This document shows, in pieces, positions 1 through 64,000 of a stretch of 64,000 nt of DNA. The stretch spans positions 9,714-73,713 of the forward strand of contig CAZBPC010000008.1 of NCBI GenBank assembly GCA_964493715.1. Reading direction: 5' to 3'. Positions within the stretch are counted from its first letter, which is position 1; every line of letters begins with the position of its first letter. A model generated the notes under the pieces. That model was not told where the DNA came from. It saw only the letters and a list, made by a program, of their open reading frames with translations, and made no database searches. The DNA comes from an uncultured archaeon (lineage in GTDB: Archaea; Asgardarchaeota; Lokiarchaeia; Sigyniarchaeales; SOKP01). The translations under genes and the position numbers were made by a program.

Positions 1-276
1 TCAAAAGGATCAAATGATATCGTAGGAATACTCTCATCAATGCTGGAAAATGGAGATACAATTTGGTTAACTTTAGAACCAAGAGAAGTAGGAGAACAGA
101 CCATCCAAATTTTCTTAATGGATGAATATGGCACCATTATCGAAGGAAAAACTCGTGCAATAAAAATAACTAAAAATATAAAGGATTATTTCAAGAAATT
201 GACTTCAATAGGGTCCCTACTCGGAGGTCTCGCAGTCCCAATCGCAAAAATGCTCCCTTATCTATTAACCCCCTAA
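1..276 (+). CDS. Hypothetical protein, 3' part (frame open from window start), C-terminal hydrophobic segment
   Basis: Frame is open from position 1 to TAA at 274-276; followed by a T-rich tract. Confidence 0.6.
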   Translation, partial: SKGSNDIVGILSSMLENGDTIWLTLEPREVGEQTIQIFLMDEYGTIIEGKTRAIKITKNIKDYFKKLTSIGSLLGGLAVPIAKMLPYLLTP

Positions 277-445
277 TCTTATTTTCTTTTTTTATTAAAT
301 TTTGATTTGATAATTAATTTTATGCAATTTTAATAAACATTTATTTAATAATAATTGCTCTAGATTTTAAATATCTATAATTTGGGAGAACTCTTATAAC
401 TATTTAATCTTTAGCTTTACTTCCACGGAGATAAAAAGTAAATTA

Positions 446-459
446 TTAGACATAACAAA
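446..459. promoter_or_regulatory. Possible DtxR/IdeR-type metal-repressor operator upstream of feoA
   Basis: TTAG-ACATAA-CAAA is one mismatch from TTAG-N6-CTAA; it lies just upstream of TATA-like TTTAAAT (464-470) and the iron uptake genes. Confidence 0.3.
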
Positions 460-514
460 CAAGTTTAAATGGATTCAATGATAACATTATATGAGAAAAA
501 AAAAATGATTTACT

Positions 515-817
515 ATGCATAGAATATGGCAGAAGAGAGTACCATTTCAAAGCGATAAAAACTATGTTCCGTTATTAAAATGTTTAACCGAATGTGATAA
601 AGGAAAAGAACTTGAAGTTGTGAACGTGGAAGCGGGGTATCATGCAAAAAGGAGATTAACTCAACTTGGACTATTTCCTGGTACGAAAATAATAAAAAAA
701 CAATCTGCACCATGGAACGGTCCTGTGGAAATAATAGTTAGGGGTACTTCTTTAGTGATAGGTCGTGGATTAGCTGCTAAAATTATGGTTTTATGTCATG
801 ATCATTGTTCCACCTAA
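515..817 (+). CDS. feoA: Ferrous iron transport protein A
   Basis: RRLTQLGLFPGTKI..APWNGPVEI.VRGT.L.IGRGLAAKI FeoA signature; directly upstream of feoB. Confidence 0.92.
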   Translation: MHRIWQKRVPFQSDKNYVPLLKCLTECDKGKELEVVNVEAGYHAKRRLTQLGLFPGTKIIKKQSAPWNGPVEIIVRGTSLVIGRGLAAKIMVLCHDHCST

Positions 818-862
818 TTTTTAGAAAGATTTTAATATTTTATAAACTCACGGTTACTAATA

Positions 863-2887
863 ATGAGTTGCCATGATCCAAAAAGGAATATCTCTAATGA
901 AAAGGGAGAAAATGTAATAAACATTGCTCTTGCTGGAAACCCAAACGTGGGAAAATCAGTCATTTTCAATCAACTAACGGGATTATCTCAAACTATAGGA
1001 AATTGGCCGGGAAAAACTGTTGAAAGAATGGAAGGACACTTAGAGTTTTTAGGATATCATTTCAACTTGGTTGATTTACCCGGAATTTACTCCCTATCAA
1101 CTTACACTTTGGAAGAAATTGTCTCTCGAGAATACATTGTATCTGAGGAAGTAGATCTTATAATTAACGTAATTGATGCAACAAATTTGGAAAGGAACCT
1201 CTTCCTAACTTTTCAGTTATTAGAATTAAAAATTCCCATTATTTTAGCTTTTAATCAGATGGATATTTTACGAAAGAGAAAAAGAGATTTAGATATAAAT
1301 AAGTTGAAAGAGTTATTCAACTGTCCTGTAGTTCCTGTCGTTGCAGTTCATGGTGTTGGCGTTCATGAATTATTAGAAGAAGCAATTTTTTTAGTAACAA
1401 GTGGAAATAAATGTAACCTACCTCCTGATGTAACTTCCTTTGGAAGAGAAATAGAGGAAATAATAGATTTGTTGAATAAGGAACTAATTTCAATATCAGG
1501 TTTTAAAGAAAAATCTCCTTATCCAGCAAGATTTCTTGCAATTAAATTATTGGAAAATGATGAAGAAATCTTAAAATTTGTAGAAATTAATTTGGGGTTA
1601 TCGATTGAAGGTATTAAATTAACTCAATTTAGAAAGGATTTAGAAGAATTACACGGGGAAGACATTAATACCATCATATCTTCTGAAATTTATAATAATA
1701 TTTTTCAGATAACTGAAAAAATCTTAATCGATCAACCTTTAGAAATAAAACGGAATAATTTTGCTGATATAATTGACCACTTGACCACACATTCAATATG
1801 GGGGTATATTATTTTGATTTTAGTTCTCTTAGGGATATATCTCTTTACATTTACTATTGGAAACGTATTAGGAGGGTTCATTGATGAGATTTATTTAGTT
1901 TGGACGAATCAAATTTATCTAATATTTCAAGCGGATAATCTTCTAGTTCAAGTATTATGGAATGGAGGAATGGGAGGATTTATGGGTGCAATATCAGGAG
2001 TATTAGTATTTGTTATTCCATTTTTTTTTACAATCGAATTGTTACAAGATTCGGGTTACCTCCCTCGTGCAGCATTTATGATGGACAAGATAATGCATAT
2101 ATTGGGTGTACATGGAAAAACCGTGATTCCGATGGTTTTAGGATTTGGTTGTAATGTTCCCGCTTGTGCTGGTTGTAGGATAATGGAAACGGAACGTGAG
2201 AAGAAAATCTCTATTGCTTTAACTTCTCTTATCCCATGTGCTGCTGTAATGACTGTAGTAATGGGATTAGTTGGAAGATATGTGGGGTTAGGATGGGTAT
2301 TAGTGCTATTTGGTATTAATCTTGCAACTATTTTGATTGTTGGACGGATCCTAAATAAAACAATGCCTGGAACTTGCACTGAATTGATAATGGAAATGCA
2401 TGCATATAGGACTCCAAACTATAAAGTTATCCTCAAGCAAACTTGGATCCGTTCCAAAGAATTCATCTTTAGAGCTCTTCCAATAATTATTGTCTTTGGA
2501 ATAGTTTTGGAAATCTTGTTCCTTTTTAAAATCTTGGAACCAATAAACTTAATTTTATCTCCAATTACTTCTATTTGGCTTGGTTTGCCAGTTGCAACTG
2601 GTGTTTTTCTTATTTACGGAATTTTGAGGAAAGAATTGACTTTAGTTTTATTAGGAGTATTTGCTGAAAATGTAGGATTGACAATTACTCAACTACTCAC
2701 TCCGTTTCAGATGATAACATTCAGTTTAGTAACAATGCTTTATATTCCTTGTTTCGCAACAATTATCATAATCGCTAAGCAAACTAATTGGAAATACGCG
2801 ATTCAAATTTCATTTTTAGAAATTGGTCTAGCACTAACAATTGGAGGAATTATTAATTTTATTTTTATCTTGCTTGGTGCTTCTTAA
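863..2887 (+). CDS. feoB: Ferrous iron transport protein B
   Basis: G1 GNPNVGKS, GNWPGKTVE, DLPGIYSL, NLERNL, LGFGCNVPA gate, multiple TM helices, LYIPC. Confidence 0.97.
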   Translation: MSCHDPKRNISNEKGENVINIALAGNPNVGKSVIFNQLTGLSQTIGNWPGKTVERMEGHLEFLGYHFNLVDLPGIYSLSTYTLEEIVSREYIVSEEVDLIINVIDATNLERNLFLTFQLLELKIPIILAFNQMDILRKRKRDLDINKLKELFNCPVVPVVAVHGVGVHELLEEAIFLVTSGNKCNLPPDVTSFGREIEEIIDLLNKELISISGFKEKSPYPARFLAIKLLENDEEILKFVEINLGLSIEGIKLTQFRKDLEELHGEDINTIISSEIYNNIFQITEKILIDQPLEIKRNNFADIIDHLTTHSIWGYIILILVLLGIYLFTFTIGNVLGGFIDEIYLVWTNQIYLIFQADNLLVQVLWNGGMGGFMGAISGVLVFVIPFFFTIELLQDSGYLPRAAFMMDKIMHILGVHGKTVIPMVLGFGCNVPACAGCRIMETEREKKISIALTSLIPCAAVMTVVMGLVGRYVGLGWVLVLFGINLATILIVGRILNKTMPGTCTELIMEMHAYRTPNYKVILKQTWIRSKEFIFRALPIIIVFGIVLEILFLFKILEPINLILSPITSIWLGLPVATGVFLIYGILRKELTLVLLGVFAENVGLTITQLLTPFQMITFSLVTMLYIPCFATIIIIAKQTNWKYAIQISFLEIGLALTIGGIINFIFILLGAS

Positions 2888-3154
2888 TCATTGATTTTAA
2901 TATTTTTAAATTCCGCCAAATTAGGTTCTTAAAATTATATTTTAGGTGATGTGGTATAGTAAAAATTCATCATAAATTCCAAATATGTAAAAATAATTTC
3001 TAAAAATCTACAAATAAATACCATAATTAGTCATCAAGATTAATAAAATTGTCCTTGAAATTATCAAAGTTAATAATTAACTTTTAATGCATTTCTTAAT
3101 TTCTATCCTCAACATTCTAAAATTAGTAATTAAACATATATTGAGATAAATAAT

Positions 3155-3820
3155 ATGACAATTATCACTACAAAAAAGCCGTTTGAAGAAGTATTAGCAG
3201 CAATTAAAGATATAAAAAGAATCACTATTGTTTCTTGCGCTAGTTGTGCTGCCATGTGTCAAACTGGAGGAACTGAAGGTGCTAAAGAAATGGCAGAGAA
3301 ATTAGAGGCAGAAGGTTTTGAGATCTCGACAGTGATTGTACCTGAGGAAGTATGTGATAATCGAGTTATGAAGACAGATTTTCGTAAAATTGAAGAAGAG
3401 CTTCAACATACTGATGCCATCCTTACTCTAAGTTGTGGACTGGGAGTTGCAAGTATTACCGAAGTTCTTTCAAAAAAATTTCCTCTAATCCCTGTTTTTG
3501 TTGGCACCAATACTGAATTTATGGGAATGACAGAACGAATTGGACGTTTTTTTATGCGGTGTCAAGGCTGTGGTGCTTGTCTTTTGAATGAAACTGGAGG
3601 AATTTGTCCCATTACAACTTGCGCTAAATCTTTAATGAATGGACCATGTGGTGGAATGGTTGATGGCAAGTGTGAAGTAGGTAAGTATGAGAAAGATTGT
3701 GGATGGGTTTTAATATATAAACGCTTGAAAGAACTTGGACGATTGGATCTATTCTCAAAACTAAGAGATTCTGTAGATTGGAGTGAAAGAGGTCATCAAC
3801 GAGAAGTCGTATGGAGGTAG
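3155..3820 (+). CDS. metV: MetV-like Fe-S subunit of methylenetetrahydrofolate reductase (MTHFR C-terminal-like domain)
   Basis: CxxCAAMCQTGG, RCQGCGAC, ICPITTCAKSLMNGPCGG..GKCEV..CGW motifs; coupled to metF. Confidence 0.85.
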   Translation: MTIITTKKPFEEVLAAIKDIKRITIVSCASCAAMCQTGGTEGAKEMAEKLEAEGFEISTVIVPEEVCDNRVMKTDFRKIEEELQHTDAILTLSCGLGVASITEVLSKKFPLIPVFVGTNTEFMGMTERIGRFFMRCQGCGACLLNETGGICPITTCAKSLMNGPCGGMVDGKCEVGKYEKDCGWVLIYKRLKELGRLDLFSKLRDSVDWSERGHQREVVWR

Positions 3821-3825
3821 AAAAA

Positions 3826-4758
3826 ATGACAGAGAGAAAAATATATTCTAAATTAGGAGAAAAACTCGCAAATGGTGAATTTATTCTTACTGGGGAGTTA
3901 GAACCCGAAAAAACAACAGATTTAAGCCATACAATTCATGAAGCAAAACAAATGGCTCCATATGTTGTTGCAGCAAACGTTACAGATAGTCCTTTAGGAA
4001 TAGTGACAATTAATAGTATGGCTGCTACTCATATAATTCAGCGCGAATCAGGATTAGAATGTATTTGGCAGTTGACTGTTAGGGATGTGAATAAATTAGG
4101 CATTGCTGGGATGATGATGGGTGCATATGCTCTAGGAATCCAAAACGTTCTATCACTCACCGGAGATCACACTGCATTAGGAGATATGCCTGAAAGTAAA
4201 CCAGTTTTCGATTTGGACTCCGCAACATTAGTTAAACTTGTACGAGAGATGGTAGATAAGGGTTCAATCAATGGTTATGAAATAGAAGCTCCACCAAAAT
4301 TACATGTTGGAGCTGCTGCAAATCCAAATGCGAATCCAATAGAGGCAGAAATACTTAAGATTGGACGAAAAGCCGAAGCTGGAGCTGAGTTTATCCAGAC
4401 TCAAGTAGTATATGATTTAGAAAAAACTATCGAATTTTTGACAGCTATTAGAAAGTTTAATGTACCCGTTTTGCTAGGAATATTTCCAATGAAGAGCTAT
4501 GGCATAGCAAAAGGTTTTGATGAGTTTGTGCCAGGCGTAAGCGTGCCTAAAGAGATATTAGCACGTTGGAAATCCATTAAAAAAGATGTTCCCGATAAAC
4601 AAATGCAAAATGAAGCTTATGATCAAGCTAATTACGAGTTTTTTAAACCATTTATAACTGAACTTAAAAAGAAGAAACTGTTAGCAGGAGTTCACTGTAT
4701 GGCGGTCCATTACCCCCGAATTTTCCCCAAACTCCAAGAAGTTGTTTTTAGTAAATAA
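3826..4758 (+). CDS. metF: Methylenetetrahydrofolate reductase (bacterial MetF type)
   Basis: GELEP, ANVTD, QLTVRD.N, L.LTGD, K..AGAEFIQTQ motifs; likely start ATG 3826 after GGAGG (ORF track starts at 3811). Confidence 0.9.
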   Translation: MTERKIYSKLGEKLANGEFILTGELEPEKTTDLSHTIHEAKQMAPYVVAANVTDSPLGIVTINSMAATHIIQRESGLECIWQLTVRDVNKLGIAGMMMGAYALGIQNVLSLTGDHTALGDMPESKPVFDLDSATLVKLVREMVDKGSINGYEIEAPPKLHVGAAANPNANPIEAEILKIGRKAEAGAEFIQTQVVYDLEKTIEFLTAIRKFNVPVLLGIFPMKSYGIAKGFDEFVPGVSVPKEILARWKSIKKDVPDKQMQNEAYDQANYEFFKPFITELKKKKLLAGVHCMAVHYPRIFPKLQEVVFSK

Positions 4759-4908
4759 ACGAGAATATTTGGTATGATATCTCAGATAATCTCATTTTAT
4801 TTTTTTTAATAAAAACCTGATTTTTTTATATTTTATAAAATCCAAATTTATATTTCATCTAAAGTTCTTATAAATGACGCTTTAGTCATAAGTTATATCT
4901 TTAAGACT

Positions 4909-6042
4909 TTGCAGATGTTAACCGAAAATATTGAAATGGAGCTGTTTAAAAAAGGATTTGAAAAGTCTCCAAATTCACGAGTTCTTGCAGAATTCCGAAA
5001 CAAGAATGTAGCCATACTTCGAGTGAATAAAGCTTTTACAGATTTTTATGGGTACAATGAGGATGAAGTAATTGGGGAGAATCCAAGAATATTGAATTCA
5101 AAAAAGATGGGATTAGATTATTTCCAGAGAATGTGGGAATCAATCCTAAATCCTGAAATAGGATATTGGAAAAATGATATAATTAATAAAAAGAAAAATG
5201 GAGATTTAATTAACGTAATTCTTACTATTAATACGATTTTTGACGAAAAGAGTGTACCGATATACTTTACGGCTTACCACGTAGATATAACAGAACGAAA
5301 AAAAGCCGAAGAAAAATTGAAAGAAGCAGAATCAAGATCAAAGAAAGCTTATGAACAAGTCAACTTTTATAAGGACATTTTCGCTCATGATATAAATAAC
5401 ATATTACAAATCATATTATCATCAGCAGAATTAATTTCTTACTATTTAGGTATGCCTGAAAAGTTACCGACTATTAAAAGATTGAATAAATCAATTTTTG
5501 ATCAAGTCACTCGAGGTAATAAACTAATTGAAAATGTTCGAAAACTATCACAAGTAGAGGAATCTAAACAGAATCTCAAAAGATTGATTATTGCTCCCGT
5601 ATTAGATGAATCAATCAGACTTGTTAAACAAGGAATTCAAAATAAGAATGTAAACATTCAAGTTGAGAATTATAAAGAAAAATTAGCTGTAAATGCTGAC
5701 GATTTATTAATAGATGTATTTGAAAATTTACTTTATAATAGTGTAAGACATAATAATAACGATAATGTAGAGATATTGATTAGAATTTCTCAGATTAAGT
5801 CAAAGGATTTAATCAAAATGGAGTTTATTGATAATGGAATGGGCATTGAAGATGAAAGAAAAGAAAGTATTTTTCAAAAAAAATCAAATATTAATAGAGG
5901 AGGACGTAGTATGGGCTTAGGTTTATCATTGGTCATGAAAATTTTGAAAAAATATAATGGAACAATACGGATTGAAAATAAAATTCCTAATGATTCTGCT
6001 AAAGGGAGTAAATTTACCTTATTACTTCCAAATGCCAAATAA
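4909..6042 (+). CDS. PAS-domain sensor histidine kinase
   Basis: PAS (VNKAF..GY...EVIGENPRIL), H-box FAHDINN, N-box NLLYNSVRH, DNGMGI, GLGLSLV. Confidence 0.92.
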   Translation: MQMLTENIEMELFKKGFEKSPNSRVLAEFRNKNVAILRVNKAFTDFYGYNEDEVIGENPRILNSKKMGLDYFQRMWESILNPEIGYWKNDIINKKKNGDLINVILTINTIFDEKSVPIYFTAYHVDITERKKAEEKLKEAESRSKKAYEQVNFYKDIFAHDINNILQIILSSAELISYYLGMPEKLPTIKRLNKSIFDQVTRGNKLIENVRKLSQVEESKQNLKRLIIAPVLDESIRLVKQGIQNKNVNIQVENYKEKLAVNADDLLIDVFENLLYNSVRHNNNDNVEILIRISQIKSKDLIKMEFIDNGMGIEDERKESIFQKKSNINRGGRSMGLGLSLVMKILKKYNGTIRIENKIPNDSAKGSKFTLLLPNAK

Positions 6043-6075
6043 TGCTAAAATGATAAAATTCCTTTAATTTTTAAA

Positions 6076-6172
6076 TCATTACTAAAAACTTTATATGTTA
6101 TACTTATCCGTTTGAAAGTATGAAAAAAATGATTTGGTTGTAATTAGATCTGGATCTGGTTTAAATGTTCTT
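6076..6172 (+). pseudogene. Degenerate remnant of an lpdA promoter and 5' end
   Basis: TCATTACTAAAAACTTTA is identical to 15371-15388, with the same spacing to the ATG; frameshifted DLVVIRSGSGLNVL versus DLVVIGSGAGLNVL of the gene at 15415. Confidence 0.8.
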
Positions 6173-6230
6173 AAGTTGTATTTAGTTAAAATAAGAGAAT
6201 AACTGATATATCTTGTCAGTTTTTCTCATT

Positions 6231-6926
6231 TTATTTTCTTGAGAATGGTGTTTTTTCTCTAATTTTAATCACATAAAATAAATATCCGAATGGGTATTTA
6301 ATTTGTTTTATATGAAAAGCATCAAAAGCAAACAATTCCCGAGCAGATAATAAAAATTGATAATACACATTTTTATCTAGTATAATATCAACTATTCCAT
6401 CGAGCTGGAAACTTAAAAATTTTGGTGCTAATCCAGTATAAAGTAATGACGCAAAAGGATTTTTCATCAGATTTTTAGCAGTTGTCCCTTCAAATATTTC
6501 TAGACCGCCTAATAGATATGGATCAAAATTTTCAGTATTTTTATAAAATTTTAAGGCAGTTTCCATTCTTAGAGTAATTGAATCTTCCCATGGACCGGAA
6601 TCAGATGATTTTTTAGCTTTGATAAATAATTCAAGAAAATTATTAAGTTTCTCATGCAATGGTAATAATCCTAAACCTTTTGTAGTTAAATTAATGAATG
6701 GCTCGTCTTCCCCTTTTGTCGCCAATACGGGGAGATGAGCTGGTAGGGTTTTAATTGAATGCATCCCTGCTTTCTGTAATTGATCAAACATTCCTAATCT
6801 AGCGTTCGATTGCCATTGTAAGAAAGTATATGGCAAAGGTTGAATTTGATATTTTTTAATCTCTCCATTTTGATTTTTTATGCTTACATTTTCATTTTCT
6901 CGAACAATCTCATATTCCAAGTTCAT
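6231..6926 (-). CDS. Hypothetical protein, possible pyridoxamine-5'-phosphate-oxidase-like FMN-binding split barrel
   Basis: T..NL..NP.ASLL...SFQL.G pattern resembles PNPOx-like proteins. Confidence 0.5.
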   Translation of the reverse strand: MNLEYEIVRENENVSIKNQNGEIKKYQIQPLPYTFLQWQSNARLGMFDQLQKAGMHSIKTLPAHLPVLATKGEDEPFINLTTKGLGLLPLHEKLNNFLELFIKAKKSSDSGPWEDSITLRMETALKFYKNTENFDPYLLGGLEIFEGTTAKNLMKNPFASLLYTGLAPKFLSFQLDGIVDIILDKNVYYQFLLSARELFAFDAFHIKQIKYPFGYLFYVIKIREKTPFSRK

Positions 6927-7150
6927 TTCTACTTCCCTTTTATAGATTTATGATTTCGATAGATCTTTTTAAAATCATGTCCAATCATTTTTTATCTATC
7001 CTCTTCTTTAAATGAAAGCACTTTTAATAAATTTATTCTACTGAATATGATTAAGATTGGCTCTAAATTATTTACATTCTCTTACCAATTGTTTAGGACT
7101 AAAATTTAGTTTTAATTATAAGAGTGAATATCTTTATAAGCATCTTTAAT

Positions 7151-8365
7151 CTACTTTAGTTTACCTTCCATTCCAAATTTGTTTGCCATATTTTCAACAA
7201 GCTCTGGCAGAATTTCTGAGATCCCTTTTTCGCAAGCAAAATCCTCTATCATTTTTCTTACCATATTTCTCACAAAAGCGGGAATTTTCTCAGTTAATTT
7301 TTCTGCTTCAGGGTTCCATTTGATTTGTTTTACATCTGAAGTTTCTATGTTTAGTTCATCTATCTTTTTATCAGAAGGATTAATAACAAGAACATTACTT
7401 TTACTAAATATAGCACAATTAAATACATGAGAACCTATTAAAGAAATATCTTCTTTATGAAGTCCCCACCTCCCTAGAACAATTAAATCAGAATTCTTGA
7501 GATTACTATATTCTATGATTTTTATGTATACTTTACCCGCGAGCACGTTTATATTTAACGGAATTTTTTTGGAATCTGCTATTAATCGGGCTTTTTTTAA
7601 TCCGTCTAAATATAACGTTTCTAAACCCTTATCAATTATTTCATCATGAATTTTTTCTTGTGCTGTGAAATTGAACTTTTTCTGAGCTTCCATAGGTAAT
7701 ACGTCTGCTATTTTTCTAAAAATTGCAGTATGAAAATAAGGATCGTATACAGCAATAGCTTCAATATTAGTATTATAGATATTTGCGAAGCTAAGAGCTT
7801 TTAATAAAGCAGCATAAGAATTATTACTTCCATCAATCCCCACTACAATGGGATTATATTTAAAAAGCATTGGCTTTTTTACAATTAATAAATCTGATTT
7901 TAAGCTATGCAATAAAATCCTTTGAGTTAAGCTTCCAAGAGCATTTACTTCCTCTTTTCCATGTCCCCATCCACCCAAGATTATTAAATCAGGATTTATT
8001 TTATCGATAACTTCAAGAAGTTTAGAATAATTTCTACCTTCTGGAGTGATTCCTTCAACTTTCAAATCCATTTCTAAAGCCTTTTTAGCTATTGGGGCTA
8101 AATAGGCATCTGAAATTAATTGCATTCCATCTGTTATTAAATCTTCATGAGTATCTCTCAAATAATTTAATTTTTCTGCTTCTTGATATCTCTCTGGTAA
8201 TCCCGATTCCATTTCAATAAATCTATACTTATGCATTTTTGATGCATAGACATGGCATCCATACAATGTACTTGAATTTGAATTTTCTGCAATCTTTAAT
8301 GCAATTTCTTCTGCCATATCTGAATAGATTGAACCGTCTAAAGCTATAAGGATCTTATTATACAT
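7151..8365 (-). CDS. Tandem universal stress protein with C-terminal PCP-reductase-like (ChlB C-terminal) helical domain
   Basis: Two USP repeats (KILIALDGS, DLIILG..G....LGS; IVVGIDGS, DLIVLG.WG...IGS); C-terminal W.PEA....KIPAFVR.MVRK.IE.FA. Confidence 0.85.
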   Translation of the reverse strand: MYNKILIALDGSIYSDMAEEIALKIAENSNSSTLYGCHVYASKMHKYRFIEMESGLPERYQEAEKLNYLRDTHEDLITDGMQLISDAYLAPIAKKALEMDLKVEGITPEGRNYSKLLEVIDKINPDLIILGGWGHGKEEVNALGSLTQRILLHSLKSDLLIVKKPMLFKYNPIVVGIDGSNNSYAALLKALSFANIYNTNIEAIAVYDPYFHTAIFRKIADVLPMEAQKKFNFTAQEKIHDEIIDKGLETLYLDGLKKARLIADSKKIPLNINVLAGKVYIKIIEYSNLKNSDLIVLGRWGLHKEDISLIGSHVFNCAIFSKSNVLVINPSDKKIDELNIETSDVKQIKWNPEAEKLTEKIPAFVRNMVRKMIEDFACEKGISEILPELVENMANKFGMEGKLK

Positions 8366-8383
8366 AATTCTTATAAAAACCGA

Positions 8384-9370
8384 TTATTTTAATTGTTTTC
8401 TTTCTATTTTAATCTTTCTACGTTTTATTATAGCAAAAATCAACCCAATTAAGGATAGTGCAAATATTATCCCAAATGCAATGAGAAAGAAATAAAATTC
8501 AAATCCAATAAAACCACAATCATTGTCTTCAAGTATATTCTCTATACAATCATTATCAACAATATAACAATAAGTATTCTCTTTTAAGTTATTTTGAATA
8601 ATATTATTATAATTTGAATTTTGAGTTAAACGGAGTCCCAGATAATTATAATTAGCTATATTTAAAGTTACATTATTATAGGTACTATTACCTAAAAGAA
8701 TTCCTATGGCAGTATTATGTAAAACGGAGTTTTTTGATAGAGTATTATTATGACTTTTAAATAGAATTACACCAAATCCACTTGTAGCGTCTTTCCCTTG
8801 GTAATTTGCGTTATTATGAAATACATAATTATTACAACTCTCGTTTAGTCCAATCCCGATGTAACTATTATTAAAAAGAATATTTTGAATAATCGAAATA
8901 TTATAACTTTTAACCAAGGATATTCCGGTACCAATATTAGAAGAGATTGTATTATTTATCAAAATTCCTTTGGTAGAATTGAAAATATTGATTTCAGCAT
9001 TGTATATTGAAGCTCCAGAGCCAGCGATTTTACAATTTCTGATAATGAAATAATCCAGAGAGTTTTCTATAGTAATAGCATTATTACCATTCTTGAGATT
9101 TTCAATTGTTATGTTTTCAATTATAAAGGGGTCATTAAAAGTGCCAGATCCTGAAATGAAATCATAAACAGCTTCACTAGCTGACCAATTGTTATTAATA
9201 TGAATTTCATTTGTGAGGTTCCAATAATTAGATATTTTAGGAGATAAAAGAATATATTCTGATTTAAAATTTGTCTGAATTGGAGAAAATACTAAAAAAT
9301 TAAAGCTGATTAACCAACAAAAAAGAATGAAGGAGATAAAATTGAGTTTATATTTATCAATAAATTTCAT
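8384..9370 (-). CDS. Secreted, membrane-anchored parallel beta-helix (NosD-like) protein
   Basis: N-terminal hydrophobic segment, GSGT..DPFIIEN motif, repeated N.I..N..GI.L units, C-terminal TM plus basic tail. Confidence 0.85.
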   Translation of the reverse strand: MKFIDKYKLNFISFILFCWLISFNFLVFSPIQTNFKSEYILLSPKISNYWNLTNEIHINNNWSASEAVYDFISGSGTFNDPFIIENITIENLKNGNNAITIENSLDYFIIRNCKIAGSGASIYNAEINIFNSTKGILINNTISSNIGTGISLVKSYNISIIQNILFNNSYIGIGLNESCNNYVFHNNANYQGKDATSGFGVILFKSHNNTLSKNSVLHNTAIGILLGNSTYNNVTLNIANYNYLGLRLTQNSNYNNIIQNNLKENTYCYIVDNDCIENILEDNDCGFIGFEFYFFLIAFGIIFALSLIGLIFAIIKRRKIKIERKQLK

Positions 9371-9452
9371 GTTTGACTATTCCATAATTTTTTTATGCTT
9401 GAATTCAAATTTAGATGATTATTAACTACAACAAATTAATAATTTTTTAAAT

Positions 9453-9701
9453 TTACTCCGATACAAATGGATCCCTTATAGTCATATATACTAGGAAACC
9501 AATAAAGCCTGAAAAAAGTATTGCGACTAACCATGCCTTATACTTCATTTTCCTTTTCTTTGCATTTTTATAAGACCAGATTGCCAAAACAGCACCAATC
9601 AGAAAATATACTAATACAAGCATCCCAAGAATTGGAGGATTTCCAAAAATAAAAGCACCCAAACCCTCATCAAATCCGGGCTTATTATAGAAAAATAACA
9701 A
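9453..9701 (-). CDS. Small two-TM membrane protein (PLDc_N-like)
   Basis: W.YK.AKKR....AW...I..G.IG...Y...R pattern; AGGAG upstream. Confidence 0.6.
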   Translation of the reverse strand: MLFFYNKPGFDEGLGAFIFGNPPILGMLVLVYFLIGAVLAIWSYKNAKKRKMKYKAWLVAILFSGFIGFLVYMTIRDPFVSE

Positions 9702-9773
9702 TCATAACAACTCCTTTTTATATTTATTTTTATTATTAATAATAATTATTTGTTTATTATTCATTTTTAAATT

Positions 9774-10391
9774 TTAAGCTTTAATCTTAAAATCTTTTTT
9801 TTGGCATAAAAAAAGTCCAAATCCAATAGGGAAAATTTTTTTATCAACGATGATCATTTTGGCATTTTTAATAGCTCTGTAAAATTCAAACCATTCGAAC
9901 CTTGATTTTTCTGGATGTTTAATCCCCATAAATCTATCAAAAAAATCAAGTAATCGTTTATTTAGCTCATCGATTAGAAGGAAACCTCCTGGTTTTAAGA
10001 TCCTATTAATCTCTTTTAACGCTTTAGGATAATCAGGAACGTGATGGAGAACAGTAAATATAAATATAACATCAAACATGTTAGAAGGAAAATCTACATT
10101 AGTAATATTTCCAATAGAGATCTTAGTATTCAAATTTCTTTTCTTAGCTTTTAAAACTTGTTCGGGTAATATATCAAAACCGTAAAGGCTTAAGGGATGA
10201 AACTTCTCATGAATTAATTGTAACCCAAATCCTGAACCACATCCCGCGTCTAAAATTATTTTATTTGTAATATGGATATCGTGAGATTTTAAAAATTTTC
10301 TGAATACGATCATTTCAAAATACTTTAGCATAAACCTCTTCAAAAAACTATTGACAAATATCTTATCCAGAGTATCTATTACTAATACCAC
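9774..10391 (-). CDS. Class I SAM-dependent methyltransferase
   Basis: ILDAGCGSG, FDVIF...VLHHV, RILKPGG. Confidence 0.93.
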   Translation of the reverse strand: MVLVIDTLDKIFVNSFLKRFMLKYFEMIVFRKFLKSHDIHITNKIILDAGCGSGFGLQLIHEKFHPLSLYGFDILPEQVLKAKKRNLNTKISIGNITNVDFPSNMFDVIFIFTVLHHVPDYPKALKEINRILKPGGFLLIDELNKRLLDFFDRFMGIKHPEKSRFEWFEFYRAIKNAKMIIVDKKIFPIGFGLFLCQKKDFKIKA

Positions 10392-10632
10392 TTTTTATCC
10401 TTTATACTTTAATTAATAGAGATTTAGTTCCTATAGAGTTGAATTACAGAAAGTTGTTAATATAAAAAAGGTTTATGTTATAGAACATTAATGCTATTCA
10501 ATTATCAATCAAAAAATTTACTAAAAGAGAGCAATAATTAAAATAATTTTTAAATAGGGGGAATCCTATTTTCGAAAGGAAAAATTTAAATATTAAAAGA
10601 ACTCGTACTTTTATTATTTAGAGGTTATTAAT

Positions 10633-12318
10633 ATGAAAATTGAACTAGAAGAACCATCAGTTAAAAAAAAAATATTCCAAAAAGTTAATCAAAAAAAGTT
10701 ATTAATCATTATCTTAAGCTTTACTATATATATCATTATTTTAGCATTGATATTTGTTCCACTTCAAGGAGGGTTTATATCGTCAACTCAGATAATGCCA
10801 CCTGTTGATAATCTTCCTAGCCAATATGAATCAAATTTACCAATTCAAGAAATGTTTGGTACTTATGGACGTTCTATAGCTATCGCTTTTGTAATGCTCT
10901 CGCATACTCTTCTTGCAAATTTACAGCTAGGAGGCTCATGGGTTGCTGTAACATCTGAAACATTGTTCATTAGAAATCATACAAGTAGATTTAATCGGTT
11001 ATCTCGATCTATAACCTTATTTAATGTAATGCTATTTAGTTTAGGAACTACGCTTGCTACAGCAGGAGTCCTTTTCTTTATTATATTTGTGCCTAATCTC
11101 GTAACAAACCTCTTTCATATTTATTGGTGGCCTTTATTCTTAGAAGTTATTGCGTTTTTCTTAGAAGTGTTTTTTCTGTATACCTATTGGTTCTCATGGG
11201 ATAAAATTAAGATAAAATATCATCAAATTCTTGGATATGGTTTCGCAATTACGGTATTTTTTCAAACCTTTTTTATTAACATGGTTGCAGCAGGAATGTT
11301 AACCCCAGGAACTCCTACGGTGACATTTGGAAGTGATGGAATAATCACCATGTCAGTTAATGATTTAATGTCATGGTGGTTTAATCCTACTACTTGGTAT
11401 TTAACAATTCATCGCTTTGCTGCAGCAGTTTCTGTATTTGGTTTTATATTAATCCTTCTGGCTATGTTTCACTATATGGATCGTCCAGATATTGCCTCCA
11501 AAAAGTATTGGGACTGGGTTGGATCTTGGGGTATGATGTGGGGTTTATTTGGCCTTATTTTTCAACCAATATTTGGATTACTTTATGTAAATCAATTATT
11601 TTATTCGGTTAACCCCGCTTTCCAGATGATAATGCATGGTCCTAGAGCGTGGGAAATGTTACTAGTTGTTTCTCTTATATCAGCATTGTTTCTGATCATT
11701 CTTGTATATTATATCGATAGAAAAGAAGAAATCCTCAATCGAGAGGAAAATGCTAAGTATAAGAAGCTATTTAATTGGTTTCTTATCATAAGTGCGATCT
11801 GTGCATTTTTTTTAATCCAACCTTCGTGGTTAGGAGATACTTTTGAATTTGAGGCCAATTCGGTTTTTAATCCTCTTGGTATTATGGGTATTAAGTATAT
11901 AGCTCTACTAGGATTAATGATTATTGGAATTTTGATTGTTGCAATTGATGTAAAGATGTTAAAGAAGATGAAAGAGGGAGAATGGGGAAAACTTTCAAAA
12001 ATTTCTAGATATGCGGGAATTCTTGCAGGAGTTGTTGGAATGTTTATAGTTATAGTAATGGGGTACGTTCGAGAATCTACCAGAGCCCCATATACTATAT
12101 TTGGAATTTTACCTGTTGAAGGATCTAGTACAAATCCTACTCCAATTGCAGTAGATCGACTTTTTATCGTTTTTGGATTGATAATGATAACTATCATTTT
12201 AATCTTCTGGTTTACTTCAAAAGTAACTGCTCATCACCCAGAGGAAGCGGAAAAGATATACTCAGTAGGATACGACGATATGGAAGAACCTTTAACTCAA
12301 GAAGATACAAATAATTAA
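10633..12318 (+). CDS. Cytochrome bd oxidase subunit I-like (CydA-like) membrane protein
   Basis: Many TM helices; SH...ANL..G, E...F.LE..FLY.Y..SWD, IHR..A, GYVRE.TR.PY.I.G motifs typical of CydA-like proteins. Confidence 0.75.
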   Translation: MKIELEEPSVKKKIFQKVNQKKLLIIILSFTIYIIILALIFVPLQGGFISSTQIMPPVDNLPSQYESNLPIQEMFGTYGRSIAIAFVMLSHTLLANLQLGGSWVAVTSETLFIRNHTSRFNRLSRSITLFNVMLFSLGTTLATAGVLFFIIFVPNLVTNLFHIYWWPLFLEVIAFFLEVFFLYTYWFSWDKIKIKYHQILGYGFAITVFFQTFFINMVAAGMLTPGTPTVTFGSDGIITMSVNDLMSWWFNPTTWYLTIHRFAAAVSVFGFILILLAMFHYMDRPDIASKKYWDWVGSWGMMWGLFGLIFQPIFGLLYVNQLFYSVNPAFQMIMHGPRAWEMLLVVSLISALFLIILVYYIDRKEEILNREENAKYKKLFNWFLIISAICAFFLIQPSWLGDTFEFEANSVFNPLGIMGIKYIALLGLMIIGILIVAIDVKMLKKMKEGEWGKLSKISRYAGILAGVVGMFIVIVMGYVRESTRAPYTIFGILPVEGSSTNPTPIAVDRLFIVFGLIMITIILIFWFTSKVTAHHPEEAEKIYSVGYDDMEEPLTQEDTNN

Positions 12319-12341
12319 AATCGTTAATTTTTAAACTAAAT

Positions 12342-12479
12342 TTGACCGAAAAAATTCCAGAATTTGTCAGAAATATGGCAATTAAAATGATTGAAGATTT
12401 CTCTGGAGAAATAGGATTCACTGAAGTTAAACCGGATTTAGTAGAAGAAATTAGCAACAAATTCAAATTGCACAATTAA
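12342..12479 (+). CDS. Small PCP-reductase-like domain ORF or remnant, paralogous to the C-terminus of the USP at 7151-8365
   Basis: Translates LTEKIPEFVRNMAIKMIEDFSGEIGFTEVKPDLVEEISNKFKLHN; USP tail reads LTEKIPAFVRNMVRKMIEDFACEKGISEILPELVENMANKF; not in the ORF track. Confidence 0.6.
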   Translation: MTEKIPEFVRNMAIKMIEDFSGEIGFTEVKPDLVEEISNKFKLHN

Positions 12480-12581
12480 ATTGTATATTTTAATATTAAT
12501 TTTAATGCAATTGATTTATAGAATTAGATCTAAGATTTAAAAGCAATAATCTTATTAAAAAAAACTACATAATAACTAATT

Positions 12582-13136
12582 ATGACGCAATTATTAAGAT
12601 GCAAAGTATGTGGTTACATTATTAAGGATAGTAAATTGGGAGAAAAGTGTCCCGCTTGCGGAGTTCCAAAAACCGCATTTGAACCATATAAGGAAAAGGT
12701 TTCAGAGAAGCGTAAAAAAATCTTAGATTTAGAGATTCATCCCATACTAACACATTTTGCTGTGGGGTTTAGTGTCTTTTCTTTTATTTTGACAATGTTA
12801 ACAGTGATATTTCCAACTTTCTATAGAAATGAGATTCTTACTACTATTGTTATTCTAAATATTTCTTTGCCGATTTTTGTCGATTTAACTCTTATGAGTG
12901 GAATTGTTGATGGAAAGATACGATTTAAAAGAATAATTACCACTCAACACATAAAGAAAATGATTATAGGGTCAGTATTACTCGCCCTTGCAATTTCATT
13001 AGGAGTAATCAGTTTCTTTTTGCCAACAGCAACAATTTTAATACCTCTCCTTTTCATAAGTTTATTCTGTGTCGTTTGTGCAGGATTGCTCGGTCTTATT
13101 GGAAGAACATTAAAATGTATAGCATTTCCAAATTAA
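12582..13136 (+). CDS. Rubredoxin-like domain fused to a DUF2231-like membrane domain
   Basis: RCKVCGY..CPACGVPK..F followed by HP..THF and 4 TM helices. Confidence 0.8.
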   Translation: MTQLLRCKVCGYIIKDSKLGEKCPACGVPKTAFEPYKEKVSEKRKKILDLEIHPILTHFAVGFSVFSFILTMLTVIFPTFYRNEILTTIVILNISLPIFVDLTLMSGIVDGKIRFKRIITTQHIKKMIIGSVLLALAISLGVISFFLPTATILIPLLFISLFCVVCAGLLGLIGRTLKCIAFPN

Positions 13137-13156
13137 CTTTCTTGATCTTTTTTTTT

Positions 13157-14380
13157 TCAATTTTTTTCCTTTATTGAAGCATATTTAATGATATTTTCTT
13201 TTTCAAACACTTTATGAAGTCTATTATAAGGAATATTTAACATTGTAAAAAATGGTGTTACTAAGCGAGATATAGGTAGATGAAGTAATATAATTAAAAT
13301 CACCGATCTTATCAGTGAGATTGAACAATTTCGAGCAGTTCCAACACGCATACCAAAATTTGCTCTTAAAGTGGCAGATTTGGCAGCATTTTTTCGATAA
13401 AATTCATATTTATTGGCAAGAGTTTTAAGGTTGAGTTTAGGATTATTTAGATAAGATGATAGGATATCAGCTAAAAATTCGGCATCAGCAAATCCGGTAT
13501 TCATCCCTTGACCTCCAATCGGAGGCATAGTATGAGCGGAATCTCCACACAGAAATACATTTTTTTTCCAATATGAGTCAGCTAAAAATTTTTGAACACC
13601 AAATGAATTCTGAGAAATTTTATCTTTTTCATTTAAGCTGATCCCTGTGCGTTTGAGTATAACTTTTTCTAAAAATCCCTCTTTTGGGGTTTCAATAAAT
13701 TTATAAGTTTGGATGATCCACCTTCTTTTCTTATTGGGTAACGGAAAAGATTCTATGCTCCCTTTATTTGTAAACCATAAAACAGCAGCTTCTTTAAAGA
13801 GAGATTTGTCAATATAATCTCCCATAATAAAAGTGGGTTTAAAATAATACCCTATAAAGGGAATTTTGACTTTTTGTCGAATAACTGATTTCTCACCGTC
13901 ACAAGCGCAAATGAGCATTGATGAGAAAGTAAATTCTTTTAAGTCTTGAATATTGAAACATTCTATTGAATATTTCTCCGAGTCTGACTTTACATTAGAA
14001 ACATTATAACCTCGTAATATAGTTACGCAAGAAAAGTTTTTTAAATTATTTTCTAGTATTTTTTCAGTTATAGCTTGTGATAAAGAAAGAACAAATGGAA
14101 ATTTTGAGGGAATTTTCTCTATCTTTAATTCACCTAACCGCATTGTAGTTCCAAAAAAGATTGCTCTTCTCCCTATAATACCATTTTTGATAAATAGATG
14201 GGCAAGATTTAAATCATTTAATATTTCTAAAGAGGGAGGAGTAATCCCAATAGCCCTTGACCAAGGACTTCTGATCAATTCTTTTTCTAAAATTAATGTT
14301 TCAATATTTTTTGAACCAAGGAGATTTGCTAATAACAGTCCGACTGGCCCAGCACCTACAATTATTATTTTATAATTCAT
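13157..14380 (-). CDS. FAD-dependent monooxygenase (PheA/TfdB/UbiH-like)
   Basis: IVGAGPVGL, ACDG..S.IR, FLCGDSAH.MPPIGGQGMNTG. Confidence 0.92.
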   Translation of the reverse strand: MNYKIIIVGAGPVGLLLANLLGSKNIETLILEKELIRSPWSRAIGITPPSLEILNDLNLAHLFIKNGIIGRRAIFFGTTMRLGELKIEKIPSKFPFVLSLSQAITEKILENNLKNFSCVTILRGYNVSNVKSDSEKYSIECFNIQDLKEFTFSSMLICACDGEKSVIRQKVKIPFIGYYFKPTFIMGDYIDKSLFKEAAVLWFTNKGSIESFPLPNKKRRWIIQTYKFIETPKEGFLEKVILKRTGISLNEKDKISQNSFGVQKFLADSYWKKNVFLCGDSAHTMPPIGGQGMNTGFADAEFLADILSSYLNNPKLNLKTLANKYEFYRKNAAKSATLRANFGMRVGTARNCSISLIRSVILIILLHLPISRLVTPFFTMLNIPYNRLHKVFEKENIIKYASIKEKN

Positions 14381-14586
14381 AAAATTCTCTTTCAGAATTT
14401 CATTTATGTTTACACATATAAAGGAAATGTGTAATTATAACTTAATGATGTAGCTACAACATAAAACTTATTCCTTATTAGAAAATTTATAATTTATTAG
14501 AAAAAATATAAAAAATGCAACAAGATTTATGCAATTCATATTTAATTAAATCCTTTTAATAACTTAATTTATTACTTGAAAACATA

Positions 14587-15303
14587 ATGGCAACAAAAAA
14601 GCAACAAGCAATTGGATGGATTAAAGCGATTAGACCTAAATTTTTGGTTTCATACGTAGTCTTAGGGATTGGGGGAATTATAATCGGGATTAACCATCCA
14701 GGAAATACAATTGATATTGTCTTACTTATCCTATCATTTATTACTATAATAACTGCGGGGATCGGTGTACATTATCGAGATGAAGCAGCAGATTGGCTAG
14801 CTGGTTATGATTTAGAATCTGGAGGCGTAGGAGTAATCCGGGATGGCATTTTAAAAGTCAAACATCTTCAGATTGTGGGTAGAATATTGACAATCATCTC
14901 TTTAGGTTTCGCAATTTTACAAGTTTTTATCACTTGGCAGTTAATATATATTCTTATTCCATTAGTGCCCGTAATCATATTATCAAATTATGTTTCAGAA
15001 AGCATCACTTTAGGGCACGAAGTTGCACCTGCATTTGCTTATTCTATGTCACTGTTGTGGGTTTTTTTAGCACAAGGATGGAGTTTTACACTTTCAACGC
15101 TTTATTTTGTAATATTCGCATTCCTATTCGTATTAGCTTTAGTACCATATCAAGATGTTGGTGATTATGAGGTTGATTTAAAAACAGGTAAGAAAACCCT
15201 TACAGTTAAATTGGGAATTGATGCAGTTGGGCAATTATCTATTATTATAGCTGTTATATCGCTTATTTTTCTTTATCTCAGTATTTTAATGTTCATTTAT
15301 TAA
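14587..15303 (+). CDS. UbiA-family prenyltransferase (MenA-like)
   Basis: KAIRP.F, H..DE..DW..G.D, QD..D.E.D..TGKKTL.V.LG. Confidence 0.82.
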   Translation: MATKKQQAIGWIKAIRPKFLVSYVVLGIGGIIIGINHPGNTIDIVLLILSFITIITAGIGVHYRDEAADWLAGYDLESGGVGVIRDGILKVKHLQIVGRILTIISLGFAILQVFITWQLIYILIPLVPVIILSNYVSESITLGHEVAPAFAYSMSLLWVFLAQGWSFTLSTLYFVIFAFLFVLALVPYQDVGDYEVDLKTGKKTLTVKLGIDAVGQLSIIIAVISLIFLYLSILMFIY

Positions 15304-15414
15304 TTTTAAAATAATATAAGACTAATTATTTAATTATTCAATAACTAGTCTTTCTTTTAATCTTTTTAATTCATTACTAAAAACTTTAAATTCGATGGGA
15401 ATCGAAATGAATCT

Positions 15415-16941
15415 ATGGAATCATATGATTTAGTAGTAATTGGTTCGGGTGCGGGGCTCAATGTTCTAAATTATGGACTACAGTTGGGACTTAATTGTGC
15501 CTTAGTAGAAGATACCAAGCTTGGAGCTACCTGTTTAACTCGTGGGTGTATTCCTTCAAAAGTATTGGTCCATCCTGCAGACCTAATTAGAGAAGCAGAG
15601 CATGCAAGCAAGGTAGGAATTAAATTCAGCGTCGACAATATAGATTGGGATCTAATTGCAAGGAGGATGTGGAGTCAAATTGATGAAAGCAAGGAAATGG
15701 AAGATGGTTTATCCAATGTTCATAATTTAAAATTATATAAAGGGATTGGTGAATTCATTGGGGAGTATGAGATGAAGGTAAAATCAGTATCATCTGGTGA
15801 AATTATTGGTCATTTTAAGGGAGAGAAATTTGTCTTAGTCTCTGGTGCTAGATCGTTTATTCCTCCAATTCAAGGATTAGATCAAGTGGAGTTTATTACT
15901 AATGAGAATTTCTTTGGAGATAAGTTCCCAGATAAACCTTGGGAAAGTTTAATTATAATAGGTGGGGGTGTAATTGCAGCAGAATTTGCCCATATTTTTT
16001 CTGCGTTTGGAACAAAGGTAACTATTGTAGAGATGTTGCCACGTTTAGTAATAACAGAAGAACCCGAAATTAGCGAGTTTTTGGAGAGGAATTTTAAAGA
16101 ACATATGACTGTTCTTGTTAATCATAAAGCAATTAAAGTCACTGAAAAAAAAAAAGAGAAAATTGTTACAGTTCAAAATGTTAAAACGGGCGAGGAAGTT
16201 GAATTAAAAGCGGAAGAAATTCTGGTGGCTACTGGTCGTAGTTCGAATGCAGACTTACTCAAGGTTAAAAATACAGGAGTAGAAACTGATGAGAGAGGAT
16301 GGATCAAAACTAATAAATATTTAGAGACTGCTAAGGCAAATATTTGGAGTTTTGGGGATGCTAATGGGCTTTACCAATTTAGACATAAAGCAAATTACGA
16401 ATCTGATGTATGTGCGAATAACATTTTTGGTCCTGAGAGCGAAAAACAGAGTGTTGATTATTCAGTAGTACCGTGGGCAATCTTTACTTCACCTCAAATT
16501 GGACATGTGGGCATGACTCAAGAAGAAGCGATCGAAAAAGGTCATGAGATATTTGTTGCTATCAAAAATTATTCTTCAGTAGCGAAAGGATTTGCGATGG
16601 GTTATAATACTGATGATATTGATGATGGTTTTGTTAAATTAGTGATTGATAAATCTTATAAATTGTTAGGTGCGCATGTGGTTGGTCCTTATGCCGCTCT
16701 TCTTGTTCAACCGTTTGTATATTTAATGAATGCAGGCTATACTTGTGATTCTCCTGAATTTCCAGCAAGAACAGGACCTAATAAATTGGGAAGAGCTTGT
16801 CCTGAAGCGGGATCATTTATGCCTGTATATAAATCAATGGTGATACATCCTTCCCTCAATGAAGTTGCAGGTTGGGCTATAGGTAATATGAAGCCTATTA
16901 ATATCAAAATGGAACATCATGAACATCATCATGAGGAATAA
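15415..16941 (+). CDS. Dihydrolipoamide dehydrogenase / mycothione-reductase-like class I pyridine nucleotide-disulfide oxidoreductase
   Basis: GSGAG, redox pair CLTRGC, GGGVIAAE, GD, C-terminal HPSLNE. Confidence 0.88.
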   Translation: MESYDLVVIGSGAGLNVLNYGLQLGLNCALVEDTKLGATCLTRGCIPSKVLVHPADLIREAEHASKVGIKFSVDNIDWDLIARRMWSQIDESKEMEDGLSNVHNLKLYKGIGEFIGEYEMKVKSVSSGEIIGHFKGEKFVLVSGARSFIPPIQGLDQVEFITNENFFGDKFPDKPWESLIIIGGGVIAAEFAHIFSAFGTKVTIVEMLPRLVITEEPEISEFLERNFKEHMTVLVNHKAIKVTEKKKEKIVTVQNVKTGEEVELKAEEILVATGRSSNADLLKVKNTGVETDERGWIKTNKYLETAKANIWSFGDANGLYQFRHKANYESDVCANNIFGPESEKQSVDYSVVPWAIFTSPQIGHVGMTQEEAIEKGHEIFVAIKNYSSVAKGFAMGYNTDDIDDGFVKLVIDKSYKLLGAHVVGPYAALLVQPFVYLMNAGYTCDSPEFPARTGPNKLGRACPEAGSFMPVYKSMVIHPSLNEVAGWAIGNMKPINIKMEHHEHHHEE

Positions 16942-17023
16942 CTTCTTTCTGTATTTATTTTCTTTTATTTTTAATAAATGAAAACTTCAAATATTTAGCT
17001 TCTTTCAACAATACTAATATATA

Positions 17024-18949
17024 ATGGATTTGAAGAACAATTCAATAGGACAGGTTTATACTCCTGATTATATAGCGGATTTTATGGTACAAAATGTGAA
17101 AAATCAATACTTATCTATACATGATAACCTTGATCACGTTAAGATCCTTGAACCTAGTGCGGGAAAAGGGGTTTTCCTTAAATCCCTCTTAAATTGGGGA
17201 TTTAACAATATAACTGCTTATGAATTAGATCCAAACCTTCATAAAACTTTATTAGAGAATTATCCAAATGTAATATTTAAATTTACGAATTTTTTAGGAT
17301 CGAATCTTAACGATAACTTCGATATTATTATTGGAAATCCCCCTTATTTAGGACAAAATTATAACCCTCAAATTTTTCAGGAACTTATACATGAATATCC
17401 AAATTGTCGGAAATATTTTGTTGGAAATATGGATTTATTTTATTATTTTATTCATTTTGCCATATTAAAATTAAAACCCGGGGGACTTCTATCTTATATT
17501 ACCACTAATTATTGGTTAACTAAATCCAAGAAAACGGGAATAAAGTATCTTAAACCCCATATTGCTAATGATTGCTATATATTACAATACATTGATTTAA
17601 CAAGATTAAAGATATTTAAAGATGCTTTGGGGCAACATAACTGCATCTTTATACTCCAGAAAAAGAGTGATACTGAAAAAGATAAAAAGATCAATAAACC
17701 AATTCAAGTCATTCAAGTAAAAAAAAATGATAATGTTAACTACTCAAACCATCAATATACTAATCTTATTTTGTCTGAAATGCTGGAGAATCATAAATCT
17801 AAATTTATTAAAAAATATACTTCTGCTTTAAAGAATAATGATCTAGATGAATTTGGAAATTGGAATTTAATCTATCCAAGAGAAGTCGAAGAAATAATCA
17901 CTCAGATAGGACTATTTTGCATAGAAGAAGGAAAAATAGCATCTTTAGGAGATTATTTCAGTATTCGGAATGGACTGATATTAATAAAAGATGATATTTT
18001 TATTCTAAAAGAAAAAGATCAGATTTCAATTGAGGAAGATGAGATTTTAATAAATATCAATAAGGAATTTACCAAACTTAACCCACTTGAGAAAAAAAGA
18101 TTAAAGAAAATCTATAAAAGTCGATCTATTGTGCCCTACGGATATCTTCCTCAAGAACTTGAAGGTTATGTAATATATTTTGATAAATTTGAATTTAGCG
18201 AACTTGAAAATGAGGATCGAGAGGATCAATTAATAAAAATCTACCCTACCCTAGCTAAATATTTGAAACAATATGAGCAAGATCTAATAAAAATATTAAT
18301 AAATGCAAACGAGAATCCAAGAAATATCTATTACCCACGTCGAGGAAGCCATATTAGACAAGAAAAGCGTAATGGTTTAATCAGTTTGGAAGGTTTATAT
18401 GATAATAGCCCAAAAATCTTTTTTAAATTTATTTCTCGGGATAATGTCTTTGGATATGCTATGGATCAATACTATGCGACATCAGATACATATTTCCTGT
18501 GGCCCAAAAAATCTTCTGAATTGACTCCCATATTTTTACTTGCTTATTTAAATTCCAGCATCGTGAGATTCATCTATAAATCAAGAGGTTTAGCAATGAA
18601 AAGAAGCAAGACCAAAATTGAAGATGGAATCCCACTACCAATCCTTAATCAATTTAAAACCAAGGAAAAGAATTCAATCATTGAATTAATTCAACTAATG
18701 ACTAAATTTCGAATACATTTAATAAATCCAATTAATGATTATGATGTTAATGATTTTATAGATGAATTAAAATCAATCTCTCATATAATTAATCCTGAGA
18801 CGAACTCATCTAAAGAAATGATTATCAATGCAATAAATGATAAGAGAGAAGAAGATATCCAAATGATCATTGATAATCTATTTTACCAACTCTTTGATTT
18901 AGACGGAAAAAGAATAGATTATTTAATGAGGGAATACTACTATGATTAA
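17024..18949 (+). CDS. Amino (N6-adenine) DNA methyltransferase, gamma/TaqI/Eco57I-like, solitary
   Basis: GQVYTP, motif I ILEPSAGKGVF, motif IV IIGNPPY, DLFYYF..LKPGG; LAYLNS target-recognition tail. Confidence 0.88.
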   Translation: MDLKNNSIGQVYTPDYIADFMVQNVKNQYLSIHDNLDHVKILEPSAGKGVFLKSLLNWGFNNITAYELDPNLHKTLLENYPNVIFKFTNFLGSNLNDNFDIIIGNPPYLGQNYNPQIFQELIHEYPNCRKYFVGNMDLFYYFIHFAILKLKPGGLLSYITTNYWLTKSKKTGIKYLKPHIANDCYILQYIDLTRLKIFKDALGQHNCIFILQKKSDTEKDKKINKPIQVIQVKKNDNVNYSNHQYTNLILSEMLENHKSKFIKKYTSALKNNDLDEFGNWNLIYPREVEEIITQIGLFCIEEGKIASLGDYFSIRNGLILIKDDIFILKEKDQISIEEDEILININKEFTKLNPLEKKRLKKIYKSRSIVPYGYLPQELEGYVIYFDKFEFSELENEDREDQLIKIYPTLAKYLKQYEQDLIKILINANENPRNIYYPRRGSHIRQEKRNGLISLEGLYDNSPKIFFKFISRDNVFGYAMDQYYATSDTYFLWPKKSSELTPIFLLAYLNSSIVRFIYKSRGLAMKRSKTKIEDGIPLPILNQFKTKEKNSIIELIQLMTKFRIHLINPINDYDVNDFIDELKSISHIINPETNSSKEMIINAINDKREEDIQMIIDNLFYQLFDLDGKRIDYLMREYYYD

Positions 18950-18984
18950 TTAGAAAAACCAAAATTTTATAAACTCATAGTTAA

Positions 18985-20037
18985 ATGATAGAGTTTCCAA
19001 AATTCGATGATGTTGGGAGTTTTCCTTTACCAGATTATATCGATATTGACAAGTTCAAGCAATTTTATTGGGCTGGATACAAAGGAATTGTAAATAACGC
19101 GGATATATTTGAGAATAGGGGAATATATAATTATTTCATTCATCCTTTTCTACAATCTTTTCAGTTAAAATTAAATGCAGGAGTTGAGATCATAAATTAT
19201 CCCCAACTTATGGATATGTATAATCAATTCCTAAAACCTATTGAAGATTATGAAACAGAACCTTCTCTAATAGACCCCCGAAAAGCAATTATTCCAGAAC
19301 TATTTATCTTAGATTCCTTTTCAAAAGACTATTATGAAAGAACTGGAAATAGTCTGGAAATTAAAGTATGCATTACTGGACCTATAGAGTTGTACATTAA
19401 AAAGCAAGGTTTTACAGTATATCCTGATATTGTAATGAATATAGCAAAATCGCTTAATACAATTCTCAAAAAATCGATCAATAATACCAAATATTTGCAT
19501 TGTTCCATAATCTCCATTGATGAACCATCATTTGGTTATGTGGATATGTTTAATATCGAAGAAGATGCCTTGATTAAGGCTTTTGATAAAACTGTAGATG
19601 GTATCGATTCGATTATTCAAATTCATCTCCATACATTAAAAAAATTTCACACTCCAATTCAAGCAAAAAATATTGACGTGTTAACTTGTGAATATGCTTC
19701 TGATCATTCAAATGTTATCCCCAAAAAGGATTTAGATTTGTATGATAAATTCATTCGAGTTGGTATCACAAGAACTAATATAAATAGTATAATGGCTGAA
19801 AAACTGGATGCGGGGACACCATATGATGAATTAAAAACATATGAAGGTATCATGAGTCTAATTGATTCAAAAGAATTCATCAAAGAGAATCTACTTCTCG
19901 CCTTAAAGCATTATGGAGATCGCTTAAAATTTATTGGTCCCGATTGTGGACTTAAAGGATGGAATCCTCCACAGGTTGCGTATGAATTATTAAGAAGAAC
20001 CTATCAAGTCATTAAGGAGGTTAAAAATAATCTATAA
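18985..20037 (+). CDS. Cobalamin-independent methionine synthase catalytic (core) domain protein
   Basis: DVGSFP, KVCITGP, SIDEP, IHLH, PDCGL. Confidence 0.8.
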   Translation: MIEFPKFDDVGSFPLPDYIDIDKFKQFYWAGYKGIVNNADIFENRGIYNYFIHPFLQSFQLKLNAGVEIINYPQLMDMYNQFLKPIEDYETEPSLIDPRKAIIPELFILDSFSKDYYERTGNSLEIKVCITGPIELYIKKQGFTVYPDIVMNIAKSLNTILKKSINNTKYLHCSIISIDEPSFGYVDMFNIEEDALIKAFDKTVDGIDSIIQIHLHTLKKFHTPIQAKNIDVLTCEYASDHSNVIPKKDLDLYDKFIRVGITRTNINSIMAEKLDAGTPYDELKTYEGIMSLIDSKEFIKENLLLALKHYGDRLKFIGPDCGLKGWNPPQVAYELLRRTYQVIKEVKNNL

Positions 20038-20104
20038 ATTATTTTTAATTTTAAAATGATTGTTAATACATATTTTGTTGATGGAGTAGTTTAAATAAAA
20101 ATTT

Positions 20105-20890
20105 CTATTGTTTATAGAATTCTGGATGTCGATCTTCAAAGATGTTATTGAAGAGGTTTAATTGTTTATCTCTGGCTTTTTCATTATCAATTTCTACAAC
20201 CGCAATATCAGTTTCATTATCTTGAGAAGAGGAGAGTATATCTCCATTATATGATGTGATTTGGCTTCTTCCAGTGAAAGTAAAATCATCATCTCCCCTT
20301 TCTTCTCTTCCAATTCTATTCGATGTTATTGCATATACTCTATTAACTAAACAGTGAGTTTGCATAGCTTTTTGACAATATGGGAGTACTAAATTACTAG
20401 GATGAGCGATAATTTCTGCCCCTTGCAAAGCTAATGTACGTATAATTTCAGGAAAAAACCAGTCAAAACAAATCATCATCCCAATATTTACATTATTCAC
20501 TTTAAATACTTCTGGAGCGTTTTCTCCCGGTGAAAACCATATCTTTTCCTTATAATATAGATGAATTTTTCGATAAATGCCTAAAAATTTATTTTTATAA
20601 ACGCTCATCGCGGAATTATAAATTTTATCACCATTCTTTTCAGCAAATCCTCCAATTAATACAGCTCCTGTTTTTTGAGATTGTTCTTTTAAAAATTGAA
20701 ATGTCGGACCGTCAAGCGCTTCAGCTAAAGATTGTACTTCTCTCTTAGAAATAAAAGCATATCCAGTTGCAAATAACTCAGGAAGTACAAGTAAATCTGC
20801 TTTTACACCTTGTAATAATCCATTTACTTGTTCAAAATTTGCATCCTTTTCACCAAATAAAGGATGGATTTGCACATAACCAATTTTCAT
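20105..20890 (-). CDS. Carbon-nitrogen hydrolase (nitrilase family)
   Basis: LPELFATGY, YRKIHL, MICFDWFFPE catalytic E-K-C triad. Confidence 0.93.
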   Translation of the reverse strand: MKIGYVQIHPLFGEKDANFEQVNGLLQGVKADLLVLPELFATGYAFISKREVQSLAEALDGPTFQFLKEQSQKTGAVLIGGFAEKNGDKIYNSAMSVYKNKFLGIYRKIHLYYKEKIWFSPGENAPEVFKVNNVNIGMMICFDWFFPEIIRTLALQGAEIIAHPSNLVLPYCQKAMQTHCLVNRVYAITSNRIGREERGDDDFTFTGRSQITSYNGDILSSSQDNETDIAVVEIDNEKARDKQLNLFNNIFEDRHPEFYKQ

Positions 20891-21243
20891 TTGTAAAATA
20901 CCTAATTCTTTAAGATCTATGTTTATAGAGTTAAACCGAACTTATTACTAATTACTTATAAAAAACAATTATATTAATTTAAAAGTATTTTTAAAATTAC
21001 TAATTGATCATTTTATAATAATTAAATTTTTAAATTACTTCAATTGACTATACTTATCAATTTTTTGTACAACAAATTTAGCGTGGAGTATCAACTAATA
21101 ATTGTTGAGTAAGATTTTCATAAACCAAACAATATTATTCGAGTTTCTTTGCCTTATTGATTAAAATCGATACATTTTTATAGGTGAATATATATTTATC
21201 AAGTAGACGTTGACAAAAAAACAATTACAAAGTAGTGATAGAT

Positions 21244-21879
21244 ATGAATGATGATCATGACGATTATGATGATTTTTATGCGGATATTTTAAAAAAATTT
21301 AAGAAATATTTTAAAATAAATCCCGATTTATCTGATGATGTGGATTTCTTGTTTATACCGGAACCTATCAAAAATTTTGATATAGACTCCCAAAACCCAA
21401 ATATAAAAGGATTCAAAGTCTCCTATCATTTTGAACCTGGAATGGATAAACCTGAAATTCGAATTGAAGGTGATATTGACCAAAAAAAGATGCTTGAGTA
21501 TTTAAAAGGAATAAATATGCAGCAAAATCCTCGATTTAAACTCATGAGAAAAGATCAAAATCAAGGTAAAGAGATAGATGCAAGCATGTTTTCGTTAGAA
21601 CCCTGTAAAGAGGAGGAGGAAAACTGTTCTCTTGAGCCTTATTCAGAAATTCACGATCTTGAGGATGGAGTGGAAATCATTCTCGAAGTTCCAGGAGTTG
21701 AAAAAGGACATGTAATTTTAAGTTTAAGCAATGATGGACGTAAATTAAAGATAATTGCAAAAAATTCGAATCGTAATTTTGAAAAAGAAATCAAATTGCC
21801 CTTTAAATCATCTTTAGATGGTCATATAATGGATATTAACAATGGGATAGCCTCAATCATCATTAAAAAGAAGATTTAA
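21244..21879 (+). CDS. Small heat shock protein (Hsp20 family)
   Basis: EP..EI......V.I.LEVPGVEK..V.L, NNGI..I alpha-crystallin domain; ATG 5 nt after GTGA (ORF track starts at 21235). Confidence 0.85.
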   Translation: MNDDHDDYDDFYADILKKFKKYFKINPDLSDDVDFLFIPEPIKNFDIDSQNPNIKGFKVSYHFEPGMDKPEIRIEGDIDQKKMLEYLKGINMQQNPRFKLMRKDQNQGKEIDASMFSLEPCKEEEENCSLEPYSEIHDLEDGVEIILEVPGVEKGHVILSLSNDGRKLKIIAKNSNRNFEKEIKLPFKSSLDGHIMDINNGIASIIIKKKI

Positions 21880-21957
21880 CAAACCAATTACCCTTTTTAA
21901 TTGATTTTTTATATATTTAAAAGAATATTATGATTATAGTAAAGAGTGAGAAAATAG

Positions 21958-24300
21958 ATGAGTGGTATAATAGAAGGATATAGAGGTAAAAAGAACCAGT
22001 TAAAAGTTAAGGACGCATTTAAAGAAGATGCAGGCCGAGGTATAGTGAGAATGGATCCGGATGTAGTGCAAACATTAAATCTTAAAACTGGAGATGTCAT
22101 AGAAATATCACATCCTTTAACAGAAAAAAAAACAGCTGCGTTAATCTATCCAGGAAGAAATGAAGATAGAGGAAGCGGGACAATTCGAATAGATCCTTCG
22201 TTGAGACGCAATTTGAGTGCTTCTTTAGATGATATTGTTGAAATACGTAAAATTGATGCGGCATTAGCTGATAAGATCACTTTTGCTGGATTAAAAGAGG
22301 CAATTTTTACAAGAAAATCTCAACAACTAACCAGAATTTTAGAAAATCGGGTTGTAACTAAAGGAGATATTCTGAGTTTCTATGCAAGTGCAAATAAGAG
22401 AGTAGATCTAGTAGTTATAGATTATATTCCTAGAACTGAGGCCGTAAGAATCCATTTAGATACAGAAATTATAATTAGTGAAAAAAGCCATAGAGAAATC
22501 ATTGAATCAGAAAAATCTCGCGTTTCATACGAGGATATCGGTGGTTTAGGAGAAGAAATTCAAAAAATCAGGGAAATGATTGAACTTCCCATTCGCCATC
22601 CAGAAATATTTAAAAGAATTGGAATAGAACCACCTAAGGGAGTATTATTACACGGTCCACCTGGGACTGGTAAAACTCTATTAGCACGCGCTGTAGCATA
22701 TGAGACTGAAGCACACTTCATTACAATTAGTGGACCAGAAATAATGAGTAAATTTTATGGTCAAAGTGAGCAAAATTTAAGGAAAATTTTTGATGAGGCA
22801 AGCGAACAAGCACCTTCCATAATATTTATTGACGAATTGGATTCAATTGCACCAAAAAGAGGAGAAGTTACAGGTGAAGTTGAAAGGAGAGTTGTAGCTC
22901 AGTTATTATCATTAATGGATGGATTGGAAGGAAGAGGAGAGGTTATTGTCATTGGGGCAACTAATCGAGTTAATGATATAGATCCTGCATTGCGTCGACC
23001 TGGACGTTTTGATCGAGAAATTGAAATCGGTGTCCCTGATACTGATGGTCGATATGAGATACTTCAAATTCATTCTCGTGGTATGCCAATCGATGAAGAC
23101 GTCGACTTACATGTAATCGCTGAAAGAACTCATGGATTTGTTGGTGCTGATGTAGAAGCCTTAGCTAAAGAAGCAGCGATGCTAGCGATAAGAAAAATTC
23201 TGCCAAAAATCAATTTAGATAAACCCATTCCAAACGAGATTTTATCTGAAATCCAAATTAGCATGGATAATTTTCTAGACTCATTAAATAGTATCGAACC
23301 TTCAGCATTAAGAGAAGTTCTCATTCAACAACCAACAGAAAGCTGGGATGATGTGGGAGGTCTTGAAGATGCAAAATTACAATTACGAGAAGTAATAGAA
23401 TGGCCCTTAAAATATCCTGAATTATATTCACATTTAGATTCAAAGCCACCAAATGGTATCTTACTATATGGTCCACCCGGGACTGGTAAAACATTACTAG
23501 CAAAAGCGTTAGCTCACGAGACCGATATAAATTTTATCTCAGTGAAAGGACCTGAATTTCTTTCTAAATGGGTTGGAGAAAGCGAAAAGGCTGTACGAGA
23601 AACGTTTAGAAAAGCGCGCTCTGCAGCACCTTGCATCATATTTTTTGATGAAATTGATGCGATTGCTGGACTGAGGGGAAGGTTTGCAGGTTCAGAAGTA
23701 ACTGAACAAGTTGTTTCACAATTACTTACTGAGATGGATGGTTTAGAAGGATTAAAAGATGTCATTTTACTTGCCGCTACAAATAGACCCGATATGTTAG
23801 ATCCTGCTTTACTGAGATCAGGACGATTTGGAAGACATATTGAGATTACCATGCCAGATCTAGTCACGAGAAAAGAAATCTTTAAGATTCATTTGAAGAA
23901 TAAACCTTTGGATGAGAATGTTGACCTAAATCAATTATCAGAAAATTTAGATGGTTATACAGGAGCTGACATTCAAGCTATTTGTGAGGAAGCTACGTTA
24001 TTAACAATACGAAAAGCCATTATTCAAGTTGATCTAAAAAAGAGAGAAATTATTGAATTTAACAGCCAAATTGAATCATTAAAAAATAAAAAAATCGGAA
24101 TGCCTAAATCAAATGAAGAAGCAGAAACAATATCTGTACAAATTCAAGAATTAGAGCAAAAGATCGCTGAACTCAATGAAGAAATGGTCAAGAATATAAA
24201 AATCTCTAAAACAGAATTCACAGAAGCAATTGAAAAAGTACTAAAAGGTGCAGATATAGCTAAGAAGGCTGAAAAAGGTCTAGAAGAAATGTATAGATAA
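21958..24300 (+). CDS. cdc48: CDC48/VAT AAA+ ATPase
   Basis: N domain DAGRGIVR, two AAA modules with GPPGTGKT, Walker B FIDELD/FFDEID, SRH; C-terminal HbYX (MYR). Confidence 0.97.
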
Positions 24301-24321
24301 TTTTAGGAGGTTTAAAATAAT

Positions 24322-25143
24322 ATGGAAGTAGAAGATGAGAGATCAGATCAACAGTTAATTGGATTAGATTCATTATTAGAAATATTAGGTAATCCAACAC
24401 GAAGAAGTATATTATCAAAATTATCAAAAGTTCCCCGTACTGGACCAGAAATAGCAGATGATTTAGGAATTTCGAGACAAGCGATTCATAGCCAGCTCAA
24501 GTTACTTACTGATTCAGGACTTGTTGAAGGACCACCTGAAGGATCAAGGGGCGGTACCTTTCGCATAAAAAGTAATATTTCAGTTAGAATTGATATCACC
24601 CCTCAATACTATAACATTAAATTCAACACTAAACCTGCACTTAATAATTCAAATGCAATTGAATTTCAAAATATGAATTGTTCAATTGATTATTCTAAAT
24701 TTAAAACCGTGGATGATAAAATCAAGTTTTTGGGAGATCAAATCCTAAAAGTTGAACAAGAGATTTCTCACTTGGATCAAGAGAGAAAGGATTTTTTAAT
24801 TCAAAAACAATGTATCCTTCAAGAGATTAGGAAATTGATGCATGGTCAGTTTAAAAAAAACCTTGAAAAAAGATTAAAGGTTCGATATAATCAAATTAAG
24901 GATAAGAGTTTAAATGACTTATTCAATCTCTCAGAAGAAATTGTTTTTACCATGTTTTATAATCCTCAACGTTACAAAAATCGAGTTGACATAAATAAAC
25001 TCTTGGATGACTTATTTTTCTCAGATATGGATTCTTATCAGCGAGATCAACGATTTGGTTCGATTAGATCTCTACTGACGGATATGTCGAGTCTGATGGG
25101 TTTTCTACGAGAAGATGATGAAGATTGGTTTTTTGAATTCTAA
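24322..25143 (+). CDS. ArsR-like wHTH transcription regulator (Phr/HSR1-type heat-shock regulator) with coiled coil
   Basis: LGNPTRR.IL..L...P....IA..LGISRQAI..QLK.L...GLVE; adjacent to hsp20-cdc48. Confidence 0.8.
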   Translation: MEVEDERSDQQLIGLDSLLEILGNPTRRSILSKLSKVPRTGPEIADDLGISRQAIHSQLKLLTDSGLVEGPPEGSRGGTFRIKSNISVRIDITPQYYNIKFNTKPALNNSNAIEFQNMNCSIDYSKFKTVDDKIKFLGDQILKVEQEISHLDQERKDFLIQKQCILQEIRKLMHGQFKKNLEKRLKVRYNQIKDKSLNDLFNLSEEIVFTMFYNPQRYKNRVDINKLLDDLFFSDMDSYQRDQRFGSIRSLLTDMSSLMGFLREDDEDWFFEF

Positions 25144-25167
25144 TTAAATATAAGAAAGAGGAGTGAT

Positions 25168-25668
25168 ATGGATTTATACGATTTAAAAAAAGAAATGCCC
25201 GATATCTTTGCACGTGTTAAAGAGGATGTAAAAAAAGTGTTTGGTAGACATAGAGCTGGACTTAGCTTAGGTTTGGCAGAAATGGGAATGGTACAAGGTG
25301 GATTTATTGGTGGTATGCATTTTGCTCCAGGTACTGATATAATAATGAATACAGCACCTCTTAAAATTATTTTAGAGACCCAACCATATGAAATCGTGTG
25401 GGCATATACTTATCATATCCTTCTCCATGAATACATCCACTCGTTAGGAATCATTGATGAGCAGCAATGTAGAATTCTAACTCTTAAACTTACTAAAGAA
25501 ATTTTTAGTGAATCAGATCATCCTGCAATCACTTTGGCTGAAAGTGGCATAGGAGCGTTTATACCAAATTTGCAATTGAGGTACATTCCCCCAAATCAAA
25601 AACCAGATGGAATTTCTATTGAATATATCTCTGAGTTTGAAAAGGAAAGTTTTGACTATTATTCTTGA
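25168..25668 (+). CDS. Conserved archaeal protein with HEXXH (putative metallopeptidase)
   Basis: ILLHEYIHSLG..DE motif. Confidence 0.65.
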   Translation: MDLYDLKKEMPDIFARVKEDVKKVFGRHRAGLSLGLAEMGMVQGGFIGGMHFAPGTDIIMNTAPLKIILETQPYEIVWAYTYHILLHEYIHSLGIIDEQQCRILTLKLTKEIFSESDHPAITLAESGIGAFIPNLQLRYIPPNQKPDGISIEYISEFEKESFDYYS

Positions 25669-25732
25669 GATAAGAATTATTTTTTTATTTTTTTGATATT
25701 AATATTAATTACACAAGATAATTTAATATCTA

Positions 25733-26836
25733 GTGGAAAGAAAACTAAACGAGTGGTTGATGAATATATCTAAAATTTCAAAGCAAGATATTAATAAGGA
25801 TGATCCGAACCTAGGAATAGAAAAAAGTTTTGATGCTGTTAAGGATCAATTGATTCTAAAATGGAACTATAAAGATATAAATAAAAAACTTGTTTATGAT
25901 ATAAAAAAATGCATCGGATGTAGTTTATGCAAAATTGTTTGTCCGGTTGATGCAATTGAGCTAGGACCAATTCCTGAAATTGCTCAGAACACATTAAACG
26001 ACTCAAATCCTAAACTCTTAATTGATCATGATAAATGTTGTTATTGCATGCTCTGTGCGATAGTATGCCCCAACGATGCTTTCCATGAAAATATTGAGCC
26101 AGAAGGAGAAATTGATCTGGATCAATATCCTTCAATTGATAGCTTTTTTAGGATTGACGAGAAAGATTGTATAGAAGATATTAAAAATGAAACCTGCAAA
26201 CTTTGCTTGAGTGTTAGGGATAGAAATCATATAAAAGATTATTATATGATAGAAAAGAATTGTCCAACTAATTGTTTTCATATCGATAGTCCAATCGAAG
26301 GAGAAGTAATTATTAAAAAGAACATGTTGCATAAATGTAGTCCAGAGAACTGTAAAGCGTGCATTAACATCTGCCCTGTTCAATCCTTCTTTATCCCAGA
26401 ATCTGCAGAGGATGTTGTGAAATATGGAAAAATTGCGTGTAATGAGGATCAATGTTTTTACTGTGGCGCGTGTGAAAATAGCTGTCCCGATGATCTAATA
26501 GTTGTTAATCGAAAAAATATCAAAATTGTTGATCCTAAAAAAAGCGGAAATTACCCTTGGAAGGAAGGTTGGATTAAAAATATTAAAGAAATATTGAAAT
26601 TACATTTCACCAAAGGAAAAGACCAAATTGATATCCCTATCATCGCGCAAAAGATTAAAAAAACCACAGAAAAAATAATGGAAAACATACCCCAGCTCAG
26701 TAAAGAAGACAAGGACCAACTATCTGAATTAAATGATAAGATCCAAAAATTCTTGAAATCCTCAAAAATCCGTTATTGGATGAAAGATAAAAAAACTGAA
26801 AAAATAGGTAAAGAATTGGATAAATACTTAAGGTAA
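25733..26836 (+). CDS. Polyferredoxin (multiple 4Fe-4S, FwdF-like)
   Basis: Repeated CxxCxxCxxxCP motifs. Confidence 0.85.
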   Translation: MERKLNEWLMNISKISKQDINKDDPNLGIEKSFDAVKDQLILKWNYKDINKKLVYDIKKCIGCSLCKIVCPVDAIELGPIPEIAQNTLNDSNPKLLIDHDKCCYCMLCAIVCPNDAFHENIEPEGEIDLDQYPSIDSFFRIDEKDCIEDIKNETCKLCLSVRDRNHIKDYYMIEKNCPTNCFHIDSPIEGEVIIKKNMLHKCSPENCKACINICPVQSFFIPESAEDVVKYGKIACNEDQCFYCGACENSCPDDLIVVNRKNIKIVDPKKSGNYPWKEGWIKNIKEILKLHFTKGKDQIDIPIIAQKIKKTTEKIMENIPQLSKEDKDQLSELNDKIQKFLKSSKIRYWMKDKKTEKIGKELDKYLR

Positions 26837-26931
26837 TAAATTTGTCCTAAATTCTACTTTTTCGCATAAAATATCTTAGTTTTTATATTTTAAATTAAAA
26901 GGATATATAAATTCAATTCTTAGTCAGGAAA

Positions 26932-27219
26932 ATGATTATAAAGCTAAAGATAAAGGTGGAAAAAAGTATTAAAAAGAAACAGATAGTAGTTTGGATTCAA
27001 AGACAAGAAGATATCGAGAACGATATCCAACAATTATTTCAATTCTTCAAGGATCAGATAAAAATTTCGAAAATTAAAAGAATTTTATCATATTATAGAG
27101 TTTCCTCAGAAAATCCTGCCATTATGTTGTCTTTTTTTACCGCTCTTCAAGAAATTATTCCAGATATTTATTTTAATAATGATGATTCTGTAGAATTTGA
27201 GGAATCATTCAATTCGTAA
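26932..27219 (+). CDS. Hypothetical protein
   Basis: 95-aa ORF with normal composition. Confidence 0.6.
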   Translation: MIIKLKIKVEKSIKKKQIVVWIQRQEDIENDIQQLFQFFKDQIKISKIKRILSYYRVSSENPAIMLSFFTALQEIIPDIYFNNDDSVEFEESFNS

Positions 27220-27273
27220 TTTAAAAACATTTATTAGTTCATAATCTGATACTCAAATTTAAATTTTGTAAGA

Positions 27274-27347
27274 TGGGAGGAGAGGGATTCGAACCCTCGA
27301 CCACCTGGTCCCAAACCAGGAATCATACCAAGCTAGACCACCCTCCC
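27274..27347 (-). tRNA. tRNA-Pro (TGG), intronless, CCA not encoded
   Basis: Minus strand GGGAGGG TGGTCTAGCTTGGTATGATT CCTGG TTTGGGA CCAGG TGGTC GAGGG TTCGAAT CCCTC TCCTCCC A folds as a cloverleaf. Confidence 0.97.
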
Positions 27348-27492
27348 ATCGTTTGTAGGTATTTCCTAGCCCTTATGTTAAAATATTAATGAGAATGGGT
27401 TTATTTAAATTACCTTACTACACATTAAAATTAATTTTCAATTTTTAATTTTATTGTTACACAGAATCTTAAAATAAAATTAAATTAGTAAT

Positions 27493-28077
27493 TTGTTGAT
27501 GAAACACAAAATCTATCTTCAAAAAATTGGTTTAGTAGATAAATCTATTTTGGTTAAATTGAAGAAAAATTTAGAGTGGAGTTTTAAGAGATTTGGAATA
27601 GAATTTAAAATTTGCTCTAATGATCTCGGTTTATATAAATTTGAATACGTTTCAGGAAAGAAGCAATTTGATGCGCCATTAATTTTAAAAAGATTATTGA
27701 AGCAAGCTGAACGCAAAAATTACTTCAGAATATTAGGAATCATAGATCAAGATATTTTTTCTGGATTTTTTGAATATAATTTTGGAATTGCTAAGCTTCC
27801 TAAGGAATTTAAAACAAGCATTCCAAGGGTTGCCTTAATTTCAATTTTTAGACTCAAAGAATCCAATTATGATAGGGAGGAAAACTCCGCTTTATTAGAG
27901 AAAAGAATTTTAACGGAATCGATACATGAACTCGGGCACACTTTTGGATTAGATCATTGTGAAAATGATTGTGTCATGCAGTTTTCTGAATCATTAATGC
28001 TAGTTGATAAAAAAACTCCAAATTTTTGCGTTAAATGTATGGGAATATTGGAGGAAGCTTTTTTAAATCTTGATTAG
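27493..28077 (+). CDS. Archaemetzincin (peptidase M54)
   Basis: HELGHTFGLDHC...CVM.FS......D......C..C. Confidence 0.9.
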   Translation: MLMKHKIYLQKIGLVDKSILVKLKKNLEWSFKRFGIEFKICSNDLGLYKFEYVSGKKQFDAPLILKRLLKQAERKNYFRILGIIDQDIFSGFFEYNFGIAKLPKEFKTSIPRVALISIFRLKESNYDREENSALLEKRILTESIHELGHTFGLDHCENDCVMQFSESLMLVDKKTPNFCVKCMGILEEAFLNLD

Positions 28078-29090
28078 TGATTGTGATTTGTTTCCTTAAA
28101 TTTTTGATATAATTTTTCACTAATATTAAAGAAAAGCCTTTTATTTTTTAACAAATCAATTAAATCTATTGGAATGTTTTTCCTTCCAAAATATGCTCCT
28201 GCCAAGCTCCCGCCAATCGCTCCTACTGTATCGCTATCACCCCCAGCGCTCGCAAGTTCATAAATACAATCTTCAAAAGAGCTTAGTCTATTAATAAAGA
28301 TAAAAATTGCGCAAGCAACGGTACTAATGGCATAAGGATGAACAAAAGCTTTTCCAAAATATTCTTCAATGAAAAATGGTGACTTTACACCAATTTGTGA
28401 GAATTTTATTAATCCTGAATTAATTGGTGTCCCTAAATTTTCTCGTACTTTTTTTAAAATAGATATGAACTCATTCCAAATTGGTTCGTGTGAGTTTGCA
28501 ATAGAATCTATTATTGTATCGAAGAATTCATCAATTGAAAATCCATTTTCAGGATTTTTACTAACTAAATAGGATATTGCACACGCTATAACAATAGCAC
28601 TTGCAGAGGCCGCTGGGTGAGAATGAGTGATTATACTTGATTGATAGGCAACTCTCTTTAAATCCTCCGGTTTATTGATATAAAAAAGACCAACTGGAGA
28701 AATCCTCATTGCGGCGCCATTACCACCCGAATTTGAAGCCGCTTCTCTCCACGGAATTCCATATTTTAATTTCTTGATAGAAATTAAGCATCCATAACCC
28801 GGACCTATGGGTGGGTCGTCTAACCAATTGACATATGCCTTAACAAAATTATCGATGTCAAAACCGGAACCTTCAATCAATGCTCGGGCTGTGTGAATTG
28901 TGAGTTGAGTATCGTCAGTATAAGTATTAAATAATTTTTTATTTTTCTTTATGAATTCCTGAAAGTTATTGACTTTAGATTGGATTTGTTCTTTTAACAA
29001 TCCTTCAAAAGGTTTTCCTAAAGTATCTCCAATAGCGACTCCTAATAAAGTACCAGAAAATTTATCGAGATAATCTAATTTTGTTATCAT
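28074..29090 (-). CDS. ADP-ribosylglycohydrolase (DraG/ARH family)
   Basis: GD.LG.P.E, YTDDTQ, GNGAAMRI.P, THSH, GGDSDT.GAI.G. Confidence 0.93.
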   Translation of the reverse strand: MITKLDYLDKFSGTLLGVAIGDTLGKPFEGLLKEQIQSKVNNFQEFIKKNKKLFNTYTDDTQLTIHTARALIEGSGFDIDNFVKAYVNWLDDPPIGPGYGCLISIKKLKYGIPWREAASNSGGNGAAMRISPVGLFYINKPEDLKRVAYQSSIITHSHPAASASAIVIACAISYLVSKNPENGFSIDEFFDTIIDSIANSHEPIWNEFISILKKVRENLGTPINSGLIKFSQIGVKSPFFIEEYFGKAFVHPYAISTVACAIFIFINRLSSFEDCIYELASAGGDSDTVGAIGGSLAGAYFGRKNIPIDLIDLLKNKRLFFNISEKLYQKFKETNHNH

Positions 29091-29170
29091 AATTACTTAT
29101 TGCAATATCAATAAGCCTTATATATCTTTTTTACCCTATTATATGTTAATTACAGAGGAATATAAGAATT

Positions 29171-30070
29171 TTGCTGAAATTAGATAATATTAAAAATGTA
29201 ATTACTGCAATGATCACTCCTTTCAAAGAGGATTTATCAATTGATGAGGAAAAATATCGAGAATTCATCAGGTTTCAAATAGATAATGGTTGTCACATCT
29301 TAACCATGGGAACAACTGGTGAAAGCCCAACCTTATCTCATGAGGAACATCATCAAGCAATGGAGATTACTATAAATGAAGCGAGGAATTATAAGAAAGA
29401 TACTTTAGTAATGGTAGGAACGGGTAGTAATTCTACAAGAGAAGCCATCTCCCTTTCTAAATATGCAGTAAATGCAGGTGCAGACGTCATTTTGGTAGTC
29501 GTCCCTTATTATAATAAACCTGCCCAACACTCCCTTATTGACCATTTTTCTGCCATCGCAGACTCTGTTTCAGTGCCTATTATTTTATATAATGTCCCAA
29601 GTCGCACAGGCAGGAATTTAGAGCCAGAAACTATCGTAGAGCTAGCCAGGAAAAAAGAAAACATTGTTGGAATTAAATGTGCGAGTGGTGATATTGACCA
29701 ATTCACGAGAATTATCAAGATGACACGTGAAGATTTTATTGTATTAAGTGGAGATGATGGATTTACGTATCATATAATGGCATTGGGAGGAGTAGGGGTT
29801 ATTAGTGTGGCTTCAAACATAATTCCTTCAAAAATAGTAGAATTTACAAAAGCAATGAATGCAGGAGAATGGGAAAAAGCCAGAAAAATGCAGTTTGAAC
29901 TGTATGATCTCTTTAAAATTCTCTTTGTGGAACCAAATCCTGGACCTGTAAAATACGCTGCTGAGCAAATGGGTATAATGAATAAAAGAATGAGATTACC
30001 ACTAACTCCCCCTTTAAATGAAAATCAAGCAAAAATCAATCAAGTATTACAAAAATTAAATTTAATCTAA
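29171..30070 (+). CDS. dapA: 4-hydroxy-tetrahydrodipicolinate synthase
   Basis: GTTGES, PYYNKP, YNVPSRTG, GIK, LSGDD, NPGPVK. Confidence 0.96.
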   Translation: MLKLDNIKNVITAMITPFKEDLSIDEEKYREFIRFQIDNGCHILTMGTTGESPTLSHEEHHQAMEITINEARNYKKDTLVMVGTGSNSTREAISLSKYAVNAGADVILVVVPYYNKPAQHSLIDHFSAIADSVSVPIILYNVPSRTGRNLEPETIVELARKKENIVGIKCASGDIDQFTRIIKMTREDFIVLSGDDGFTYHIMALGGVGVISVASNIIPSKIVEFTKAMNAGEWEKARKMQFELYDLFKILFVEPNPGPVKYAAEQMGIMNKRMRLPLTPPLNENQAKINQVLQKLNLI

Positions 30071-30102
30071 CTAAAATTTCAAATAAATAAAATGAGAAAA
30101 TA

Positions 30103-30924
30103 ATGATAAAACTGTTAATTTTAGGTCCATCTGGCGTAATGGGGAAATTAATCAGCCAACTTGCATTACAGGATGAAAATATTGATGTAGTAGCTGCTTG
30201 CGATAAATTAAATGTTGGGGAATCTCTTGGTTTTCTTGCGGGTACATTGGATAAAAGAAGCATTGTAATTACAGATGTAAACCAACTTGAAGATATTATA
30301 GATAAAACAAAACCCGATGTTGTTGTTGATTTTACAATTGCATATGCTACGGAAAAAAATTGCATGATTTGCGTAAAAAAGGGAGTAAGATGTGTAATTG
30401 GGACAACTGCGATGTCGAAAGAATTTTTGAAGGATTTTGAAGAACTTGTAAAGAAACACAATATTCCCTCAATTATATCACCAAACATGGCAACTGGAGT
30501 AAATCTTATATATAAAATTGCTGGAATTTTAACAAACTATTTAAATGAATGGGATATAGAAATCATTGAGAGTCATCATAATCGCAAGGTAGATGCACCT
30601 TCAGGAACTGCTTTAACAATTGCTAAAACAATCTGTGATACTCTTGGATGCGATCCAGAAGACACCTTAAAATTTGGACGTTCTAAGGGACCTAATAAAA
30701 GAAAAGAAGGTGCTAAAAATGAAATTGGGATTCATTCAATTAGGGGTGGAGATATTGTTGGGGATCATACTATTTTGTTTGCAGGACCGGGGGAAAGAAT
30801 TGAGTTAAAGCATCAAGCCCATAGCAGAACAAGTTTTGCAGCAGGAGCTATTAAGGCGATCAAATTTATAGCAAATCAAAAAGAAGGTAAAATATTCGAA
30901 ATGAAAGATGTTCTTAATCTTTAA
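30103..30924 (+). CDS. dapB: 4-hydroxy-tetrahydrodipicolinate reductase
   Basis: VVVDFT, IGTT, EIIESHHNRKVDAPSGTA, RGGDIVGDH. Confidence 0.96.
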   Translation: MIKLLILGPSGVMGKLISQLALQDENIDVVAACDKLNVGESLGFLAGTLDKRSIVITDVNQLEDIIDKTKPDVVVDFTIAYATEKNCMICVKKGVRCVIGTTAMSKEFLKDFEELVKKHNIPSIISPNMATGVNLIYKIAGILTNYLNEWDIEIIESHHNRKVDAPSGTALTIAKTICDTLGCDPEDTLKFGRSKGPNKRKEGAKNEIGIHSIRGGDIVGDHTILFAGPGERIELKHQAHSRTSFAAGAIKAIKFIANQKEGKIFEMKDVLNL

Positions 30925-31206
30925 TTTTTTCTAAACTAACCCAATTTCTTCTCATAAACAATAAAAAAAAATCTTTTTATATATTTTAACACCAGAAAAG
31001 TAAGATAAAATTATAAAAATCATCAGTGCAGATCAGTATTATCATTAATCCATACTAAGTAGAGATTTCATAATGTCAACACGTCATCGAGAATATTAAA
31101 GGGTATCCAAGCCTTAATAAACTCACGTTTTTATAATTCTATCTCAATAATTATTAGTATTTCAAAAATTAATTAATTTTGGTAATATAATATGATTATC
31201 AGAATT

Positions 31207-32535
31207 TCATTTTAAATGATCTGGTATAATTTGGTGCGCAATTAAATTACTGAATTTTTCTGCTTCCCTAATAATATGAATACATCCTCTATTTATCAAA
31301 ATTTCAGCTGAACGTGTGCGTGAATTATAATTTGAGCTCATAGTAAAACCATATGCACCCGTATCAAGGATAGCAAGATATTCATCCTCTTTTAATTTAG
31401 AAAATTCGCGATCTTTCCCAAGAACGTCACCAGACTCACAAATTGGACCAACTATATCATATGTCAATATCTCATTTTCATTTCGATTATCACACTTTAT
31501 AATATGATGATATGAACCATATAGCATCGGTCTAATTAGAGTGTTAAATCCTGCATTCAATCCTGCAAACCTTTTATAACCATTATTCTTAATAGTATTA
31601 ATCTGTGCTAAGATAATACTCGCTTCTGCTATTAAATACCGGCCAGGTTCCATCTTAAATTGTGGGTCACCCAAATTCCCATTTCTAACAAACTTTTTAA
31701 ACTTTCTTACAACAATCTTGACATAAACCTCTAGATTTAACGGATCATCTTTCGGGTTATAAGGTATTCCTAAACCCCCACCAAAATCGATAAATTCGAA
31801 CCTTATGTTTATTGTGTTTGTGATATTCTCAATAATTGCAAAAAATTTCTCAATAGCTGGTTCAAAATCAAGAGGATTAATTATTCCAGAACCAATATGA
31901 ATATGAATTCCAAATTTCATGAAACCAAGATTCTTAGCTTTCAAATAAGCTTCGATAACTTGGTTGTCTAAAATTCCAAATTTGATGTTGTTTCCTGCCG
32001 TGATCGTATGAGGATGGTGTCCTGCTCCAAATTCTGGATTAATTCTAAATGATATAATTTTTTTTTCCTTTCCGAAATCATCAATTATTTTCGCTAAGCG
32101 ATCTAGTTGACTAATACTGTCTAAATTTACTAAAATATCGTGTTCAACAGCAAATTTAAAATCCTCGTCAGTAAACATGTTACCCGTAAACAATATTTTA
32201 TCAGGAGATATTCCAGCTTTTAAACAAGTTCTTATTTCTCCTAAGGAAGTGCAATCAAAACTAGCTCCTTCAGATTTAAAAATTCTCAATATAGCCATAT
32301 TTGAATTTGCTTTTACCGCAAAATGAATTTCATTATTCTTATATTCAAGATTAATGGCATTTTTTAATTTCTTATACCTATTTCGTATCATTTGTTCATT
32401 ATAGACATAAAGCGGAGTTCCATATTGGTTTACTAAGTCTAAAGCATTAACATCAGCAAAATATAAAATTCCTTTGCGATTTTCTAAATCTTTATTTTTT
32501 AACCACGCTTCGTAATTCAATTTATTTACCTTCAT
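31207..32535 (-). CDS. lysA: Diaminopimelate decarboxylase
   Basis: FAVKAN (PLP lysine), HIHIGS, DFGGG, EPGRY, GPICESGD, SNYN. Confidence 0.96.
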   Translation of the reverse strand: MKVNKLNYEAWLKNKDLENRKGILYFADVNALDLVNQYGTPLYVYNEQMIRNRYKKLKNAINLEYKNNEIHFAVKANSNMAILRIFKSEGASFDCTSLGEIRTCLKAGISPDKILFTGNMFTDEDFKFAVEHDILVNLDSISQLDRLAKIIDDFGKEKKIISFRINPEFGAGHHPHTITAGNNIKFGILDNQVIEAYLKAKNLGFMKFGIHIHIGSGIINPLDFEPAIEKFFAIIENITNTINIRFEFIDFGGGLGIPYNPKDDPLNLEVYVKIVVRKFKKFVRNGNLGDPQFKMEPGRYLIAEASIILAQINTIKNNGYKRFAGLNAGFNTLIRPMLYGSYHHIIKCDNRNENEILTYDIVGPICESGDVLGKDREFSKLKEDEYLAILDTGAYGFTMSSNYNSRTRSAEILINRGCIHIIREAEKFSNLIAHQIIPDHLK

Positions 32536-32546
32536 ATATTTGAATA

Positions 32547-33419
32547 TTAAAATTCAATTCGAGGGATTATCCCTTCAAAGACTTTCTCGGCTGGGCCTTC
32601 CATGAAGACGTTTTTTCCATCATAAGTAATAATCAAATCGCCTCCATCATTATGAACGGTCACGGGATTATTCTTTTTAAAAATCCCTAAAACCGTTCCT
32701 GCTACGACAGCAGCACAAGTACCTGTTCCGCAAGAATTCGTTATCCCGGCTCCTCTTTCAAAGACCCTTAAATTGGCTTCAGTTTCAGAAATTACTTTTA
32801 CAAATTCCACATTGGTCTTTCTAGGAAAGCGCTCATTAGATTCAATCAAAGCCCCATATGTATTCAATTGCTCATTACTCAATAAATTATCGATAAAAAT
32901 GATAGCATGTGGGTTTCCCATTGAAACTGCGGTGAATTCAAAAATTTTATCTAATACAACTAACGATTCATTCACACACCGATTATTTAAACCACTTGCG
33001 ATTACCGGAATGCTATCGCAATCTAAAATGGGAGGTCCCATGTTAATTTTCACAAACCTTACTTCCTCTCCTACAATAGTGAGTTTTGCTGTAATTATGC
33101 CTTTTAACGTCTCTATTTCCAAATAATCTTTTTTTATTATATTATGTTCATAAACATATTTTGCAAAACATCTAATTCCGTTACCACACATTTCGGCTTC
33201 TGAACCATCGGGATTAAACATTTTCATGCGAATATCTGCTTTTTTTGGATGACATACAAATAAAATACCATCTGCACCAATTGAAAAATGAGGAGTACAT
33301 AAAATTTGAGCCAGATCCTTTTTTTTCTCATCATTAATATCCCAATGTAGATTGTTAATGATAATGTAATCATTCCCTAATCCGTGGTGTTTTTCAAAAT
33401 CGAGTTTTTCTAATTTCAT
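32547..33419 (-). CDS. dapF: Diaminopimelate epimerase
   Basis: HGLGNDY, NPDGSEAEMCGNG.RC, SMGNPH, ERGAG.T.SCGTG. Confidence 0.96.
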   Translation of the reverse strand: MKLEKLDFEKHHGLGNDYIIINNLHWDINDEKKKDLAQILCTPHFSIGADGILFVCHPKKADIRMKMFNPDGSEAEMCGNGIRCFAKYVYEHNIIKKDYLEIETLKGIITAKLTIVGEEVRFVKINMGPPILDCDSIPVIASGLNNRCVNESLVVLDKIFEFTAVSMGNPHAIIFIDNLLSNEQLNTYGALIESNERFPRKTNVEFVKVISETEANLRVFERGAGITNSCGTGTCAAVVAGTVLGIFKKNNPVTVHNDGGDLIITYDGKNVFMEGPAEKVFEGIIPRIEF

Positions 33420-33512
33420 GATATGATTTAAATTAAATTTATCTTATTGAAAGATTAAATAGTCTATAACCATTATAATAATTTATATTTCATTAAAATT
33501 TGTTATTCGATT

Positions 33513-34022
33513 ATGATGAAAAGGAAATTACTACTCTTATTAATGTTGGTTTTATTTGTCTTCATTCCGACAAGAACCTATGCATTTGATCATATCGATG
33601 AAATCAATAATGGAATCTCTGTTTTTTTTCTCATCGATCTAAATGCTTCTGAAACCATTGAAATTAATGTAACTCATACAGGAAGCGGAAATTTCGAGTT
33701 ATTTTTATTTGATACTCGTCCTGTAGATTCCTATATCTATTATGATAATACTCTTAATCCTGAAATTTATAATCACGCAATAAATTATAGCATCGGTGAT
33801 AATCCATATATTAATTATACTGTAAGTTCACTTCGAATTTACTACATCCAATTGGTCTTATTAGAGAATGGACCAGACACCTTCATCCTATATTGTAATA
33901 AGGATTTAGTCAGATATTATCTTCCAACAATACCCGGCTATAATGTGGAATTGATTTTGTTAACACTTGTAGCATCCTTATCGATAATCTTGATCTTTAG
34001 AAAGAAAAAGTTTAAGATCTAA
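33513..34022 (+). CDS. Secreted surface protein with Loki-CTERM-like sorting tail
   Basis: N-terminal signal peptide; C-terminal IPGY + TM helix + basic RKKKFK. Confidence 0.75.
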   Translation: MMKRKLLLLLMLVLFVFIPTRTYAFDHIDEINNGISVFFLIDLNASETIEINVTHTGSGNFELFLFDTRPVDSYIYYDNTLNPEIYNHAINYSIGDNPYINYTVSSLRIYYIQLVLLENGPDTFILYCNKDLVRYYLPTIPGYNVELILLTLVASLSIILIFRKKKFKI

Positions 34023-34162
34023 TTTCCAAGAAATTAAAAAATAATTTTTTTAATTCATAAACATAATTATTACGATATTGCTATTTTATGAATCAGCAAT
34101 GTATATATACTTATCCAACTAATTTTAATTGCAATTCATTTAATTAAAAAAGTGAAACATCC

Positions 34163-34783
34163 ATGAAATTGTATGATAAAATAAACGCTAGTTATTTTTC
34201 ATTTATTGGATTGGTTATTTTTGTAATTGGTTTGGTTCCCGCGATAATAGTTCATACAGATTTTAGTTTCTTTGTCACTCATATAAGCCATCTTGGAACA
34301 CCATCCAATGGATTATATATTTTCTTTAATACTTGCTGGTTCATAACTGGAATATTCATGATCTTCTTTCTATTAGGGTTCACCTATTATTTAAAAGAAA
34401 AAGGAGCAAGTGGAAAAAGTGCTTGGATCTCTTTTATTTTCAGCTTTCTTTCAGCTGTTGGTATATTGGGATTATCAATTTTCAATAGCGAAGAAGCACC
34501 AGATATGCATCTTTTAGCCGAATATTTATTCTTCTTTACTGGTATATTATACTTATTTTTATATGCGGCAATCGAGAGAAAATTATCAGATTTTTCTAAG
34601 GTTCAAGTATTTTTTAACATCATCATATCATTGTTCTTCATTCTCTATTTGGTCATGATTATATTGGATAAAATAAATCCTGGATTTGCACCTGAATTTC
34701 AAGCCTTTTCCGAATGGTTATTCTTGTTTTCAAATCTGTTTTGGTTTCTCGAAAATGGATTTTACATGTTGAAACACAAATAA
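34163..34783 (+). CDS. DUF998-like membrane protein
   Basis: ISHLG, FN, five TM helices, H...., EW motif. Confidence 0.65.
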   Translation: MKLYDKINASYFSFIGLVIFVIGLVPAIIVHTDFSFFVTHISHLGTPSNGLYIFFNTCWFITGIFMIFFLLGFTYYLKEKGASGKSAWISFIFSFLSAVGILGLSIFNSEEAPDMHLLAEYLFFFTGILYLFLYAAIERKLSDFSKVQVFFNIIISLFFILYLVMIILDKINPGFAPEFQAFSEWLFLFSNLFWFLENGFYMLKHK

Positions 34784-35061
34784 TACTTTTCTTTTTATTT
34801 TAATTTTTAATGTATTATTAAATCGTTTTAAAATCTCGACAAAAAATAAGGTCATCTTGATCGTTTTCTAACATAAATAAATCCAAATGATCAATTTGAA
34901 TATTACCCTTTCAAAAAACCAATTTAAATGATTACTCAATTCGAAAAATCTTGTTGGGAATGTTTATATTTTTTTCAATAATTCCCTTATTATTAAAAAT
35001 AATTTAACATCAAAAGTGATTTAATATTTCATTTGAAGATATTAGCAAAAAACTTGCTAAA

Positions 35062-36248
35062 TTGATGAAAGATACAGAAGAAATTGAGCTTAAAGATGTC
35101 GATTTGTTTGCTGAATACCTTGAGTTTCAAATGTTACCCCAGATGGTAGTCTCTGCCGCTCAAGCTACGTTACCAGGCATCGGAAAGGCTGAATGGAAAG
35201 ATGTGAAGTTTAAACTTGACTTGAATTTTCCGGGTAAAATTGAAACTATTGAATTTGTTCGCTCTAAAGGCAAGAAAGTTACTATTGGAGGTGAAGTTGT
35301 GCCTCCTTTCTATAATTTTCTCGGACTTGATAAACGTAATCCCAATCCTCCACTTGTTACGTATGACGTATTCGATATGGGTTCTAAAATGATGCTTCCA
35401 AAACCCATTAAGCAAGAGTATGGAGAAGTATTACAACATCCTGCTGAATGGGCTAAATTCGCAGTTGATAAATTCGGTGCTCAATGCATTACTTTTCACT
35501 CTCTTGAAATTGATCCTGCCATGGGTGATGCACCAGTAAGTCAATCCGTGAAATACTTAGAAGATATTTTACAAGCTGTAGATGTACCCGTCATTATTGG
35601 ATGTTCGGGTAATAAAAAGAAAGATAAAGAATTATTCGAAGCCACAGCTCCGATAACAGAAAGTGAAGTATTGATGTTATCTGCAGCAGATAAAGCCACC
35701 TGGGAGGATGTAATCCCCCTAGCAGTTAAATATGACCATAATTGCTTGTTATGGACGAGTTTGGACCTCAACAATCAAATTAAGATGAATAAAGATGCCC
35801 TTGAACTAGGACTCCCACGTAATAGGATTGTAATGGATCCTACCTGCGCAACAGCGTAATTTAAATCTCTTAAATTGCTGCGATTTTAGGCTACGGGATG
35901 GAGTATAGTTTTAGCATCTACCAAAGAATGCGAGTTGCTGGTCTTTTAGGTGAGGAAGATTTAGCTTACCCAATTAGTGGGGGAACAACTAATGCTTGGG
36001 GAGCTCGTGAAGCATGGATGAGTGAAAAGAAAGTTCCTGAATGGGGTTTACGACAATATAGAGGTCCAATTTGGGAGATTATTAATGCTCTTTCATTAAG
36101 CCTGGTGGGTTTAGATTTAGCCATGATGTTCCATCCAGTTTCAGCTAAATATGTGAAAGAAATCACGAGTCAATTTTTTGCCGAAATACCTAAAGTAATG
36201 GACAATTTGGGATATTACGACTGGGTTTCTGCTCGTTTGAAAAAATAA
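35062..36248 (+). CDS. cdhD: Acetyl-CoA decarbonylase/synthase delta subunit (corrinoid Fe-S protein small subunit); two exons 35062-35852 and 35885-36248; start possibly ATT at 35026
   Basis: V.IGGE..PPFY.F, P.EWAK..V.KFGA, VDVP.IIG.SG, IVMDPT..|LGYG.EYS, AW.AREAW, G..WE, MFHP; removing 32 nt joins the two ORFs into a 384-aa frame. Confidence 0.92.
35853..35884 (+). other. Predicted 32-nt archaeal bulge-helix-bulge (BHB) intron in cdhD mRNA
   Basis: Central helix CGCA(35847-50)/TGCG(35879-82), 3-nt bulges ACA and ATT, inner hairpin AATTTAA/TTAAATT; canonical cuts give GCA AC|T TTA GGC, in frame. Confidence 0.85.
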
Positions 36249-36374
36249 TTTTTTTTCCAATTTTATTATATTATTAATTTAATCTTCTATTTTTATACCA
36301 TTTATTCTACGTCATCTCTATGGTAAATTCATCCTATTAAAGCTATCATTTCTAAGATAATTTTTTCTGGATCA

Positions 36375-37346
36375 TCAGGACATAACATTGGAATCCGGTC
36401 CTGAGTGAGAAAATGATTTTAAGGTTTCAAGTAATTGTCGTCCTTGTTCTCCTTCTTTCAATCTTATTTCGACCTTACAGGGGCATTTTTTTTTCCTTGC
36501 AAATAGTTCATCCGAATTCACTTTATAGTTAATCTTTTTGCCATCTCTTGATCCCCTTAAGTTTAACAAGTCTATTATAGGAAATGGATAACCATAGGAA
36601 TCTTCTGAGCATGAGCTATAGATATTTCTTGCTTTTTTTATGCTCACATTTGGCCCAATATCTAATAAAATTCTCCCAACAGATTCATAAGGTATAATTT
36701 TTAACTTACCATGAGCGATGATTCTATGGGTGGTAACCAAAATGTATCCCGATCGTACCTTAAGAGAATAATTTTTAGGAATTTCTTGCATAATAGTTGC
36801 ATCAAAATAATATATAATCTTCTCTCCGTTATTGAAACAATACTTTTCGAGGATATATGTATCCATCATCTTGATTCCTTCATTACCAAAAATCTTTATC
36901 AAATTATTTCGTAATTCGGAATAAAGGGCTATTTTAAAAAACTTGGGATTCAATTGAAAAACTTCTCCAACTATATCAAAAAATTCATTATCAGAAAGAG
37001 AAGAATTGATTTTTAGATTGTATAATTGTTTGAGGATAACTTTTTTTGATGGTTTTGCTCGGCTTAGCTCATTTTTAATCATATCTATTATCTGATTTTC
37101 ATCCATTTTGCTAAGTGTATCAGTCCTATACTTCGGGAAACTAGGACTCTTTCGATATCTATTGAATAAGCACAAACCAATTACACCAATAAAAACTGAA
37201 GAAGGAATCATGACTCTTATTATAGGACTTCTAATGAAATCATAAGGATCCATAGATATTTTCGTGAAACCATAAACAATAATCGCAATTGCTATAAAGA
37301 ATAATATGGCCCCAATTTTAGCCTGTATTTTCAAACTATAATTCAC
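36375..37346 (-). CDS. Hypothetical membrane protein (2 N-terminal TMs, possible C-terminal PH-like domain)
   Basis: Hydrophobic N-terminus; GEKII....G.ILVT.HRII pattern. Confidence 0.65.
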   Translation of the reverse strand: MNYSLKIQAKIGAILFFIAIAIIVYGFTKISMDPYDFIRSPIIRVMIPSSVFIGVIGLCLFNRYRKSPSFPKYRTDTLSKMDENQIIDMIKNELSRAKPSKKVILKQLYNLKINSSLSDNEFFDIVGEVFQLNPKFFKIALYSELRNNLIKIFGNEGIKMMDTYILEKYCFNNGEKIIYYFDATIMQEIPKNYSLKVRSGYILVTTHRIIAHGKLKIIPYESVGRILLDIGPNVSIKKARNIYSSCSEDSYGYPFPIIDLLNLRGSRDGKKINYKVNSDELFARKKKCPCKVEIRLKEGEQGRQLLETLKSFSHSGPDSNVMS

Positions 37347-37469
37347 TTAATGATTTTTTAAGAAAAAAGAGTATTTAAGGATTTCACTCCGTTTTACCAC
37401 TAAAAAAATCTTTTTACCGGGTAAATAAGAAATTTTAGTTGTAACTTTATGATTTTTTATCGAATTATG

Positions 37470-37514
37470 AATTTGGGTTATTACGACTGGGTTTCCGCTC
37501 GTTTGAAGAAATAA
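37470..37514 (+). repeat. Direct repeat of the last 45 bp of cdhD (copy of 36204-36248)
   Basis: 42/45 identical; the three differences are all synonymous (GGA/GGT, TCT/TCC, AAA/AAG). Confidence 0.93.
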
Positions 37515-37652
37515 GAATTTATTTATTTTTTTTTTATCATTAGAATTCCAAGTTCTGAATTGTAGAATTTCAAATTTCGTTTATCTTCAGATAAATTTTT
37601 ATCTTAACTTTACTTATTTCGTAATTAACATCAAACACTTTAGTGAAAATCA

Positions 37653-38117
37653 ATGGTAGAATTATCTCTAAAAAGCCCAACTTTTAAACATATGGGTGAA
37701 ATCCCGAGTAAATATACTTGTGAAGGAGAAAATATAAATCCTCCATTAGAAATATCTGGTGTGCCACAAAATGTAAAAAGTTTGGTTTTGATAATGGAAG
37801 ATATTGATCCTCCAATTGGAGGAACAATAACTCATTGGGTTATTTGCCACCTAGATCCGAAAACTAATAAGATACTCGAAGGGGATTCATTAGAGAATGC
37901 AATTGTTGGAAAAAGAATGTTAGGGAAACATATGTATATGGGTCCTTGTCCTCCAAAAGGTCAGCACAGGTATGTCTTCAAATTGTTTTGTTTAGACGAA
38001 AAATTACCCTTAGATCCGAATAGTAATAAAAAGAAGGTATTGCAAGAAATTGAAGGTCATATTATTGAACAAACAAAACTAATAGGTGTTTATCAAAAAA
38101 AGAAAAAAACAAAATAA
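37653..38117 (+). CDS. YbhB/YbcL (PEBP / Raf kinase inhibitor-like) protein
   Basis: IPSKYTC.G.NINPPL, D.D.P....HW, Y.GPCPP..HRY.F.L. Confidence 0.93.
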   Translation: MVELSLKSPTFKHMGEIPSKYTCEGENINPPLEISGVPQNVKSLVLIMEDIDPPIGGTITHWVICHLDPKTNKILEGDSLENAIVGKRMLGKHMYMGPCPPKGQHRYVFKLFCLDEKLPLDPNSNKKKVLQEIEGHIIEQTKLIGVYQKKKKTK

Positions 38118-38214
38118 TAATCTCAAATATTCTCACATGGATGCAATCACAAGTTTTAAATATTCTATTTTATAGAGAAGATTGGTTAGATTTGTTTTGA
38201 GGGGGTTAAATAAT

Positions 38215-38322
38215 ATGAGAGCAATAAATCTTTATACTTATATTCTTACAATAATAGGATTTGCCGCTTTGTTTACTTTAGGCTATTTAGTCCTATTCTT
38301 TGCTAGTTTACTTTTTCATTAA
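38215..38322 (+). CDS. Putative 35-aa single-TM small protein
   Basis: MRAINLYTYILTIIGFAALFTLGYLVLFFASLLFH preceded by GAGGGGG; below the ORF-track cutoff. Confidence 0.45.
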   Translation: MRAINLYTYILTIIGFAALFTLGYLVLFFASLLFH

Positions 38323-38392
38323 AAATTGTGTTATTTAATGATCGCTCCTGCTCTTTAATCACTATTTAGACACTAAAATGTGAAAGGAAATT

Positions 38393-39019
38393 TCACGAGT
38401 TAATGTATTTCATTAATCTTTCCTTACCAAAAAATCGAACTTCTAAGAGGATTTTAAGAAAGAGATCCTGAGCTAAATCGTATTCAATAAATTTCTTTTC
38501 ATAATATCGATATTCTTTGGAGTGATTTAAATATTTTATATGTAAAATTTCATGATATAACAAATATTTGATTAAAAATTTTGGAGTATTCTTAAAACTA
38601 CTAGAAATTAGTATCTCATTTCGTAATTCCTGCTTTTTATTGGTTCTAAAATACTTCCCACCGATATGATACGTGATTCGAGAATTCCATTTAACTCTAA
38701 CGGTATCCAATAATGACTTTTGCTCATTAGAAAATGTATCGAATATATAAGAATAATCTTTCTTGAGTTCTTTGATGAGTAAACGGAGATCTTCATTTGT
38801 ATCATAGGATGTTCGGATAAAGTAGGGGAATGGAGTATTAATTTCTTCATTTTTAAATAAGATGCTGTATGAAACTCTGTACCTTTTATTATTAACCAGT
38901 ACCAAAGCTGTCTTTGGATTTTTTTTTAAAACAATGGCTTTGGTTAATTTTCCATTGGAATGGAAAAATACTACATCATTTACTTGTAAATTTTTTCTTT
39001 CAATCATGAAAATTCTCAA
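38393..39019 (-). CDS. YgjP/SprT-like HEXXH metallopeptidase domain protein with N-terminal SH3/KOW-like segment
   Basis: P.F..KY.LYHE.LH....HS..Y. Confidence 0.7.
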   Translation of the reverse strand: MRIFMIERKNLQVNDVVFFHSNGKLTKAIVLKKNPKTALVLVNNKRYRVSYSILFKNEEINTPFPYFIRTSYDTNEDLRLLIKELKKDYSYIFDTFSNEQKSLLDTVRVKWNSRITYHIGGKYFRTNKKQELRNEILISSSFKNTPKFLIKYLLYHEILHIKYLNHSKEYRYYEKKFIEYDLAQDLFLKILLEVRFFGKERLMKYINS

Positions 39020-39108
39020 TAATTCATATTTTTACATACTTTTAATCTACACTCTTACTCATTTTAAAATTAGAAAAAGCTTTTAAATTCTTTGAGTCAA
39101 AAAGTTTC

Positions 39109-39903
39109 TTATGGAAAGGACCTGAACAGGAGATCTTGAATTTTATTGCTAAGTTCTTTTGCCAAATCATAAACCATCTCATCGGGAGCATTTTCCAAGT
39201 ATTCAGTCAGTTCATTTTGGATTACTGGTTGAATTTCCTTCATGACACTTTCAATAACTCCATGCTTTCTTAAATAATCACTTTTATAGCATTGAATATA
39301 ACTATTATTGAATTTTTTTAACCACTTCTTTCCTTTTAACTCAAGGCTCCTGAAAAGCTCTCTACTACATGTAGCATTGAAATTCTGAAACTCATAATCA
39401 TGTGTAGTTAAATGTTCTTTTATATAAGAAATAACTTGAGTTTTTTCATTTGAATTTAAATTAGTATGAGAATTAAGCAAAACAATTACCATGTATTTTT
39501 CAAATAAGAAGTATATCTGTACTTTAATATTTGAGCCATAAACTTCGAAATGTGATAAATTTTGGATGTTTATTTGACCAGCAATAGTTTTAATTGAACT
39601 AAAATACATTGAAATTAATTCTAAAAGATTCTCATCATCTTTAGAAAGATAAGATTTGATTGGACCATAATTTGAACCCTCTTCAGAATTGTATTCAAAA
39701 ACCATTAATGCATAACCATCAAAATTTGAGACAATTAGTCCAATTATAGGAGGTGTATCATTAAAATTACAACTACGATATGCTATTTCAATCAATGTTT
39801 TATCTATGATGCTATTGGTTTCTTGATAATTTTCCTTCAATTTTACATTAGATATTGGTTTACTCATTTGAAAAACCTGACTCACTAAAAATCCTTTAAA
39901 CAT
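39109..39903 (-). CDS. Hypothetical protein, possible roadblock/longin-like fold
   Basis: GLIVS..DG..LM..E, LISMY.SS...A..INI pattern. Confidence 0.55.
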   Translation of the reverse strand: MFKGFLVSQVFQMSKPISNVKLKENYQETNSIIDKTLIEIAYRSCNFNDTPPIIGLIVSNFDGYALMVFEYNSEEGSNYGPIKSYLSKDDENLLELISMYFSSIKTIAGQINIQNLSHFEVYGSNIKVQIYFLFEKYMVIVLLNSHTNLNSNEKTQVISYIKEHLTTHDYEFQNFNATCSRELFRSLELKGKKWLKKFNNSYIQCYKSDYLRKHGVIESVMKEIQPVIQNELTEYLENAPDEMVYDLAKELSNKIQDLLFRSFP

Positions 39904-40079
39904 TGTGATTTACATTTAATTCCATTAATAAGGAAGGACGGTATTTGTTTTGTGAGTTTAGTATTGTGTAGGTGATATGGATATAATTTGATAAAAAGAA
40001 TTTAAAAAGAAATCATAATTTTTGAATTAAGAGGCTAGAAAACTATCTTCTAAAAAAAATTAAATAAAAAAGTAGAAAT

Positions 40080-41498
40080 TTATTTTACAATCATTCCTTC
40101 CTTATCAAAGTTCAGAAAATAACTAATCTTTTCTTTAATTGGATAAAGACCTTCCTTGAACAGAGTATAAAGAAACAATCCTATAAAGACAATAGAACCA
40201 AGACCTGGTGCAAAATTAGTGACTACATCGACCGCTGTGGATGAAGGATCGACCGAAAAGAGAGTATATATTAGCGAACCACCTGCAATAAGAATGGATA
40301 TGAAGGAAATAATCATGGCAGTCTTCTTACTTACATCTAAATGGAATGGACCTACATCAACATGAAAAGTTTTAGGTTGAACAATAATCGAAAGAATCGA
40401 ATGATTTATTGTTTTCTCTTCAAATTCAACGTAGACGTGAAGATGTCTTCTTTCGCTTTCTTTCTTTTCCTTTCTCGTCCGTTTTTCCTTCTTATTTAAT
40501 GGTAACACCGAGAAAATCATGACAGGGGGATTTATAGCATCTTTCTTGACTTCTACTCTTCCAAATAATGGATGGACTTCAAATCCCTCTCCTTCTACCT
40601 TTATGTTTAGGACAGGTGGTTCTTTTTTAGTTGTTTTGATAGTAAAAGAGGTTTCAAATATAGTTTTACCTTCTTCATCCATTATTTTTAATTCTTTATG
40701 CGATAAGTAAATGTAAAATAAATAACTTGTCTTTTCCATCATTACGGAGTAATACTGAAGTCCCATATTAATTTCATATACTGAAGGTTTAGCTTCTTCG
40801 CTTTTCACATCTTTCTCGAATAATTCTGGTTCTGATATGCTTGAAAGAGTGGCCTCAGCAGCACGTTTTGGTGATGGAGGGAGTGTTGCGGGTGCTGCTT
40901 TTGGAGGGGCTCCTCCAGGAGCTGGTGGAGCCATGCTTGGTGCGGGAGGTGGCATGAAGTCCTTAGATTTTGCTCTTTCCATTTCACCCTCTGCATCTCG
41001 AATATCAAAATCGTCTACTTCTTCATAACTTATTTCTTTTTCATATAACTCTTCTTCTTCATATTTCATTGGTTCTTCGTCAAATACTTCTTTCTTCGCT
41101 TTTCTTTTAGCACTTTTTCCAGGAGCACTAGATTTTTTCTTTTCTCTTGCAATCTCAGAAGATAACTCGTCTCTTTTTCCACCAAGATCTATTTGCTTTT
41201 TTTCATCCGGCTTTTTAGCTTCTCTTTTGGATATTAAAGCTAATTTATTTATTTTAGTCTTTTCGGCTATTGGTGTGAGAGTAACAAATTCTACAAAAAA
41301 TAGATTCTCTCTTTTCAACGAAGTGTGACCAAAAGAGTCATAAATATCGTTGAGTATTTTTGAAAGGTTAGTATTTTTTTTATAATTACCAATGAATACA
41401 AAATCCATTATATAAACAGATAGAACTTCAGTCTTCTTATTGTAAAACAATTTATTGGTTGGAATTTTTAATTCTTGAATGGTTTGTAATGATTCCAT
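40080..41498 (-). CDS. Hypothetical membrane protein with acidic and proline-rich disordered region
   Basis: E/K-rich tract, PPPAPSMAPPAPGGAPP, two C-terminal TMs. Confidence 0.75.
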   Translation of the reverse strand: MESLQTIQELKIPTNKLFYNKKTEVLSVYIMDFVFIGNYKKNTNLSKILNDIYDSFGHTSLKRENLFFVEFVTLTPIAEKTKINKLALISKREAKKPDEKKQIDLGGKRDELSSEIAREKKKSSAPGKSAKRKAKKEVFDEEPMKYEEEELYEKEISYEEVDDFDIRDAEGEMERAKSKDFMPPPAPSMAPPAPGGAPPKAAPATLPPSPKRAAEATLSSISEPELFEKDVKSEEAKPSVYEINMGLQYYSVMMEKTSYLFYIYLSHKELKIMDEEGKTIFETSFTIKTTKKEPPVLNIKVEGEGFEVHPLFGRVEVKKDAINPPVMIFSVLPLNKKEKRTRKEKKESERRHLHVYVEFEEKTINHSILSIIVQPKTFHVDVGPFHLDVSKKTAMIISFISILIAGGSLIYTLFSVDPSSTAVDVVTNFAPGLGSIVFIGLFLYTLFKEGLYPIKEKISYFLNFDKEGMIVK

Positions 41499-41623
41499 GG
41501 GATTTTCCTAATTGTGATTCTTAATATTGATAATAGAATTAAAAATTATTATTTTTTTTATAACTTAAAGTTTTAGAGGACTCTCAATAAAATTACTATA
41601 AAAATAAAAAAGGATCAGGATAT

Positions 41624-42664
41624 CTATACAATTAAATCTCTGAAATAAGCTTTAATTTCAAAGAGATGCCCACTCAGATCTTTTAATTTCTTTATCTTGA
41701 CATCTGGACCAATGATTCTTTCTATCACTTCATTGACGATTTGAATATCTTTATATGATTTAAAATCCAAGTACTCTTGAGTCTCATACTTACTCATCCA
41801 TGGTTTTAATTTGGGAATTTCTTGGATTGGCTGCAAATCCCAATTTAATGTTCGTTTATAATTATCAATTAATGGTTTTAAATTCTGGTGATCCCATCGA
41901 TGTAGAACCCATGGAGCATAATCATTGAGTTTATCAAAGTCCAATTCCAGATCCTCACGCCATTCAAATTGATGATCCCAATTTGCTGTTGCTAGATAAT
42001 TGTCATTGTTAGATTTTTCAATTGAAAAAAATTTCCATGTGTTTCTGTTAATTTCTTCACTTCTAAAAGGAATACCTTCACCGTATTGAAAGAAATAACC
42101 CAAAGAGATGAACTTTTTAGGTTCAATACTTAATACTTTTAAATAAACTTCCACTTGAGTGATATCCAACTTATTTTTAATTAACTCATCTTGATATAAT
42201 TTATATACTATGTTCTTTGCTTTATTTGGCAAGCACTTACCACTAAAAACGGGATAATATGAAAAACAGAAATGAGTTGTAGAATCATCTGATTGATATT
42301 TATATATTTCGAACCAACATTCAATTAATTTAATGTTTACGTTGGAATGTATGAAATTATATAATAAAATCCCTGAGATGATTCCAGATACCAATAATAT
42401 AGGATAGAAAATAAAAGAATTAAAATATATTGGTGATAACATGATGGAGATGGCAACGTATATAAATGTGAAGCCAACGATGAATATGAGAGCTATTAAT
42501 GATTTAAACGCTTCATGTTCTTTATCCTTTTTAGAATGCATTATAATTGGGGCATTCTCAACAACGACACGATTTTCGTATTGATTGATAAAATCTTGAA
42601 ATTCTACCTTTTTCCATTCAGAATTAATCATGATATGTAAAGGGGTTGTTTGGTTTACAATCAA
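41624..42664 (-). CDS. Hypothetical membrane protein (2 TMs)
   Basis: 346-aa ORF with a hydrophobic hairpin. Confidence 0.7.
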   Translation of the reverse strand: MIVNQTTPLHIMINSEWKKVEFQDFINQYENRVVVENAPIIMHSKKDKEHEAFKSLIALIFIVGFTFIYVAISIMLSPIYFNSFIFYPILLVSGIISGILLYNFIHSNVNIKLIECWFEIYKYQSDDSTTHFCFSYYPVFSGKCLPNKAKNIVYKLYQDELIKNKLDITQVEVYLKVLSIEPKKFISLGYFFQYGEGIPFRSEEINRNTWKFFSIEKSNNDNYLATANWDHQFEWREDLELDFDKLNDYAPWVLHRWDHQNLKPLIDNYKRTLNWDLQPIQEIPKLKPWMSKYETQEYLDFKSYKDIQIVNEVIERIIGPDVKIKKLKDLSGHLFEIKAYFRDLIV

Positions 42665-42801
42665 AAAAATTATATGGTTGAATTATAATAAAACTTGTCT
42701 ATAAATTTATTTGAATTCACAATTTTCCAAAACAAATAATTAAATCATTTCTCCATGCTATTTTTAATTTTGATCCATCATTTCACTTTATGATATAAAC
42801 A

Positions 42802-45129
42802 ATGATTGATTTCGAAGACTTTTTGAAATTTATCAAATCTCAAGATTACTATACTGGACAAATAGCACATATTGAAACTTTTCCTGAATTGAGAGCTCGA
42901 TATAATGATTTGGAAAAACCATTACGGAAGAGACTTCAAAGATGGTTAGACAACAATAACATCAAGCTATGGCGTCATCAAGCAGAGGCAATAAATAACA
43001 TTCGTAATGGTAAAAATACAGTAACAGTAACTTCTACATCTTCAGGAAAATCTCTCATTTATAATTTATCCGTTATCAATTCACTCTTTGAAGATCCCGA
43101 GGCGACAGCATTATATTTATTTCCCACAAAAGCATTAGCACGGGATCAATTTGCAATATTATCAAAATTGTTTGAAGAAACTAATATAAAACAAGATAGA
43201 ATTGGAGTGTATGATGGAGATGTTGAACCAAATGAAAAAAGATTGATCTTAGCAAATGCTAACATAATTCTCTCTAATCCATTTGGTTTACATTTTTACT
43301 TACCATGGTTCAAGCAAAAGTGGAGGAGATTTTGCTCTCATTTAAAATATATTGTAATAGATGAAATCCATATCTATCGAGGAATCTTTGGATCAAATTT
43401 TGCTCTTCTGTTGAGACGTCTAAAACGGATTCTTGAAACATTTGGAGTTAAACCAATTTGGATTTTATCTAGCGCTACAATACATAATCCGAAGATTTTT
43501 TGCGAGAAATTGGTTGGTGAAGAATTTGTAATTGTAGATAAAGATGATTCCCCTTCAGGAGCAAAAAAAGTAATTTTATGGGATTTACCTTATGATGATT
43601 CAAGTGGAAAATATCGATCTGCTCATCAAGAAACAAAAAACCTTTTTATCAGTCATTTAGTATATAAAAATGGAATACAAACTCTGGTATTTACACTCTC
43701 TCGCAAGATGGCTGAACTACAAGCAATTTGGACAAGAAAGGCATTACCTGTGATGAAAAGTAAGATACAGAGCTATCGAGCGGGGATCACGAAATCAAAA
43801 AGACGCGAAATTGAACAAAAGTTCAAAGAAAGAAAAATTCTTGGAATTTCTTCTACTAACGCCCTTGAATTAGGTATAGATATTGGTTCTCTGGATGCTA
43901 CAATTAGTTCGGGATTCCCAGGGACTATTGCTAGCTTTAAACAACAAATTGGCAGGTCTGGAAGAGGGACTGACCTCTCAATATCAACTTTTATTCCAAT
44001 GCAAAATCCTCTTGATTTGTTTTATATTCATAATCCAGAAAAATTATTTGGCCCAATAAAAGAAGAAGTTTTAATCACCTTGAAAAATAAATATATCCTC
44101 AAAAATCACCTTTGTTGCGCTTCTAAAGAATTACCCCTTAAAATTGATGAATATCTTAAATTTGGAATCGAGGATCAGAAGTTATATGAAGAAAGTATTA
44201 ATGAATTAGTCGATGAATCGCTTCTCATGAAGAGAGGCTCTCAATTTTATTGGAAAGGAGTTTTCTTCCCTAATGAGCATTATAGTTTGAATGATTTATC
44301 GAATAATAGCTATAAAGTAATTCTTAGAAACAAATCTAGCAATGAAATTCTCACTATTGAGGATGAGAGTTTTGTATTTCGAGACTTACATCCTGGAGCA
44401 GTATATCTCTTTGAAGCCGAGATTTATACGGTTCAAGAGCTTGATATTCAAGAAAAACTCGTTTATATAAAAAAATCTGACGTAGATTATTATACGCAAT
44501 CTTTAAAACATACAGAAATTACTCCTTTAGAAGTTGTATATAATAAAAATATTGGCCCAATGAATAATATAGAAACTTCATATGGAAAAGTTAGAGTTGA
44601 ACATAATTATTATGGTTATAAAGTCTTAGATACATATACTCAAGAAATTCGCTCACGACACCCTCTTGAAGATATTCCTATTGTCAATTTTGAATCATAT
44701 GCATTATGGTTCAATATTCCCTTTGAATATCAAAAAGAATTAGAACTCAAAGGTTTTGATTTAGGAGGAACAATTCATGCTATCGAACATGCATTAATCG
44801 CAATTGCTCCAACTTTAGCTCAAATATCAAGATGGGATCTGGGCGGAGTATCCATTGATTTTGATCCGATTAAACAACAACCCGTGATCTATATTTATGA
44901 TGCTTTTAGGGGTGGTATTGGAATTTCTGAGCAACTATATATGGAACTAATAAATTTAATGAAATTAGCCCTTGATTTAATAACATCTTGTAGTTGTAAA
45001 ACAGATAATGGTTGTCCAGGATGTATTATGTCGAGTCGTTGCGGAAATCTAAATGATCCCCTAGACAAAGAAGGGGCACTTTTTCTTCTAAGGAAGTTAC
45101 TTTCCTTAGATCCAAATAATAAAAACTAG
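42802..45129 (+). CDS. DEAD/DEAH helicase with DUF1998 Zn domain (Hrq1/SftH/MrfA-like)
   Basis: TSSGKS, PTKALA.DQ, DEIH.YRG.FGS, SAT, ALELGIDIG, Q.GRSGR, HAIEH, C.C...GCP.C....C. Confidence 0.93.
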   Translation: MIDFEDFLKFIKSQDYYTGQIAHIETFPELRARYNDLEKPLRKRLQRWLDNNNIKLWRHQAEAINNIRNGKNTVTVTSTSSGKSLIYNLSVINSLFEDPEATALYLFPTKALARDQFAILSKLFEETNIKQDRIGVYDGDVEPNEKRLILANANIILSNPFGLHFYLPWFKQKWRRFCSHLKYIVIDEIHIYRGIFGSNFALLLRRLKRILETFGVKPIWILSSATIHNPKIFCEKLVGEEFVIVDKDDSPSGAKKVILWDLPYDDSSGKYRSAHQETKNLFISHLVYKNGIQTLVFTLSRKMAELQAIWTRKALPVMKSKIQSYRAGITKSKRREIEQKFKERKILGISSTNALELGIDIGSLDATISSGFPGTIASFKQQIGRSGRGTDLSISTFIPMQNPLDLFYIHNPEKLFGPIKEEVLITLKNKYILKNHLCCASKELPLKIDEYLKFGIEDQKLYEESINELVDESLLMKRGSQFYWKGVFFPNEHYSLNDLSNNSYKVILRNKSSNEILTIEDESFVFRDLHPGAVYLFEAEIYTVQELDIQEKLVYIKKSDVDYYTQSLKHTEITPLEVVYNKNIGPMNNIETSYGKVRVEHNYYGYKVLDTYTQEIRSRHPLEDIPIVNFESYALWFNIPFEYQKELELKGFDLGGTIHAIEHALIAIAPTLAQISRWDLGGVSIDFDPIKQQPVIYIYDAFRGGIGISEQLYMELINLMKLALDLITSCSCKTDNGCPGCIMSSRCGNLNDPLDKEGALFLLRKLLSLDPNNKN

Positions 45130-45140
45130 TTAAATCGTCG

Positions 45141-46979
45141 TTATAATTTATCTAAACCTAAGAACTTTAACTTAGCTTCACTTGGTCTTCCCGTATTTTT
45201 ATCCCAATCCCGATATTTATAAAAATATTCTTTCATTTTAACGAAATCGGGAGTTTTTCCCGCAGAACCACCAGTACTAAAAGGTCTAGTTAAAATTCGA
45301 GGTAATCGATCATCCATTGATGTTAAACCCATTTTAATATTGAAAAGACGTTTTAAATTTAGAATTCTTTCTCCGAATAATTTGATTTCCTCAAGACCAA
45401 AATTGATTCCTACAGCATGTTTTATTAGTTCGGCATTTTGAGATGGTAAAGGATTACAAAAGGAGCACATTATCATTGAACTATATAACGCTCGATAATC
45501 CATATCAAGACTGCAATATTTAGCCATATCCTCTCCATCACTATATTTATCAACGAGCTCCATACCTATTTCTTCTAAAGCAACACCTAATAAGCTATAA
45601 TAAGGATCACAAGCATTATGAGAAGGTCCTCTATAGGCTCCACCCATTCCGTAGGCTATTGACATGCCATAATTCGAGCGAAGATCATGGTAAGTAACCT
45701 CTAAACCTACTACCGTAGCTATTTCTTCTCTTGATATCTTAAACTTATCGGCGAATGTATTAGACCCTTCAGCAAGGATATTCCCGATACCTTTCCTATG
45801 TACAATATTTTCTAAAATCTTTTCTACAAAAGCGATATCTCCCCATTTTGGGGTCATCCCATCAATATCATCAGCAGTTATAGCCCCTTTCTCGTAATGA
45901 TGAATTAAACAAGCAATTACTCCTCCAGAACTTATAGTATCTATTCCATAATCAAAACATTTACTGTTCAAATGAGTAATTGCTTCAAGATTATCATTTA
46001 GAATTAAACTACCAAAACTCACGATCGTTTCATACTCAGGACCTTCGACTTCTTCTGTTTGGTATTTCCCCTTCTTTATTTTAACCCTTCGACCACATCC
46101 AATAACACATGAATGGCAGAATCTTCTATTAACTAAGATGGTTTCTGCCATAGTTGCACCCGATATTTTATAAGCTCTCTCCCATTGTGGTTTAGAAAAA
46201 TACTTAATGCATAATTCTCCAGTCGCGTTATACATGTCTAATGCTCCGGAAGTTCCTAACTCGCCTAGAACTTGAGTTCCAAAAGAGGCTTTGACGTAAT
46301 TTCTCGCATTATCTATTGCCTCTCTTAATTTATCTTGATCATGGACTTCGAGATTGATATTACTACCTTTAATGATGATAGCTTTTAACTTTTTTGAACC
46401 TAAAATTGCACCCATCCCCGTCCTACCTGCCGCCCTCTCTTCTGACACAATATTGGCATACTTTACTAAATTTTCACCAGCTGGTCCTATACAAGCAACC
46501 ATTGATTTTTGCTCACCAAATACTTCTTTTAGCTTTTTAGTAACATATATAGTCCCCTTTCCCCATAAAAATGTTGCATCTTTTAATTCAACCCGTTCAT
46601 CTTTTATTTCTAGATATACAGGAGTTTTCGAAGCTCCCTTAATTATAATGCCATCATATCCTGCCTTCTTCACTTCTGCTCCAAACCAACTTCCACAATT
46701 TGATTCCCCCCAGATACCTGTATAAGGAGACTTCGAACATACGACCCATCTTCCTGTATTAGGTGCAAATGTTCCGTTCAAGGGTCCCGTCATTATCATT
46801 AAAATGTTATCTGGGGAAAGAGGATCAGTCTCTTTACTTAAACGTTGATATAAATAACGACACGCGTACCCAGCACCTCCCAAAAAATCTTTAGCAATTG
46901 TTTCATCCAATTTTTCTGTAGAAATTTCACGATTTGATAAGTCTACATGAAGCAATTTACCTCGAAATGCTTTTAACAT
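45141..46979 (-). CDS. aor: Aldehyde:ferredoxin oxidoreductase (tungsten AOR family)
   Basis: KSP.TG..GESN.G, IGPAGEN, AAGR.GMGA..GSK.LKA, CxxCxxxC, EGPEYET, D.LP. Confidence 0.92.
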   Translation of the reverse strand: MLKAFRGKLLHVDLSNREISTEKLDETIAKDFLGGAGYACRYLYQRLSKETDPLSPDNILMIMTGPLNGTFAPNTGRWVVCSKSPYTGIWGESNCGSWFGAEVKKAGYDGIIIKGASKTPVYLEIKDERVELKDATFLWGKGTIYVTKKLKEVFGEQKSMVACIGPAGENLVKYANIVSEERAAGRTGMGAILGSKKLKAIIIKGSNINLEVHDQDKLREAIDNARNYVKASFGTQVLGELGTSGALDMYNATGELCIKYFSKPQWERAYKISGATMAETILVNRRFCHSCVIGCGRRVKIKKGKYQTEEVEGPEYETIVSFGSLILNDNLEAITHLNSKCFDYGIDTISSGGVIACLIHHYEKGAITADDIDGMTPKWGDIAFVEKILENIVHRKGIGNILAEGSNTFADKFKISREEIATVVGLEVTYHDLRSNYGMSIAYGMGGAYRGPSHNACDPYYSLLGVALEEIGMELVDKYSDGEDMAKYCSLDMDYRALYSSMIMCSFCNPLPSQNAELIKHAVGINFGLEEIKLFGERILNLKRLFNIKMGLTSMDDRLPRILTRPFSTGGSAGKTPDFVKMKEYFYKYRDWDKNTGRPSEAKLKFLGLDKL

Positions 46980-47134
46980 GTTTCCATCAATTATTCATAA
47001 TTCTTTTTAATTGGAAGTAAAAAATCATTTTTTCTATAATATTCTTACCCTTTGAATATATTAGTGAAATTTTTTTTCAAATTTTATGATTCATTAAAAC
47101 AATTTTTATAACCAGTTCGTCTCTTTTTATTATT

Positions 47135-47635
47135 ATGACTGCAAAATTCGATTTAAAATGGGATGATCTTGTGTCACCTACCATGAATCCAGATGACTAT
47201 TTAGAGCAATTTAAAGATACAATTGAATCAAATTATAACACTTATGAACCAAAATCCGAAGTGTTAGAAAAAATCAAGAACTTGCTTTCCAAAAATAAAG
47301 CGAAGTTAAAAATTGTTGCTTTGGGCGCCGATTGGTGTCCAGATTGCAACAGGAACGTACCAAGGATGATTAAAATTGTTAAAATAATCAATAGTAAGGA
47401 TATTGAATTTCGGATTTTATATGGAATTATGGTTAATGCCCTCCATAAACCAGGAGAAACCATTTGGCATGAAAAACGTTCACCTCCCGAAGCTGTTGAT
47501 CCGAGATTTGAGTTAAAAAAAATTCCAACCTTCTATTTTTTCAATAAACATAAAGAATTTATTGGTCTTATCAAAGAAAATCCAATAGACACTATTGAAG
47601 AGGATATGCTCGAAATTTTAGAAACTAGTCAATAA
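47135..47635 (+). CDS. Thioredoxin-family protein
   Basis: WCPDC active site, cis-Pro IPTF. Confidence 0.85.
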   Translation: MTAKFDLKWDDLVSPTMNPDDYLEQFKDTIESNYNTYEPKSEVLEKIKNLLSKNKAKLKIVALGADWCPDCNRNVPRMIKIVKIINSKDIEFRILYGIMVNALHKPGETIWHEKRSPPEAVDPRFELKKIPTFYFFNKHKEFIGLIKENPIDTIEEDMLEILETSQ

Positions 47636-47718
47636 TTTGTGTGATTTTTATCCTTTTCTTATTTCTCTCCTAAATCAAAGCATCAAAATTTATATTAGTA
47701 AATCTCCATAATAATTCT

Positions 47719-49764
47719 ATGTCTAAATTAAAAGTAAAAAAAGTCATAATTTTCAAGCATGGTGTTTCATATTATATTCTACAAGCCCCAATTAAAGGGT
47801 CTGGAAAATATGAATTAGAATTTAAAATTAGTGAGATGGACGATGTTCTAAAATCTCTATTTGTAATAGATACCAGTGAGAAAGGCTACATAAGTTCAAT
47901 TTCATATGATACGGCTCTAGAGACAAGTGAATTATTAAAATCGATCATGCTAAATATTCCTGATATGGACTCTTTTTCTTCATTGATAACTCAAATTAAA
48001 GGTGCACCGGTTAGTCTGTTGATTGCGGGAGGAAAAAGCCTTAAAGGCATTATTATGGGAATAGAATTAAACGAAAGATTTATTAAAGACCAAAAATCTA
48101 CTGAGAAAATATTAATCTTACTGCAAGATGATGATACGATATCTAAAATTCCCTTTTCTGATATAAAATCACTTGAAATTCTGAATGATGATATTAAAAA
48201 AGATCTGAAATTCTTCTTAGATACGGTCATCGCAGGCAAAAAAAAGGATTCAAAAAATATTCTGATCCATTGTGAATCAGGAGGGGATGATGAGATTGAA
48301 CGTGAAATTTTCGTTTCATATATCTTAGAAAGTCCTATATGGAAGACCTCTTATAGATTAATAATAAGCAAGGAGTTAGAACAAAAACAACAGTGTTTAC
48401 TTTCTGGATGGTGCATGGTAGAAAATACTACCAATCAAGACTGGGAGAATATTGAATTATCACTAGTGGCTGGAATGCCTGTTTCGTTCCGTTATGATTT
48501 TTATAAACCCATCTTTATTCAACGCCCTATAGTTAAACCTCCAACAACTTTAAGTGCTAAACCAACTGATATTGAGGAAGGATTAGAATTAGAGACATTC
48601 AAAGATTATGCCATGGCAGAAGAGGCAAGACCAGCAATGAAGATGAGTAAAAAATTGAGAGGAGCATTACCACCAGCACCTGCAGGAGCAGCTTCAGGAA
48701 GGAGATATTTGGGTGTTATGGGAGCCTCTTTAGATGATGAAACTTTAATGGAAAAGGTCAAATCTCAAACCAAGACGCAAACAAAAGATTTAGGAGAGCT
48801 ATTTGAGTATAATATCTCAAATCCCGTAACAATTAAAAGAAAACATTCAGCTTTAGTACCTATCTTAACTGAAGCCATAAAAGCAAGGCGTATATTGCTA
48901 TTTAACATAAATGAACATGATAAAAACCCGAACGCCTGTCTAGAAATAACGAATAATACAACTTTAACACTTGAAAGAGGTCCAGCAACCATTATCTATG
49001 ATGATAATTTGGCGGGTGAGGCAATCGTTCCTTTTTTAAATAAAGATGATACGAGACTATTGAATTATGCAATCGAACAAGCTGTTATCATAATCCACGA
49101 GCAAAAGAGTGAGAATTTAAGTGTACATAAAGTAAATTTTGGAAGTGGATATTCATATGAATATTACTTCACTGATTCAATGACAACTTATAAAATTAAG
49201 AACAAAACCAGTGAAGAGAAGGAATTATATCTCGATCATCCAAAATCACCCGGATTTAAATTTATTGAACCACCGATCCAACCTGAAGAAACACCGAATT
49301 ATTGGCGTTTTAAAATTACACTAAAACCGAATGATGCAATAAATTTCTCGCTTAAGGAACGTAAAGAAAATTATACATCTAACTATTTATGGAACTGGTC
49401 GAAAGATAAAATTTTAGAACGTGTTGGATTCTATATTAAACATAAGTTTATCGATGACAAAATTGAAAATCAACTGAAAGAAATCGCGGAACTAATCCAA
49501 AAATCAAATGAACTAAAAACAAAAAGAGATAAGTTAGTAAATGAACGAGACATTATGAATGACGAGCAAGCTAGATTACGTGAAAATATAACGGTTTTAG
49601 GTAATGATACCCAATCAGTCTCCTTAAAAGAACGATATGTTAAAAAACTCAATGATCAAGAAAATAGATTTGAATCAATATCTGGTGATCTAAATAGACT
49701 TGATAAGGAAATAACTGAATTGAATAAAGATATTGATGGGAGAATAAACGGTCTAAAAGTTTAA
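47719..49764 (+). CDS. DUF4139-like domain protein with C-terminal coiled coil
   Basis: FK.GV.Y, DD.LKSL, P.WK.SYR, GW..V.N...DW....L.LV.G.P.SF, ELFEY, Q.R.R.N. Confidence 0.75.
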   Translation: MSKLKVKKVIIFKHGVSYYILQAPIKGSGKYELEFKISEMDDVLKSLFVIDTSEKGYISSISYDTALETSELLKSIMLNIPDMDSFSSLITQIKGAPVSLLIAGGKSLKGIIMGIELNERFIKDQKSTEKILILLQDDDTISKIPFSDIKSLEILNDDIKKDLKFFLDTVIAGKKKDSKNILIHCESGGDDEIEREIFVSYILESPIWKTSYRLIISKELEQKQQCLLSGWCMVENTTNQDWENIELSLVAGMPVSFRYDFYKPIFIQRPIVKPPTTLSAKPTDIEEGLELETFKDYAMAEEARPAMKMSKKLRGALPPAPAGAASGRRYLGVMGASLDDETLMEKVKSQTKTQTKDLGELFEYNISNPVTIKRKHSALVPILTEAIKARRILLFNINEHDKNPNACLEITNNTTLTLERGPATIIYDDNLAGEAIVPFLNKDDTRLLNYAIEQAVIIIHEQKSENLSVHKVNFGSGYSYEYYFTDSMTTYKIKNKTSEEKELYLDHPKSPGFKFIEPPIQPEETPNYWRFKITLKPNDAINFSLKERKENYTSNYLWNWSKDKILERVGFYIKHKFIDDKIENQLKEIAELIQKSNELKTKRDKLVNERDIMNDEQARLRENITVLGNDTQSVSLKERYVKKLNDQENRFESISGDLNRLDKEITELNKDIDGRINGLKV

Positions 49765-49907
49765 ATTTTTTATTTTTTTTATTAAATATATTTATTAATC
49801 TTGCGAAGTAAAATTCTTAAAGCTCAATATTATGTAATATATAGACCCAATAATTATTAAAAATAAATCATAAATAATGAATTAACCTATCCTAAAAGGT
49901 GAAAATT

Positions 49908-50120
49908 ATGAGTATTGAAGAATTAGAAGAGCAAGTCGAAAAACTATTAGATGAAAGAGACAAGTTAGAGGAAATTTGCGACACTTTGCCACAATGTGCA
50001 GAAGACGATGGTTGTGATACTTGCAAGACTTATAATAAAATTGCTGCAATTGATGATAAAATAGAAGCCTTGGAAGATAAAATCGAGAGTTTAATGGGAG
50101 ACGACGAGGACGACGAATAA
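49908..50120 (+). CDS. Small acidic coiled-coil protein with central four-Cys motif
   Basis: GGTGA + 5 nt + ATG; CDTLPQCAEDDGCDTC between two heptad helices. Confidence 0.7.
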   Translation: MSIEELEEQVEKLLDERDKLEEICDTLPQCAEDDGCDTCKTYNKIAAIDDKIEALEDKIESLMGDDEDDE

Positions 50121-50402
50121 ACTAATAGAATTATGTATTTTTTTTATATCTCTTTTTTTTGTATATTTTTTGAAATTTTAAGTGAATTTAATAGCTGATT
50201 CTCGGATATAAAAAAGTCTAAATAATTATTTCTATATTCAATGAATAAAACCGTTTTTCTTAATTTATCCATTGCTCGAAATCTCTAAATTGATACCATT
50301 GAAATTAATTCTGCAAAAAAAATTAAAATATTACTTCACATTTTCCAATTTATATTATATTCAACTTTTTATAATAACATTAAAAGGAAGTGCGAAAAAA
50401 GA

Positions 50403-51698
50403 ATGCCTGGTAAAAAATTTGAAGTACAAGCAATAAATGATGATATTCTTGAAAAATTTAGCCTTAAGAATCGATATGCCTTCTTGAATAATAATCTAAC
50501 AGCAGTTTTATCTCAGAAAGAATTTAATTTCTTGAGAGAAGTTCAAAGATTTTGTTTACGCTTTGAAAAGAAAAACGAAATCACTCATGGACCCAATGAA
50601 GATATCTATGATTGGGTTCCTGAATTTGGAGAGAAGGGATATATTACCCGTCAACATTCATTTGATGTATGTGATGTGCACTATGATGAATGGGGTCTAG
50701 CCGCTGATTTTATGAGAAATATTGCCCTTGACTTATTTGATCCACAATTTGCAATGGGAGGTGGAGCAACGGTATTAGCTATTAATCCCATTTATGAGCA
50801 CCATGAAAACGTTCCAGTCAGGTTGGACGCTTTAAATGACTTAGTTACTGGTAAAAGTCCCGGTGCTATCCTCATCACGGAGCCAGAACGTGGGTCTGAT
50901 GCCGTGCACCAACTAACAACTTGCAACGAGCAATCGGATGGAAGTTTCCTCTTAAACGGCCAAAAGATATATAATACTAACGCGCCAAGAGCCAAGTGGT
51001 TAGTGACTTATGCAACTGCGGAACAAAACAACGGTAACACGATGGCACAGTTTCTCGTTAATTCCAATTGGGAAGGTCTTAAGGTGGAACGTGTAAATAT
51101 ACCATGGGTACCGAAATTATATTTAGGAAAAGAGACATTTACTGATGTTAGTGTACCTAAGGATTATATTCTTGGACCTGTAGGCAAGGGTCGCGAGCAC
51201 TTGTTTGAGGGATTGGTACCGGAACGAATATCAATTGCCATAATGGGCGTAAGCCAATGTTGGGGGGCCCTTGCACATACTGTTATATATTCTAACCTGA
51301 GAAAGCAGTTTGACCAAGAAATTCTCAAGTTCCAAGGGGTTGGATTCTTGCTATCTGATCTCTGGGCAAGAACCACAAATCTCACGCTGGGATTGCTCAA
51401 ATTCTGCGAATCTTATGATGAGAAATTCGAAAAGTTCGGTGGAGAGATTCCGAATAACATATCTCAAGCAATGGTGGCTTCCGCAAGCCAACTAAAATAT
51501 CATGCCGCAAAAATGTCAAGGAAGGTATGTTATGAATGTGCGAATCTCATGGGAGGTGCTGGCTTGTGTGATAATACCTTAATGCACGATTATTTGAATA
51601 TTTCTCGGATTCAAGAAATTGTAGGTGGAAGTCGCCAGATCCAACAATATATTATGTCACTTTCGCTCAGAACGCTTTTTAAAATGTCTGTAAACTAA
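50403..51698 (+). CDS. Acyl-CoA dehydrogenase family protein (copy 1)
   Basis: ITEPERGSD, LNG.K...TN, R.QF, MGGAG, EIVGGS. Confidence 0.92.
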   Translation: MPGKKFEVQAINDDILEKFSLKNRYAFLNNNLTAVLSQKEFNFLREVQRFCLRFEKKNEITHGPNEDIYDWVPEFGEKGYITRQHSFDVCDVHYDEWGLAADFMRNIALDLFDPQFAMGGGATVLAINPIYEHHENVPVRLDALNDLVTGKSPGAILITEPERGSDAVHQLTTCNEQSDGSFLLNGQKIYNTNAPRAKWLVTYATAEQNNGNTMAQFLVNSNWEGLKVERVNIPWVPKLYLGKETFTDVSVPKDYILGPVGKGREHLFEGLVPERISIAIMGVSQCWGALAHTVIYSNLRKQFDQEILKFQGVGFLLSDLWARTTNLTLGLLKFCESYDEKFEKFGGEIPNNISQAMVASASQLKYHAAKMSRKVCYECANLMGGAGLCDNTLMHDYLNISRIQEIVGGSRQIQQYIMSLSLRTLFKMSVN

Positions 51699-51925
51699 TT
51701 CTTGTTAATCTAAATCAAATTTTTTTTTCTTTTTTTAAAAAAACCTTCCTATTTTTTAAAAATTCATAAATCAAGTGATTAAAAGAATTATATAAAATTT
51801 CATATTTCTTGCATGCAATTGATCCAAATTCATTAATATACTAACAAAATTAAAAAGTAAATGTACCTTTTTCCAAGTATACCAATTAGTATAAAAACAC
51901 ACTAAATTAATTTAGGAATAAGAAA

Positions 51926-53227
51926 ATGGAAGATAAAAAGACTAAATTTATGGACCAAGCCATTAATGATGAAATTCTCGAGAAATTAAGCTTGAAGAAT
52001 CGCTATGCATTCCTAAACACGAACTTGATGACGGTGCTTGAACCTAAACACTTCAATTTCTTAAAAAGTGCTGAGAAATTTTGCATGAGGTTTGAAAAGA
52101 AAAATAACATAACTCACGCTTCAGATGAGGAATTTTATCACTGGATACCAGATTTTGGCAAAGAAGGTTTAATCTCAAGAGCGCATGCTTATGAAGAAAT
52201 AGATTTGAACTTCGAGGATCACGGACTCGCTATAGAATTGATGAGATGTTTAGCTCTAAGCTTTTTTGATCCCCAATTTGGAATGGCTGGAGGTGCTACG
52301 ATCCTTGCAATCAATCCTGTCTTCTATCATCACGAAAATGTTCCAATACGATTGGAAATCTTGAAGAAATTTGTCACGGGCGTGACGCCCGGAGCAATCC
52401 TCATCACCGAACCGGAGCGAGGTTCAGATGCAGTCCATCAACTAACCACCTTAACAGAAGAATCGGATGGAAGCTATGTTTTACAAGGTGAAAAAATTTA
52501 CAATACTAACGCCCCTAAAGCAGGTTACGTGGTTGCATATGCAACAGCAGAAAAAAACAACGGAAACATGATGGCACAAGTTTTAATCGACACCACATGG
52601 GAGGGATGGAATTGCAATAGAGTCTTCATACCTTGGGTACCAAAAGTACACATAGGTCACGAACACTTGACAAATCTTAGGGTTCCTAAAGAATACATTT
52701 TAGGACCAATAGGTAAAGGTAGAGAACACATGTTTGAAGGATTGGTACCGGAACGAATAGGAATAGCTCTTGATGCTCTTTCTCAATCATGGAATGCACT
52801 TGCTCATTGTTCGATTTACGTGAATAACAGGAAACAATTCGATCAGGAGATTCTCAAGTTCCAGGGTGTTGGATTTACTTTAACCGATATGTGGGCCAGA
52901 GTGATGAACGTAACCCAAGGACTTTTAAGATTCTGTGAAAAATATGATGAAACGGAAGAGAAATTCGGGGGAGAAATACCGAAAAACATTTCTCAAGCCA
53001 TGGTTGCTGCGGCATCCCAATTCAAGTATCATACGACTTCACTTTCAAAAGAAGTGTGTTACGAGTGCGCGAACTTGATGGGTGGAGCTGGATTGTCTGA
53101 CAACACTTTAATGCATGATCTATTGAATATTTCTCGTATTCAAGAAATCGTGGGTGGTTCAAGACAAATCCAACTTTATATCCTGAGTATGGCAATGCGT
53201 AGTTTATACAAAATCGCTGGAATCTAA
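51926..53227 (+). CDS. Acyl-CoA dehydrogenase family protein (copy 2)
   Basis: Same motifs; close paralog. Confidence 0.92.
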   Translation: MEDKKTKFMDQAINDEILEKLSLKNRYAFLNTNLMTVLEPKHFNFLKSAEKFCMRFEKKNNITHASDEEFYHWIPDFGKEGLISRAHAYEEIDLNFEDHGLAIELMRCLALSFFDPQFGMAGGATILAINPVFYHHENVPIRLEILKKFVTGVTPGAILITEPERGSDAVHQLTTLTEESDGSYVLQGEKIYNTNAPKAGYVVAYATAEKNNGNMMAQVLIDTTWEGWNCNRVFIPWVPKVHIGHEHLTNLRVPKEYILGPIGKGREHMFEGLVPERIGIALDALSQSWNALAHCSIYVNNRKQFDQEILKFQGVGFTLTDMWARVMNVTQGLLRFCEKYDETEEKFGGEIPKNISQAMVAAASQFKYHTTSLSKEVCYECANLMGGAGLSDNTLMHDLLNISRIQEIVGGSRQIQLYILSMAMRSLYKIAGI

Positions 53228-53568
53228 GGTTAATTCAATATCCTTTATTTTTTTATTTTTTTTTAAATTTCGGTCTAAATCTTGATTAATTTTCAAAAAG
53301 AGGATGAACAAATCAAATGGTTCTAATAAAGAACACTATGACCCTAAATGGTTGAAATCCCACATCTTAAAATTCTATTTCATAATATTACTTAAAATTG
53401 TATCCTTTGTCATATTTTTTATTACTTAATCCTTTTCTCAGTTTAGGAGAATTAGATTATTAATATTAAGGAACAATAAAATTTGAGTAAATTATATGAT
53501 ATACTCAATATTATAATCAGAACATATGAATTTAAAATAAAAAAAAGAAAGGGTTAAGTGCATTGAGC

Positions 53569-54882
53569 TTAAATTCCACTCATCTTGTAAAGTTGTCTCA
53601 TTGCCATTGAAAGAATATAAGTTTGAATCTGTCTCGAGCCTCCGACTATTTCAGCGATTCTAGACATGTTTAAGAGGTCTTGCATCAATGTATTATCGCA
53701 CAAGCCCGCACCTCCCATGAGGTTCGCACATTCATAGCCAATTTCAGCCGCGAGTTTAGCTGCGTGATATTTGAATTGGCTTGCGGAGGCCACCATGGCT
53801 TGAGATATGTTTTGAGGAAGTGTTCCTCCGAATTTTTCAACTTTATCATCATAGCTCTTGCAAAACATTAGTAATCCAAGCGTGACATTGGTTAATCTTG
53901 CCCAAAGATCAGTCAAGAGAAAGCCTACCCCTTGGAACTTTAGGATTTCTTGATCGAATTGTTTCCTGTTATTCACGTATATCGAAGTATGTGAAACGGC
54001 GTTCCAACTTGAAGATATGCAATCGATTGCTATTCCTATTCGTTCCGGTACCAATCCTTCAAACAAGTGCTCACGACCTTTTCCCACTCCTCCAAGAACG
54101 TAATCTTTTGGAACTTTAAGATTATCAAATCTCTCCTTACCTAACCAAACTTTCGGAACATAAGGAATGAAGACTCTATCACAATGCCATCCCTCCCATG
54201 TGGTGTCTATTAGAAACTGAGCCATCGTATTACCGTTATTTTGTTCAGCGGTAGCATAGGCAACCACGTATCCTGCTTTAGGAGCGTTAGTGTTAAAAAT
54301 CTTATCTCCATTGAGGATAAAGCTTCCATCTGGTTGTTCTTTACAAGTTGTTAACATGTGAACAGCATCTGAACCTCGCTCCGGTTCCGTGATGAGGATG
54401 GCTCCGGGCGTTACTCCCGTGACAAATTTCTTCATGACTTCCAATCGTATTGGAACATTTTCGTGATGCTCATGAAGTGGGTTGATTGCTAATACCGTGG
54501 CACCACTTGCTAAAGAAAATTGGGGATCGAAGAAATTTACCGCTAAATTTCTCATGAATTCGATGGTTGCGCCATATTCGGGGTAATTAATATCAATCAT
54601 TTCAAAGGGATGAGCCCTTGTTAAAAACCCCTCTGCCCCAAATGCGGGGATCCAATTATAGATATCTTCATCTGGACTGTGAATTACATTATTTTTTTTT
54701 TCAAATCTCATGCAAAATTTCTGAATCGATTTTAAGAAATTGAAGTGCTTCGGTTCAAGCACCGTCATCAAGTTCGTGTTTAGGAACGCATAGCGATTCT
54801 TCAAGCTCAATTTCTCGAGGATCTCATCATTAATGGCTTGAGTTATGTATCTGGTTTTTTTCTCTCCTTCCATTTTTATCAC
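53569..54882 (-). CDS. Acyl-CoA dehydrogenase family protein (copy 3, inverted)
   Basis: Same motifs; close paralog; start probably the ATG at 54873. Confidence 0.92.
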   Translation of the reverse strand: MIKMEGEKKTRYITQAINDEILEKLSLKNRYAFLNTNLMTVLEPKHFNFLKSIQKFCMRFEKKNNVIHSPDEDIYNWIPAFGAEGFLTRAHPFEMIDINYPEYGATIEFMRNLAVNFFDPQFSLASGATVLAINPLHEHHENVPIRLEVMKKFVTGVTPGAILITEPERGSDAVHMLTTCKEQPDGSFILNGDKIFNTNAPKAGYVVAYATAEQNNGNTMAQFLIDTTWEGWHCDRVFIPYVPKVWLGKERFDNLKVPKDYVLGGVGKGREHLFEGLVPERIGIAIDCISSSWNAVSHTSIYVNNRKQFDQEILKFQGVGFLLTDLWARLTNVTLGLLMFCKSYDDKVEKFGGTLPQNISQAMVASASQFKYHAAKLAAEIGYECANLMGGAGLCDNTLMQDLLNMSRIAEIVGGSRQIQTYILSMAMRQLYKMSGI

Positions 54883-55015
54883 TTTAAGTTTTTTTAATTT
54901 AATTAAATAAGATATGAGAAATAGTATTAATAGTATTAAAAAGAGTATGAATTATTTATTTAATTTTATCATTATTAATGAGTTTAAAAAAACCTTTTTT
55001 TGATTCAGAACCGTT

Positions 55016-55762
55016 TCAAGTTATTAATTTTCTCAATCTCGCCGATAACTTTTTTGAAATTATCAACGCAGTCTCAAATGGGCTATTTTTTTTAAATTGA
55101 ATGACGGAGATGAAATTGTCAATGCCAACAAGTGAGAGAATGCCATAATCTTCGAGAGAAATCAATTCATGTATTTTAGAATTACCTATTATGAATCTAC
55201 TCTCTAAAAGCCTTATAATTTCAGATAGCACGTTCGAACTTAAGTAAGATATGATCACACGGCCTGTTTGAGTTAATAAGGCTGATGATATAACAAAAGA
55301 AGAAAATGTATGTAATTCTTCAAATACCTCTATAAGATCTTTTTGTATTTCTTCTGAAACCAATTTTTTACTTCTTTCCATTATTTCATCAATATCATGT
55401 TTGAATTCTTGATAAATAGAGATATCTCCATTAAAATTTTCAGTTAATTGAGTTAAATCAAATTTTTCTAAAAATTGGCTTTTAATTTCTCTTAGTTGGT
55501 TTCTCAACTCTACTAGATTATCAGTTCTATCACTAAATAATGCAAACATTAATTCACTGGAATCTGCTTTTTCAATTTCAAAAATAAACCGGAAAGGTCC
55601 CACTTCAATTTCTGAAAGTTCTTTAGTTTTCAAAGTTGCCTTTACAAAGGAGAATATGGCACTTAGAAAGCTACTTGTTAGCTTAATGTTAAAAATATCT
55701 TCATAAGTCTTGTAGAAAATCAATTCTCCTGTAGATTTCATTATAAAGATATTTTTGATCAT
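55016..55762 (-). CDS. Longin-like plus roadblock/LC7-like domain protein (Asgard eukaryotic-signature type)
   Basis: N-terminal MI..IFI...GE.IF...Y...L.SSFLSAI.SF longin pattern; second domain SSALL...G..I.S. Confidence 0.65.
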   Translation of the reverse strand: MIKNIFIMKSTGELIFYKTYEDIFNIKLTSSFLSAIFSFVKATLKTKELSEIEVGPFRFIFEIEKADSSELMFALFSDRTDNLVELRNQLREIKSQFLEKFDLTQLTENFNGDISIYQEFKHDIDEIMERSKKLVSEEIQKDLIEVFEELHTFSSFVISSALLTQTGRVIISYLSSNVLSEIIRLLESRFIIGNSKIHELISLEDYGILSLVGIDNFISVIQFKKNSPFETALIISKKLSARLRKLIT

Positions 55763-55928
55763 GATTATAATTTAAAGAAAATGCTTGGTCTATACAATTC
55801 TTATAAAAGTACAATTATAAAAATCCTCTTTTAAGTAAATACCTCTTATTTAATGAATTTTTTTAAAACTTCGAAGAAAAAATCCTTAAAAAAATGTTTA
55901 AATGGAGGATACTATTAATAGATTTGGC

Positions 55929-56663
55929 TTAATACCCATCAAACTTAGCCCATTCGTCATCATCTTCAAAATCTTCTTCCTCATCATGAGATGTTGGGGC
56001 ATTTTCATCAACTTCGCGTTCAATGGAATCATCTTCATAGTACTCTTCATCTTCATCAAAGGAAATAGCTTTTTCCAAATCAGTTATGATATCTTCGGCA
56101 GTAACTTGAATCTCTGGAATAGGTTCCTCTTTAGGTGTCTTCTTTTCAACTAATTTTAAATAATCACCATGTATTTTGATGGTTATTGGAGTTTCTTCTT
56201 GTAACAACCTTACCACCACTTCCTCGCTACTGGAAGTATCATGAGGCATTCTCATTACTAAAGCCCTAGATCCTTCAAAAACACCACTGATTATTTCTAC
56301 GGTATCTCCTTCCTCTAAATATTCAGTGACACTTCTTGGAAGAAGTACATGTTTTAATTCTGTCAAATTTATGTTTTGAACAATTCTGCCTTTAATGTGA
56401 GGAATTCCTTGTACGCCAATTTGCACATCACGTTTTTGTGGTGCTTCAAAAAAGATGTAACCGGGTAATAATGGGCTTATTAATATTGCTCGAATATCTG
56501 GAATTACTTCTAAAATTTTGAATCTGTAAAAAATCTGTTTCAGAATGTTGCTCTCCTGGTTGATTGTCGTCCTGACAGCGAATAATGTCGTTAACTCTTC
56601 CTTTTCATCTATTTCAATTGGTAGTAAATAATCATCATTAACTTCATCTTCTTGCTTTACCAT
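55929..56663 (-). CDS. spt5: Transcription elongation factor Spt5 (NGN + KOW) with acidic tails
   Basis: FAVRTT..QE, L.GYIF.EA, EGD.VEI.SG.F.G..A.V KOW motif. Confidence 0.88.
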   Translation of the reverse strand: MVKQEDEVNDDYLLPIEIDEKEELTTLFAVRTTINQESNILKQIFYRFKILEVIPDIRAILISPLLPGYIFFEAPQKRDVQIGVQGIPHIKGRIVQNINLTELKHVLLPRSVTEYLEEGDTVEIISGVFEGSRALVMRMPHDTSSSEEVVVRLLQEETPITIKIHGDYLKLVEKKTPKEEPIPEIQVTAEDIITDLEKAISFDEDEEYYEDDSIEREVDENAPTSHDEEEDFEDDDEWAKFDGY

Positions 56664-56854
56664 TCTTCCTCACTTTTCTTATTTGAATTTACAATTTTTT
56701 AAAATTGTTGATTTAATTTATTAGAAAAAAAGCTTAAGTTTCTTAGTTTTTTCTAAATTATAAAATTTTGCTTTTATATACAATCTTGATTGTATTAAAT
56801 AATTAAGTAGTTTTGGCAATGTCATCTTTCTGGCTAACTGAAGTTTCAAACTTA

Positions 56855-57196
56855 TTAGTATTCATATTTATCTTCGGGTTTATACTCTCCTTTGATAAAT
56901 ATAACTTTTAATTGATCCTCTGTATTATTTTTAATATTGTGTGTTTCATTTGGTTCTATTAAAAAGACACTCCCTTGAGGAGCGTCATGTTTTTTCCCAT
57001 CTACTAGCATTAAACCACTACCTTCAATAAAATAAAAAGTTTCATCAACTTCATGATGACCATGTTCTACATCTGCCATTGTCTCACCAGGTTTTAATAG
57101 AATAATGCCCCAATCGATACTAGGACCTCTCATTAGATATTTAACTCCTGAATCTCCCTTCCTGTACTCTAAATCGTTTTCATTTATTTGCTTAAT
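56855..57196 (-). CDS. Cupin domain protein (probable ATT start at 57196; ORF track starts at 57214)
   Basis: HGH.EV.ETFYF..G.G, G.V..IEP.E.H cupin motifs. Confidence 0.88.
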   Translation of the reverse strand: MKQINENDLEYRKGDSGVKYLMRGPSIDWGIILLKPGETMADVEHGHHEVDETFYFIEGSGLMLVDGKKHDAPQGSVFLIEPNETHNIKNNTEDQLKVIFIKGEYKPEDKYEY

Positions 57197-57351
57197 TTCT
57201 AACCACCATCTCAAAATGCATTATAATAAAGAAATTATCAATATTCTATTTTAAATGTTATTATAATTATAATTCGTACCTTTTTGACCTCATAATAAAG
57301 GTTATAATAGGTAACAAATGTTTAGATCCTATATAGAGCCATATAATAAAA

Positions 57352-58551
57352 GTGATAGTAAATATGATACCCTCTTTCAATTTTACCCGAATACCCCAAA
57401 TTATTTTTGGACCGGGTAAATTAGCAAATCTTTATTCTCTTATCTCGCAATATGGAAAATCTGTTCTTATTGTTGTAGGTGCAAGCTCTCTCAAAAAATC
57501 TGGAAAGTTGGATGAAATTCAGAAGACTCTCAAAGATAAGATGATAAATTTTCAATTCATAGATGTAAATGGGGAACCATCACCAAGTATGGTTGATGAG
57601 GTTGCTCAAAAATATCGTAATAAAAATATAGATTTAGTGATAGGAATTGGTGGTGGAAGTGTCACTGATGCTGGTAAAGCGATTTCAGCAATGATCCCTA
57701 AGTTAGACTCAATTATAAATTACCTTGAGGGTGTAGGAACAAAGATCCATGATGGACAGAAAATACCATATATTGCTATTCCAACAACATCAGGTACTGG
57801 AAGTGAGGCAACAAAAAACGCTGTGATTAGCGAAATTGGACCAGCAGGTTTTAAAAAATCACTTCGACACGACAATTTAATTCCCGATGTAGCTATTGTA
57901 GATCCAGAGCTAATGATATCATGCCCTCCATCTGTTAGTGCTGCATGTGGGATGGATGCATTCACTCAATTACTTGAATCTTATGTATCTTCTAAAGCAA
58001 ATCCAATAACAGATGCTTTAGCATACAGTGGTATGACATACATAAAAGATGCATTAATTCCTGCTTGCTCCAATCAATCTTCAAACATCAAAATTAGAAG
58101 TTCTATGGCTTATGGATCCCTCATTTCAGGGATGACTCTCGCAAATGCCGGTCTAGGAATTATACACGGATTAGCATCACCAATTGGAGCTAATTTTATC
58201 ATTCCTCATGGTGTTGTGTGTGGAACGATCCTTGCTGAGGCTACTAAAATGAATATAAAGATGCTACAAAAAATGGGATCAGAGGGCAAGATTAGCTTGA
58301 AAAAATACGCTGATATTGGAGCTCTACTTTCCGATGAGCCATTGAACACAAAAACAAATCTTTCTGTAAATCTCTCAACTCTCATTAAAACTCTTGAAAA
58401 TTGGACTTACATTTTGCATTTAGAGAGATTAAGTAAATACGGGATTTCTTATAATGACATCAACAAGATTGTTGAAAAAGCAGAATTAAAGAATAATCCC
58501 GTGAAGCTTGATAAAAAAGATATGATAGAAATTTTAGAAAATCGTATATAA
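57352..58551 (+). CDS. Iron-containing alcohol dehydrogenase
   Basis: GIGGGS..DAGK, PTTSGTGSE.T, GMDA..Q..E, H.....HG. Confidence 0.93.
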   Translation: MIVNMIPSFNFTRIPQIIFGPGKLANLYSLISQYGKSVLIVVGASSLKKSGKLDEIQKTLKDKMINFQFIDVNGEPSPSMVDEVAQKYRNKNIDLVIGIGGGSVTDAGKAISAMIPKLDSIINYLEGVGTKIHDGQKIPYIAIPTTSGTGSEATKNAVISEIGPAGFKKSLRHDNLIPDVAIVDPELMISCPPSVSAACGMDAFTQLLESYVSSKANPITDALAYSGMTYIKDALIPACSNQSSNIKIRSSMAYGSLISGMTLANAGLGIIHGLASPIGANFIIPHGVVCGTILAEATKMNIKMLQKMGSEGKISLKKYADIGALLSDEPLNTKTNLSVNLSTLIKTLENWTYILHLERLSKYGISYNDINKIVEKAELKNNPVKLDKKDMIEILENRI

Positions 58552-58581
58552 TTAAAAATAATCAAGAATTATTTATTAAAA

Positions 58582-59013
58582 ATGCGCTGTAATATAGTAG
58601 TTATTGATGCAAATTTTCTTTTTCTTCCAATTCAATTTAAGATTGATTTTCTTAGTGAAATATCCTTTAAGCTAGTCGGAAAAAACTACTTCCTCATTTA
58701 TAAGCAAATTTTCGATGAGTTAGAGTCAAAGAAAAATAGATTACATGAAATCTCAAAATTTGGAAGAGAATTTAACTTTGTATCAGTGTATCTTGAATCT
58801 AATAAAAATAATTACAATCTCATATATATTAATAAAATTAAAGAAAGATCTGAAACAACAGATCAATTTTTACTTAATGAATGCTTGCGATTAAAAAAAA
58901 CCCATCATAATATATATTTAGCAACGAATGATTCGCAATTACGTAAGGAAGCAACTAAAACAAATATTAGAAATATTTGTTTACGACAAAAAAAATATCT
59001 AATAATTTGTTAA
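58582..59013 (+). CDS. PIN-domain protein (Fcf1/Utp24/VapC9-like)
   Basis: VVIDANFL, .EL, D..L, LATND..LR, LRQ. Confidence 0.8.
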   Translation: MRCNIVVIDANFLFLPIQFKIDFLSEISFKLVGKNYFLIYKQIFDELESKKNRLHEISKFGREFNFVSVYLESNKNNYNLIYINKIKERSETTDQFLLNECLRLKKTHHNIYLATNDSQLRKEATKTNIRNICLRQKKYLIIC

Positions 59014-59136
59014 TATCAAAACAAAGGCTTTTTTTAATAGAATTATTACAATATAACAATATTCTTGTGAATTTTAGAAGAACTGCGAGTGTAATAAACT
59101 CTAATTCGAAAAAGATAAATCATTGTTTGACAAAAA

Positions 59137-59652
59137 ATGTCGAAAATAATAAAAATTATTATCACTGGAAATGGAGGCGTTGGAAAAACGACCTTACTTC
59201 ATCGATACATAGAAGGGCACTTCCTGGTAGACACATACATGACGATAGGAGTCGAATTTTTTATAAAAGAGTTGGATGTCGATGAATCAAAAATATTAAT
59301 GCAGATTTGGGATTTTGGCGGGCAAGAGCGCTTCCGTTTTCTATTAAAAAGTTATGCAAAAGGAACGAAGGGGGCTCTCTTTTTATTTGATTTGACCAGA
59401 CCTCTTTCAATAGAAAGTATTGATGAGTGGATTGATATTTGTAGATCGGAAGATCCCACCACCCCTATTTTACTGGTTGGCTCGAAAGCAGATTTAGAAG
59501 AGACAACTTTTATAGACGAGGAGTATATTCGAAACATTCAATATAAGTATGGTTTATTTGATTTCATAAAAATATCAAGCAAAAGTGGAAGAAATGTTGA
59601 TAAAGCATTTAGATTAATTGCTGAAAAAGTTGTCAAATCAAATAATTTCTAA
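59137..59652 (+). CDS. Rab-like small GTPase
   Basis: GNGGVGKT, TIGVEF, WDFGGQERF, SKAD, SSK. Confidence 0.95.
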   Translation: MSKIIKIIITGNGGVGKTTLLHRYIEGHFLVDTYMTIGVEFFIKELDVDESKILMQIWDFGGQERFRFLLKSYAKGTKGALFLFDLTRPLSIESIDEWIDICRSEDPTTPILLVGSKADLEETTFIDEEYIRNIQYKYGLFDFIKISSKSGRNVDKAFRLIAEKVVKSNNF

Positions 59653-59697
59653 AAGTGCAGTCAAATTCTTTCTTATATTCTTGACAAAATTTAAGAA

Positions 59698-60219
59698 TTA
59701 ATAATTTTGTCGTTCCAAAATCTTTCTTGTTAGTAGTTCAAAAGCATTCTGAACATTCTCACCAGTTTTACTTGAAATCCGCAAATATTCAAATAAATTA
59801 AAATGATTCTTAAATTCTTCGGCATATTCATCATTAATCATAATTTCTTCGGCTAAATCATTTTTAGTGCCTAAAAAAATCACTGGTAAGTTTGGATCAC
59901 CCTTGCGAACAATATTTATCCATTGTTCCAAATTATCTAAAGTCATCGGGCGCGTCAAATCAAACATTAAAAGCGCTCCCTTTGCTCCCAATACATAGCT
60001 TTCTAATAGAAATCTAAATCGCTGCTGACCCCCAAAATCCCATAATTGAAGCGTGCATTGTTGCTCATCAACAATTGTCTCTTTTAAGTAAAATTCTACA
60101 CCAATAGTCATCTTGGTTGAAGCGGAGAACTTTCCTTCAACAAGACGGTGAAGTAAGGTCGTTTTTCCAACACCTCCTTCACCAGCTGTCAGAATTTTCA
60201 ATATAAACTTTTTAGGAAT
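59698..60219 (-). CDS. Rab-like small GTPase (probable ATT start at 60219; ORF track starts at 60201)
   Basis: GEGGVGKT, TIGVEF, WDFGGQ.RF, TKND, SSK.G.NV..AF. Confidence 0.95.
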   Translation of the reverse strand: MPKKFILKILTAGEGGVGKTTLLHRLVEGKFSASTKMTIGVEFYLKETIVDEQQCTLQLWDFGGQQRFRFLLESYVLGAKGALLMFDLTRPMTLDNLEQWINIVRKGDPNLPVIFLGTKNDLAEEIMINDEYAEEFKNHFNLFEYLRISSKTGENVQNAFELLTRKILERQNY

Positions 60220-60593
60220 CGTTGTTCACCCTGTTATAAGCATTTTGTTTATATTAATGATTATTTTGAGAATCATAATTTGCAAAACTAATTTATCATT
60301 TGATTCAAGGATATAATAGAAGTATTAATTGAGTTTTCAATAAATTAAATTTCTAATATTATTTGATCTTTATATTTTATTGTATTTTTCAGATATTTTC
60401 ATTGTTTAATACGATTTAACTATTGAAAATTAAATCATCATGCAATTACGATAAAACTCTATATTATTTACTCTTTCCATTTAATTAAATTTAAATGAGA
60501 GTCTTTTTTAATGCTACGTTGATGTAAATAATATATATTATGAGGATTCTTATAATATATAATGACGAATAAGTGTTTAAATAAGTGATTTTG

Positions 60594-60872
60594 ATGAAAA
60601 AAAAAATACCCTCTGATGGAGAATTAAAAAATCTAGGTATTGAATCATGGGGGATATGGGAAAAGGAAAAAAGCATTTTCGATTGGTCTTATAGTGAAAC
60701 TGAAACATGTTATATTCTAGATGGTGAGGTGGAGGTAACTGATTCTGAAACTGGAGAAAAAATAGACTTTAAAAAAGGAGATCTTGTTCAGTTTCCAAAA
60801 GGGTTGAATTGTGTTTGGAATGTTAAGAAACCAATAAGGAAATACTACAATTTTGGCGATTTAGATATATAA
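60594..60872 (+). CDS. Cupin_3 (DUF861) protein
   Basis: W.IW.KE.S.F.W.Y...E.CYIL.GEV, GDLV.FP.G..C.W. Confidence 0.9.
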   Translation: MKKKIPSDGELKNLGIESWGIWEKEKSIFDWSYSETETCYILDGEVEVTDSETGEKIDFKKGDLVQFPKGLNCVWNVKKPIRKYYNFGDLDI

Positions 60873-60952
60873 TCGATTATTTTTTCTTCTTTTTTTTTGG
60901 GCAAAGCTTCAAATATAAACAGACCAAAATTATTTATGCCTAAGAATAAATT

Positions 60953-62662
60953 TTGATTTTCATGAGTAGTTATCCCATAAAATACAATGATCTATTTGAG
61001 AAAGCTCCGTTTTCTATAGTTTTTTTGGATCTTAACGGAAACATCATTGATGTTAATATTTCTACAGAAAAGATATATGGTTATAATAGAGAAGAACTAA
61101 TTGGATTAAATTACCTAAAATTATCCGCTTATCCAACAGATTTATTACCTCTCTTAAGGGAGAGATTAAAAAATGCAGGAGTGGGAATTCTTTTAAAACC
61201 TGAGGAATTTCAGATATATAGAAAGGATGGGAGCATCGCTTGGGTGATTTCTTTTATATCCCTAATAAAAGTTGCTGATTCCTCTATAATTCAAGCAATT
61301 TTATTAGATATAACTGAACTAAAACAAATTGAAGCTCAGTTAAAAGAGAAAATTAAAATAGAGCAAATAATTTCGAAAATATCCTCTCGATTTGTAAGTG
61401 ATACTGAAATAGATTCAGCAATCTTTTCCTCTCTAAGAGATATGGGGTCATTATATAATGCTACCCGAGCTTACATTCTTCTTTATAATAACGTATCAAG
61501 TTTGGATTTTTTTGCTCAAGTACAATGCGAGGACTCCGAAGATATTCCTAAAGTTGACCTGAAATACATAGATCCTCTAAAATTTCCATGGATCAGAATG
61601 CAATTTAGAAAGCTTGGTTATATTTTTATAGAAGATATACTTAATCTCCCCAAAATTGCTAATCAAACAAAAAATGAACTAGGAAAATTTAAAATCAAAT
61701 CTCTTCTAGCTTTCCCTTTAAATATCAAAAATGGAAATAGGGGTTTTATTGTCTTTGATAATATCAAAGAGAATTTAAAGTGCGATCCCAATAATTTAAG
61801 TTCGATACAAACTTGTGCCGAAATAATCGCGAATGCTCTGGATCGAAAATGGTCTAATGAAACGTTAAGAGGTAGTCATCAACTTTTAGGGGGTATCCTA
61901 TCTTCACTCACAGAAATGATATGCTTAATCGATAAAGAATTGAATATTATTTGGGTTAATAATGCTACAAAGAATATTATGGGTAGAGATTTATCTGGGA
62001 AAAAATGTTATGAAGTTTTTATGCATCAGAATAAACCCTGTACAAATTGCATAGGTCTAAAAACCTTTTTGGATGGTTCAATACATGAAAGTGAGCAAAA
62101 ATTGATCGATATTGATAAGAACATATATTACTGGTGGACCACATCGAATTCAGCTGCCTTAGATATAGAGGGTGAACCAGAATTAGTGATATTAATTTTT
62201 AGAGATATCACAAAAAGAAAGGAGGTAGAACTTAGTCTTGAGACCTCAGAAAAAAAATTAAAATCTCTTAACGAAATCCTTGCACAACAAGTAGAGGAAA
62301 GAACGAAGGAATTAAAAACATCAGAAGAAAGCTACAAAAAAATTTTAAATGATTTAGATGTTGGATTTTATAAAGGAGAATTTAAAGGAAAAATGCTCAT
62401 GCATAACCAAACGGTCAATAAAATCTTAGGTATTGAGTTTACAAAATCTTTAGTAGGTACTTCATCTACTGATTTTTTTTCAGATCCCAATACTCGTAAT
62501 GAATACTATAAAAAATTACTAACCGATGGAAGAATTCAAAATTTTATCGCAGAACTTATCATACCTTCAGGTGAAAAAATTTGGGTACGAGTAAACTCTC
62601 ATTTAATTAGAGATGAAGATGGCAATCCAAAAGAAGTCGAAGGCACTATTATAAAAATGTAA
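60953..62662 (+). CDS. PAS-GAF-PAS-PAS sensory protein with no output domain
   Basis: Three PAS/PAC repeats (DITE.K, DITKRK), one GAF (SLLA.PL....GF...D); ends right after the last PAC. Confidence 0.85.
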   Translation: MIFMSSYPIKYNDLFEKAPFSIVFLDLNGNIIDVNISTEKIYGYNREELIGLNYLKLSAYPTDLLPLLRERLKNAGVGILLKPEEFQIYRKDGSIAWVISFISLIKVADSSIIQAILLDITELKQIEAQLKEKIKIEQIISKISSRFVSDTEIDSAIFSSLRDMGSLYNATRAYILLYNNVSSLDFFAQVQCEDSEDIPKVDLKYIDPLKFPWIRMQFRKLGYIFIEDILNLPKIANQTKNELGKFKIKSLLAFPLNIKNGNRGFIVFDNIKENLKCDPNNLSSIQTCAEIIANALDRKWSNETLRGSHQLLGGILSSLTEMICLIDKELNIIWVNNATKNIMGRDLSGKKCYEVFMHQNKPCTNCIGLKTFLDGSIHESEQKLIDIDKNIYYWWTTSNSAALDIEGEPELVILIFRDITKRKEVELSLETSEKKLKSLNEILAQQVEERTKELKTSEESYKKILNDLDVGFYKGEFKGKMLMHNQTVNKILGIEFTKSLVGTSSTDFFSDPNTRNEYYKKLLTDGRIQNFIAELIIPSGEKIWVRVNSHLIRDEDGNPKEVEGTIIKM

Positions 62663-62674
62663 AAAATGGGTTTT

Positions 62675-63220
62675 TTATGTATTAAATCTTTGTTTTTCTC
62701 TGTATTCTTTTACTGAAATTTCTCTTTGGCTTAATCTGTTGTTTTTAATTAGGGTTTCTTCAATTGCTTTCACTTGTGCCCTTGTTGTTACTTTAAAATT
62801 TGTTAACTTTTCTAGAATTTCTTTTTCTCCCAAACCGACTTTATATAATTTAGTAAATGCTTCAATGGTCTTTTCATTGAAAAAAATGTATTGTTTATTG
62901 AGAAAAATTATTAACCATCCTTTCTTTTTTTGTTTTATGCTCATTAAAAACATTTGTTCTTGAATTTTTTTAAGGGGCTTCTTTAAAAGTTTAGATAGGG
63001 TTTTATCATCTACTGATTTATACTCTTTAATAAATCTCTTAAACTTTATTGAAAAAATTAAAGAAGGCACATCAGTGATTAAATATATAATAATTACTAT
63101 TACTGTTATCCATATAGCAGTTATCAGGCTATAAAATGATATAATGAAAATTATGAAAGCTACGATTAATATCCAATATTTTCTTAAAGATAATAGGATT
63201 ATTTTAAACTTTTCTAGCAT
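62675..63220 (-). CDS. Hypothetical basic membrane protein
   Basis: Two N-terminal TMs, Lys-rich remainder. Confidence 0.7.
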   Translation of the reverse strand: MLEKFKIILLSLRKYWILIVAFIIFIISFYSLITAIWITVIVIIIYLITDVPSLIFSIKFKRFIKEYKSVDDKTLSKLLKKPLKKIQEQMFLMSIKQKKKGWLIIFLNKQYIFFNEKTIEAFTKLYKVGLGEKEILEKLTNFKVTTRAQVKAIEETLIKNNRLSQREISVKEYREKQRFNT

Positions 63221-63331
63221 GATTCATCCGGTAAAATAAAGAATGTTTCTGTATGATGAATGATTATTATTGCTACCTTAAAAAAATTATTACTTAAAAT
63301 TGGAAGTTCAATAATAGAATAATATTAGCAC

Positions 63332-63523
63332 TTTAACCACAAAAACTTCCAGATCGTAGCGAGACCGGGTATTTTCCTTGGAGACCATGACCGTAAGCGA
63401 ACTTACAGCTTGAAAGTTCCCACAAATTGAAATTGAAGTACTATTTTCAACGCCAACAAGTTTAACTTCCGGGTTCGGATGGTTCCGGCGCTATGCGAAG
63501 CGCGTGGAAATTTTGTGGTTAAA
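63332..63523 (-). repeat. Processing stem (inverted repeat plus BHB-like motif) enclosing the permuted 5S
   Basis: TTTAACCACAAAATTTCCA (63523-63505) pairs with TGGAAGTTTTTGTGGTTAAA (63351-63332); TAGCG/CGCTA outer helix, CCGG/CCGG central helix, bulges AAC and TCT. Confidence 0.85.
63363..63482 (-). rRNA. rrf: Circularly permuted 5S rRNA (predicted 120-nt circular mature form)
   Basis: Minus strand reads CCATCCGAACCCGGAAGTTAAACTTG...AGTAC...GGGAAC...GCTGTAAG-TTCG-CTTACGGTCATGG...GGAAAATACCCGGTC: the 5S 3' half comes first and the 5' half second. Confidence 0.88.
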
Positions 63524-63698
63524 ATTACCACCTCTAACCACTTACTAAGCTCGGCTATTTTATGATTAAATGCTTTACTTATTTGGTTATGAGTAGGTAG
63601 AAATAATAAGAGCTAGTAATTAAAGTTTACCATCATGAAAGGTTAAATTTAAAAGGAATAATAAACCACGCACTAAATAGGTTCTCCGTGTATCAATT

Positions 63699-64000
63699 TC
63701 ATTCAAAAACACGCTTTTTCTTTAAACTAATGACACACGATAGCGATAAGAGTCCCGCAAGACCAATCAACATAATTAAAGTAATTATTAAAACATAATT
63801 AGACAGAGATGTAGCTATACTAAAATTAAAGGCATTATCGTAATATAATCGCGTTTTATTGCTAAAATCTCTAATAAGAACGGCGTAATCATATTCTCCT
63901 GGGTCCAATTTATTCAAGGTAAGAGTAAAGTTTTGAGCATTATCCAGAATTCCATTTGAAACCTGATAGGATTCAAAACTATTAAAGTTGTTTTGAGAAA
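63699..64000 (-). CDS. C-terminal part of a membrane-anchored surface protein (continues beyond the window)
   Basis: Frame open to the window end; L.PG.Y.Y.V...D...N Ig-like strand, TM helix and basic tail. Confidence 0.65.
   Translation of the reverse strand, partial: SQNNFNSFESYQVSNGILDNAQNFTLTLNKLDPGEYDYAVLIRDFSNKTRLYYDNAFNFSIATSLSNYVLIITLIMLIGLAGLLSLSCVISLKKKRVFE

What the first reader, a model, noticed from the sequence alone, without database searches (positions are those of the whole stretch)
35839..35899. tRNA-type BHB intron inside the protein-coding gene cdhD (Wood-Ljungdahl pathway)
Seen: cdhD is split into two ORFs in different frames, with a TAA at 35857. The interruption folds as a canonical BHB: central helix CGCA(35847-50)/TGCG(35879-82) and 3-nt bulges ACA(35851-53) and ATT(35883-85). 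The inner stem is GC/GC plus AATTTAA/TTAAATT; the outer pairing G-U plus CCT/AGG is imperfect. Cutting after the 2nd nt of each bulge removes 35853-35884 (32 nt: AGCGTAATTTAAATCTCTTAAATTGCTGCGAT). This gives ...GAT CCT ACC TGC GCA AC|T TTA GGC TAC GGG, i.e. DPTCATLGYG, with the spacing of the conserved CdhD/AcsD DPTxxxLGYG motif. Structure-predicted cuts and the frame-restoring length agree independently. Established: BHB mRNA introns are best known from crenarchaeal cbf5. Inference: an Asgard mRNA for a central carbon enzyme is spliced. A competing pairing (CAGC 35852-55 / GCTG 35877-80) could destroy the BHB and make splicing regulatable.
Basis: partly seen in the sequence, partly recalled or inferred. 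Interest (0 to 1): 0.92.

Follow-up and report, generated by a model that had tools for sequence, protein, structure and literature searches.

The report
tRNA-type intron inside cdhD gene
A 32-base insert that breaks an Asgard archaeon's only cdhD gene has the shape that the tRNA-splicing enzyme cuts, so the messenger RNA is very probably spliced, which is rare in archaea.

Summary
Bases 35853-35884 (32 nt) interrupt a CdhD-family gene exactly where 27 genomes of the same genus are continuous. Removing them joins Pfam profile positions 180 and 181.

The insert and its flanking exons form a relaxed bulge-helix-bulge (BHB). The cuts it predicts, 2 nt after each strand of the 4-bp central helix, coincide with the boundaries set by the orthologues.

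A pattern built from exon sequence alone recovered 20 distinct inserts of 30, 32, 33 or 36 nt at this site. Of their cells, 97.8% pair, against 25-44% in slid controls, and 8 of 16 pairs show compensatory changes, including exon-intron pairs. Both exons evolve under strong purifying selection, with dN/dS 0.03-0.06.

The genome has two EndA paralogues. At least three more genes carry such inserts: its only rtcB, a LeuRS-like gene and a VWA gene.

Direct RNA proof is missing. One metatranscriptome contig skips exactly these 32 nt, but it comes from a relative only about 92% identical.

Verdict: an EndA/RtcB-spliced mRNA intron, confidence about 0.8. It is a new member of the kind known from crenarchaeal cbf5. 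The proposed regulatory competing helix is not supported.

The parts
35062..35852 (+). Exon 1 of the CdhD-family gene. The start codon is uncertain: TTG at 35062 or ATG at 35065. The exon ends with the first two bases (AC) of a Thr codon.
   Evidence: ORF list. Pfam CdhD profile 7-180. Orthologue alignment.
35853..35884 (+). 32-nt BHB intron. It is absent from 27 genomes of the same genus, and its length shifts the frame.
   Evidence: Variants of 30, 32, 33 and 36 nt occur at the same site in 27 loci, 20 of them distinct.
35885..36248 (+). Exon 2. Its first base completes the Thr codon, followed by L-G-Y-G and the rest of the protein up to the stop at 36246-36248.
   Evidence: Pfam CdhD profile 181-227 starting at 35886. 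dN/dS is 0.03-0.06 between intron-bearing alleles.
35843..35846 (+). Outer helix, 5' strand (exon 1, CCUG). It pairs with 35887-35890.
   Evidence: Paired in 97.5% of cells. The Thr codon's third base is C in 13 of 15 intron-bearing exon variants against 5 of 32 intronless ones.
35847..35850 (+). Central 4-bp helix, 5' strand (exon 1, CGCA). It pairs with 35879-35882.
   Evidence: Pair 1 is C-G, U-A or U-G. Pair 4 is A-U or G-C, which are compensatory changes.
35851..35853 (+). 5' bulge (ACA). The predicted cut is between 35852 and 35853.
   Evidence: Unpaired in the consensus structure. The cut position equals the boundary given by the orthologues.
35854..35878 (+). Inner helix and hairpin of the intron. 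G54-C78 and C55-G77 pair, then stem 35859-35864 pairs with 35870-35875 around the 5-nt loop 35865-35869 (AUCUC). The in-frame stop TAA lies at 35857-35859.
   Evidence: Six of the 8 inner pairs show changes on both sides. All 20 variants have an in-frame TAA.
35879..35882 (+). Central helix, 3' strand (intron, UGCG).
35883..35886 (+). 3' bulge (AUUU, 4 nt in the conserved form). The predicted cut is between 35884 and 35885.
   Evidence: The boundary comes from the orthologues.
35887..35890 (+). Outer helix, 3' strand (exon 2, UAGG, within the Leu-Gly codons).

Best explanation
Bases 35853-35884 are an archaeal bulge-helix-bulge intron inside the coding sequence of the genome's only delta-type CdhD gene.

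In the transcript, exon-1 bases 35847-35850 pair with intron bases 35879-35882 to form the 4-bp central helix. An exon-exon outer helix (35843-46 with 35887-90) and an intron hairpin flank it. This leaves a 3-nt bulge on the 5' side and a 3-4-nt bulge on the 3' side.

The splicing endonuclease EndA, here with two paralogues and so probably the broad-specificity (alpha-beta)2 type, cuts 2 nt after each central-helix strand. RtcB joins the exons and probably circularises the 32-mer.

The joined mRNA restores one Thr codon and the reading frame. It encodes a full-length CdhD of 384 residues. Unspliced mRNA stops at TAA 35857.

What is shown:
- the insert and its exact boundaries;
- the conserved, covarying structure;
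- purifying selection on both exons;
- the presence of the enzymes;
- the same architecture in at least three other genes of this genome.

What is inferred: cleavage and ligation in vivo, and their efficiency.
For: 1. Boundaries. Twenty-seven genomes of the same genus are continuous exactly across 35852|35885. Four genomes carry an insert there: G000 and G001 with 32 nt, G016 and G056 with 36 nt. This covers 34 of 41 genus genomes with a match; 3 are unresolved. Pfam profile positions 180|181 abut.

2. Structure. RNAalifold on 20 distinct variants returns outer helix, central 4-bp helix, two bulges and inner hairpin, with no guidance from me. These variants were retrieved with a pattern that specifies exon bases only.
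- 97.8% of 320 cells pair, against 24.7-44.4% when partners are slid.
- 8 of 16 pairs have changes on both sides.
- 0 of 500 shuffles reach the observed covariation score.
- Central-helix pairs between exon and intron covary: C-G to U-A in 4 variants, A-U to G-C in 2.

3. Exon synonymous sites that pair are constrained only in intron-bearing alleles (not corrected for phylogeny).
- Ala third base is A or G in 15 of 15 against 10 of 32.
- Thr third base is C in 13 of 15 against 5 of 32.
- Fisher p is about 5e-6 for each.

4. Cut sites 2 nt after each central strand equal the orthologue boundaries for inserts of all four lengths. This is the rule reported for cbf5 introns (PMC2738675, passages read).

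5. It is not a pseudogene. dN/dS for G000-G001 is 0.059 in exon 1 and 0.055 in exon 2, at dS about 0.5. For G000-L055 it is 0.036 and 0.031.

6. Machinery. There are two EndA-domain ORFs of 208 and 206 aa. Asgard EndA is reported as (alpha-beta)2 with the L1 loop (PMC5829648, passages read). There is one rtcB locus. Twelve of 27 ARAGORN tRNA calls have introns of 11-39 nt.

7. The same design occurs elsewhere in G000, each case exact against intronless orthologues.
- rtcB, 29 nt.
- A LeuRS-like gene, 30 nt.
- A VWA_CoxE-like gene, 30 nt.
- The only rtcB is interrupted in G000 and G001 yet is under purifying selection, dN/dS 0.047 and 0.116. This is hard to explain unless such introns are spliced.

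8. RNA. One contig of metatranscriptome run X1​8 (1,008 nt, depth 6.3) skips exactly 35853-35884. All three distinct DNA sequences at least 90% identical to the window carry the intron.
Against: No RNA of this strain was seen. The X18 contig differs from the window at 80 of 1,008 bases and matches none of the genomes I hold. The nearest intronless relative, G022, is 88.5% identical. The contig could therefore come from an intronless strain. RNA libraries can also hold DNA.

The fold of the single sequence is not significant (z = -1.27).

The 3' bulge is 4 nt in the conserved form, so the motif is relaxed.

Some variants have one mismatch in the central helix: C.A in the G056 type and G.A in the two 30-nt 'type C' variants.

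A loose genome-wide scan for BHB plus ORF merging gave 736 hits at the true cut geometry against 707-754 at displaced cuts, so there is no enrichment. Only a strict form was enriched: 5 against 1 at E <= -11.

The ligase gene is itself interrupted. The argument from machinery is therefore partly circular.
Confidence: 0.8

Rival explanations
1. The gene is broken and not repaired at the RNA level. It is either a pseudogene, or a gene split into two polypeptides, with the second starting at ATG 35898.
For: There are two ORFs in different frames with a stop at 35857. An ATG lies 13 nt after the insert. Most relatives (27 genomes) lack the insert.
Against: dN/dS is 0.03-0.06 in both halves among intron-bearing alleles, so it is not a pseudogene. 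The break lies inside the invariant motif D-P-T-C-A-T|L-G-Y-G. The L-G-Y-G codons lie upstream of the ATG, yet they are kept in all 4 genus genomes that were found by an exon-1 protein search. A split gene would not explain covarying exon-intron pairs. It would not explain the constrained synonymous exon sites. Nor would it explain why inserts of 30, 32, 33 and 36 nt all keep the same cut geometry.
Confidence: 0.05
2. EndA cuts the BHB, but the exons are rarely or never rejoined. The element would then act as a cleavage switch or a selfish insert that lowers CdhD output, not as a productive intron.
For: A conserved BHB alone shows recognition by EndA and does not show ligation. A BHB in a 5' UTR that affects expression is reported in Haloferax (PMC7714728, passages read). 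The rtcB gene is itself interrupted.
Against: This is the only delta-type CdhD copy found in a genome scored 100% complete. Exon 2 is under purifying selection in its own frame. The exact restoration of codon and frame for four insert lengths is what productive splicing predicts.
Confidence: 0.07
3. Ribosomes bypass the gap, as in phage T4 gene 60. Take-off would be at GCG 35854-56 before the stop TAA, with landing at GCG 35880-82, which is in frame with exon 2.
For: In the window the take-off and landing codons are identical, a stop follows the take-off codon, and a hairpin begins there. Thirteen of 20 variants have identical take-off and landing codons.
Against: Seven of 20 variants lack a matching landing codon, including the two closest relatives, G001 and L055. 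The matches follow from the inner-helix sequence AGC...GCU. Bypass would add 2-3 variable residues inside an invariant motif. It does not explain the covariation of the central and outer helices. To my recollection bypassing has not been described in archaea; I did not search for this.
Confidence: 0.03
4. The insert is an assembly or sequencing artefact.
For: Contigs of two other MAGs, G023 and G019, end 3 nt before this site.
Against: A 5,444-nt contig of DNA run X1 crosses the insert with 2 differing letters. Related inserts occur in 4 genus genomes, 5 named genome records and 18 metagenome contigs.
Confidence: 0.01

Closest known systems
BHB intron in cbf5 pre-mRNA of Crenarchaeota (Desulfurococcales, Sulfolobales). 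Source: PMC2738675, abstract and passages read. Watanabe et al. 2002 was seen only as a citation.
   Same: Both are short introns inside a protein-coding gene, at a conserved motif. Both have an unconventional or relaxed BHB and predicted cuts between the 2nd and 3rd bulge residues. Both depend on a hetero-oligomeric EndA. Both show a patchy distribution that implies gain and secondary loss.
   Different: The host gene differs: a metabolic CdhD-family gene, not an RNA-modification enzyme. The phylum differs: Promethearchaeota (Asgard). The organisms here are mesophilic and live in sediment. cbf5 splicing was shown with cDNA and in vitro cleavage. Here it is inferred.
Archaeal tRNA and rRNA BHB introns cut by EndA and joined by RtcB.
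   Same: Both have the helix-bulge-helix-bulge-helix design with a 4-bp central helix and cuts 2 nt into each bulge. The intron size falls in the same range as the 11-39-nt tRNA introns that ARAGORN calls in this genome.
   Different: The outer helix here is made of two coding exons, not a tRNA stem. The exon sequence is therefore constrained both by the protein and by the pairing.
BHB intron in the 5' UTR of HVO_1309 mRNA, Haloferax volcanii (PMC7714728, passages read).
   Same: It is an mRNA substrate of the splicing endonuclease outside tRNA and rRNA.
   Different: It lies in a UTR and does not interrupt a reading frame. That paper states that cbf5 was the only other mRNA BHB intron reported up to 2020.
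HAC1/XBP1 unconventional mRNA splicing in eukaryotes, by Ire1 cleavage and RtcB or Trl1 ligation. Recalled; the abstract of PMC8718801 mentions RtcB in XBP-1 splicing.
   Same: It works alike. A small intron inside a coding sequence is removed by a protein endonuclease at stem-loop sites and joined by a tRNA ligase, which changes the reading frame of the product.
   Different: The endonuclease is Ire1, not EndA/TSEN. The recognition motif is twin stem-loops. There is no evidence of homology between the introns.
Translational bypassing in phage T4 gene 60 (recalled).
   Same: A stop follows directly after a take-off codon, a hairpin is present, and a matching in-frame codon lies downstream.
   Different: The match is not conserved (13 of 20 variants). 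Bypass would insert extra residues. See the rival explanations.

Membership tests
Archaeal BHB intron (EndA-cut, RtcB-joined) | A 4-bp central helix flanked by two bulges on opposite strands | tested here: met
   CGCA 35847-50 pairs with UGCG 35879-82. The 5' bulge is 3 nt. The 3' bulge is 4 nt in the consensus, or 3 nt in an alternative pairing. This is the relaxed form..
Archaeal BHB intron (EndA-cut, RtcB-joined) | Cuts after the 2nd bulge nucleotide on each side give a functional product | tested here: met
   The predicted cuts at 35852|35853 and 35884|35885 equal the boundaries defined by 27 intronless genus genomes and by Pfam positions 180|181. The same holds for the 30-, 33- and 36-nt variants.
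Archaeal BHB intron (EndA-cut, RtcB-joined) | Flanking outer and inner helices kept in evolution | tested here: met
   The outer helix is paired in 97.5% of cells. The inner helices are paired in 97.5% and 99.2%, and 6 of 8 inner pairs show changes on both sides. RNAalifold predicts the same structure de novo.
Archaeal BHB intron (EndA-cut, RtcB-joined) | The host encodes the splicing endonuclease and the ligase | tested here: met
   There are two PF01974 ORFs, at 102 and 68 bits. There is one PF01139 locus at 484 bits, itself interrupted by a 29-nt BHB insert.
Archaeal BHB intron (EndA-cut, RtcB-joined) | The intron is absent from mature RNA (spliced junction, circular intron) | tested here: inconclusive
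   One RNA-run contig skips exactly 35853-35884, but it is only about 92% identical to the window. Its own DNA state is unknown.
Archaeal BHB intron (EndA-cut, RtcB-joined) | Cleavage by purified EndA in vitro | not testable with these tools
   This needs a bench assay.
Group I or group II self-splicing intron | A ribozyme core of hundreds of nucleotides | tested here: not met
   The insert is 32 nt. There is no Rfam match at E <= 1 in 35600-36100.
Programmed ribosomal frameshift | The two frames overlap, so that one shift of +1 or -1 links them | tested here: not met
   The upstream frame stops at 35857. The downstream frame is closed by TAA 35871-73. There is no overlap.
Translational bypass (T4 gene 60 type) | Matched take-off and landing codons kept in evolution | tested here: not met
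   The codons are identical in 13 of 20 variants. They are absent in 7, including the nearest relatives.
CdhD/AcsD (PF03599) protein | A match over Pfam's gathering score, colinear over the family profile | tested here: met
   Exon 1 scores 117.7 bits over profile 7-180. Exon 2 scores 43.2 bits over profile 181-227. The cut-off is 24.8 bits. The role in the Wood-Ljungdahl pathway was not tested.

The most novel reading that the evidence does not exclude
The cdhD intron may be one of a population of 29-36-nt BHB micro-introns that come and go in protein-coding genes of this Promethearchaeota genus.

At least four genes are affected in this genome: cdhD, rtcB, a LeuRS-like gene and a VWA gene. 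A second cdhD site is occupied in other lineages.

The only rtcB gene is one of the hosts. Synthesis of the RNA ligase would therefore depend on its own activity. That is a self-referential circuit that could set the level of all BHB splicing, including that of a central carbon enzyme and an aminoacyl-tRNA synthetase.

This would make protein-enzyme mRNA splicing a regular layer of gene expression in the closest archaeal relatives of eukaryotes.
Probability: 0.5. Interest if true: 0.92.

Novelty: new member of a known kind. Interest (0 to 1): 0.85.

Why it matters
Introns of the tRNA type inside archaeal protein-coding sequences are known from essentially one gene, cbf5 of Crenarchaeota. A 2020 study states this explicitly (PMC7714728, passage read). 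Four full-text searches found no report of such introns in Asgard protein genes. Subscription-only papers and supplements were not visible to me.

If the splicing is real, three things follow.

1. Genome annotation of Asgard MAGs miscalls such genes as frameshifted or split. Metabolic reconstructions can then wrongly drop them, here an acetyl-CoA synthase/CO dehydrogenase subunit.

2. The EndA/RtcB pathway acts on mRNAs for metabolism, translation and RNA repair in the archaeal lineage nearest to eukaryotes. That bears on the origin of non-spliceosomal mRNA splicing (HAC1/XBP1) and on how introns spread.

3. The patchy distribution, with exact presence or absence among close relatives, gives a natural system for studying gain and loss of protein-spliced introns.

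Tried and rejected
Single-sequence folding as evidence. z = -1.27, so I did not use it as support.

Loose genome-wide scan. It required a central helix, 2 inner pairs and 4 outer pairs, with removal merging two ORFs. It gave 736 hits against 707-754 with displaced cuts, which is no enrichment. An energy-ranked version was also not enriched. Only the strict version with enforced geometry and length <= 50 nt showed 5 against 1 at E <= -11.

Candidates from that scan that stayed unresolved, because Pfam was uninformative:
- C9:60585-60631(+)
- C27:18971-19001(-)
- C2:119230-119277(+)
- C23:39444-39485(+)
- C9:3137-3170(-)
- C36:27160-27183(-)

I do not count these as introns.

RNA runs. X19 laid nothing. 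X20 laid one 237-nt contig away from the site. Neither says anything about splicing.

Matching the X18 contig's differing letters to genomes I hold. The aim was to learn whether its source carries the intron. The best agreement was 21 of 38 listed positions (L055 and L061), so no source was identified. Forty-one further differing positions were not shown by the tool.

Rfam gave no family.

Frameshifting was rejected from the stop codons. Bypassing was rejected. The competing helix was rejected.

Supplementary files of papers were not opened. They may list further archaeal mRNA introns that I could not see.
Full report
**What is in the sequence**

The window is G000:C8:9714-73713. Between 35062 and 36248 lie two ORFs in different frames, 35062..35859 and 35898..36248.

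Both match Pfam CdhD (PF03599). The first covers profile positions 7-180 and ends at residue 264. The second covers positions 181-227 and starts at the codon at 35886. The family profile therefore runs straight across the gap.

- CGCA lies at 35847-50 and TGCG at 35879-82.
- The in-frame stop TAA lies at 35857-59.
- The 32 bases at 35853-35884 read as written.

The downstream frame is closed by TAA 35871-73, so a single ribosomal frameshift cannot connect the ORFs.

**The boundaries, from relatives**

I searched the 41 genomes of the genus with the exon-1 protein and read the DNA at the site. Thirty-four genomes have a match.
- In 27 the gene is one open frame of about 398 codons. The DNA is continuous exactly between the bases homologous to 35852 and 35885.
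- Four carry an insert at that very point: G000 and G001 with 32 nt, G016 and G056 with 36 nt.
- Three are unresolved. In G023 the contig ends 3 nt before the site. In G021 and G052 the match does not reach the site.

The insert is real DNA. A 5,444-nt contig of DNA run X1 crosses it with 2 differing letters.

**More variants, retrieved without reference to the intron**

I scanned two collections with a pattern that specifies only the exon codons on either side, M-D-P-T-C-A-T and (L)-G-Y-G, with a free gap of 10-40 nt.
- It found 5 named genome records. Their titles read Promethearchaeota, Promethearchaeia and Hermodarchaeota MAGs, plus one 'uncultured archaeon'.
- It found 18 metagenome contigs.

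Together with the four genus genomes this gives 27 loci. Twenty are distinct sequences, with inserts of 30, 32, 33 or 36 nt. All 20 contain an in-frame TAA.

One caveat applies. The pattern fixes the L-G-Y-G codons, so their conservation in these rows is by ascertainment. It is independent only in the four genus genomes, which were found by protein search.

**The structure**

RNAalifold on the MAFFT alignment of the 20 variants (A1) predicts the following, without input from me:
- a 4-bp outer helix between the two exons;
- the 4-bp central helix between exon 1 and the 3' end of the intron;
- a 3-nt bulge on the 5' side and a 4-nt bulge on the 3' side;
- an inner helix, leading through an internal loop to a 6-bp hairpin with a 5-nt loop.

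I counted pairs on the same structure.
- 97.8% of 320 cells form standard pairs, against 24.7-44.4% when the 3' partners are slid by 1-3 columns.
- 8 of 16 pairs have changes on both sides.
- 0 of 500 shuffles reach the observed covariation score.

The exon-intron central helix itself covaries.
- Its first pair is C-G in 14 variants, U-A in 4 and U-G in 2.
- Its last pair is A-U in 18 and G-C in 2.

The exon changes are synonymous: TGC to TGT, and GCA to GCG.

Mismatches exist. There is C.A in one variant type (G056) and G.A in two 30-nt variants.

The 3' bulge is 4 nt in the consensus.

**Cut sites**

In every variant the positions 2 nt after each central-helix strand are exactly the boundaries given by the intronless orthologues. 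Removal restores the Thr codon and the frame, whatever the insert length. Cuts between the second and third bulge residue are the rule described for cbf5 introns (PMC2738675, passages read).

For the window alone I estimated how often such a coincidence arises by chance. My loose BHB definition is met at about 1.3e-4 per start and length in this genome. Two boundary choices would restore the protein. That gives about 3e-4. By itself the fold is unremarkable (z = -1.27).

**Selection**

Among intron-bearing alleles both exons are under strong purifying selection.
- G000-G001: dN/dS is 0.059 in exon 1 and 0.055 in exon 2, at dS about 0.5.
- G000-L055: 0.036 and 0.031.

Synonymous exon positions that pair in the BHB are constrained only when the intron is present.
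- The Ala third base is A or G in 15 of 15 distinct intron-bearing exon variants, against 10 of 32 intronless ones.
- The Thr third base is C in 13 of 15 against 5 of 32.
- Unpaired synonymous sites (Pro, Gly) vary freely in both groups.

The Fisher p values of about 5e-6 are not corrected for relatedness.

G000 has no second delta-type CdhD. The other PF03599 hits, on C53 and C48, match only profile positions 268-385. A CdhC gene is present on C4.

**Machinery and sister cases**

G000 encodes two EndA-domain ORFs. This fits the (alpha-beta)2 type with the L1 loop that is reported for Asgard archaea and is linked to broad substrate range (PMC5829648, passages read). ARAGORN finds only 27 tRNAs in this complete genome, 12 of them with introns of 11-39 nt.

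The search for RtcB showed that the single rtcB locus is itself split at profile positions 47|48. A 29-nt insert lies between ...G-G-V-G-Y and D-I-N-C-G-V-R. It has a perfect central helix UUGG/CCAA, 3-nt bulges and an inner hairpin.
- Of 30 genus loci read, only G000 and G001 have the insert. The other 28 are continuous at exactly the predicted cuts.
- Its exons are under purifying selection between G000 and G001, with dN/dS 0.047 and 0.116.

A strict scan of the genome was modestly enriched: 5 hits at E <= -11 against 1 in each of four displaced-cut controls. Its top hits included two further cases, which I then verified.
- A 30-nt insert in a LeuRS-like class-I synthetase (C44:26027-26056). 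The Pfam tRNA-synt_1g profile runs 46|48 across it. It is present in 7 of 29 informative genus loci, with a covarying hairpin.
- A 30-nt insert in a VWA_CoxE-like gene (C28:34412-34441) that restores an ATG codon. It is present in 5 of 20 loci, as 30 or 33 nt. The central helix changes from CGCA/UGUG to AGCA/UGCU.

While aligning cdhD I also found a second insert site, after the base homologous to window 35711. It is occupied by 30 nt in L045, L053, L054 and L058. It again has a covarying central helix (GAAG/CUUC, GAUG/CGUC) and hairpin. The window lacks that one.

An organism whose only RNA ligase gene carries such an insert, under purifying selection, almost certainly splices these inserts.

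**RNA evidence**

Of three metatranscriptome runs laid, one (X18) has a 1,008-nt contig that joins 35852 to 35885 and skips exactly the 32 nt. It differs from the window at 80 of 1,008 positions and matches none of the genomes I hold.

All three distinct DNA sequences that are at least 90% identical to the window carry the intron. The nearest intronless relative, G022, is 88.5% identical. The contig is therefore more likely a spliced transcript than not. It could still come from an intronless strain. I count it as a hint only.

**Rivals**

- Pseudogene or split protein. This is contradicted by selection on both halves, by the break inside an invariant motif, and by the covarying RNA structure.
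- Bypassing of the T4 gene 60 type. It looks possible in the window, with GCG-TAA take-off and an in-frame GCG landing. The codon match holds in only 13 of 20 variants and fails in the two nearest relatives. Bypass would also add 2-3 residues.
- Cleavage without ligation. I cannot exclude it with these tools, but it fits poorly with selection on exon 2.
It shares two pairs with the inner helix. Its two private pairs break whenever they vary.

**History**

On a protein tree of 46 cdhD rows the intron state is patchy. The intronless state needs at least 6 changes, of which 3 are forced by well-supported branches. The 32-nt type forms one clade, with support 100/98.

The variants share their ends and a hairpin-loop consensus, so they look homologous. 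Repeated exact loss, or spread between strains, are both possible. I did not test direction.

**Comparison with what is known, and novelty**

The element works like the cbf5 mRNA intron of Crenarchaeota and like tRNA introns. It meets every sequence-level criterion of that family that I could test. Excision in RNA remains inconclusive.

A 2020 paper states that cbf5 was then the only BHB intron reported in an archaeal coding mRNA, besides the Haloferax 5'-UTR case that paper itself describes (PMC7714728, passage read). A 2026 preprint on Asgard tRNA introns does not mention mRNA at all (term search only, zero occurrences of 'mRNA'). My four full-text searches found no report of such introns in Asgard protein genes.

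I therefore class it as a new member of a known kind. It has unusual interest because of the lineage, the metabolic host gene, and its company in the same genome.

**Verdict**

Confidence that the mRNA is spliced by EndA/RtcB is 0.8. Interest is 0.85.

Noticed in passing
G000:C2:12136-12164 (minus strand), outside the window; locus L070/L080: The genome's only rtcB (RNA ligase) gene is interrupted by a 29-nt BHB insert between G-G-V-G-Y and D-I-N-C-G-V-R. The central helix is UUGG/CCAA. Only G000 and G001 of 30 genus loci carry it. dN/dS between the two is 0.047 in exon 1 and 0.116 in exon 2. The ligase would need its own activity to be made.
   Followed up: yes
G000:C44:26027-26056 (+), outside the window; locus L073/L110: A 30-nt BHB insert lies in a LeuRS-like class-I aminoacyl-tRNA synthetase, between Y-P-M-G-Y-D and S-F-G-L-P-A-E. 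It is present in 7 of 29 informative genus loci and is 29 nt in G056. The hairpin covaries.
   Followed up: yes
G000:C28:34412-34441 (+), outside the window; locus L072/L140: A 30-nt BHB insert lies in a VWA_CoxE-like gene. Its removal restores an ATG (Met) codon. It is present in 5 of 20 genus loci, as 30 or 33 nt, with compensatory changes in the central helix.
   Followed up: yes
Homologous to window 35711|35712; loci L045, L053, L054, L058: A second intron site exists in cdhD of other lineages. It is a 30-nt BHB insert between W-E-E-V and I-P, with covarying central helix and hairpin. It is absent from the window.
   Followed up: partly
L003 (G023:C83) and L012 (G019:C10): Contigs of two other MAGs end at the same base, 3 nt before the cdhD intron site. 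In G019 a second contig (L038) overlaps and is intronless. This may reflect mixed intron-bearing and intronless strains that break the assembly.
   Followed up: partly
G000 whole genome: ARAGORN calls only 27 tRNA genes in a genome scored 100% complete, 12 of them with introns of 11-39 nt. Many tRNA genes are probably too interrupted to be called.
   Followed up: no
G000: C9:60585-60631(+), C27:18971-19001(-), C2:119230-119277(+), C23:39444-39485(+), C9:3137-3170(-), C36:27160-27183(-): These are further BHB-like inserts whose removal would merge two ORFs. Pfam gave no decision. Some may be adjacent genes.
   Followed up: partly
window 33513-34783 and 36375-38117: The neighbours of cdhD are small membrane or unknown ORFs and a 154-aa ORF on the + strand. 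No other cdh genes lie beside it. CdhC is on contig C4 and the other CdhD-family hits are on C53 and C48.
   Followed up: partly
All cdhD intron variants (alignment A1, columns 28-38): The hairpin top is conserved as UAA-A-N-N-U-C-UUA across insert types that otherwise differ. The VWA intron has a similar AAUUC loop. A shared origin or a bound factor is possible.
   Followed up: no

Follow-up and report, generated by a model that had tools for sequence, protein, structure and literature searches.

A 64,000-nt stretch of DNA from an uncultured archaeon of the Sigyniarchaeales (the window) can with good confidence be read as encoding two non-tRNA substrates of the archaeal RNA-splicing endonuclease, namely the pre-mRNA of cdhD and a circularly permuted 5S rRNA. 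The anatomy of the two genes, their exact agreement with relatives that are intronless or unpermuted, the covariation, and the presence of endonuclease and ligase genes were established directly, and cleavage, ligation, the final form of the RNA and its circularity are what we infer. A broader reading is put forward tentatively, with slightly less than even confidence. It holds that the whole family has a covalently circular ribosomal 5S rRNA, made from a permuted gene by the endonuclease and RtcB, that the same machinery splices a few fast-turning-over introns of protein genes, including that of rtcB, and that BHB introns are a live and mobile class of mRNA introns in the prokaryotic relatives of the eukaryotes.

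The Interrupted cdhD Gene

The cdhD gene of the window is interrupted. Two open reading frames, 35062-35859 and 35898-36248, match successive segments of the Pfam CdhD family (profile positions 7-180 and 186-227). The boundary of exon 1 was set from the intronless alleles and the BHB cut rule, and the gene is divided as follows:

35062..35852, plus strand, cdhD exon 1, 3' end ...GAU CCU ACC UGC GCA AC, Pfam CdhD profile 7-180
35853..35884, plus strand, BHB intron of cdhD, 32 nt, contains an in-frame stop codon (TAA, 35857-59) and an inner hairpin
35885..36248, plus strand, cdhD exon 2, from U UUA GGC UAC GGG up to and including the stop codon, Pfam CdhD profile 186-227
35843..35890, plus strand, BHB motif of cdhD, outer helix 35843-46/35887-90, central helix 35847-50/35879-82, bulges 35851-53 and 35883-86

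The insert shifts the reading frame, and the ATG at 35898 is a possible second start. The motif has a 4-bp central helix and two bulges on opposite strands, each of them 3' of its helix strand. In the central helix CGCA (35847-35850) is paired with UGCG (35879-35882) at all four positions. Bulge 1 consists of 3 nt (35851-53), while bulge 2 may be taken as either 35883-85 or 35883-86; with 3 nt one outer pair is formed and with 4 nt four outer pairs, and the 3' side of the motif is thus slightly relaxed. An inner helix of 3 bp adjoins the bulge. Cuts placed 2 nt 3' of each strand of the central helix delete the 32 nt and restore the frame and, exactly, the sequence DPTCATLGYG that the intronless alleles encode. 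The central and outer helices are recovered in the MFE fold of the region, in which the GC pairs beside bulge 1 are absent. The fold of this region is not more stable than that of shuffled sequence (z -0.34), and thermodynamics therefore gives no support for the motif.

The same site has been compared between relatives. In the genus, 21 loci contain both anchors; 17 of these are intronless, two have a 32-nt insert (one of them being the window's own copy), and in two an insert of 36 nt occupies that site. The genomes are without exception metagenome assemblies, and several of the cdhD contigs stop at the intron site; of the 72 species loci, 65 have no intron, five have an insert at the site used in the window, and two have a 33-nt BHB insert 8 nt upstream of it. 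The 36-nt insert, which is homologous to that of the window, is found at the window's site in four species loci, where the changes in the hairpin are compensating and the central helix is unchanged. For every insert the BHB cut rule yields the intronless cdhD sequence, with the central helix paired at 4/4 positions.

The Permuted 5S rRNA Gene

The sole 5S rRNA candidate of the genome is found on the minus strand of the window (63482-63363) and is circularly permuted. Its 3' part is encoded ahead of its 5' part and the natural ends are linked. In genomic order the Rfam model RF00001 matches at 63400-63511 (minus strand) with 25.5 bits against a cut-off of 38, and the gathering score is thus missed. 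No other Rfam 5S match, even below threshold, was found in this genome, which is estimated to be 100% complete. The body begins with the 3' part of loop C, followed by the 3' strands of helix III and helix II and then by helices V/IV with loop E. It continues with the 3' strand of helix I, UUCG, the 5' strand of helix I, loop A, the 5' strand of helix II, loop B, and the 5' strand of helix III. The elements are listed below, with a slash for each predicted cut:

63363..63482, minus strand, permuted 5S rRNA body, 120 nt between the predicted cuts (rotation alignment with nhmmer, and covariation)
63390..63409, minus strand, 5S helix I and tetraloop, GCUGUAAG-UUCG-CUUACGGU
63482..63493, minus strand, leader half of the 5S BHB, outer helix 63493-89 UAGCG, central helix 63488-85 CCGG, bulge 63484-82 AA/C
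63357..63368, minus strand, trailer half of the 5S BHB, central helix 63368-65 CCGG, bulge 63364-62 UC/U, outer helix 63361-57 CGCUA
63505..63524, minus strand, leader arm of the long leader-trailer stem, UUUUAACCACAAAAUUUCCA, kept in the genus loci
63331..63351, minus strand, trailer arm of the long leader-trailer stem, UGGAAGUUUUUGUGGUUAAAG
63280..63286, minus strand, run of seven U 3' of the 5S trailer, read from the sequence

In the BHB the leader UAGCG[CCGG]AA/C is paired with the trailer [CCGG]UC/U-CGCUA, the outer helix being 5 bp long. An inner helix is absent from the window's 5S motif. The predicted cuts would free an RNA of 120 nt, and joining it end to end restores loop C. Position 63493, where the interval of the original prediction ends, is the first base of the outer helix. 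The duplex between leader and trailer has an energy of -40.3 kcal/mol, and the seven-U run is a putative terminator, resembling the T-runs that come after the trailer in relatives.

Nine 5S genes of the sister family were used to build an nhmmer profile as a reference for the standard order. After in-silico rotation 14 of 14 copies align over profile positions 3/4-113/115 (31-50 bits, E 1e-10 to 2e-16), and in genomic order the alignment of the same copies breaks into the 3' part followed by the 5' part. With the structure in permuted order 96.1% of the cells are paired, against 35-44% when the partners are slid. Ten of the 28 pairs are altered on both sides, and the covariation score is higher than in all 500 shuffles; helices I, II, IV, and V are supported by covariation. 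Helix I is 100% paired in 20 distinct sequences, and two of its pairs are changed on both sides.

A strict BHB brackets the 5S in 27 of 30 genus loci and frees 120-121 nt; in loci with an extra insert the length rises to 150-151 nt. This motif also covaries. The central helix is 100% paired and contains one compensatory pair, and the same applies to the three outer pairs (100% paired, one compensatory pair). The break points in the 5S of relatives are of two kinds, in loop C or after helix III, and the circle obtained is identical for both.

Of 124 other genomes in the family, 111 contain a match to the permuted-order model and 13 do not, and none of the 13 sister-family genomes has one. The sister family has standard 5S genes, scoring 53-68 bits with Rfam. 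No 5S reached the Rfam cut-off in the five family genomes of highest contiguity, among which are two single contigs. The permutation characterizes the family as a whole and is present in at least 12 of its genera.

Splicing Enzymes and the tRNA Gene

The genome encodes an RtcB ligase and two EndA paralogs, one catalytic and the other lacking the histidine. The paralog of 207 aa has the catalytic chain of the A. pernix enzyme as its best match (3p1z_B, 1e-36) and, as the alignment is read, retains Y, H, and K, while the paralog of 205 aa has a D in place of the His. The stretch ISKPRMEYFSKP, aligned with VEKPRGADFEGP of 3p1z_B, is presumably the crenarchaea-specific L1 loop. Both L1 in Asgard EndA and the two-subunit architecture are described in a published account (PMC5829648).

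The original prediction, made from the window only, was that the cdhD and 5S motifs obey one and the same cut rule, and this is borne out by the geometry of both. It also described the single tRNA gene of the window as lacking an intron, which is correct:

27272..27348, minus strand, tRNA-Pro(UGG), intronless, the only tRNA gene in the window

ARAGORN detected only 27 tRNAs. The 5S site had been characterized as relaxed and without a clear inner helix. The inner helix is indeed missing, but the central helix, both 3-nt bulges and the outer helix are canonical. An EndA of broad specificity had been expected; the two paralogs, one of which appears from its alignment to combine the Tyr/His/Lys set with an extra loop aligned to the A. 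pernix catalytic subunit, point to such an enzyme, and classification of the subunits gives a two-subunit architecture, putatively (alpha-beta)2.

Other BHB Inserts and Their Frequency

Five further BHB inserts were found in protein genes of this genome, in rtcB (29 nt), nadE, a VWA gene, a gene for a Ras-family GTPase, and a V4R gene. In five of the six mRNA inserts, and also in nine of nine extra 5S inserts of relatives, both cuts, as defined by homology, lie exactly 2 nt 3' of the strands of a fully paired helix. The chance that a given pair of 4-mers is fully paired is about 0.02-0.07, as estimated from the base composition with 1-3 equivalent cut positions allowed.

BHB splicing had been suggested to be used genome-wide, and a scan for motifs with a frame-restoring length had been proposed as a way to detect this. 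When motif and ORF scans were combined, frame-restoring candidates at the true cut rule were not more numerous than those at cuts shifted by ±1 nt or in mirror-image topology (for instance 3639 as compared with 3561 and 3690, or 32 as compared with 34 and 36). As a means of discovery the scans had almost no value. The inserts of rtcB, the GTPase gene and the V4R gene were overlooked by the first motif scan. The 40 best-structured candidates were triaged using Pfam, and only the halves of nadE match successive parts of one family; nadE and the VWA gene are the only triage candidates that were later confirmed against relatives. About ten of the 40 turned out to be adjoining genes of different families (L32e/L19e, GATase/CPSase, ZnuA/ABC and others), and the remaining ones gave no informative Pfam match.

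With 879 ORF queries, a homology census covering 1.54 Mb of one congener identified five inserts; three of these had been known beforehand and had steered the choice of contigs. In the reverse direction 945 queries revealed no insert in the congener. When the census was based on stops within alignments, shadow ORFs and upstream extensions swamped the signal, and only interior gaps with good flanks were kept. By the homology census, protein genes with a BHB insert make up well under 1%.

Some other candidates were rejected. The epimerase candidate C43 has the same length in relatives, the apparent split C71 is a scaffold gap consisting of a run of N with duplicated flanks, and C90:7450-8186 and C2:88812-90052 are plain 1-nt frameshifts without any insert.

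The suggestion of genome-wide use is thus only partly upheld, by the five additional protein genes, but not by the scans, which show no excess, or by the proportion found in the census. The further claim that many genes annotated as split or frameshifted are in fact BHB-intron genes found no support, as the scans stay at the level of their controls and both frameshifts encountered are 1-nt changes without an insert.

Proposed Processing and Alternative Explanations

In the proposed mechanism the two-subunit endonuclease would cut the cdhD transcript after the second nucleotide of each bulge, and RtcB would join the exons and restore the DPTCAT-LGYG codons. The 5S transcript would consist of a leader, the 3' two-thirds, the tetraloop, the 5' third, and a trailer. 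Leader and trailer would pair to form the BHB, from which the endonuclease would free the 120-nt RNA, and ligation of its ends would restore loop C. Since helix I is closed by a loop of 4 nt, the product would be a covalent circle, which most likely remains closed within the ribosome. One of the introns is located in rtcB itself, and if this is true the ligase would be needed for the maturation of its own mRNA.

For the 5S it is conceivable, if unlikely, that the RNA is excised and never ligated, so that a linear permuted 5S is held together by base pairing with its ends in loop C or beside helix III, or that the circle is later reopened. Linear permuted 5S RNAs do exist in organelles (PMC4267664), and the 23S rRNA of Pyrococcus is first circularised and then opened elsewhere (PMC7758197). 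However, two different break points occur in close relatives and give the same circular sequence, which is more readily understood if selection acts on the joined product. The conserved loop C, or the junction CCGGAA/GUUAAAC, is moreover restored exactly when the ends are joined. With respect to reopening, the loop of helix I comprises only four nt, often UUCG or UACG, and its closing pairs covary; there is therefore no spacer or signal for reopening. A ligated and closed 5S is accordingly preferred. That the cdhD insert is a lesion, leaving a pseudogene, two polypeptides or a message read by ribosomal bypassing or frameshifting, is judged highly improbable. The stop codon and the frame shift agree with a lesion, as do the ordinary stability of the fold and the ATG at 35898, which could open a second polypeptide, but a start at this ATG would drop LGYG, and the insert falls within the conserved DPTCAT/LGYG. 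Homologous 32- and 36-nt versions are also found in several species, with a compensated hairpin and a constant central helix, and five other genes display the same anatomy. Bypassing fares no better, because only the BHB cuts give the conserved Thr codon in both versions, while a hop between Ala codons would give Ile.

It seems very unlikely that BHB introns are common in protein genes of this lineage, with dozens to hundreds in each genome, and that they underlie many split or frameshifted annotations. The presence of BHB inserts in six protein genes of a single genome might indicate this, the more so as the rtcB case was met by chance in the third family examined and as relaxed motifs slip past the scans, as happened for three of the genes. 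Against this stand the two scans without any excess at the true cut rule, the small yield of the census in both directions even with three inserts known beforehand, the 1-nt nature of both frameshifted census genes, and the outcome of the Pfam triage. The mRNA introns are instead few, patchy among species, and apparently recent.

Comparison with Known Systems

The SRP RNA gene of Thermoproteus is permuted, and the order is restored by BHB circularisation. The 5S gene described here likewise encodes, in permuted order, a structural RNA other than tRNA for which BHB circularisation is predicted, but the RNA and the lineage are different. To our knowledge, neither a BHB nor a splicing endonuclease takes part in the formation of the permuted 5S of organelles. 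These also have a circularly permuted order and are overlooked by standard models, but they belong to organelle genomes (PMC4267664), while a canonical BHB and a 5S of the archaeal nuclear type are found here. Permuted tRNA genes share with the 5S gene the location of the 3' part upstream of the 5' part, a BHB formed by leader and trailer, and cleavage and ligation into a circle, which are predicted for the 5S (PMC3978253; PMC3218864). They differ from it in that their natural ends, as these accounts describe them, are linked by a spacer that is later removed, while the 5S has a bare tetraloop and its permutation is fixed across the family. Since a bare tetraloop takes the place of a removable spacer, the 5S may keep its circular form as the end product.

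The 23S rRNA of Pyrococcus furiosus is circularly permuted (PMC7758197), and circular 23S has been reported in archaeal ribosomes (PMC12918454). The 5S would resemble it in being an rRNA made by way of a BHB-dependent circle, and the 23S demonstrates that such a circle can sit in a ribosome. The 23S gene is however colinear and the permutation takes place at the RNA level, while for the 5S it is the gene itself that is permuted. In the account of archaeal rRNA circularisation the process covers 16S and 23S 'but not 5S rRNAs', and 5S is there taken to be the only rRNA of archaea whose maturation does not involve a BHB circle (PMC12918454); a gene permutation fixed in a whole family would overturn that. 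The permutation would also account for the failure of standard tools to call a 5S here, and a circular 5S within a ribosome would be expected from it. Searches of the open-access literature found no archaeal case of a permuted or circular 5S, of a 5S intron, or of an Asgard protein-coding BHB intron.

BHB introns in protein-coding genes are, as far as we know, essentially restricted to one gene, cbf5 of the Crenarchaeota. The intron in the cbf5 pre-mRNA is short and bounded by a BHB, it has been gained and lost among close relatives, and a two-subunit endonuclease is presumed to act on it (PMC2738675). The introns of the cdhD type are like it in being short, BHB-bounded, located in protein genes, gained or lost among close relatives, and presumably cut by a two-subunit endonuclease. 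They differ from what is described for cbf5 in that the host is an Asgard archaeon, that the genes are cdhD, rtcB, nadE, and those for the VWA, Ras GTPase, and V4R proteins, that several rather than one are found per genome, and that splicing is predicted. Six mRNA introns in one Asgard genome, present in some congeners and absent from others, would offer a natural system in which the gain and loss of protein-spliced introns could be followed in the lineage closest to the eukaryotes. Genes with BHB introns are split into false pairs, and the finding therefore bears on annotation as well. The cbf5 gene of this genome is itself unsplit.

A Predicted BHB Intron in cdhD

The cdhD gene stands alone among unrelated genes in the window, and its two open reading frames cover successive stretches of the Pfam CdhD profile, positions 7-180 and then 186-227. 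A motif of the bulge-helix-bulge (BHB) kind, the cut signal of the tRNA-splicing endonuclease, is found in it.

35062-36248, plus strand: cdhD, two open reading frames in different frames
35847-50 and 35879-82, plus strand: CGCA and UGCG, the two strands of the BHB central helix; bulges ACA (5′ strand) and AUU(U) (3′ strand)

The motif encloses an inner hairpin, and its outer helix of 4 bp requires a 4-nt 3′ bulge. In pre-tRNAs cleavage takes place 2 nt 3′ of each central-helix strand, a rule rebuilt here from tRNA numbering. Applied to cdhD it would excise 35853-35884 (32 nt) and join GCA AC|U UUA GGC, giving DPTCAT-LGYG. The fold is not more stable than that of shuffled sequence (z -0.34), so energy does not enter into the case for an intron, which is positional and comparative.

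In the own genus, 17 of the 21 cdhD loci with both flanking anchors are intronless with the junction exactly as predicted, while two (the window's own copy included) carry the 32-nt insert and two a 36-nt insert at the identical site. The wider sample comprises 80 species loci, 72 of them with both anchors; 65 of these are intronless, five have an insert at the window's site (36 nt in four of them, 32 nt in the fifth), and two loci from two other species, L352 and L367, have a separate 33-nt insert 8 nt upstream. The latter is also of the BHB type with its own central helix (4/4 paired), and it is independent of the window's intron; this short stretch of cdhD was invaded two times or more. The 32- and 36-nt versions agree in central helix and hairpin loop and differ in the stem by compensating changes, as a structured RNA element would and a lesion would not. 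Four congener contigs (G023:C83, G019:C10, G019:C36, and G029:C64, given as genome:contig) stop right at the intron site or a few bases away from it; one possible cause is that a mixture of populations with and without the intron broke the assembly.

A Permuted 5S rRNA Gene

At the second site lies the genome's only Rfam 5S match; the estimated completeness of the genome is 100%.

63400-63511, minus strand: Rfam 5S match, sub-threshold (25.5 bits vs. a cut-off of 38)
63482-63363, minus strand: RNA freed by the predicted cuts, 120 nt

Read along the minus strand, the order is leader, loop C 3′ part, the 3′ strands of helix III and then helix II, helices V/IV with loop E, the 3′ strand of helix I, UUCG, the 5′ strand of helix I, loop A, the 5′ strand of helix II, loop B, the 5′ strand of helix III, and trailer. 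The leader, ...UAGCG[CCGG]AA|C, pairs with the trailer, [CCGG]UC|U-CGCUA, into a BHB with an outer helix of 5 bp, and a long leader-trailer stem beyond the motif contributes to a duplex of -40.3 kcal/mol. The joined predicted ends read CCCGGUC|CCAUCCGAAC, a normal loop C. The original prediction that cdhD and 5S obey the same cut rule was borne out at the DNA level. The 5S site had also been described as relaxed; the inner helix is indeed absent, but the remainder of the motif is canonical.

When rotated in silico, all 14 genus loci examined match a profile of nine standard 5S genes from the sister family end to end (31-50 bits); unrotated, the copies split against this profile, the 3′ part first and then the 5′ part. 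Across 27 loci (20 distinct sequences) 96.1% of the cells are paired in the permuted-order structure, vs. 35-44% with slid partners; both-side changes occur in 10 of the 28 pairs, and the tetraloop-closed helix I is paired at 100%. Of 30 genus loci, 27 have a strict BHB around the RNA; among the exceptions, one is truncated by a contig end and the other two have one outer-helix mismatch. Two break points are found in the genus: the window and two further loci have theirs in loop C, all others just after helix III. Both yield an identical circular sequence. Among loci of the commoner arrangement, pairing is 100% both in the central helix and in three outer pairs, with one compensatory pair each. 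Nine congeners carry an extra BHB insert of 30-31 nt, in loop C (loci L004, L005, L015, L017, L018, L025, and L027) or in helix IV (L030 and L031), each with a central helix, paired 4/4, located precisely at the homology-defined cuts. The freed RNA of the genus loci is predicted to be 120-121 nt, or 150-151 nt with the extra insert.

A covariance model of the permuted-order 5S was used to survey other genomes.

Genomes matched by the permuted 5S model
Own family: 111 of 124 other genomes, full length, in 12 of 13 genera
Second family, same order: 1 of 1
Family from another part of the class: 1 of 3, weakly
Sister family (normal 5S, 53-68 bits): 0 of 13

The out-of-family matches are G037:C63:7489-7589 and G057:C56:2030-2131; in the former, the second-family locus, a loop closes helix I too (read by eye). 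The permutation could predate the own family or have more than one origin. The five most contiguous family genomes, two of them single-contig, have no 5S above the Rfam cut-off, only weak matches on the permuted locus. The sole 5S above the cut-off in the genus, G015:C263:6954-7076, is bacterial in appearance, lies on a separate contig, and is probably a contaminant of its bin.

In the literature searched, no report was found of a 5S rRNA intron, of an archaeal permuted or circular 5S, or of a BHB intron within a protein gene of Asgard archaea. A passage in a 2026 paper states that circularisation covers 16S and 23S "but not 5S rRNAs" (PMC12918454). Kinds akin to the 5S and cdhD cases are already known: there are tRNA genes in permuted order, cbf5 has an intron, and 23S can be circular.

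BHB Inserts in Other Protein Genes

Genome-wide use of BHB splicing, with many split or frameshifted genes being BHB-intron genes, had been proposed. Five further inserts were found in the window's own genome (G000).

C2:12136-12164, minus strand: rtcB, 29 nt; insert in 2 of 29 loci (own included), 27 without
C39:8748-8777: nadE, 30 nt; seen in G000 only; halves match Pfam NAD_synthase 3-143 and 144-242
C28:34412-34441: VWA/CoxE-like gene, 30 nt; three congeners have it too, their hairpins showing compensating changes
C6:80447-80476: Ras-family small GTPase, 30 nt, inside the DxxGQ motif; 7 of 7 relatives compared intronless
C13:42940-42978, minus strand: V4R-domain protein, 39 nt; insert also in two close relatives but in none of 5 others

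The rtcB insert, restricted to G000 and its closest relative, interrupts GGVGY|DINCG and has a central helix UUGG/CCAA and an inner helix of 9 bp. The other four are each missing in most congeners; about 17 have a VWA/CoxE-like gene 30 nt shorter (arithmetic on match rows). The central helix of the V4R insert is paired at 3/4 only. In all six genes, cdhD included, the cut rule would restore the intronless sequence, and the rtcB, GTPase, and V4R inserts were discovered without the motif, which is a safeguard against circularity. The cdhD and VWA introns (35847-35884 and C28:34412-34441) both start from the central-helix strand CGCA and have a hairpin of the AAUUUAA type; possibly they are related copies, which would hint at intron mobility.

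The "many" of the proposal was not supported. Two genome scans for a BHB motif whose excision fuses two open frames gave no excess of candidates for the true cut rule vs. 1-nt-shifted cuts or mirror-image topology; as far as the motif scan goes, this is the outcome that had been named beforehand as speaking against the proposal. A census of G000 against 1.54 Mb of one congener gave five inserts among 879 ORF queries with a match of at least 45% identity, three of the five having steered the choice of contigs; the reverse comparison, with 945 queries, gave none in the congener. By our estimate a genome has roughly ten BHB protein genes, a share well below 1%. Nor did the two frameshifted genes seen turn out to be BHB-intron genes: C90:7450-8186 and C2:88812-90052 of G000 have single-nucleotide shifts without an insert and were rejected as intron candidates. 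A sequencing error, loss of gene function, or a programmed shift could lie behind either of them. A candidate split gene at G000:C71:~4500-4610 was rejected as a scaffolding artefact, an N run with duplicated flanks.

Processing Enzymes and tRNA Genes

A broad-specificity endonuclease had been called for, and the two paralogs encoded in G000 agree with this. The 207-aa paralog comes closest to 3p1z_B (1e-36), the chain that is catalytic in the A. pernix heterotetramer, and retains Tyr, His, and Lys (read from the alignment), while the 205-aa paralog has Asp where His is expected. Judged by sequence, the enzyme is predicted to be of the (αβ)2 type with a putative L1 loop. A passage in an earlier study describes this type as already known in Asgard archaea and ties it to relaxed substrate choice (PMC5829648). 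An RtcB gene is also present, but it is interrupted; the ligase would be required for maturing its own mRNA, which could serve as a feedback loop.

At 63921-63986 (plus strand) the Avashort thermometer of Rfam matches weakly (24.7 bits vs. a cut-off of 88), almost certainly by chance in AT-rich sequence. The only tRNA in the window, tRNA-Pro (27272-27348), is intronless, as originally noted. ARAGORN detects only 27 tRNAs in G000, in spite of the estimated completeness of 100%, and 12 of them bear introns; many others presumably escape detection because their introns are non-canonical or more than one. Unlike the protein genes, the tRNA genes of G000 are heavily interrupted, in agreement with what part of a preprint on Asgard tRNA introns reports (10.64898/2026.10.13.758758).

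Follow-up and report, generated by a model that had tools for sequence, protein, structure and literature searches.

How is a 5S ribosomal RNA obtained from a gene whose parts stand in the wrong order? The window analyzed here, a 64,000-nt stretch of a contig from an uncultured Asgard archaeon, carries near its end, on the minus strand, 5S sequence in swapped order: the 3' two-thirds (63482-63402) comes first, followed by UUCG (63401-63398) and then by the 5' third (63397-63363). Among the rRNAs, 5S is regarded as the most uniform, and it has been described as "essentially constant" (PMC7594248). The present gene, in contrast, cannot give the 5S fold without cleavage and ligation, and products of that reaction occur in environmental transcriptomes.

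The data lead us to conclude, with high confidence, that this locus is the organism's only 5S gene, that it is permuted, and that excision at a bulge-helix-bulge (BHB) motif followed by ligation yields a 120-nt circle that has the complete 5S fold. The further step, that ribosomes incorporate this very circle, we regard as reasonably probable.

Identity of the gene and order of its parts

The features of the locus, all on the minus strand, are listed below in the order of the transcript, after the excised unit as a whole.

63363-63482, minus strand: excised unit of 120 nt, a complete, circularly permuted 5S rRNA; its circular joint is present in contigs of RNA-library run X3, its wrap-around ends in run X9, and it is skipped in the flank-joined contig of run X2.
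63505-63522, minus strand: 5' strand of the terminal processing stem, in the leader (MFE and centroid folds; an equivalent AACCAC.../...GTGGTT stem in relatives).
63482-63493, minus strand: 5' strand of the BHB, with outer helix UAGCG (63493-63489), central helix CCGG (63488-63485) and bulge AAC (63484-63482), cut at 63483/63482 (sequence, blind scan, relatives; X2 contig end at 63483; RNA contig joints).
63402-63482, minus strand: 3' portion of 5S, comprising the 3' part of loop C, helix III 3' strand, loop B, helix II 3' strand, helix V, loop E, helix IV, loop D and helix I 3' strand (cmscan to RF00001; nhmmer HMM positions 35-114; covariation in helices II, IV, V and I).
63398-63401, minus strand: UUCG tetraloop closing helix I, at the place of the normal 5S 5' and 3' ends (sequence; YNCG caps and helix I covariation in relatives).
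63363-63397, minus strand: 5' portion of 5S, comprising helix I 5' strand, loop A, helix II 5' strand, loop B, helix III 5' strand and the first two loop-C-side bases (nhmmer HMM positions 3-31, downstream of the 3' portion; alignment).
63357-63368, minus strand: 3' strand of the BHB, with central helix CCGG (63368-63365), bulge UCU (63364-63362) and outer helix CGCUA (63361-63357), cut at 63363/63362 (sequence, blind scan, relatives; RNA contig joints).
63333-63351, minus strand: 3' strand of the terminal processing stem, in the trailer (fold; X2 contig with trailer joined to leader).
63280-63286, minus strand: seven consecutive T beyond the trailer, probably a stop signal for archaeal transcription (sequence; the trailer part of the flank-joined X2 contig ends at 63294, just before the run).

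Each sequence feature that the original prediction had listed was found where it had been placed, and counting from 63482 to 63363 gives the predicted excised length of exactly 120 nt.

On the genomic order, cmscan with RF00001 gave 25.5 bits at 63400-63511 (minus strand), with only the 3' part aligning well, and no full-length match attained the gathering score of 38. A score below threshold is expected of a permuted gene, and it agrees with the earlier claim that standard rRNA finders would miss this one or call it partial. An HMM built from nine canonical 5S genes of a sister family was then applied to both orders with nhmmer. The genomic order matched as two swapped pieces, HMM positions 35-114 (34.2 bits) followed by positions 3-31 (-0.2 bits), and the re-ordered circle matched once, over positions 4-113, with 47.1 bits. 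This outcome was identical for all 21 sequences of the genus that were tested. By nhmmer, the circle opened at the helix I cap contains all 5S domains, collinear with canonical 5S. The loop C rebuilt at the junction is identical to the uninterrupted loop C of relatives with a break elsewhere, and its bases match the RF00001 consensus closely in the cmscan alignment. Loop C serves as a protein-binding site.

Comparative analysis supports the same fold. In an alignment of the permuted core from 26 sequences, 91.8% of cells pair, versus 37-42% when the partner strand is slid; both sides change in 19 of the 30 pairs, and none of 500 shuffles reached the covariation score. Helices I, II, IV and V are preserved in this alignment through compensatory change. 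Within helix I, 99.0% of cells pair and five of the eight pairs change on both sides, and the cap is a YNCG loop in 31 of 43 distinct sequences of relatives (UUCG in 21 of these), a prevalence that argues for a lasting helix I hairpin.

Folding of single sequences gave a mixed picture. The precursor fold (MFE -61.9 kcal/mol, z -4.27, equaled in stability by 0 of 200 shuffles) contained the helix I hairpin and a terminal stem of 18 bp, 63522-63505 with 63351-63333, but paired the BHB bases otherwise. The circular MFE fold of the 120-mer did not reproduce helices II and III and was no more stable than shuffles (z -0.79). Because single-sequence folding fails on the BHB and on helices II and III, the comparative evidence was relied on instead.

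The BHB motif and the RNA products

The core of the motif consists of a 4-bp central helix, CCGG/CCGG, with 3-nt bulges AAC and UCU on opposite strands. The outer helix h has 5 bp and the inner helix h' 0 bp, so the core is flanked by a helix on one side only and, judged from the sequence, is of the relaxed hBH form. A blind scan of 63280-63600 for BHB geometry returned 20 candidates, and only the predicted one has four G-C central pairs; its helices and bulges are exactly those of the original prediction. Among relatives, all 37 distinct sets of flanks retain the four central pairs and the 3-nt bulges. Their outer helix averages 5.84 bp, compared with 1.29 bp in 936 cross-lineage pairings, and its first three positions exchange G-C, C-G, A-U and U-A pairs. 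The blind scan ranked the 5S-consistent junction at the top at 14 of 21 loci of other lineages. It had no such top solution at the other seven, namely G026, G027, G029 and G031 (families f3 and f4) and three loci of family f1 with short or 3-bp central helices; gene order is permuted in these seven all the same.

Maturation would begin with a precursor of ~290 nt transcribed from the minus strand. Leader and trailer are proposed to pair into a long stem that presents the relaxed BHB, with its 5-bp outer helix, 4-bp central helix, two 3-nt bulges and no inner helix. EndA would cut after the second base of each bulge, and RtcB would join the ends of the released 120 nt, thereby closing loop C. 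The predicted product is a covalently closed molecule in the complete 5S fold, its helix I capped by UUCG and having no free ends; leader and trailer would be joined to each other as a by-product.

The genome encodes candidates for both activities. Two EndA paralogs are present, each with N-terminal and catalytic domains and with 30% mutual identity, the first being closest to chains of crenarchaeal heterotetramer entries. According to the account in PMC5829648, Asgard archaea have an (alpha-beta)2 EndA with a loop that gives a broad substrate range, and (alpha-beta)2 enzymes with the L1 loop cut relaxed hBH motifs; the two paralogs here probably form an enzyme of this type. RtcB is also encoded (484.5 bits), split over two overlapping reading frames of 421 and 115 aa, and the split may reflect either an assembly error or a real break. 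We infer that EndA and RtcB are the enzymes acting on the 5S precursor.

The RNA evidence consists of assembled contigs from four of 24 listed runs, rather than raw reads; such contigs are blind to RNA ends, strand and abundance, and DNA may be present in the libraries. Contigs on the locus were obtained in all four runs. In X3, a 150-nt contig contains the circular joint from 63482 to 63363, a jump back of 120, and in X9 a 150-nt contig covers 63363-63482 with loose ends that are wrap-around sequence. The circular junction 63363/63482 was thus seen in two of four runs, from two studies, and both contigs are closed cycles of 120+30 nt passing through the UUCG loop. A contig of X2, from a third study, joins 63362 to 63483 with exactly 120 nt missing, as a ligated leader-trailer by-product should; an X2 contig stops exactly at 63483. 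Unprocessed leader plus 5S was found in one run. The joint positions are unambiguous for the circle and for the flanks ('both' = 0). In these contigs, then, cleavage follows the second base of each bulge and both products are ligated. The joints are exactly those expected from the EndA rule and RtcB-type ligation that had been predicted, and the RNA sequence proposed as a check, across the junction and across the UUCG linker, is spanned by X3 and X9 in assembled form.

More widely, words of a 401-nt query of the locus were found in 22 RNA runs of 14 studies. Most of these runs contain 0.26 of the query words, approximately the share of the 120 nt in the query. In the 20 listed runs other than the four with contigs, the share is 0.14-0.26, and it was given no weight as a sign of habitat or of the circle. 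Upstream, a conserved A/T-rich box at ~63556-63570 is crossed by contigs X1 and X2, which extend as far as 63580 and 63564. A reading of this box as a TATA box was dropped since RNA-library contigs run across it; these contigs may come from DNA or from read-through.

Distribution among Asgard archaea and alternative readings

A covariance model of the permuted order, R1, was applied to the family of this organism (129 genomes) and to a 151-genome sample of the phylum. The genus shows the same order in 21 of 24 other genomes, and R1 matched 116 of the 129 in the family; matches also occurred in genomes of nine further families across the phylum. The R1 count of 39 out of 151 is a lower bound, as strict filters missed the permuted genes of families f7, f19 and f15, which a permissive RF00001 search recovered; in family f16, G162 scored 14.6 bits. 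Only 49 genomes of the phylum sample reach the Rfam cut-off. Canonical and permuted 5S occur in separate, non-overlapping sets of families in this sample.

The break points vary by lineage among loop C, the 3' side of loop B and the 5' side of loop B. Loop B is the usual site of the break (at least 15 of the phylum's families), and the loop C break of the present locus is a minority variant (8 of ~49 distinct family sequences). Some genes carry 30-nt inserts flanked by BHB motifs. The original prediction had attributed the unusual 5S to "this lineage" and proposed a survey of other Asgard genomes for the same order and for a missing linear gene. The permuted order is indeed shared, but the trait is far wider than the lineage, and the loop C break is not its usual form.

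Could the locus instead be a rearranged pseudogene or an assembly artefact, the junction contigs reflecting tandemly repeated DNA or an artefact of the libraries? Its Rfam score is under the cut-off, the contig ends ~480 nt from the locus, and the RNA libraries may contain DNA. Yet the same order recurs in the family genomes counted above, closed ones included, and in other families, which also contradicts an origin of the order in assembly, one of the objections that the original prediction had foreseen. The compensatory covariation is strong, and a leader-trailer joint lacking exactly 120 nt is impossible from a tandem repeat. The organism would, moreover, be left without any other 5S: a search of its 100%-complete genome with RF00001, at E-values up to 10, returned one locus only, and R1 likewise found a single locus, so that the canonical linear gene elsewhere, another foreseen objection, was not found. 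We consider this explanation close to refuted and almost certainly wrong. Separately, the lone canonical 5S match in the genus was rejected as a contaminant; it adjoins a bacterial 23S.

If the gene is real and permuted, the question becomes which form of its RNA the ribosome contains. The circle might be an intermediate that an unknown nuclease re-opens at or near the UUCG cap, as for permuted tRNA genes, leaving a linear 5S of ~116 nt in the ribosome. The route itself has a parallel in the permuted tRNA genes of Cyanidioschyzon merolae, and a linear majority species is compatible with the contig data. However, the linker has just 4 nt, mostly in the stable YNCG form, and leaves no space for signals of end processing; helix I has 1-2 bp fewer than that of canonical relatives, so that an opened loop would leave a weak helix; and the contigs of X3 and X9 are closed through the loop. 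Archaeal ribosomes, in addition, provide a precedent for a mature circular rRNA, the 23S, as PMC12918454 relates. Re-opening is in our judgment unlikely, though more probable than the other alternatives.

A linear permuted 5S, nicked in loop C and never ligated, might also be the working form, with circular junctions as a minor side product. Brown-algal mitochondrial 5S works with shifted ends, by the description in PMC4267664, and contig depth is no measure of abundance. Against this, the break moves between lineages while the re-joined sequence stays canonical 5S, a combination of mobile break and constant product that is expected only if selection sees the joined molecule. The loop C bases are also close to the RF00001 consensus. 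The flank-joined product shows, too, that ligation is active at the 5S BHB. We hold the nicked form to be very improbable.

Having weighed these alternatives, we favor the circle as the ribosomal form, and lean slightly toward a broader proposal. On this proposal, the 5S gene is permuted in much of the Asgard archaea, including the present Lokiarchaeia-type family, the small-genome family f5 (1.3-1.4 Mb, with one closed genome) and no fewer than a dozen others, and the working ribosomal 5S would be a covalently closed circle that the tRNA-splicing machinery produces. In that case the gene would resemble the disrupted tRNA genes of archaea in its behavior, its break migrating between loops B and C and its 30-nt BHB introns being gained and lost.

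A literature search that covered few subscription journals turned up no description of an archaeal 5S gene permuted in the genome. If the broader proposal is true, no universal rRNA before 5S was known to depend on splicing-type ligation for its existence, and the "missing" status of 5S in most Asgard genome annotations is explained. Since standard models score permuted genes below threshold, "5S absent" in Asgard quality reports is often an artefact, and R1 recovers such sub-threshold genes. Whether a ribosome naturally contains a circular 5S becomes a directly testable question, and break points and introns that still move between close relatives provide a live system for the origin of permuted and split RNA genes.

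Comparison with known systems

The permuted SRP RNA gene of Thermoproteus is a precedent for a structural RNA other than tRNA that matures through a BHB and ligation into a circle. It resembles the present gene in these respects, but concerns a different RNA and is known from one crenarchaeal group, whereas the 5S trait spans many Asgard families. The circular 16S and 23S rRNAs of archaea likewise depend on a BHB in a processing stem, EndA cleavage and RtcB ligation, and in some archaea the circular or permuted form sits in the ribosome. Their genes are collinear and the permutation arises at the RNA level, whereas the 5S gene described here is already permuted in the DNA, and its RNA must be ligated before an internal loop is restored. 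According to the background given in PMC12918454, excision and circularization apply to archaeal 16S and 23S but not to 5S.

Other unusual forms of 5S differ in mechanism. The "permuted" mitochondrial 5S of brown algae and other stramenopiles, as presented by Valach et al. 2014 (PMC4267664), also has termini away from the end of helix I, and it too escaped the standard covariance model before a model of its own became available. In that account, helix I is replaced by a hairpin, the ends lie at a three-way junction, and the end product is linear and permuted, formed without BHB or ligation; in the present gene, both strands of helix I are retained and only a cap is added, and the break in loop C is re-sealed. 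Closed RNAs with 5S sequence occur at low level in Sulfolobus, Pyrococcus and Halobacterium, but are described (PMC12558985; bioRxiv 10.64898/2026.03.23.713588) as coming from collinear genes with variable junctions and no BHB, and are interpreted there as intermediates or decay products. In an engineered permuted 5S of E. coli (PMC7283268), the natural ends are joined, new ends lie elsewhere, and the molecule works in the ribosome; as reported, that construct is artificial, is fused into 23S rRNA and forms no circle.

The closest relatives in organization are the permuted tRNA genes of Cyanidioschyzon merolae and of Thermofilum pendens and other archaea. As in the 5S gene, a single transcript has the 3' half ahead of the 5' half, leader and trailer form a BHB-type motif, and excision with ligation gives a circular RNA. 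In C. merolae the circle is re-opened to a linear RNA. The present gene has its 3' half first, its natural ends bridged by a linker and, by the contigs, a circular RNA formed. The precursors of C. merolae are cleaved and their pieces ligated in the correct order, as PMC4267664 recounts, and the splicing endonucleases of hosts of permuted tRNA genes accept relaxed motifs (PMC5829648; PMC4267664), as does that of Asgard archaea according to PMC5829648. The systems differ in that the substrate is a tRNA in one case and 5S rRNA in the other, and the 5S break point differs between related lineages. In permuted tRNA genes, RNase P and tRNase Z afterwards trim the spacer away; here its place is taken by a stable loop of 4 nt, and the 5S circle may therefore be the end product.

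Order and identity of the 5S rRNA gene

Read on the minus strand from 63523 to 63332, the locus comprises the following elements, the coordinates of which agree throughout with those of the original prediction.

63522-63505, minus strand: leader strand of the terminal stem, read from the sequence
63493-63482, minus strand: UAGCG-CCGG-AAC, read from the sequence
Down to 63402, minus strand: 3' two-thirds of 5S, read from the sequence (rest of loop C, helix III 3' strand, loop B, helix II 3' strand, helices V and IV with loop E, helix I 3' strand)
63401-63398, minus strand: UUCG loop, read from the sequence
63397-63363, minus strand: 5' third of 5S (helix I 5' strand, loop A, helix II 5' strand, helix III 5' strand)
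Directly after the 5' third and before the trailer strand, minus strand: UCU-CGCUA, read from the sequence
63351-63333, minus strand: trailer strand, pairing with the leader, read from the sequence

Profile comparison, helix pairing, two-sided base changes and covariation together identify the locus as a permuted 5S gene that is conserved and under structural constraint. A reference HMM built from nine canonical 5S genes of a sister family matched the genomic order as two swapped pieces, positions 35-114 (34.2 bits) followed by 3-31 (-0.2 bits), whereas the re-ordered 120-mer was matched as a single piece (positions 4-113, 47.1 bits), which bears out the swapped halves originally proposed. All 21 genus sequences tested gave the identical pattern. 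In an alignment of 26 permuted cores, 5S helix pairing was present in 91.8% of cells, as compared to 37-42% when the 3' partner was slid; both sides had changed in 19 of 30 helix pairs, and the covariation score was matched by none of 500 shuffles. The expectation that rRNA finders would miss the gene also held: at threshold, an Rfam scan of the window returned only a tRNA, and in a permissive scan the Rfam 5S model RF00001 scored 25.5 bits against a cut-off of 38, the 3' part alone aligning well. No second 5S was detected in the genome (100% complete, 160 contigs), even at E values up to 10.

The stretch 63523-63332 folds with an MFE of -61.9 kcal/mol (z -4.27). Between the long stem and the bulge-helix-bulge (BHB) motif lies a small GC-rich hairpin-forming segment (63490-63503, minus strand) that competes with the BHB outer helix in the MFE fold; relatives carry an equivalent leader hairpin of other sequence (e.g. 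GUGC...GCAC or GUAGC...GCUAC). Upstream of the leader, a conserved A/T-rich box (63556-63580, minus strand; genus consensus AAAGCATTTTA..ATAA.ATAGCC) resembles a BRE/TATA element, but RNA contigs of sequencing runs X1 and X2 extend across it, and the start of transcription is therefore uncertain. Besides this locus, the one RNA gene that the Rfam scan found in the window was a tRNA-Pro some 36 kb away; neither 16S nor 23S rRNA was matched, and the adjoining ORFs encode PAS domains or are without a Pfam match.

The splicing motif and its RNA products

The window motif is of the relaxed hBH form because the inner helix h' is absent. Across 37 distinct flank sets, the 4-bp central helix was fully paired in every one and both bulges were 3 nt. 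The outer helix averaged 5.84 bp in these sets versus 1.29 bp when flanks were crossed between lineages (n = 936), its positions 1-3 switch among G-C, C-G, A-U and U-A, and in lineages outside the family it reaches 7-16 bp. In a blind scan, the junction consistent with 5S came out on top at 14 of 21 loci. Most lineages break the gene on the 3' side of loop B rather than in loop C, the window's loop-C break occurring in only 8 of the roughly 49 distinct sequences of the family. In the loop-B-break lineages loop C is contiguous, and its sequence is the one that ligation had been predicted to rebuild in the window.

Words of 63250-63650 occurred in 24 runs among the matches listed, 22 of them recorded as RNA and drawn from 14 studies; the word share in most runs, 0.26, is about the fraction of the query made up by the 120 nt. 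Four runs from four studies were compared with the locus. A 150-nt contig of X3 joins 63482 to 63363, going back 120, and also passes through the UUCG loop; 150 nt, or 120 + 30, is the shape of a closed cycle in a k=31 assembly. A 150-nt contig of X9 spans exactly 63363-63482, and both of its loose ends are wrap-around sequence. In X2, a 99-nt contig joins 63362 to 63483, skipping the 120 nt, and represents leader ligated to trailer, while another contig starts exactly at 63483 and a further one passes the 5' cut site unprocessed. X1 contains leader and 5S as one piece (63365-63580). These contigs match the products expected of cutting after the second bulge base and ligation of both products, and the cut sites and circular junction predicted for the locus are thereby recovered. 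All are assembled contigs, which show neither RNA ends nor abundance, and DNA may be present in RNA libraries; DNA would nevertheless hardly account for a leader-trailer joint lacking exactly 120 nt.

The genome encodes two EndA paralogs (207 and 205 aa, 30% identical to each other), each with N-terminal and catalytic domains. The first is nearest to the B chains of PDB entries 3p1z and 3ajv, which we take to be crenarchaeal heterotetramers, and the second, on visual inspection, seems to have no histidine at its catalytic position. The pair fits the (alpha-beta)2 type with an L1 loop, the type that PMC5829648 assigns to Asgard archaea and ties to relaxed motifs and disrupted tRNA genes. RtcB is present (484.5 bits). 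Its gene (L063, contig C2, 1498-3032) reads as two overlapping frames of 421 and 115 aa, with the first 47 profile positions in the upstream ORF, which may reflect a frameshift, a faulty assembly or a genuine split.

Spread of the permuted order among relatives

Of 24 other genomes of the genus, 21 gave a blastn match to the locus; none did among 16 genomes from three other families. RF00001 at its cut-off matched 9 of 11 genomes of sister family f2 and a single genome within the genus; that 5S (L041, G015 contig C263) was rejected as a contaminant, since it follows, at a distance of 44 nt, a 23S rRNA of bacterial type that scores 1396 bits with the bacterial LSU model. Scanning genome contigs for a pattern that runs from the helix I 3' strand through the cap to the helix I 5' strand yielded 46 loci, of which 36 contain a permuted gene. 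The record titles of these 36 read nearly all Promethearchaeota or Promethearchaeia archaeon, names that NCBI places within the kingdom Promethearchaeati and that we take to be the current ones for Asgard and Lokiarchaeia. The remaining 10 were bacterial chance matches, roughly as many as we estimate for so degenerate a pattern.

Other Asgard genomes share the order. R1, a covariance model of the permuted core, matched 116 of 129 genomes of the window's own family (f1), as well as 1/1 of f3 and 3/4 of f4; one weak match among 14 f2 genomes was a canonical gene. In a phylum sample of 151 genomes, R1 matched 39 (families f1, f5, f6, f8, f10, f15, f17, f21, f23 and f24) and RF00001 at cut-off 49 (f2, f9, f12, f14, f18, f27 and f28), with no family in common. 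Neither matched 63 genomes. Permissive search of five of these gave sub-threshold RF00001 matches in all five, and the four inspected (two f7, one f19, one f15) were permuted. All 20 regions retrieved from other lineages had the permuted order, one of them on a closed 1.42-Mb chromosome.

The closed f7 genome G172 has two permuted copies about 350 kb apart (L175 and L181; 31 and 25.2 bits, below the Rfam cut-off), both missed by R1 under strict filters. Still other break points, on the 5' side of loop B or beside the helix II 3' strand, occur in L042 (G026, f3) and L043, L168 and L169 (f4), for which a simple BHB scan gave no resolved motif. L004/L101 (G006 contig C215) is a composite in which a gene broken in loop B and carrying a loop-C insert lies within leader and trailer remnants of a window-like loop-C-break gene, the trailer remnant about 100 nt downstream; the arrangement suggests that recombination has substituted one permutation type for another. 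Genus-type permuted 5S also appears under a Candidatus Nanopelagicaceae bacterium title (L090) and under Hermod-, Odin- or Hodarchaeota titles (L068, L086, L100, L109), likely from mis-binning or loose labelling.

In many relatives the permuted gene contains an additional insert of roughly 30 nt, so that the excised piece measures 149-152 nt rather than 119-125.

Loop C: L005, L012, L014, L015, L021, L066, L167
Helix IV / loop D: L022, L023, L068
Just after the 5' cut: L166, L177
Helix I: L173

On visual inspection, the inserts in loop C and helix IV have their own flanking 4-bp helix and 3-nt bulges, and removal yields the sequence of intron-less close relatives (e.g. L066 vs L065, L022 vs L006). 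They look like BHB introns, of which the literature searched held no report in a 5S rRNA gene.

Form of the mature RNA and relation to known systems

In the maturation we propose, the stand-alone unit would be transcribed, its stem and BHB would form, EndA would cut the precursor, and RtcB would ligate the 120 nt into a circle that has the full 5S fold, with helix I capped. Support for the permuted-5S reading extends as far as formation of the circle. We lean toward the circle as the end product because the natural ends are bridged by a loop of 4 nt, which belongs to the stable YNCG class in 31 of 43 distinct sequences, because closed contigs pass through that loop, and because circular 23S has a precedent in mature archaeal ribosomes (PMC12918454). 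Re-opening of the circle at the cap, by analogy with permuted tRNAs, is a less likely alternative to a persisting circle.

Brown algae have a mitochondrial 5S that is also called 'permuted' but is of another nature: a hairpin replaces helix I, the end product is linear and no ligation is involved (PMC4267664). The minor circular 5S of Sulfolobus, Pyrococcus and Halobacterium comes from collinear genes, with variable junctions and without a BHB (PMC12558985; bioRxiv 10.64898/2026.03.23.713588). Searches of the main texts of part of the literature turned up no archaeal 5S gene that is permuted in the genome, and earlier publication is possible.

The maturation mechanism itself, BHB splicing of permuted RNA genes, is already known: permuted tRNAs and the SRP RNA of Thermoproteus are of this kind, and BHB circularisation of 16S and 23S rRNA resembles the processing seen here. 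The permuted 5S, which bears on both Asgard genome annotation and ribosome biology, differs from these in the RNA concerned, in its wide spread within one phylum, in that an internal loop of an essential rRNA has to be rebuilt by ligation, and in an end state that is probably circular.
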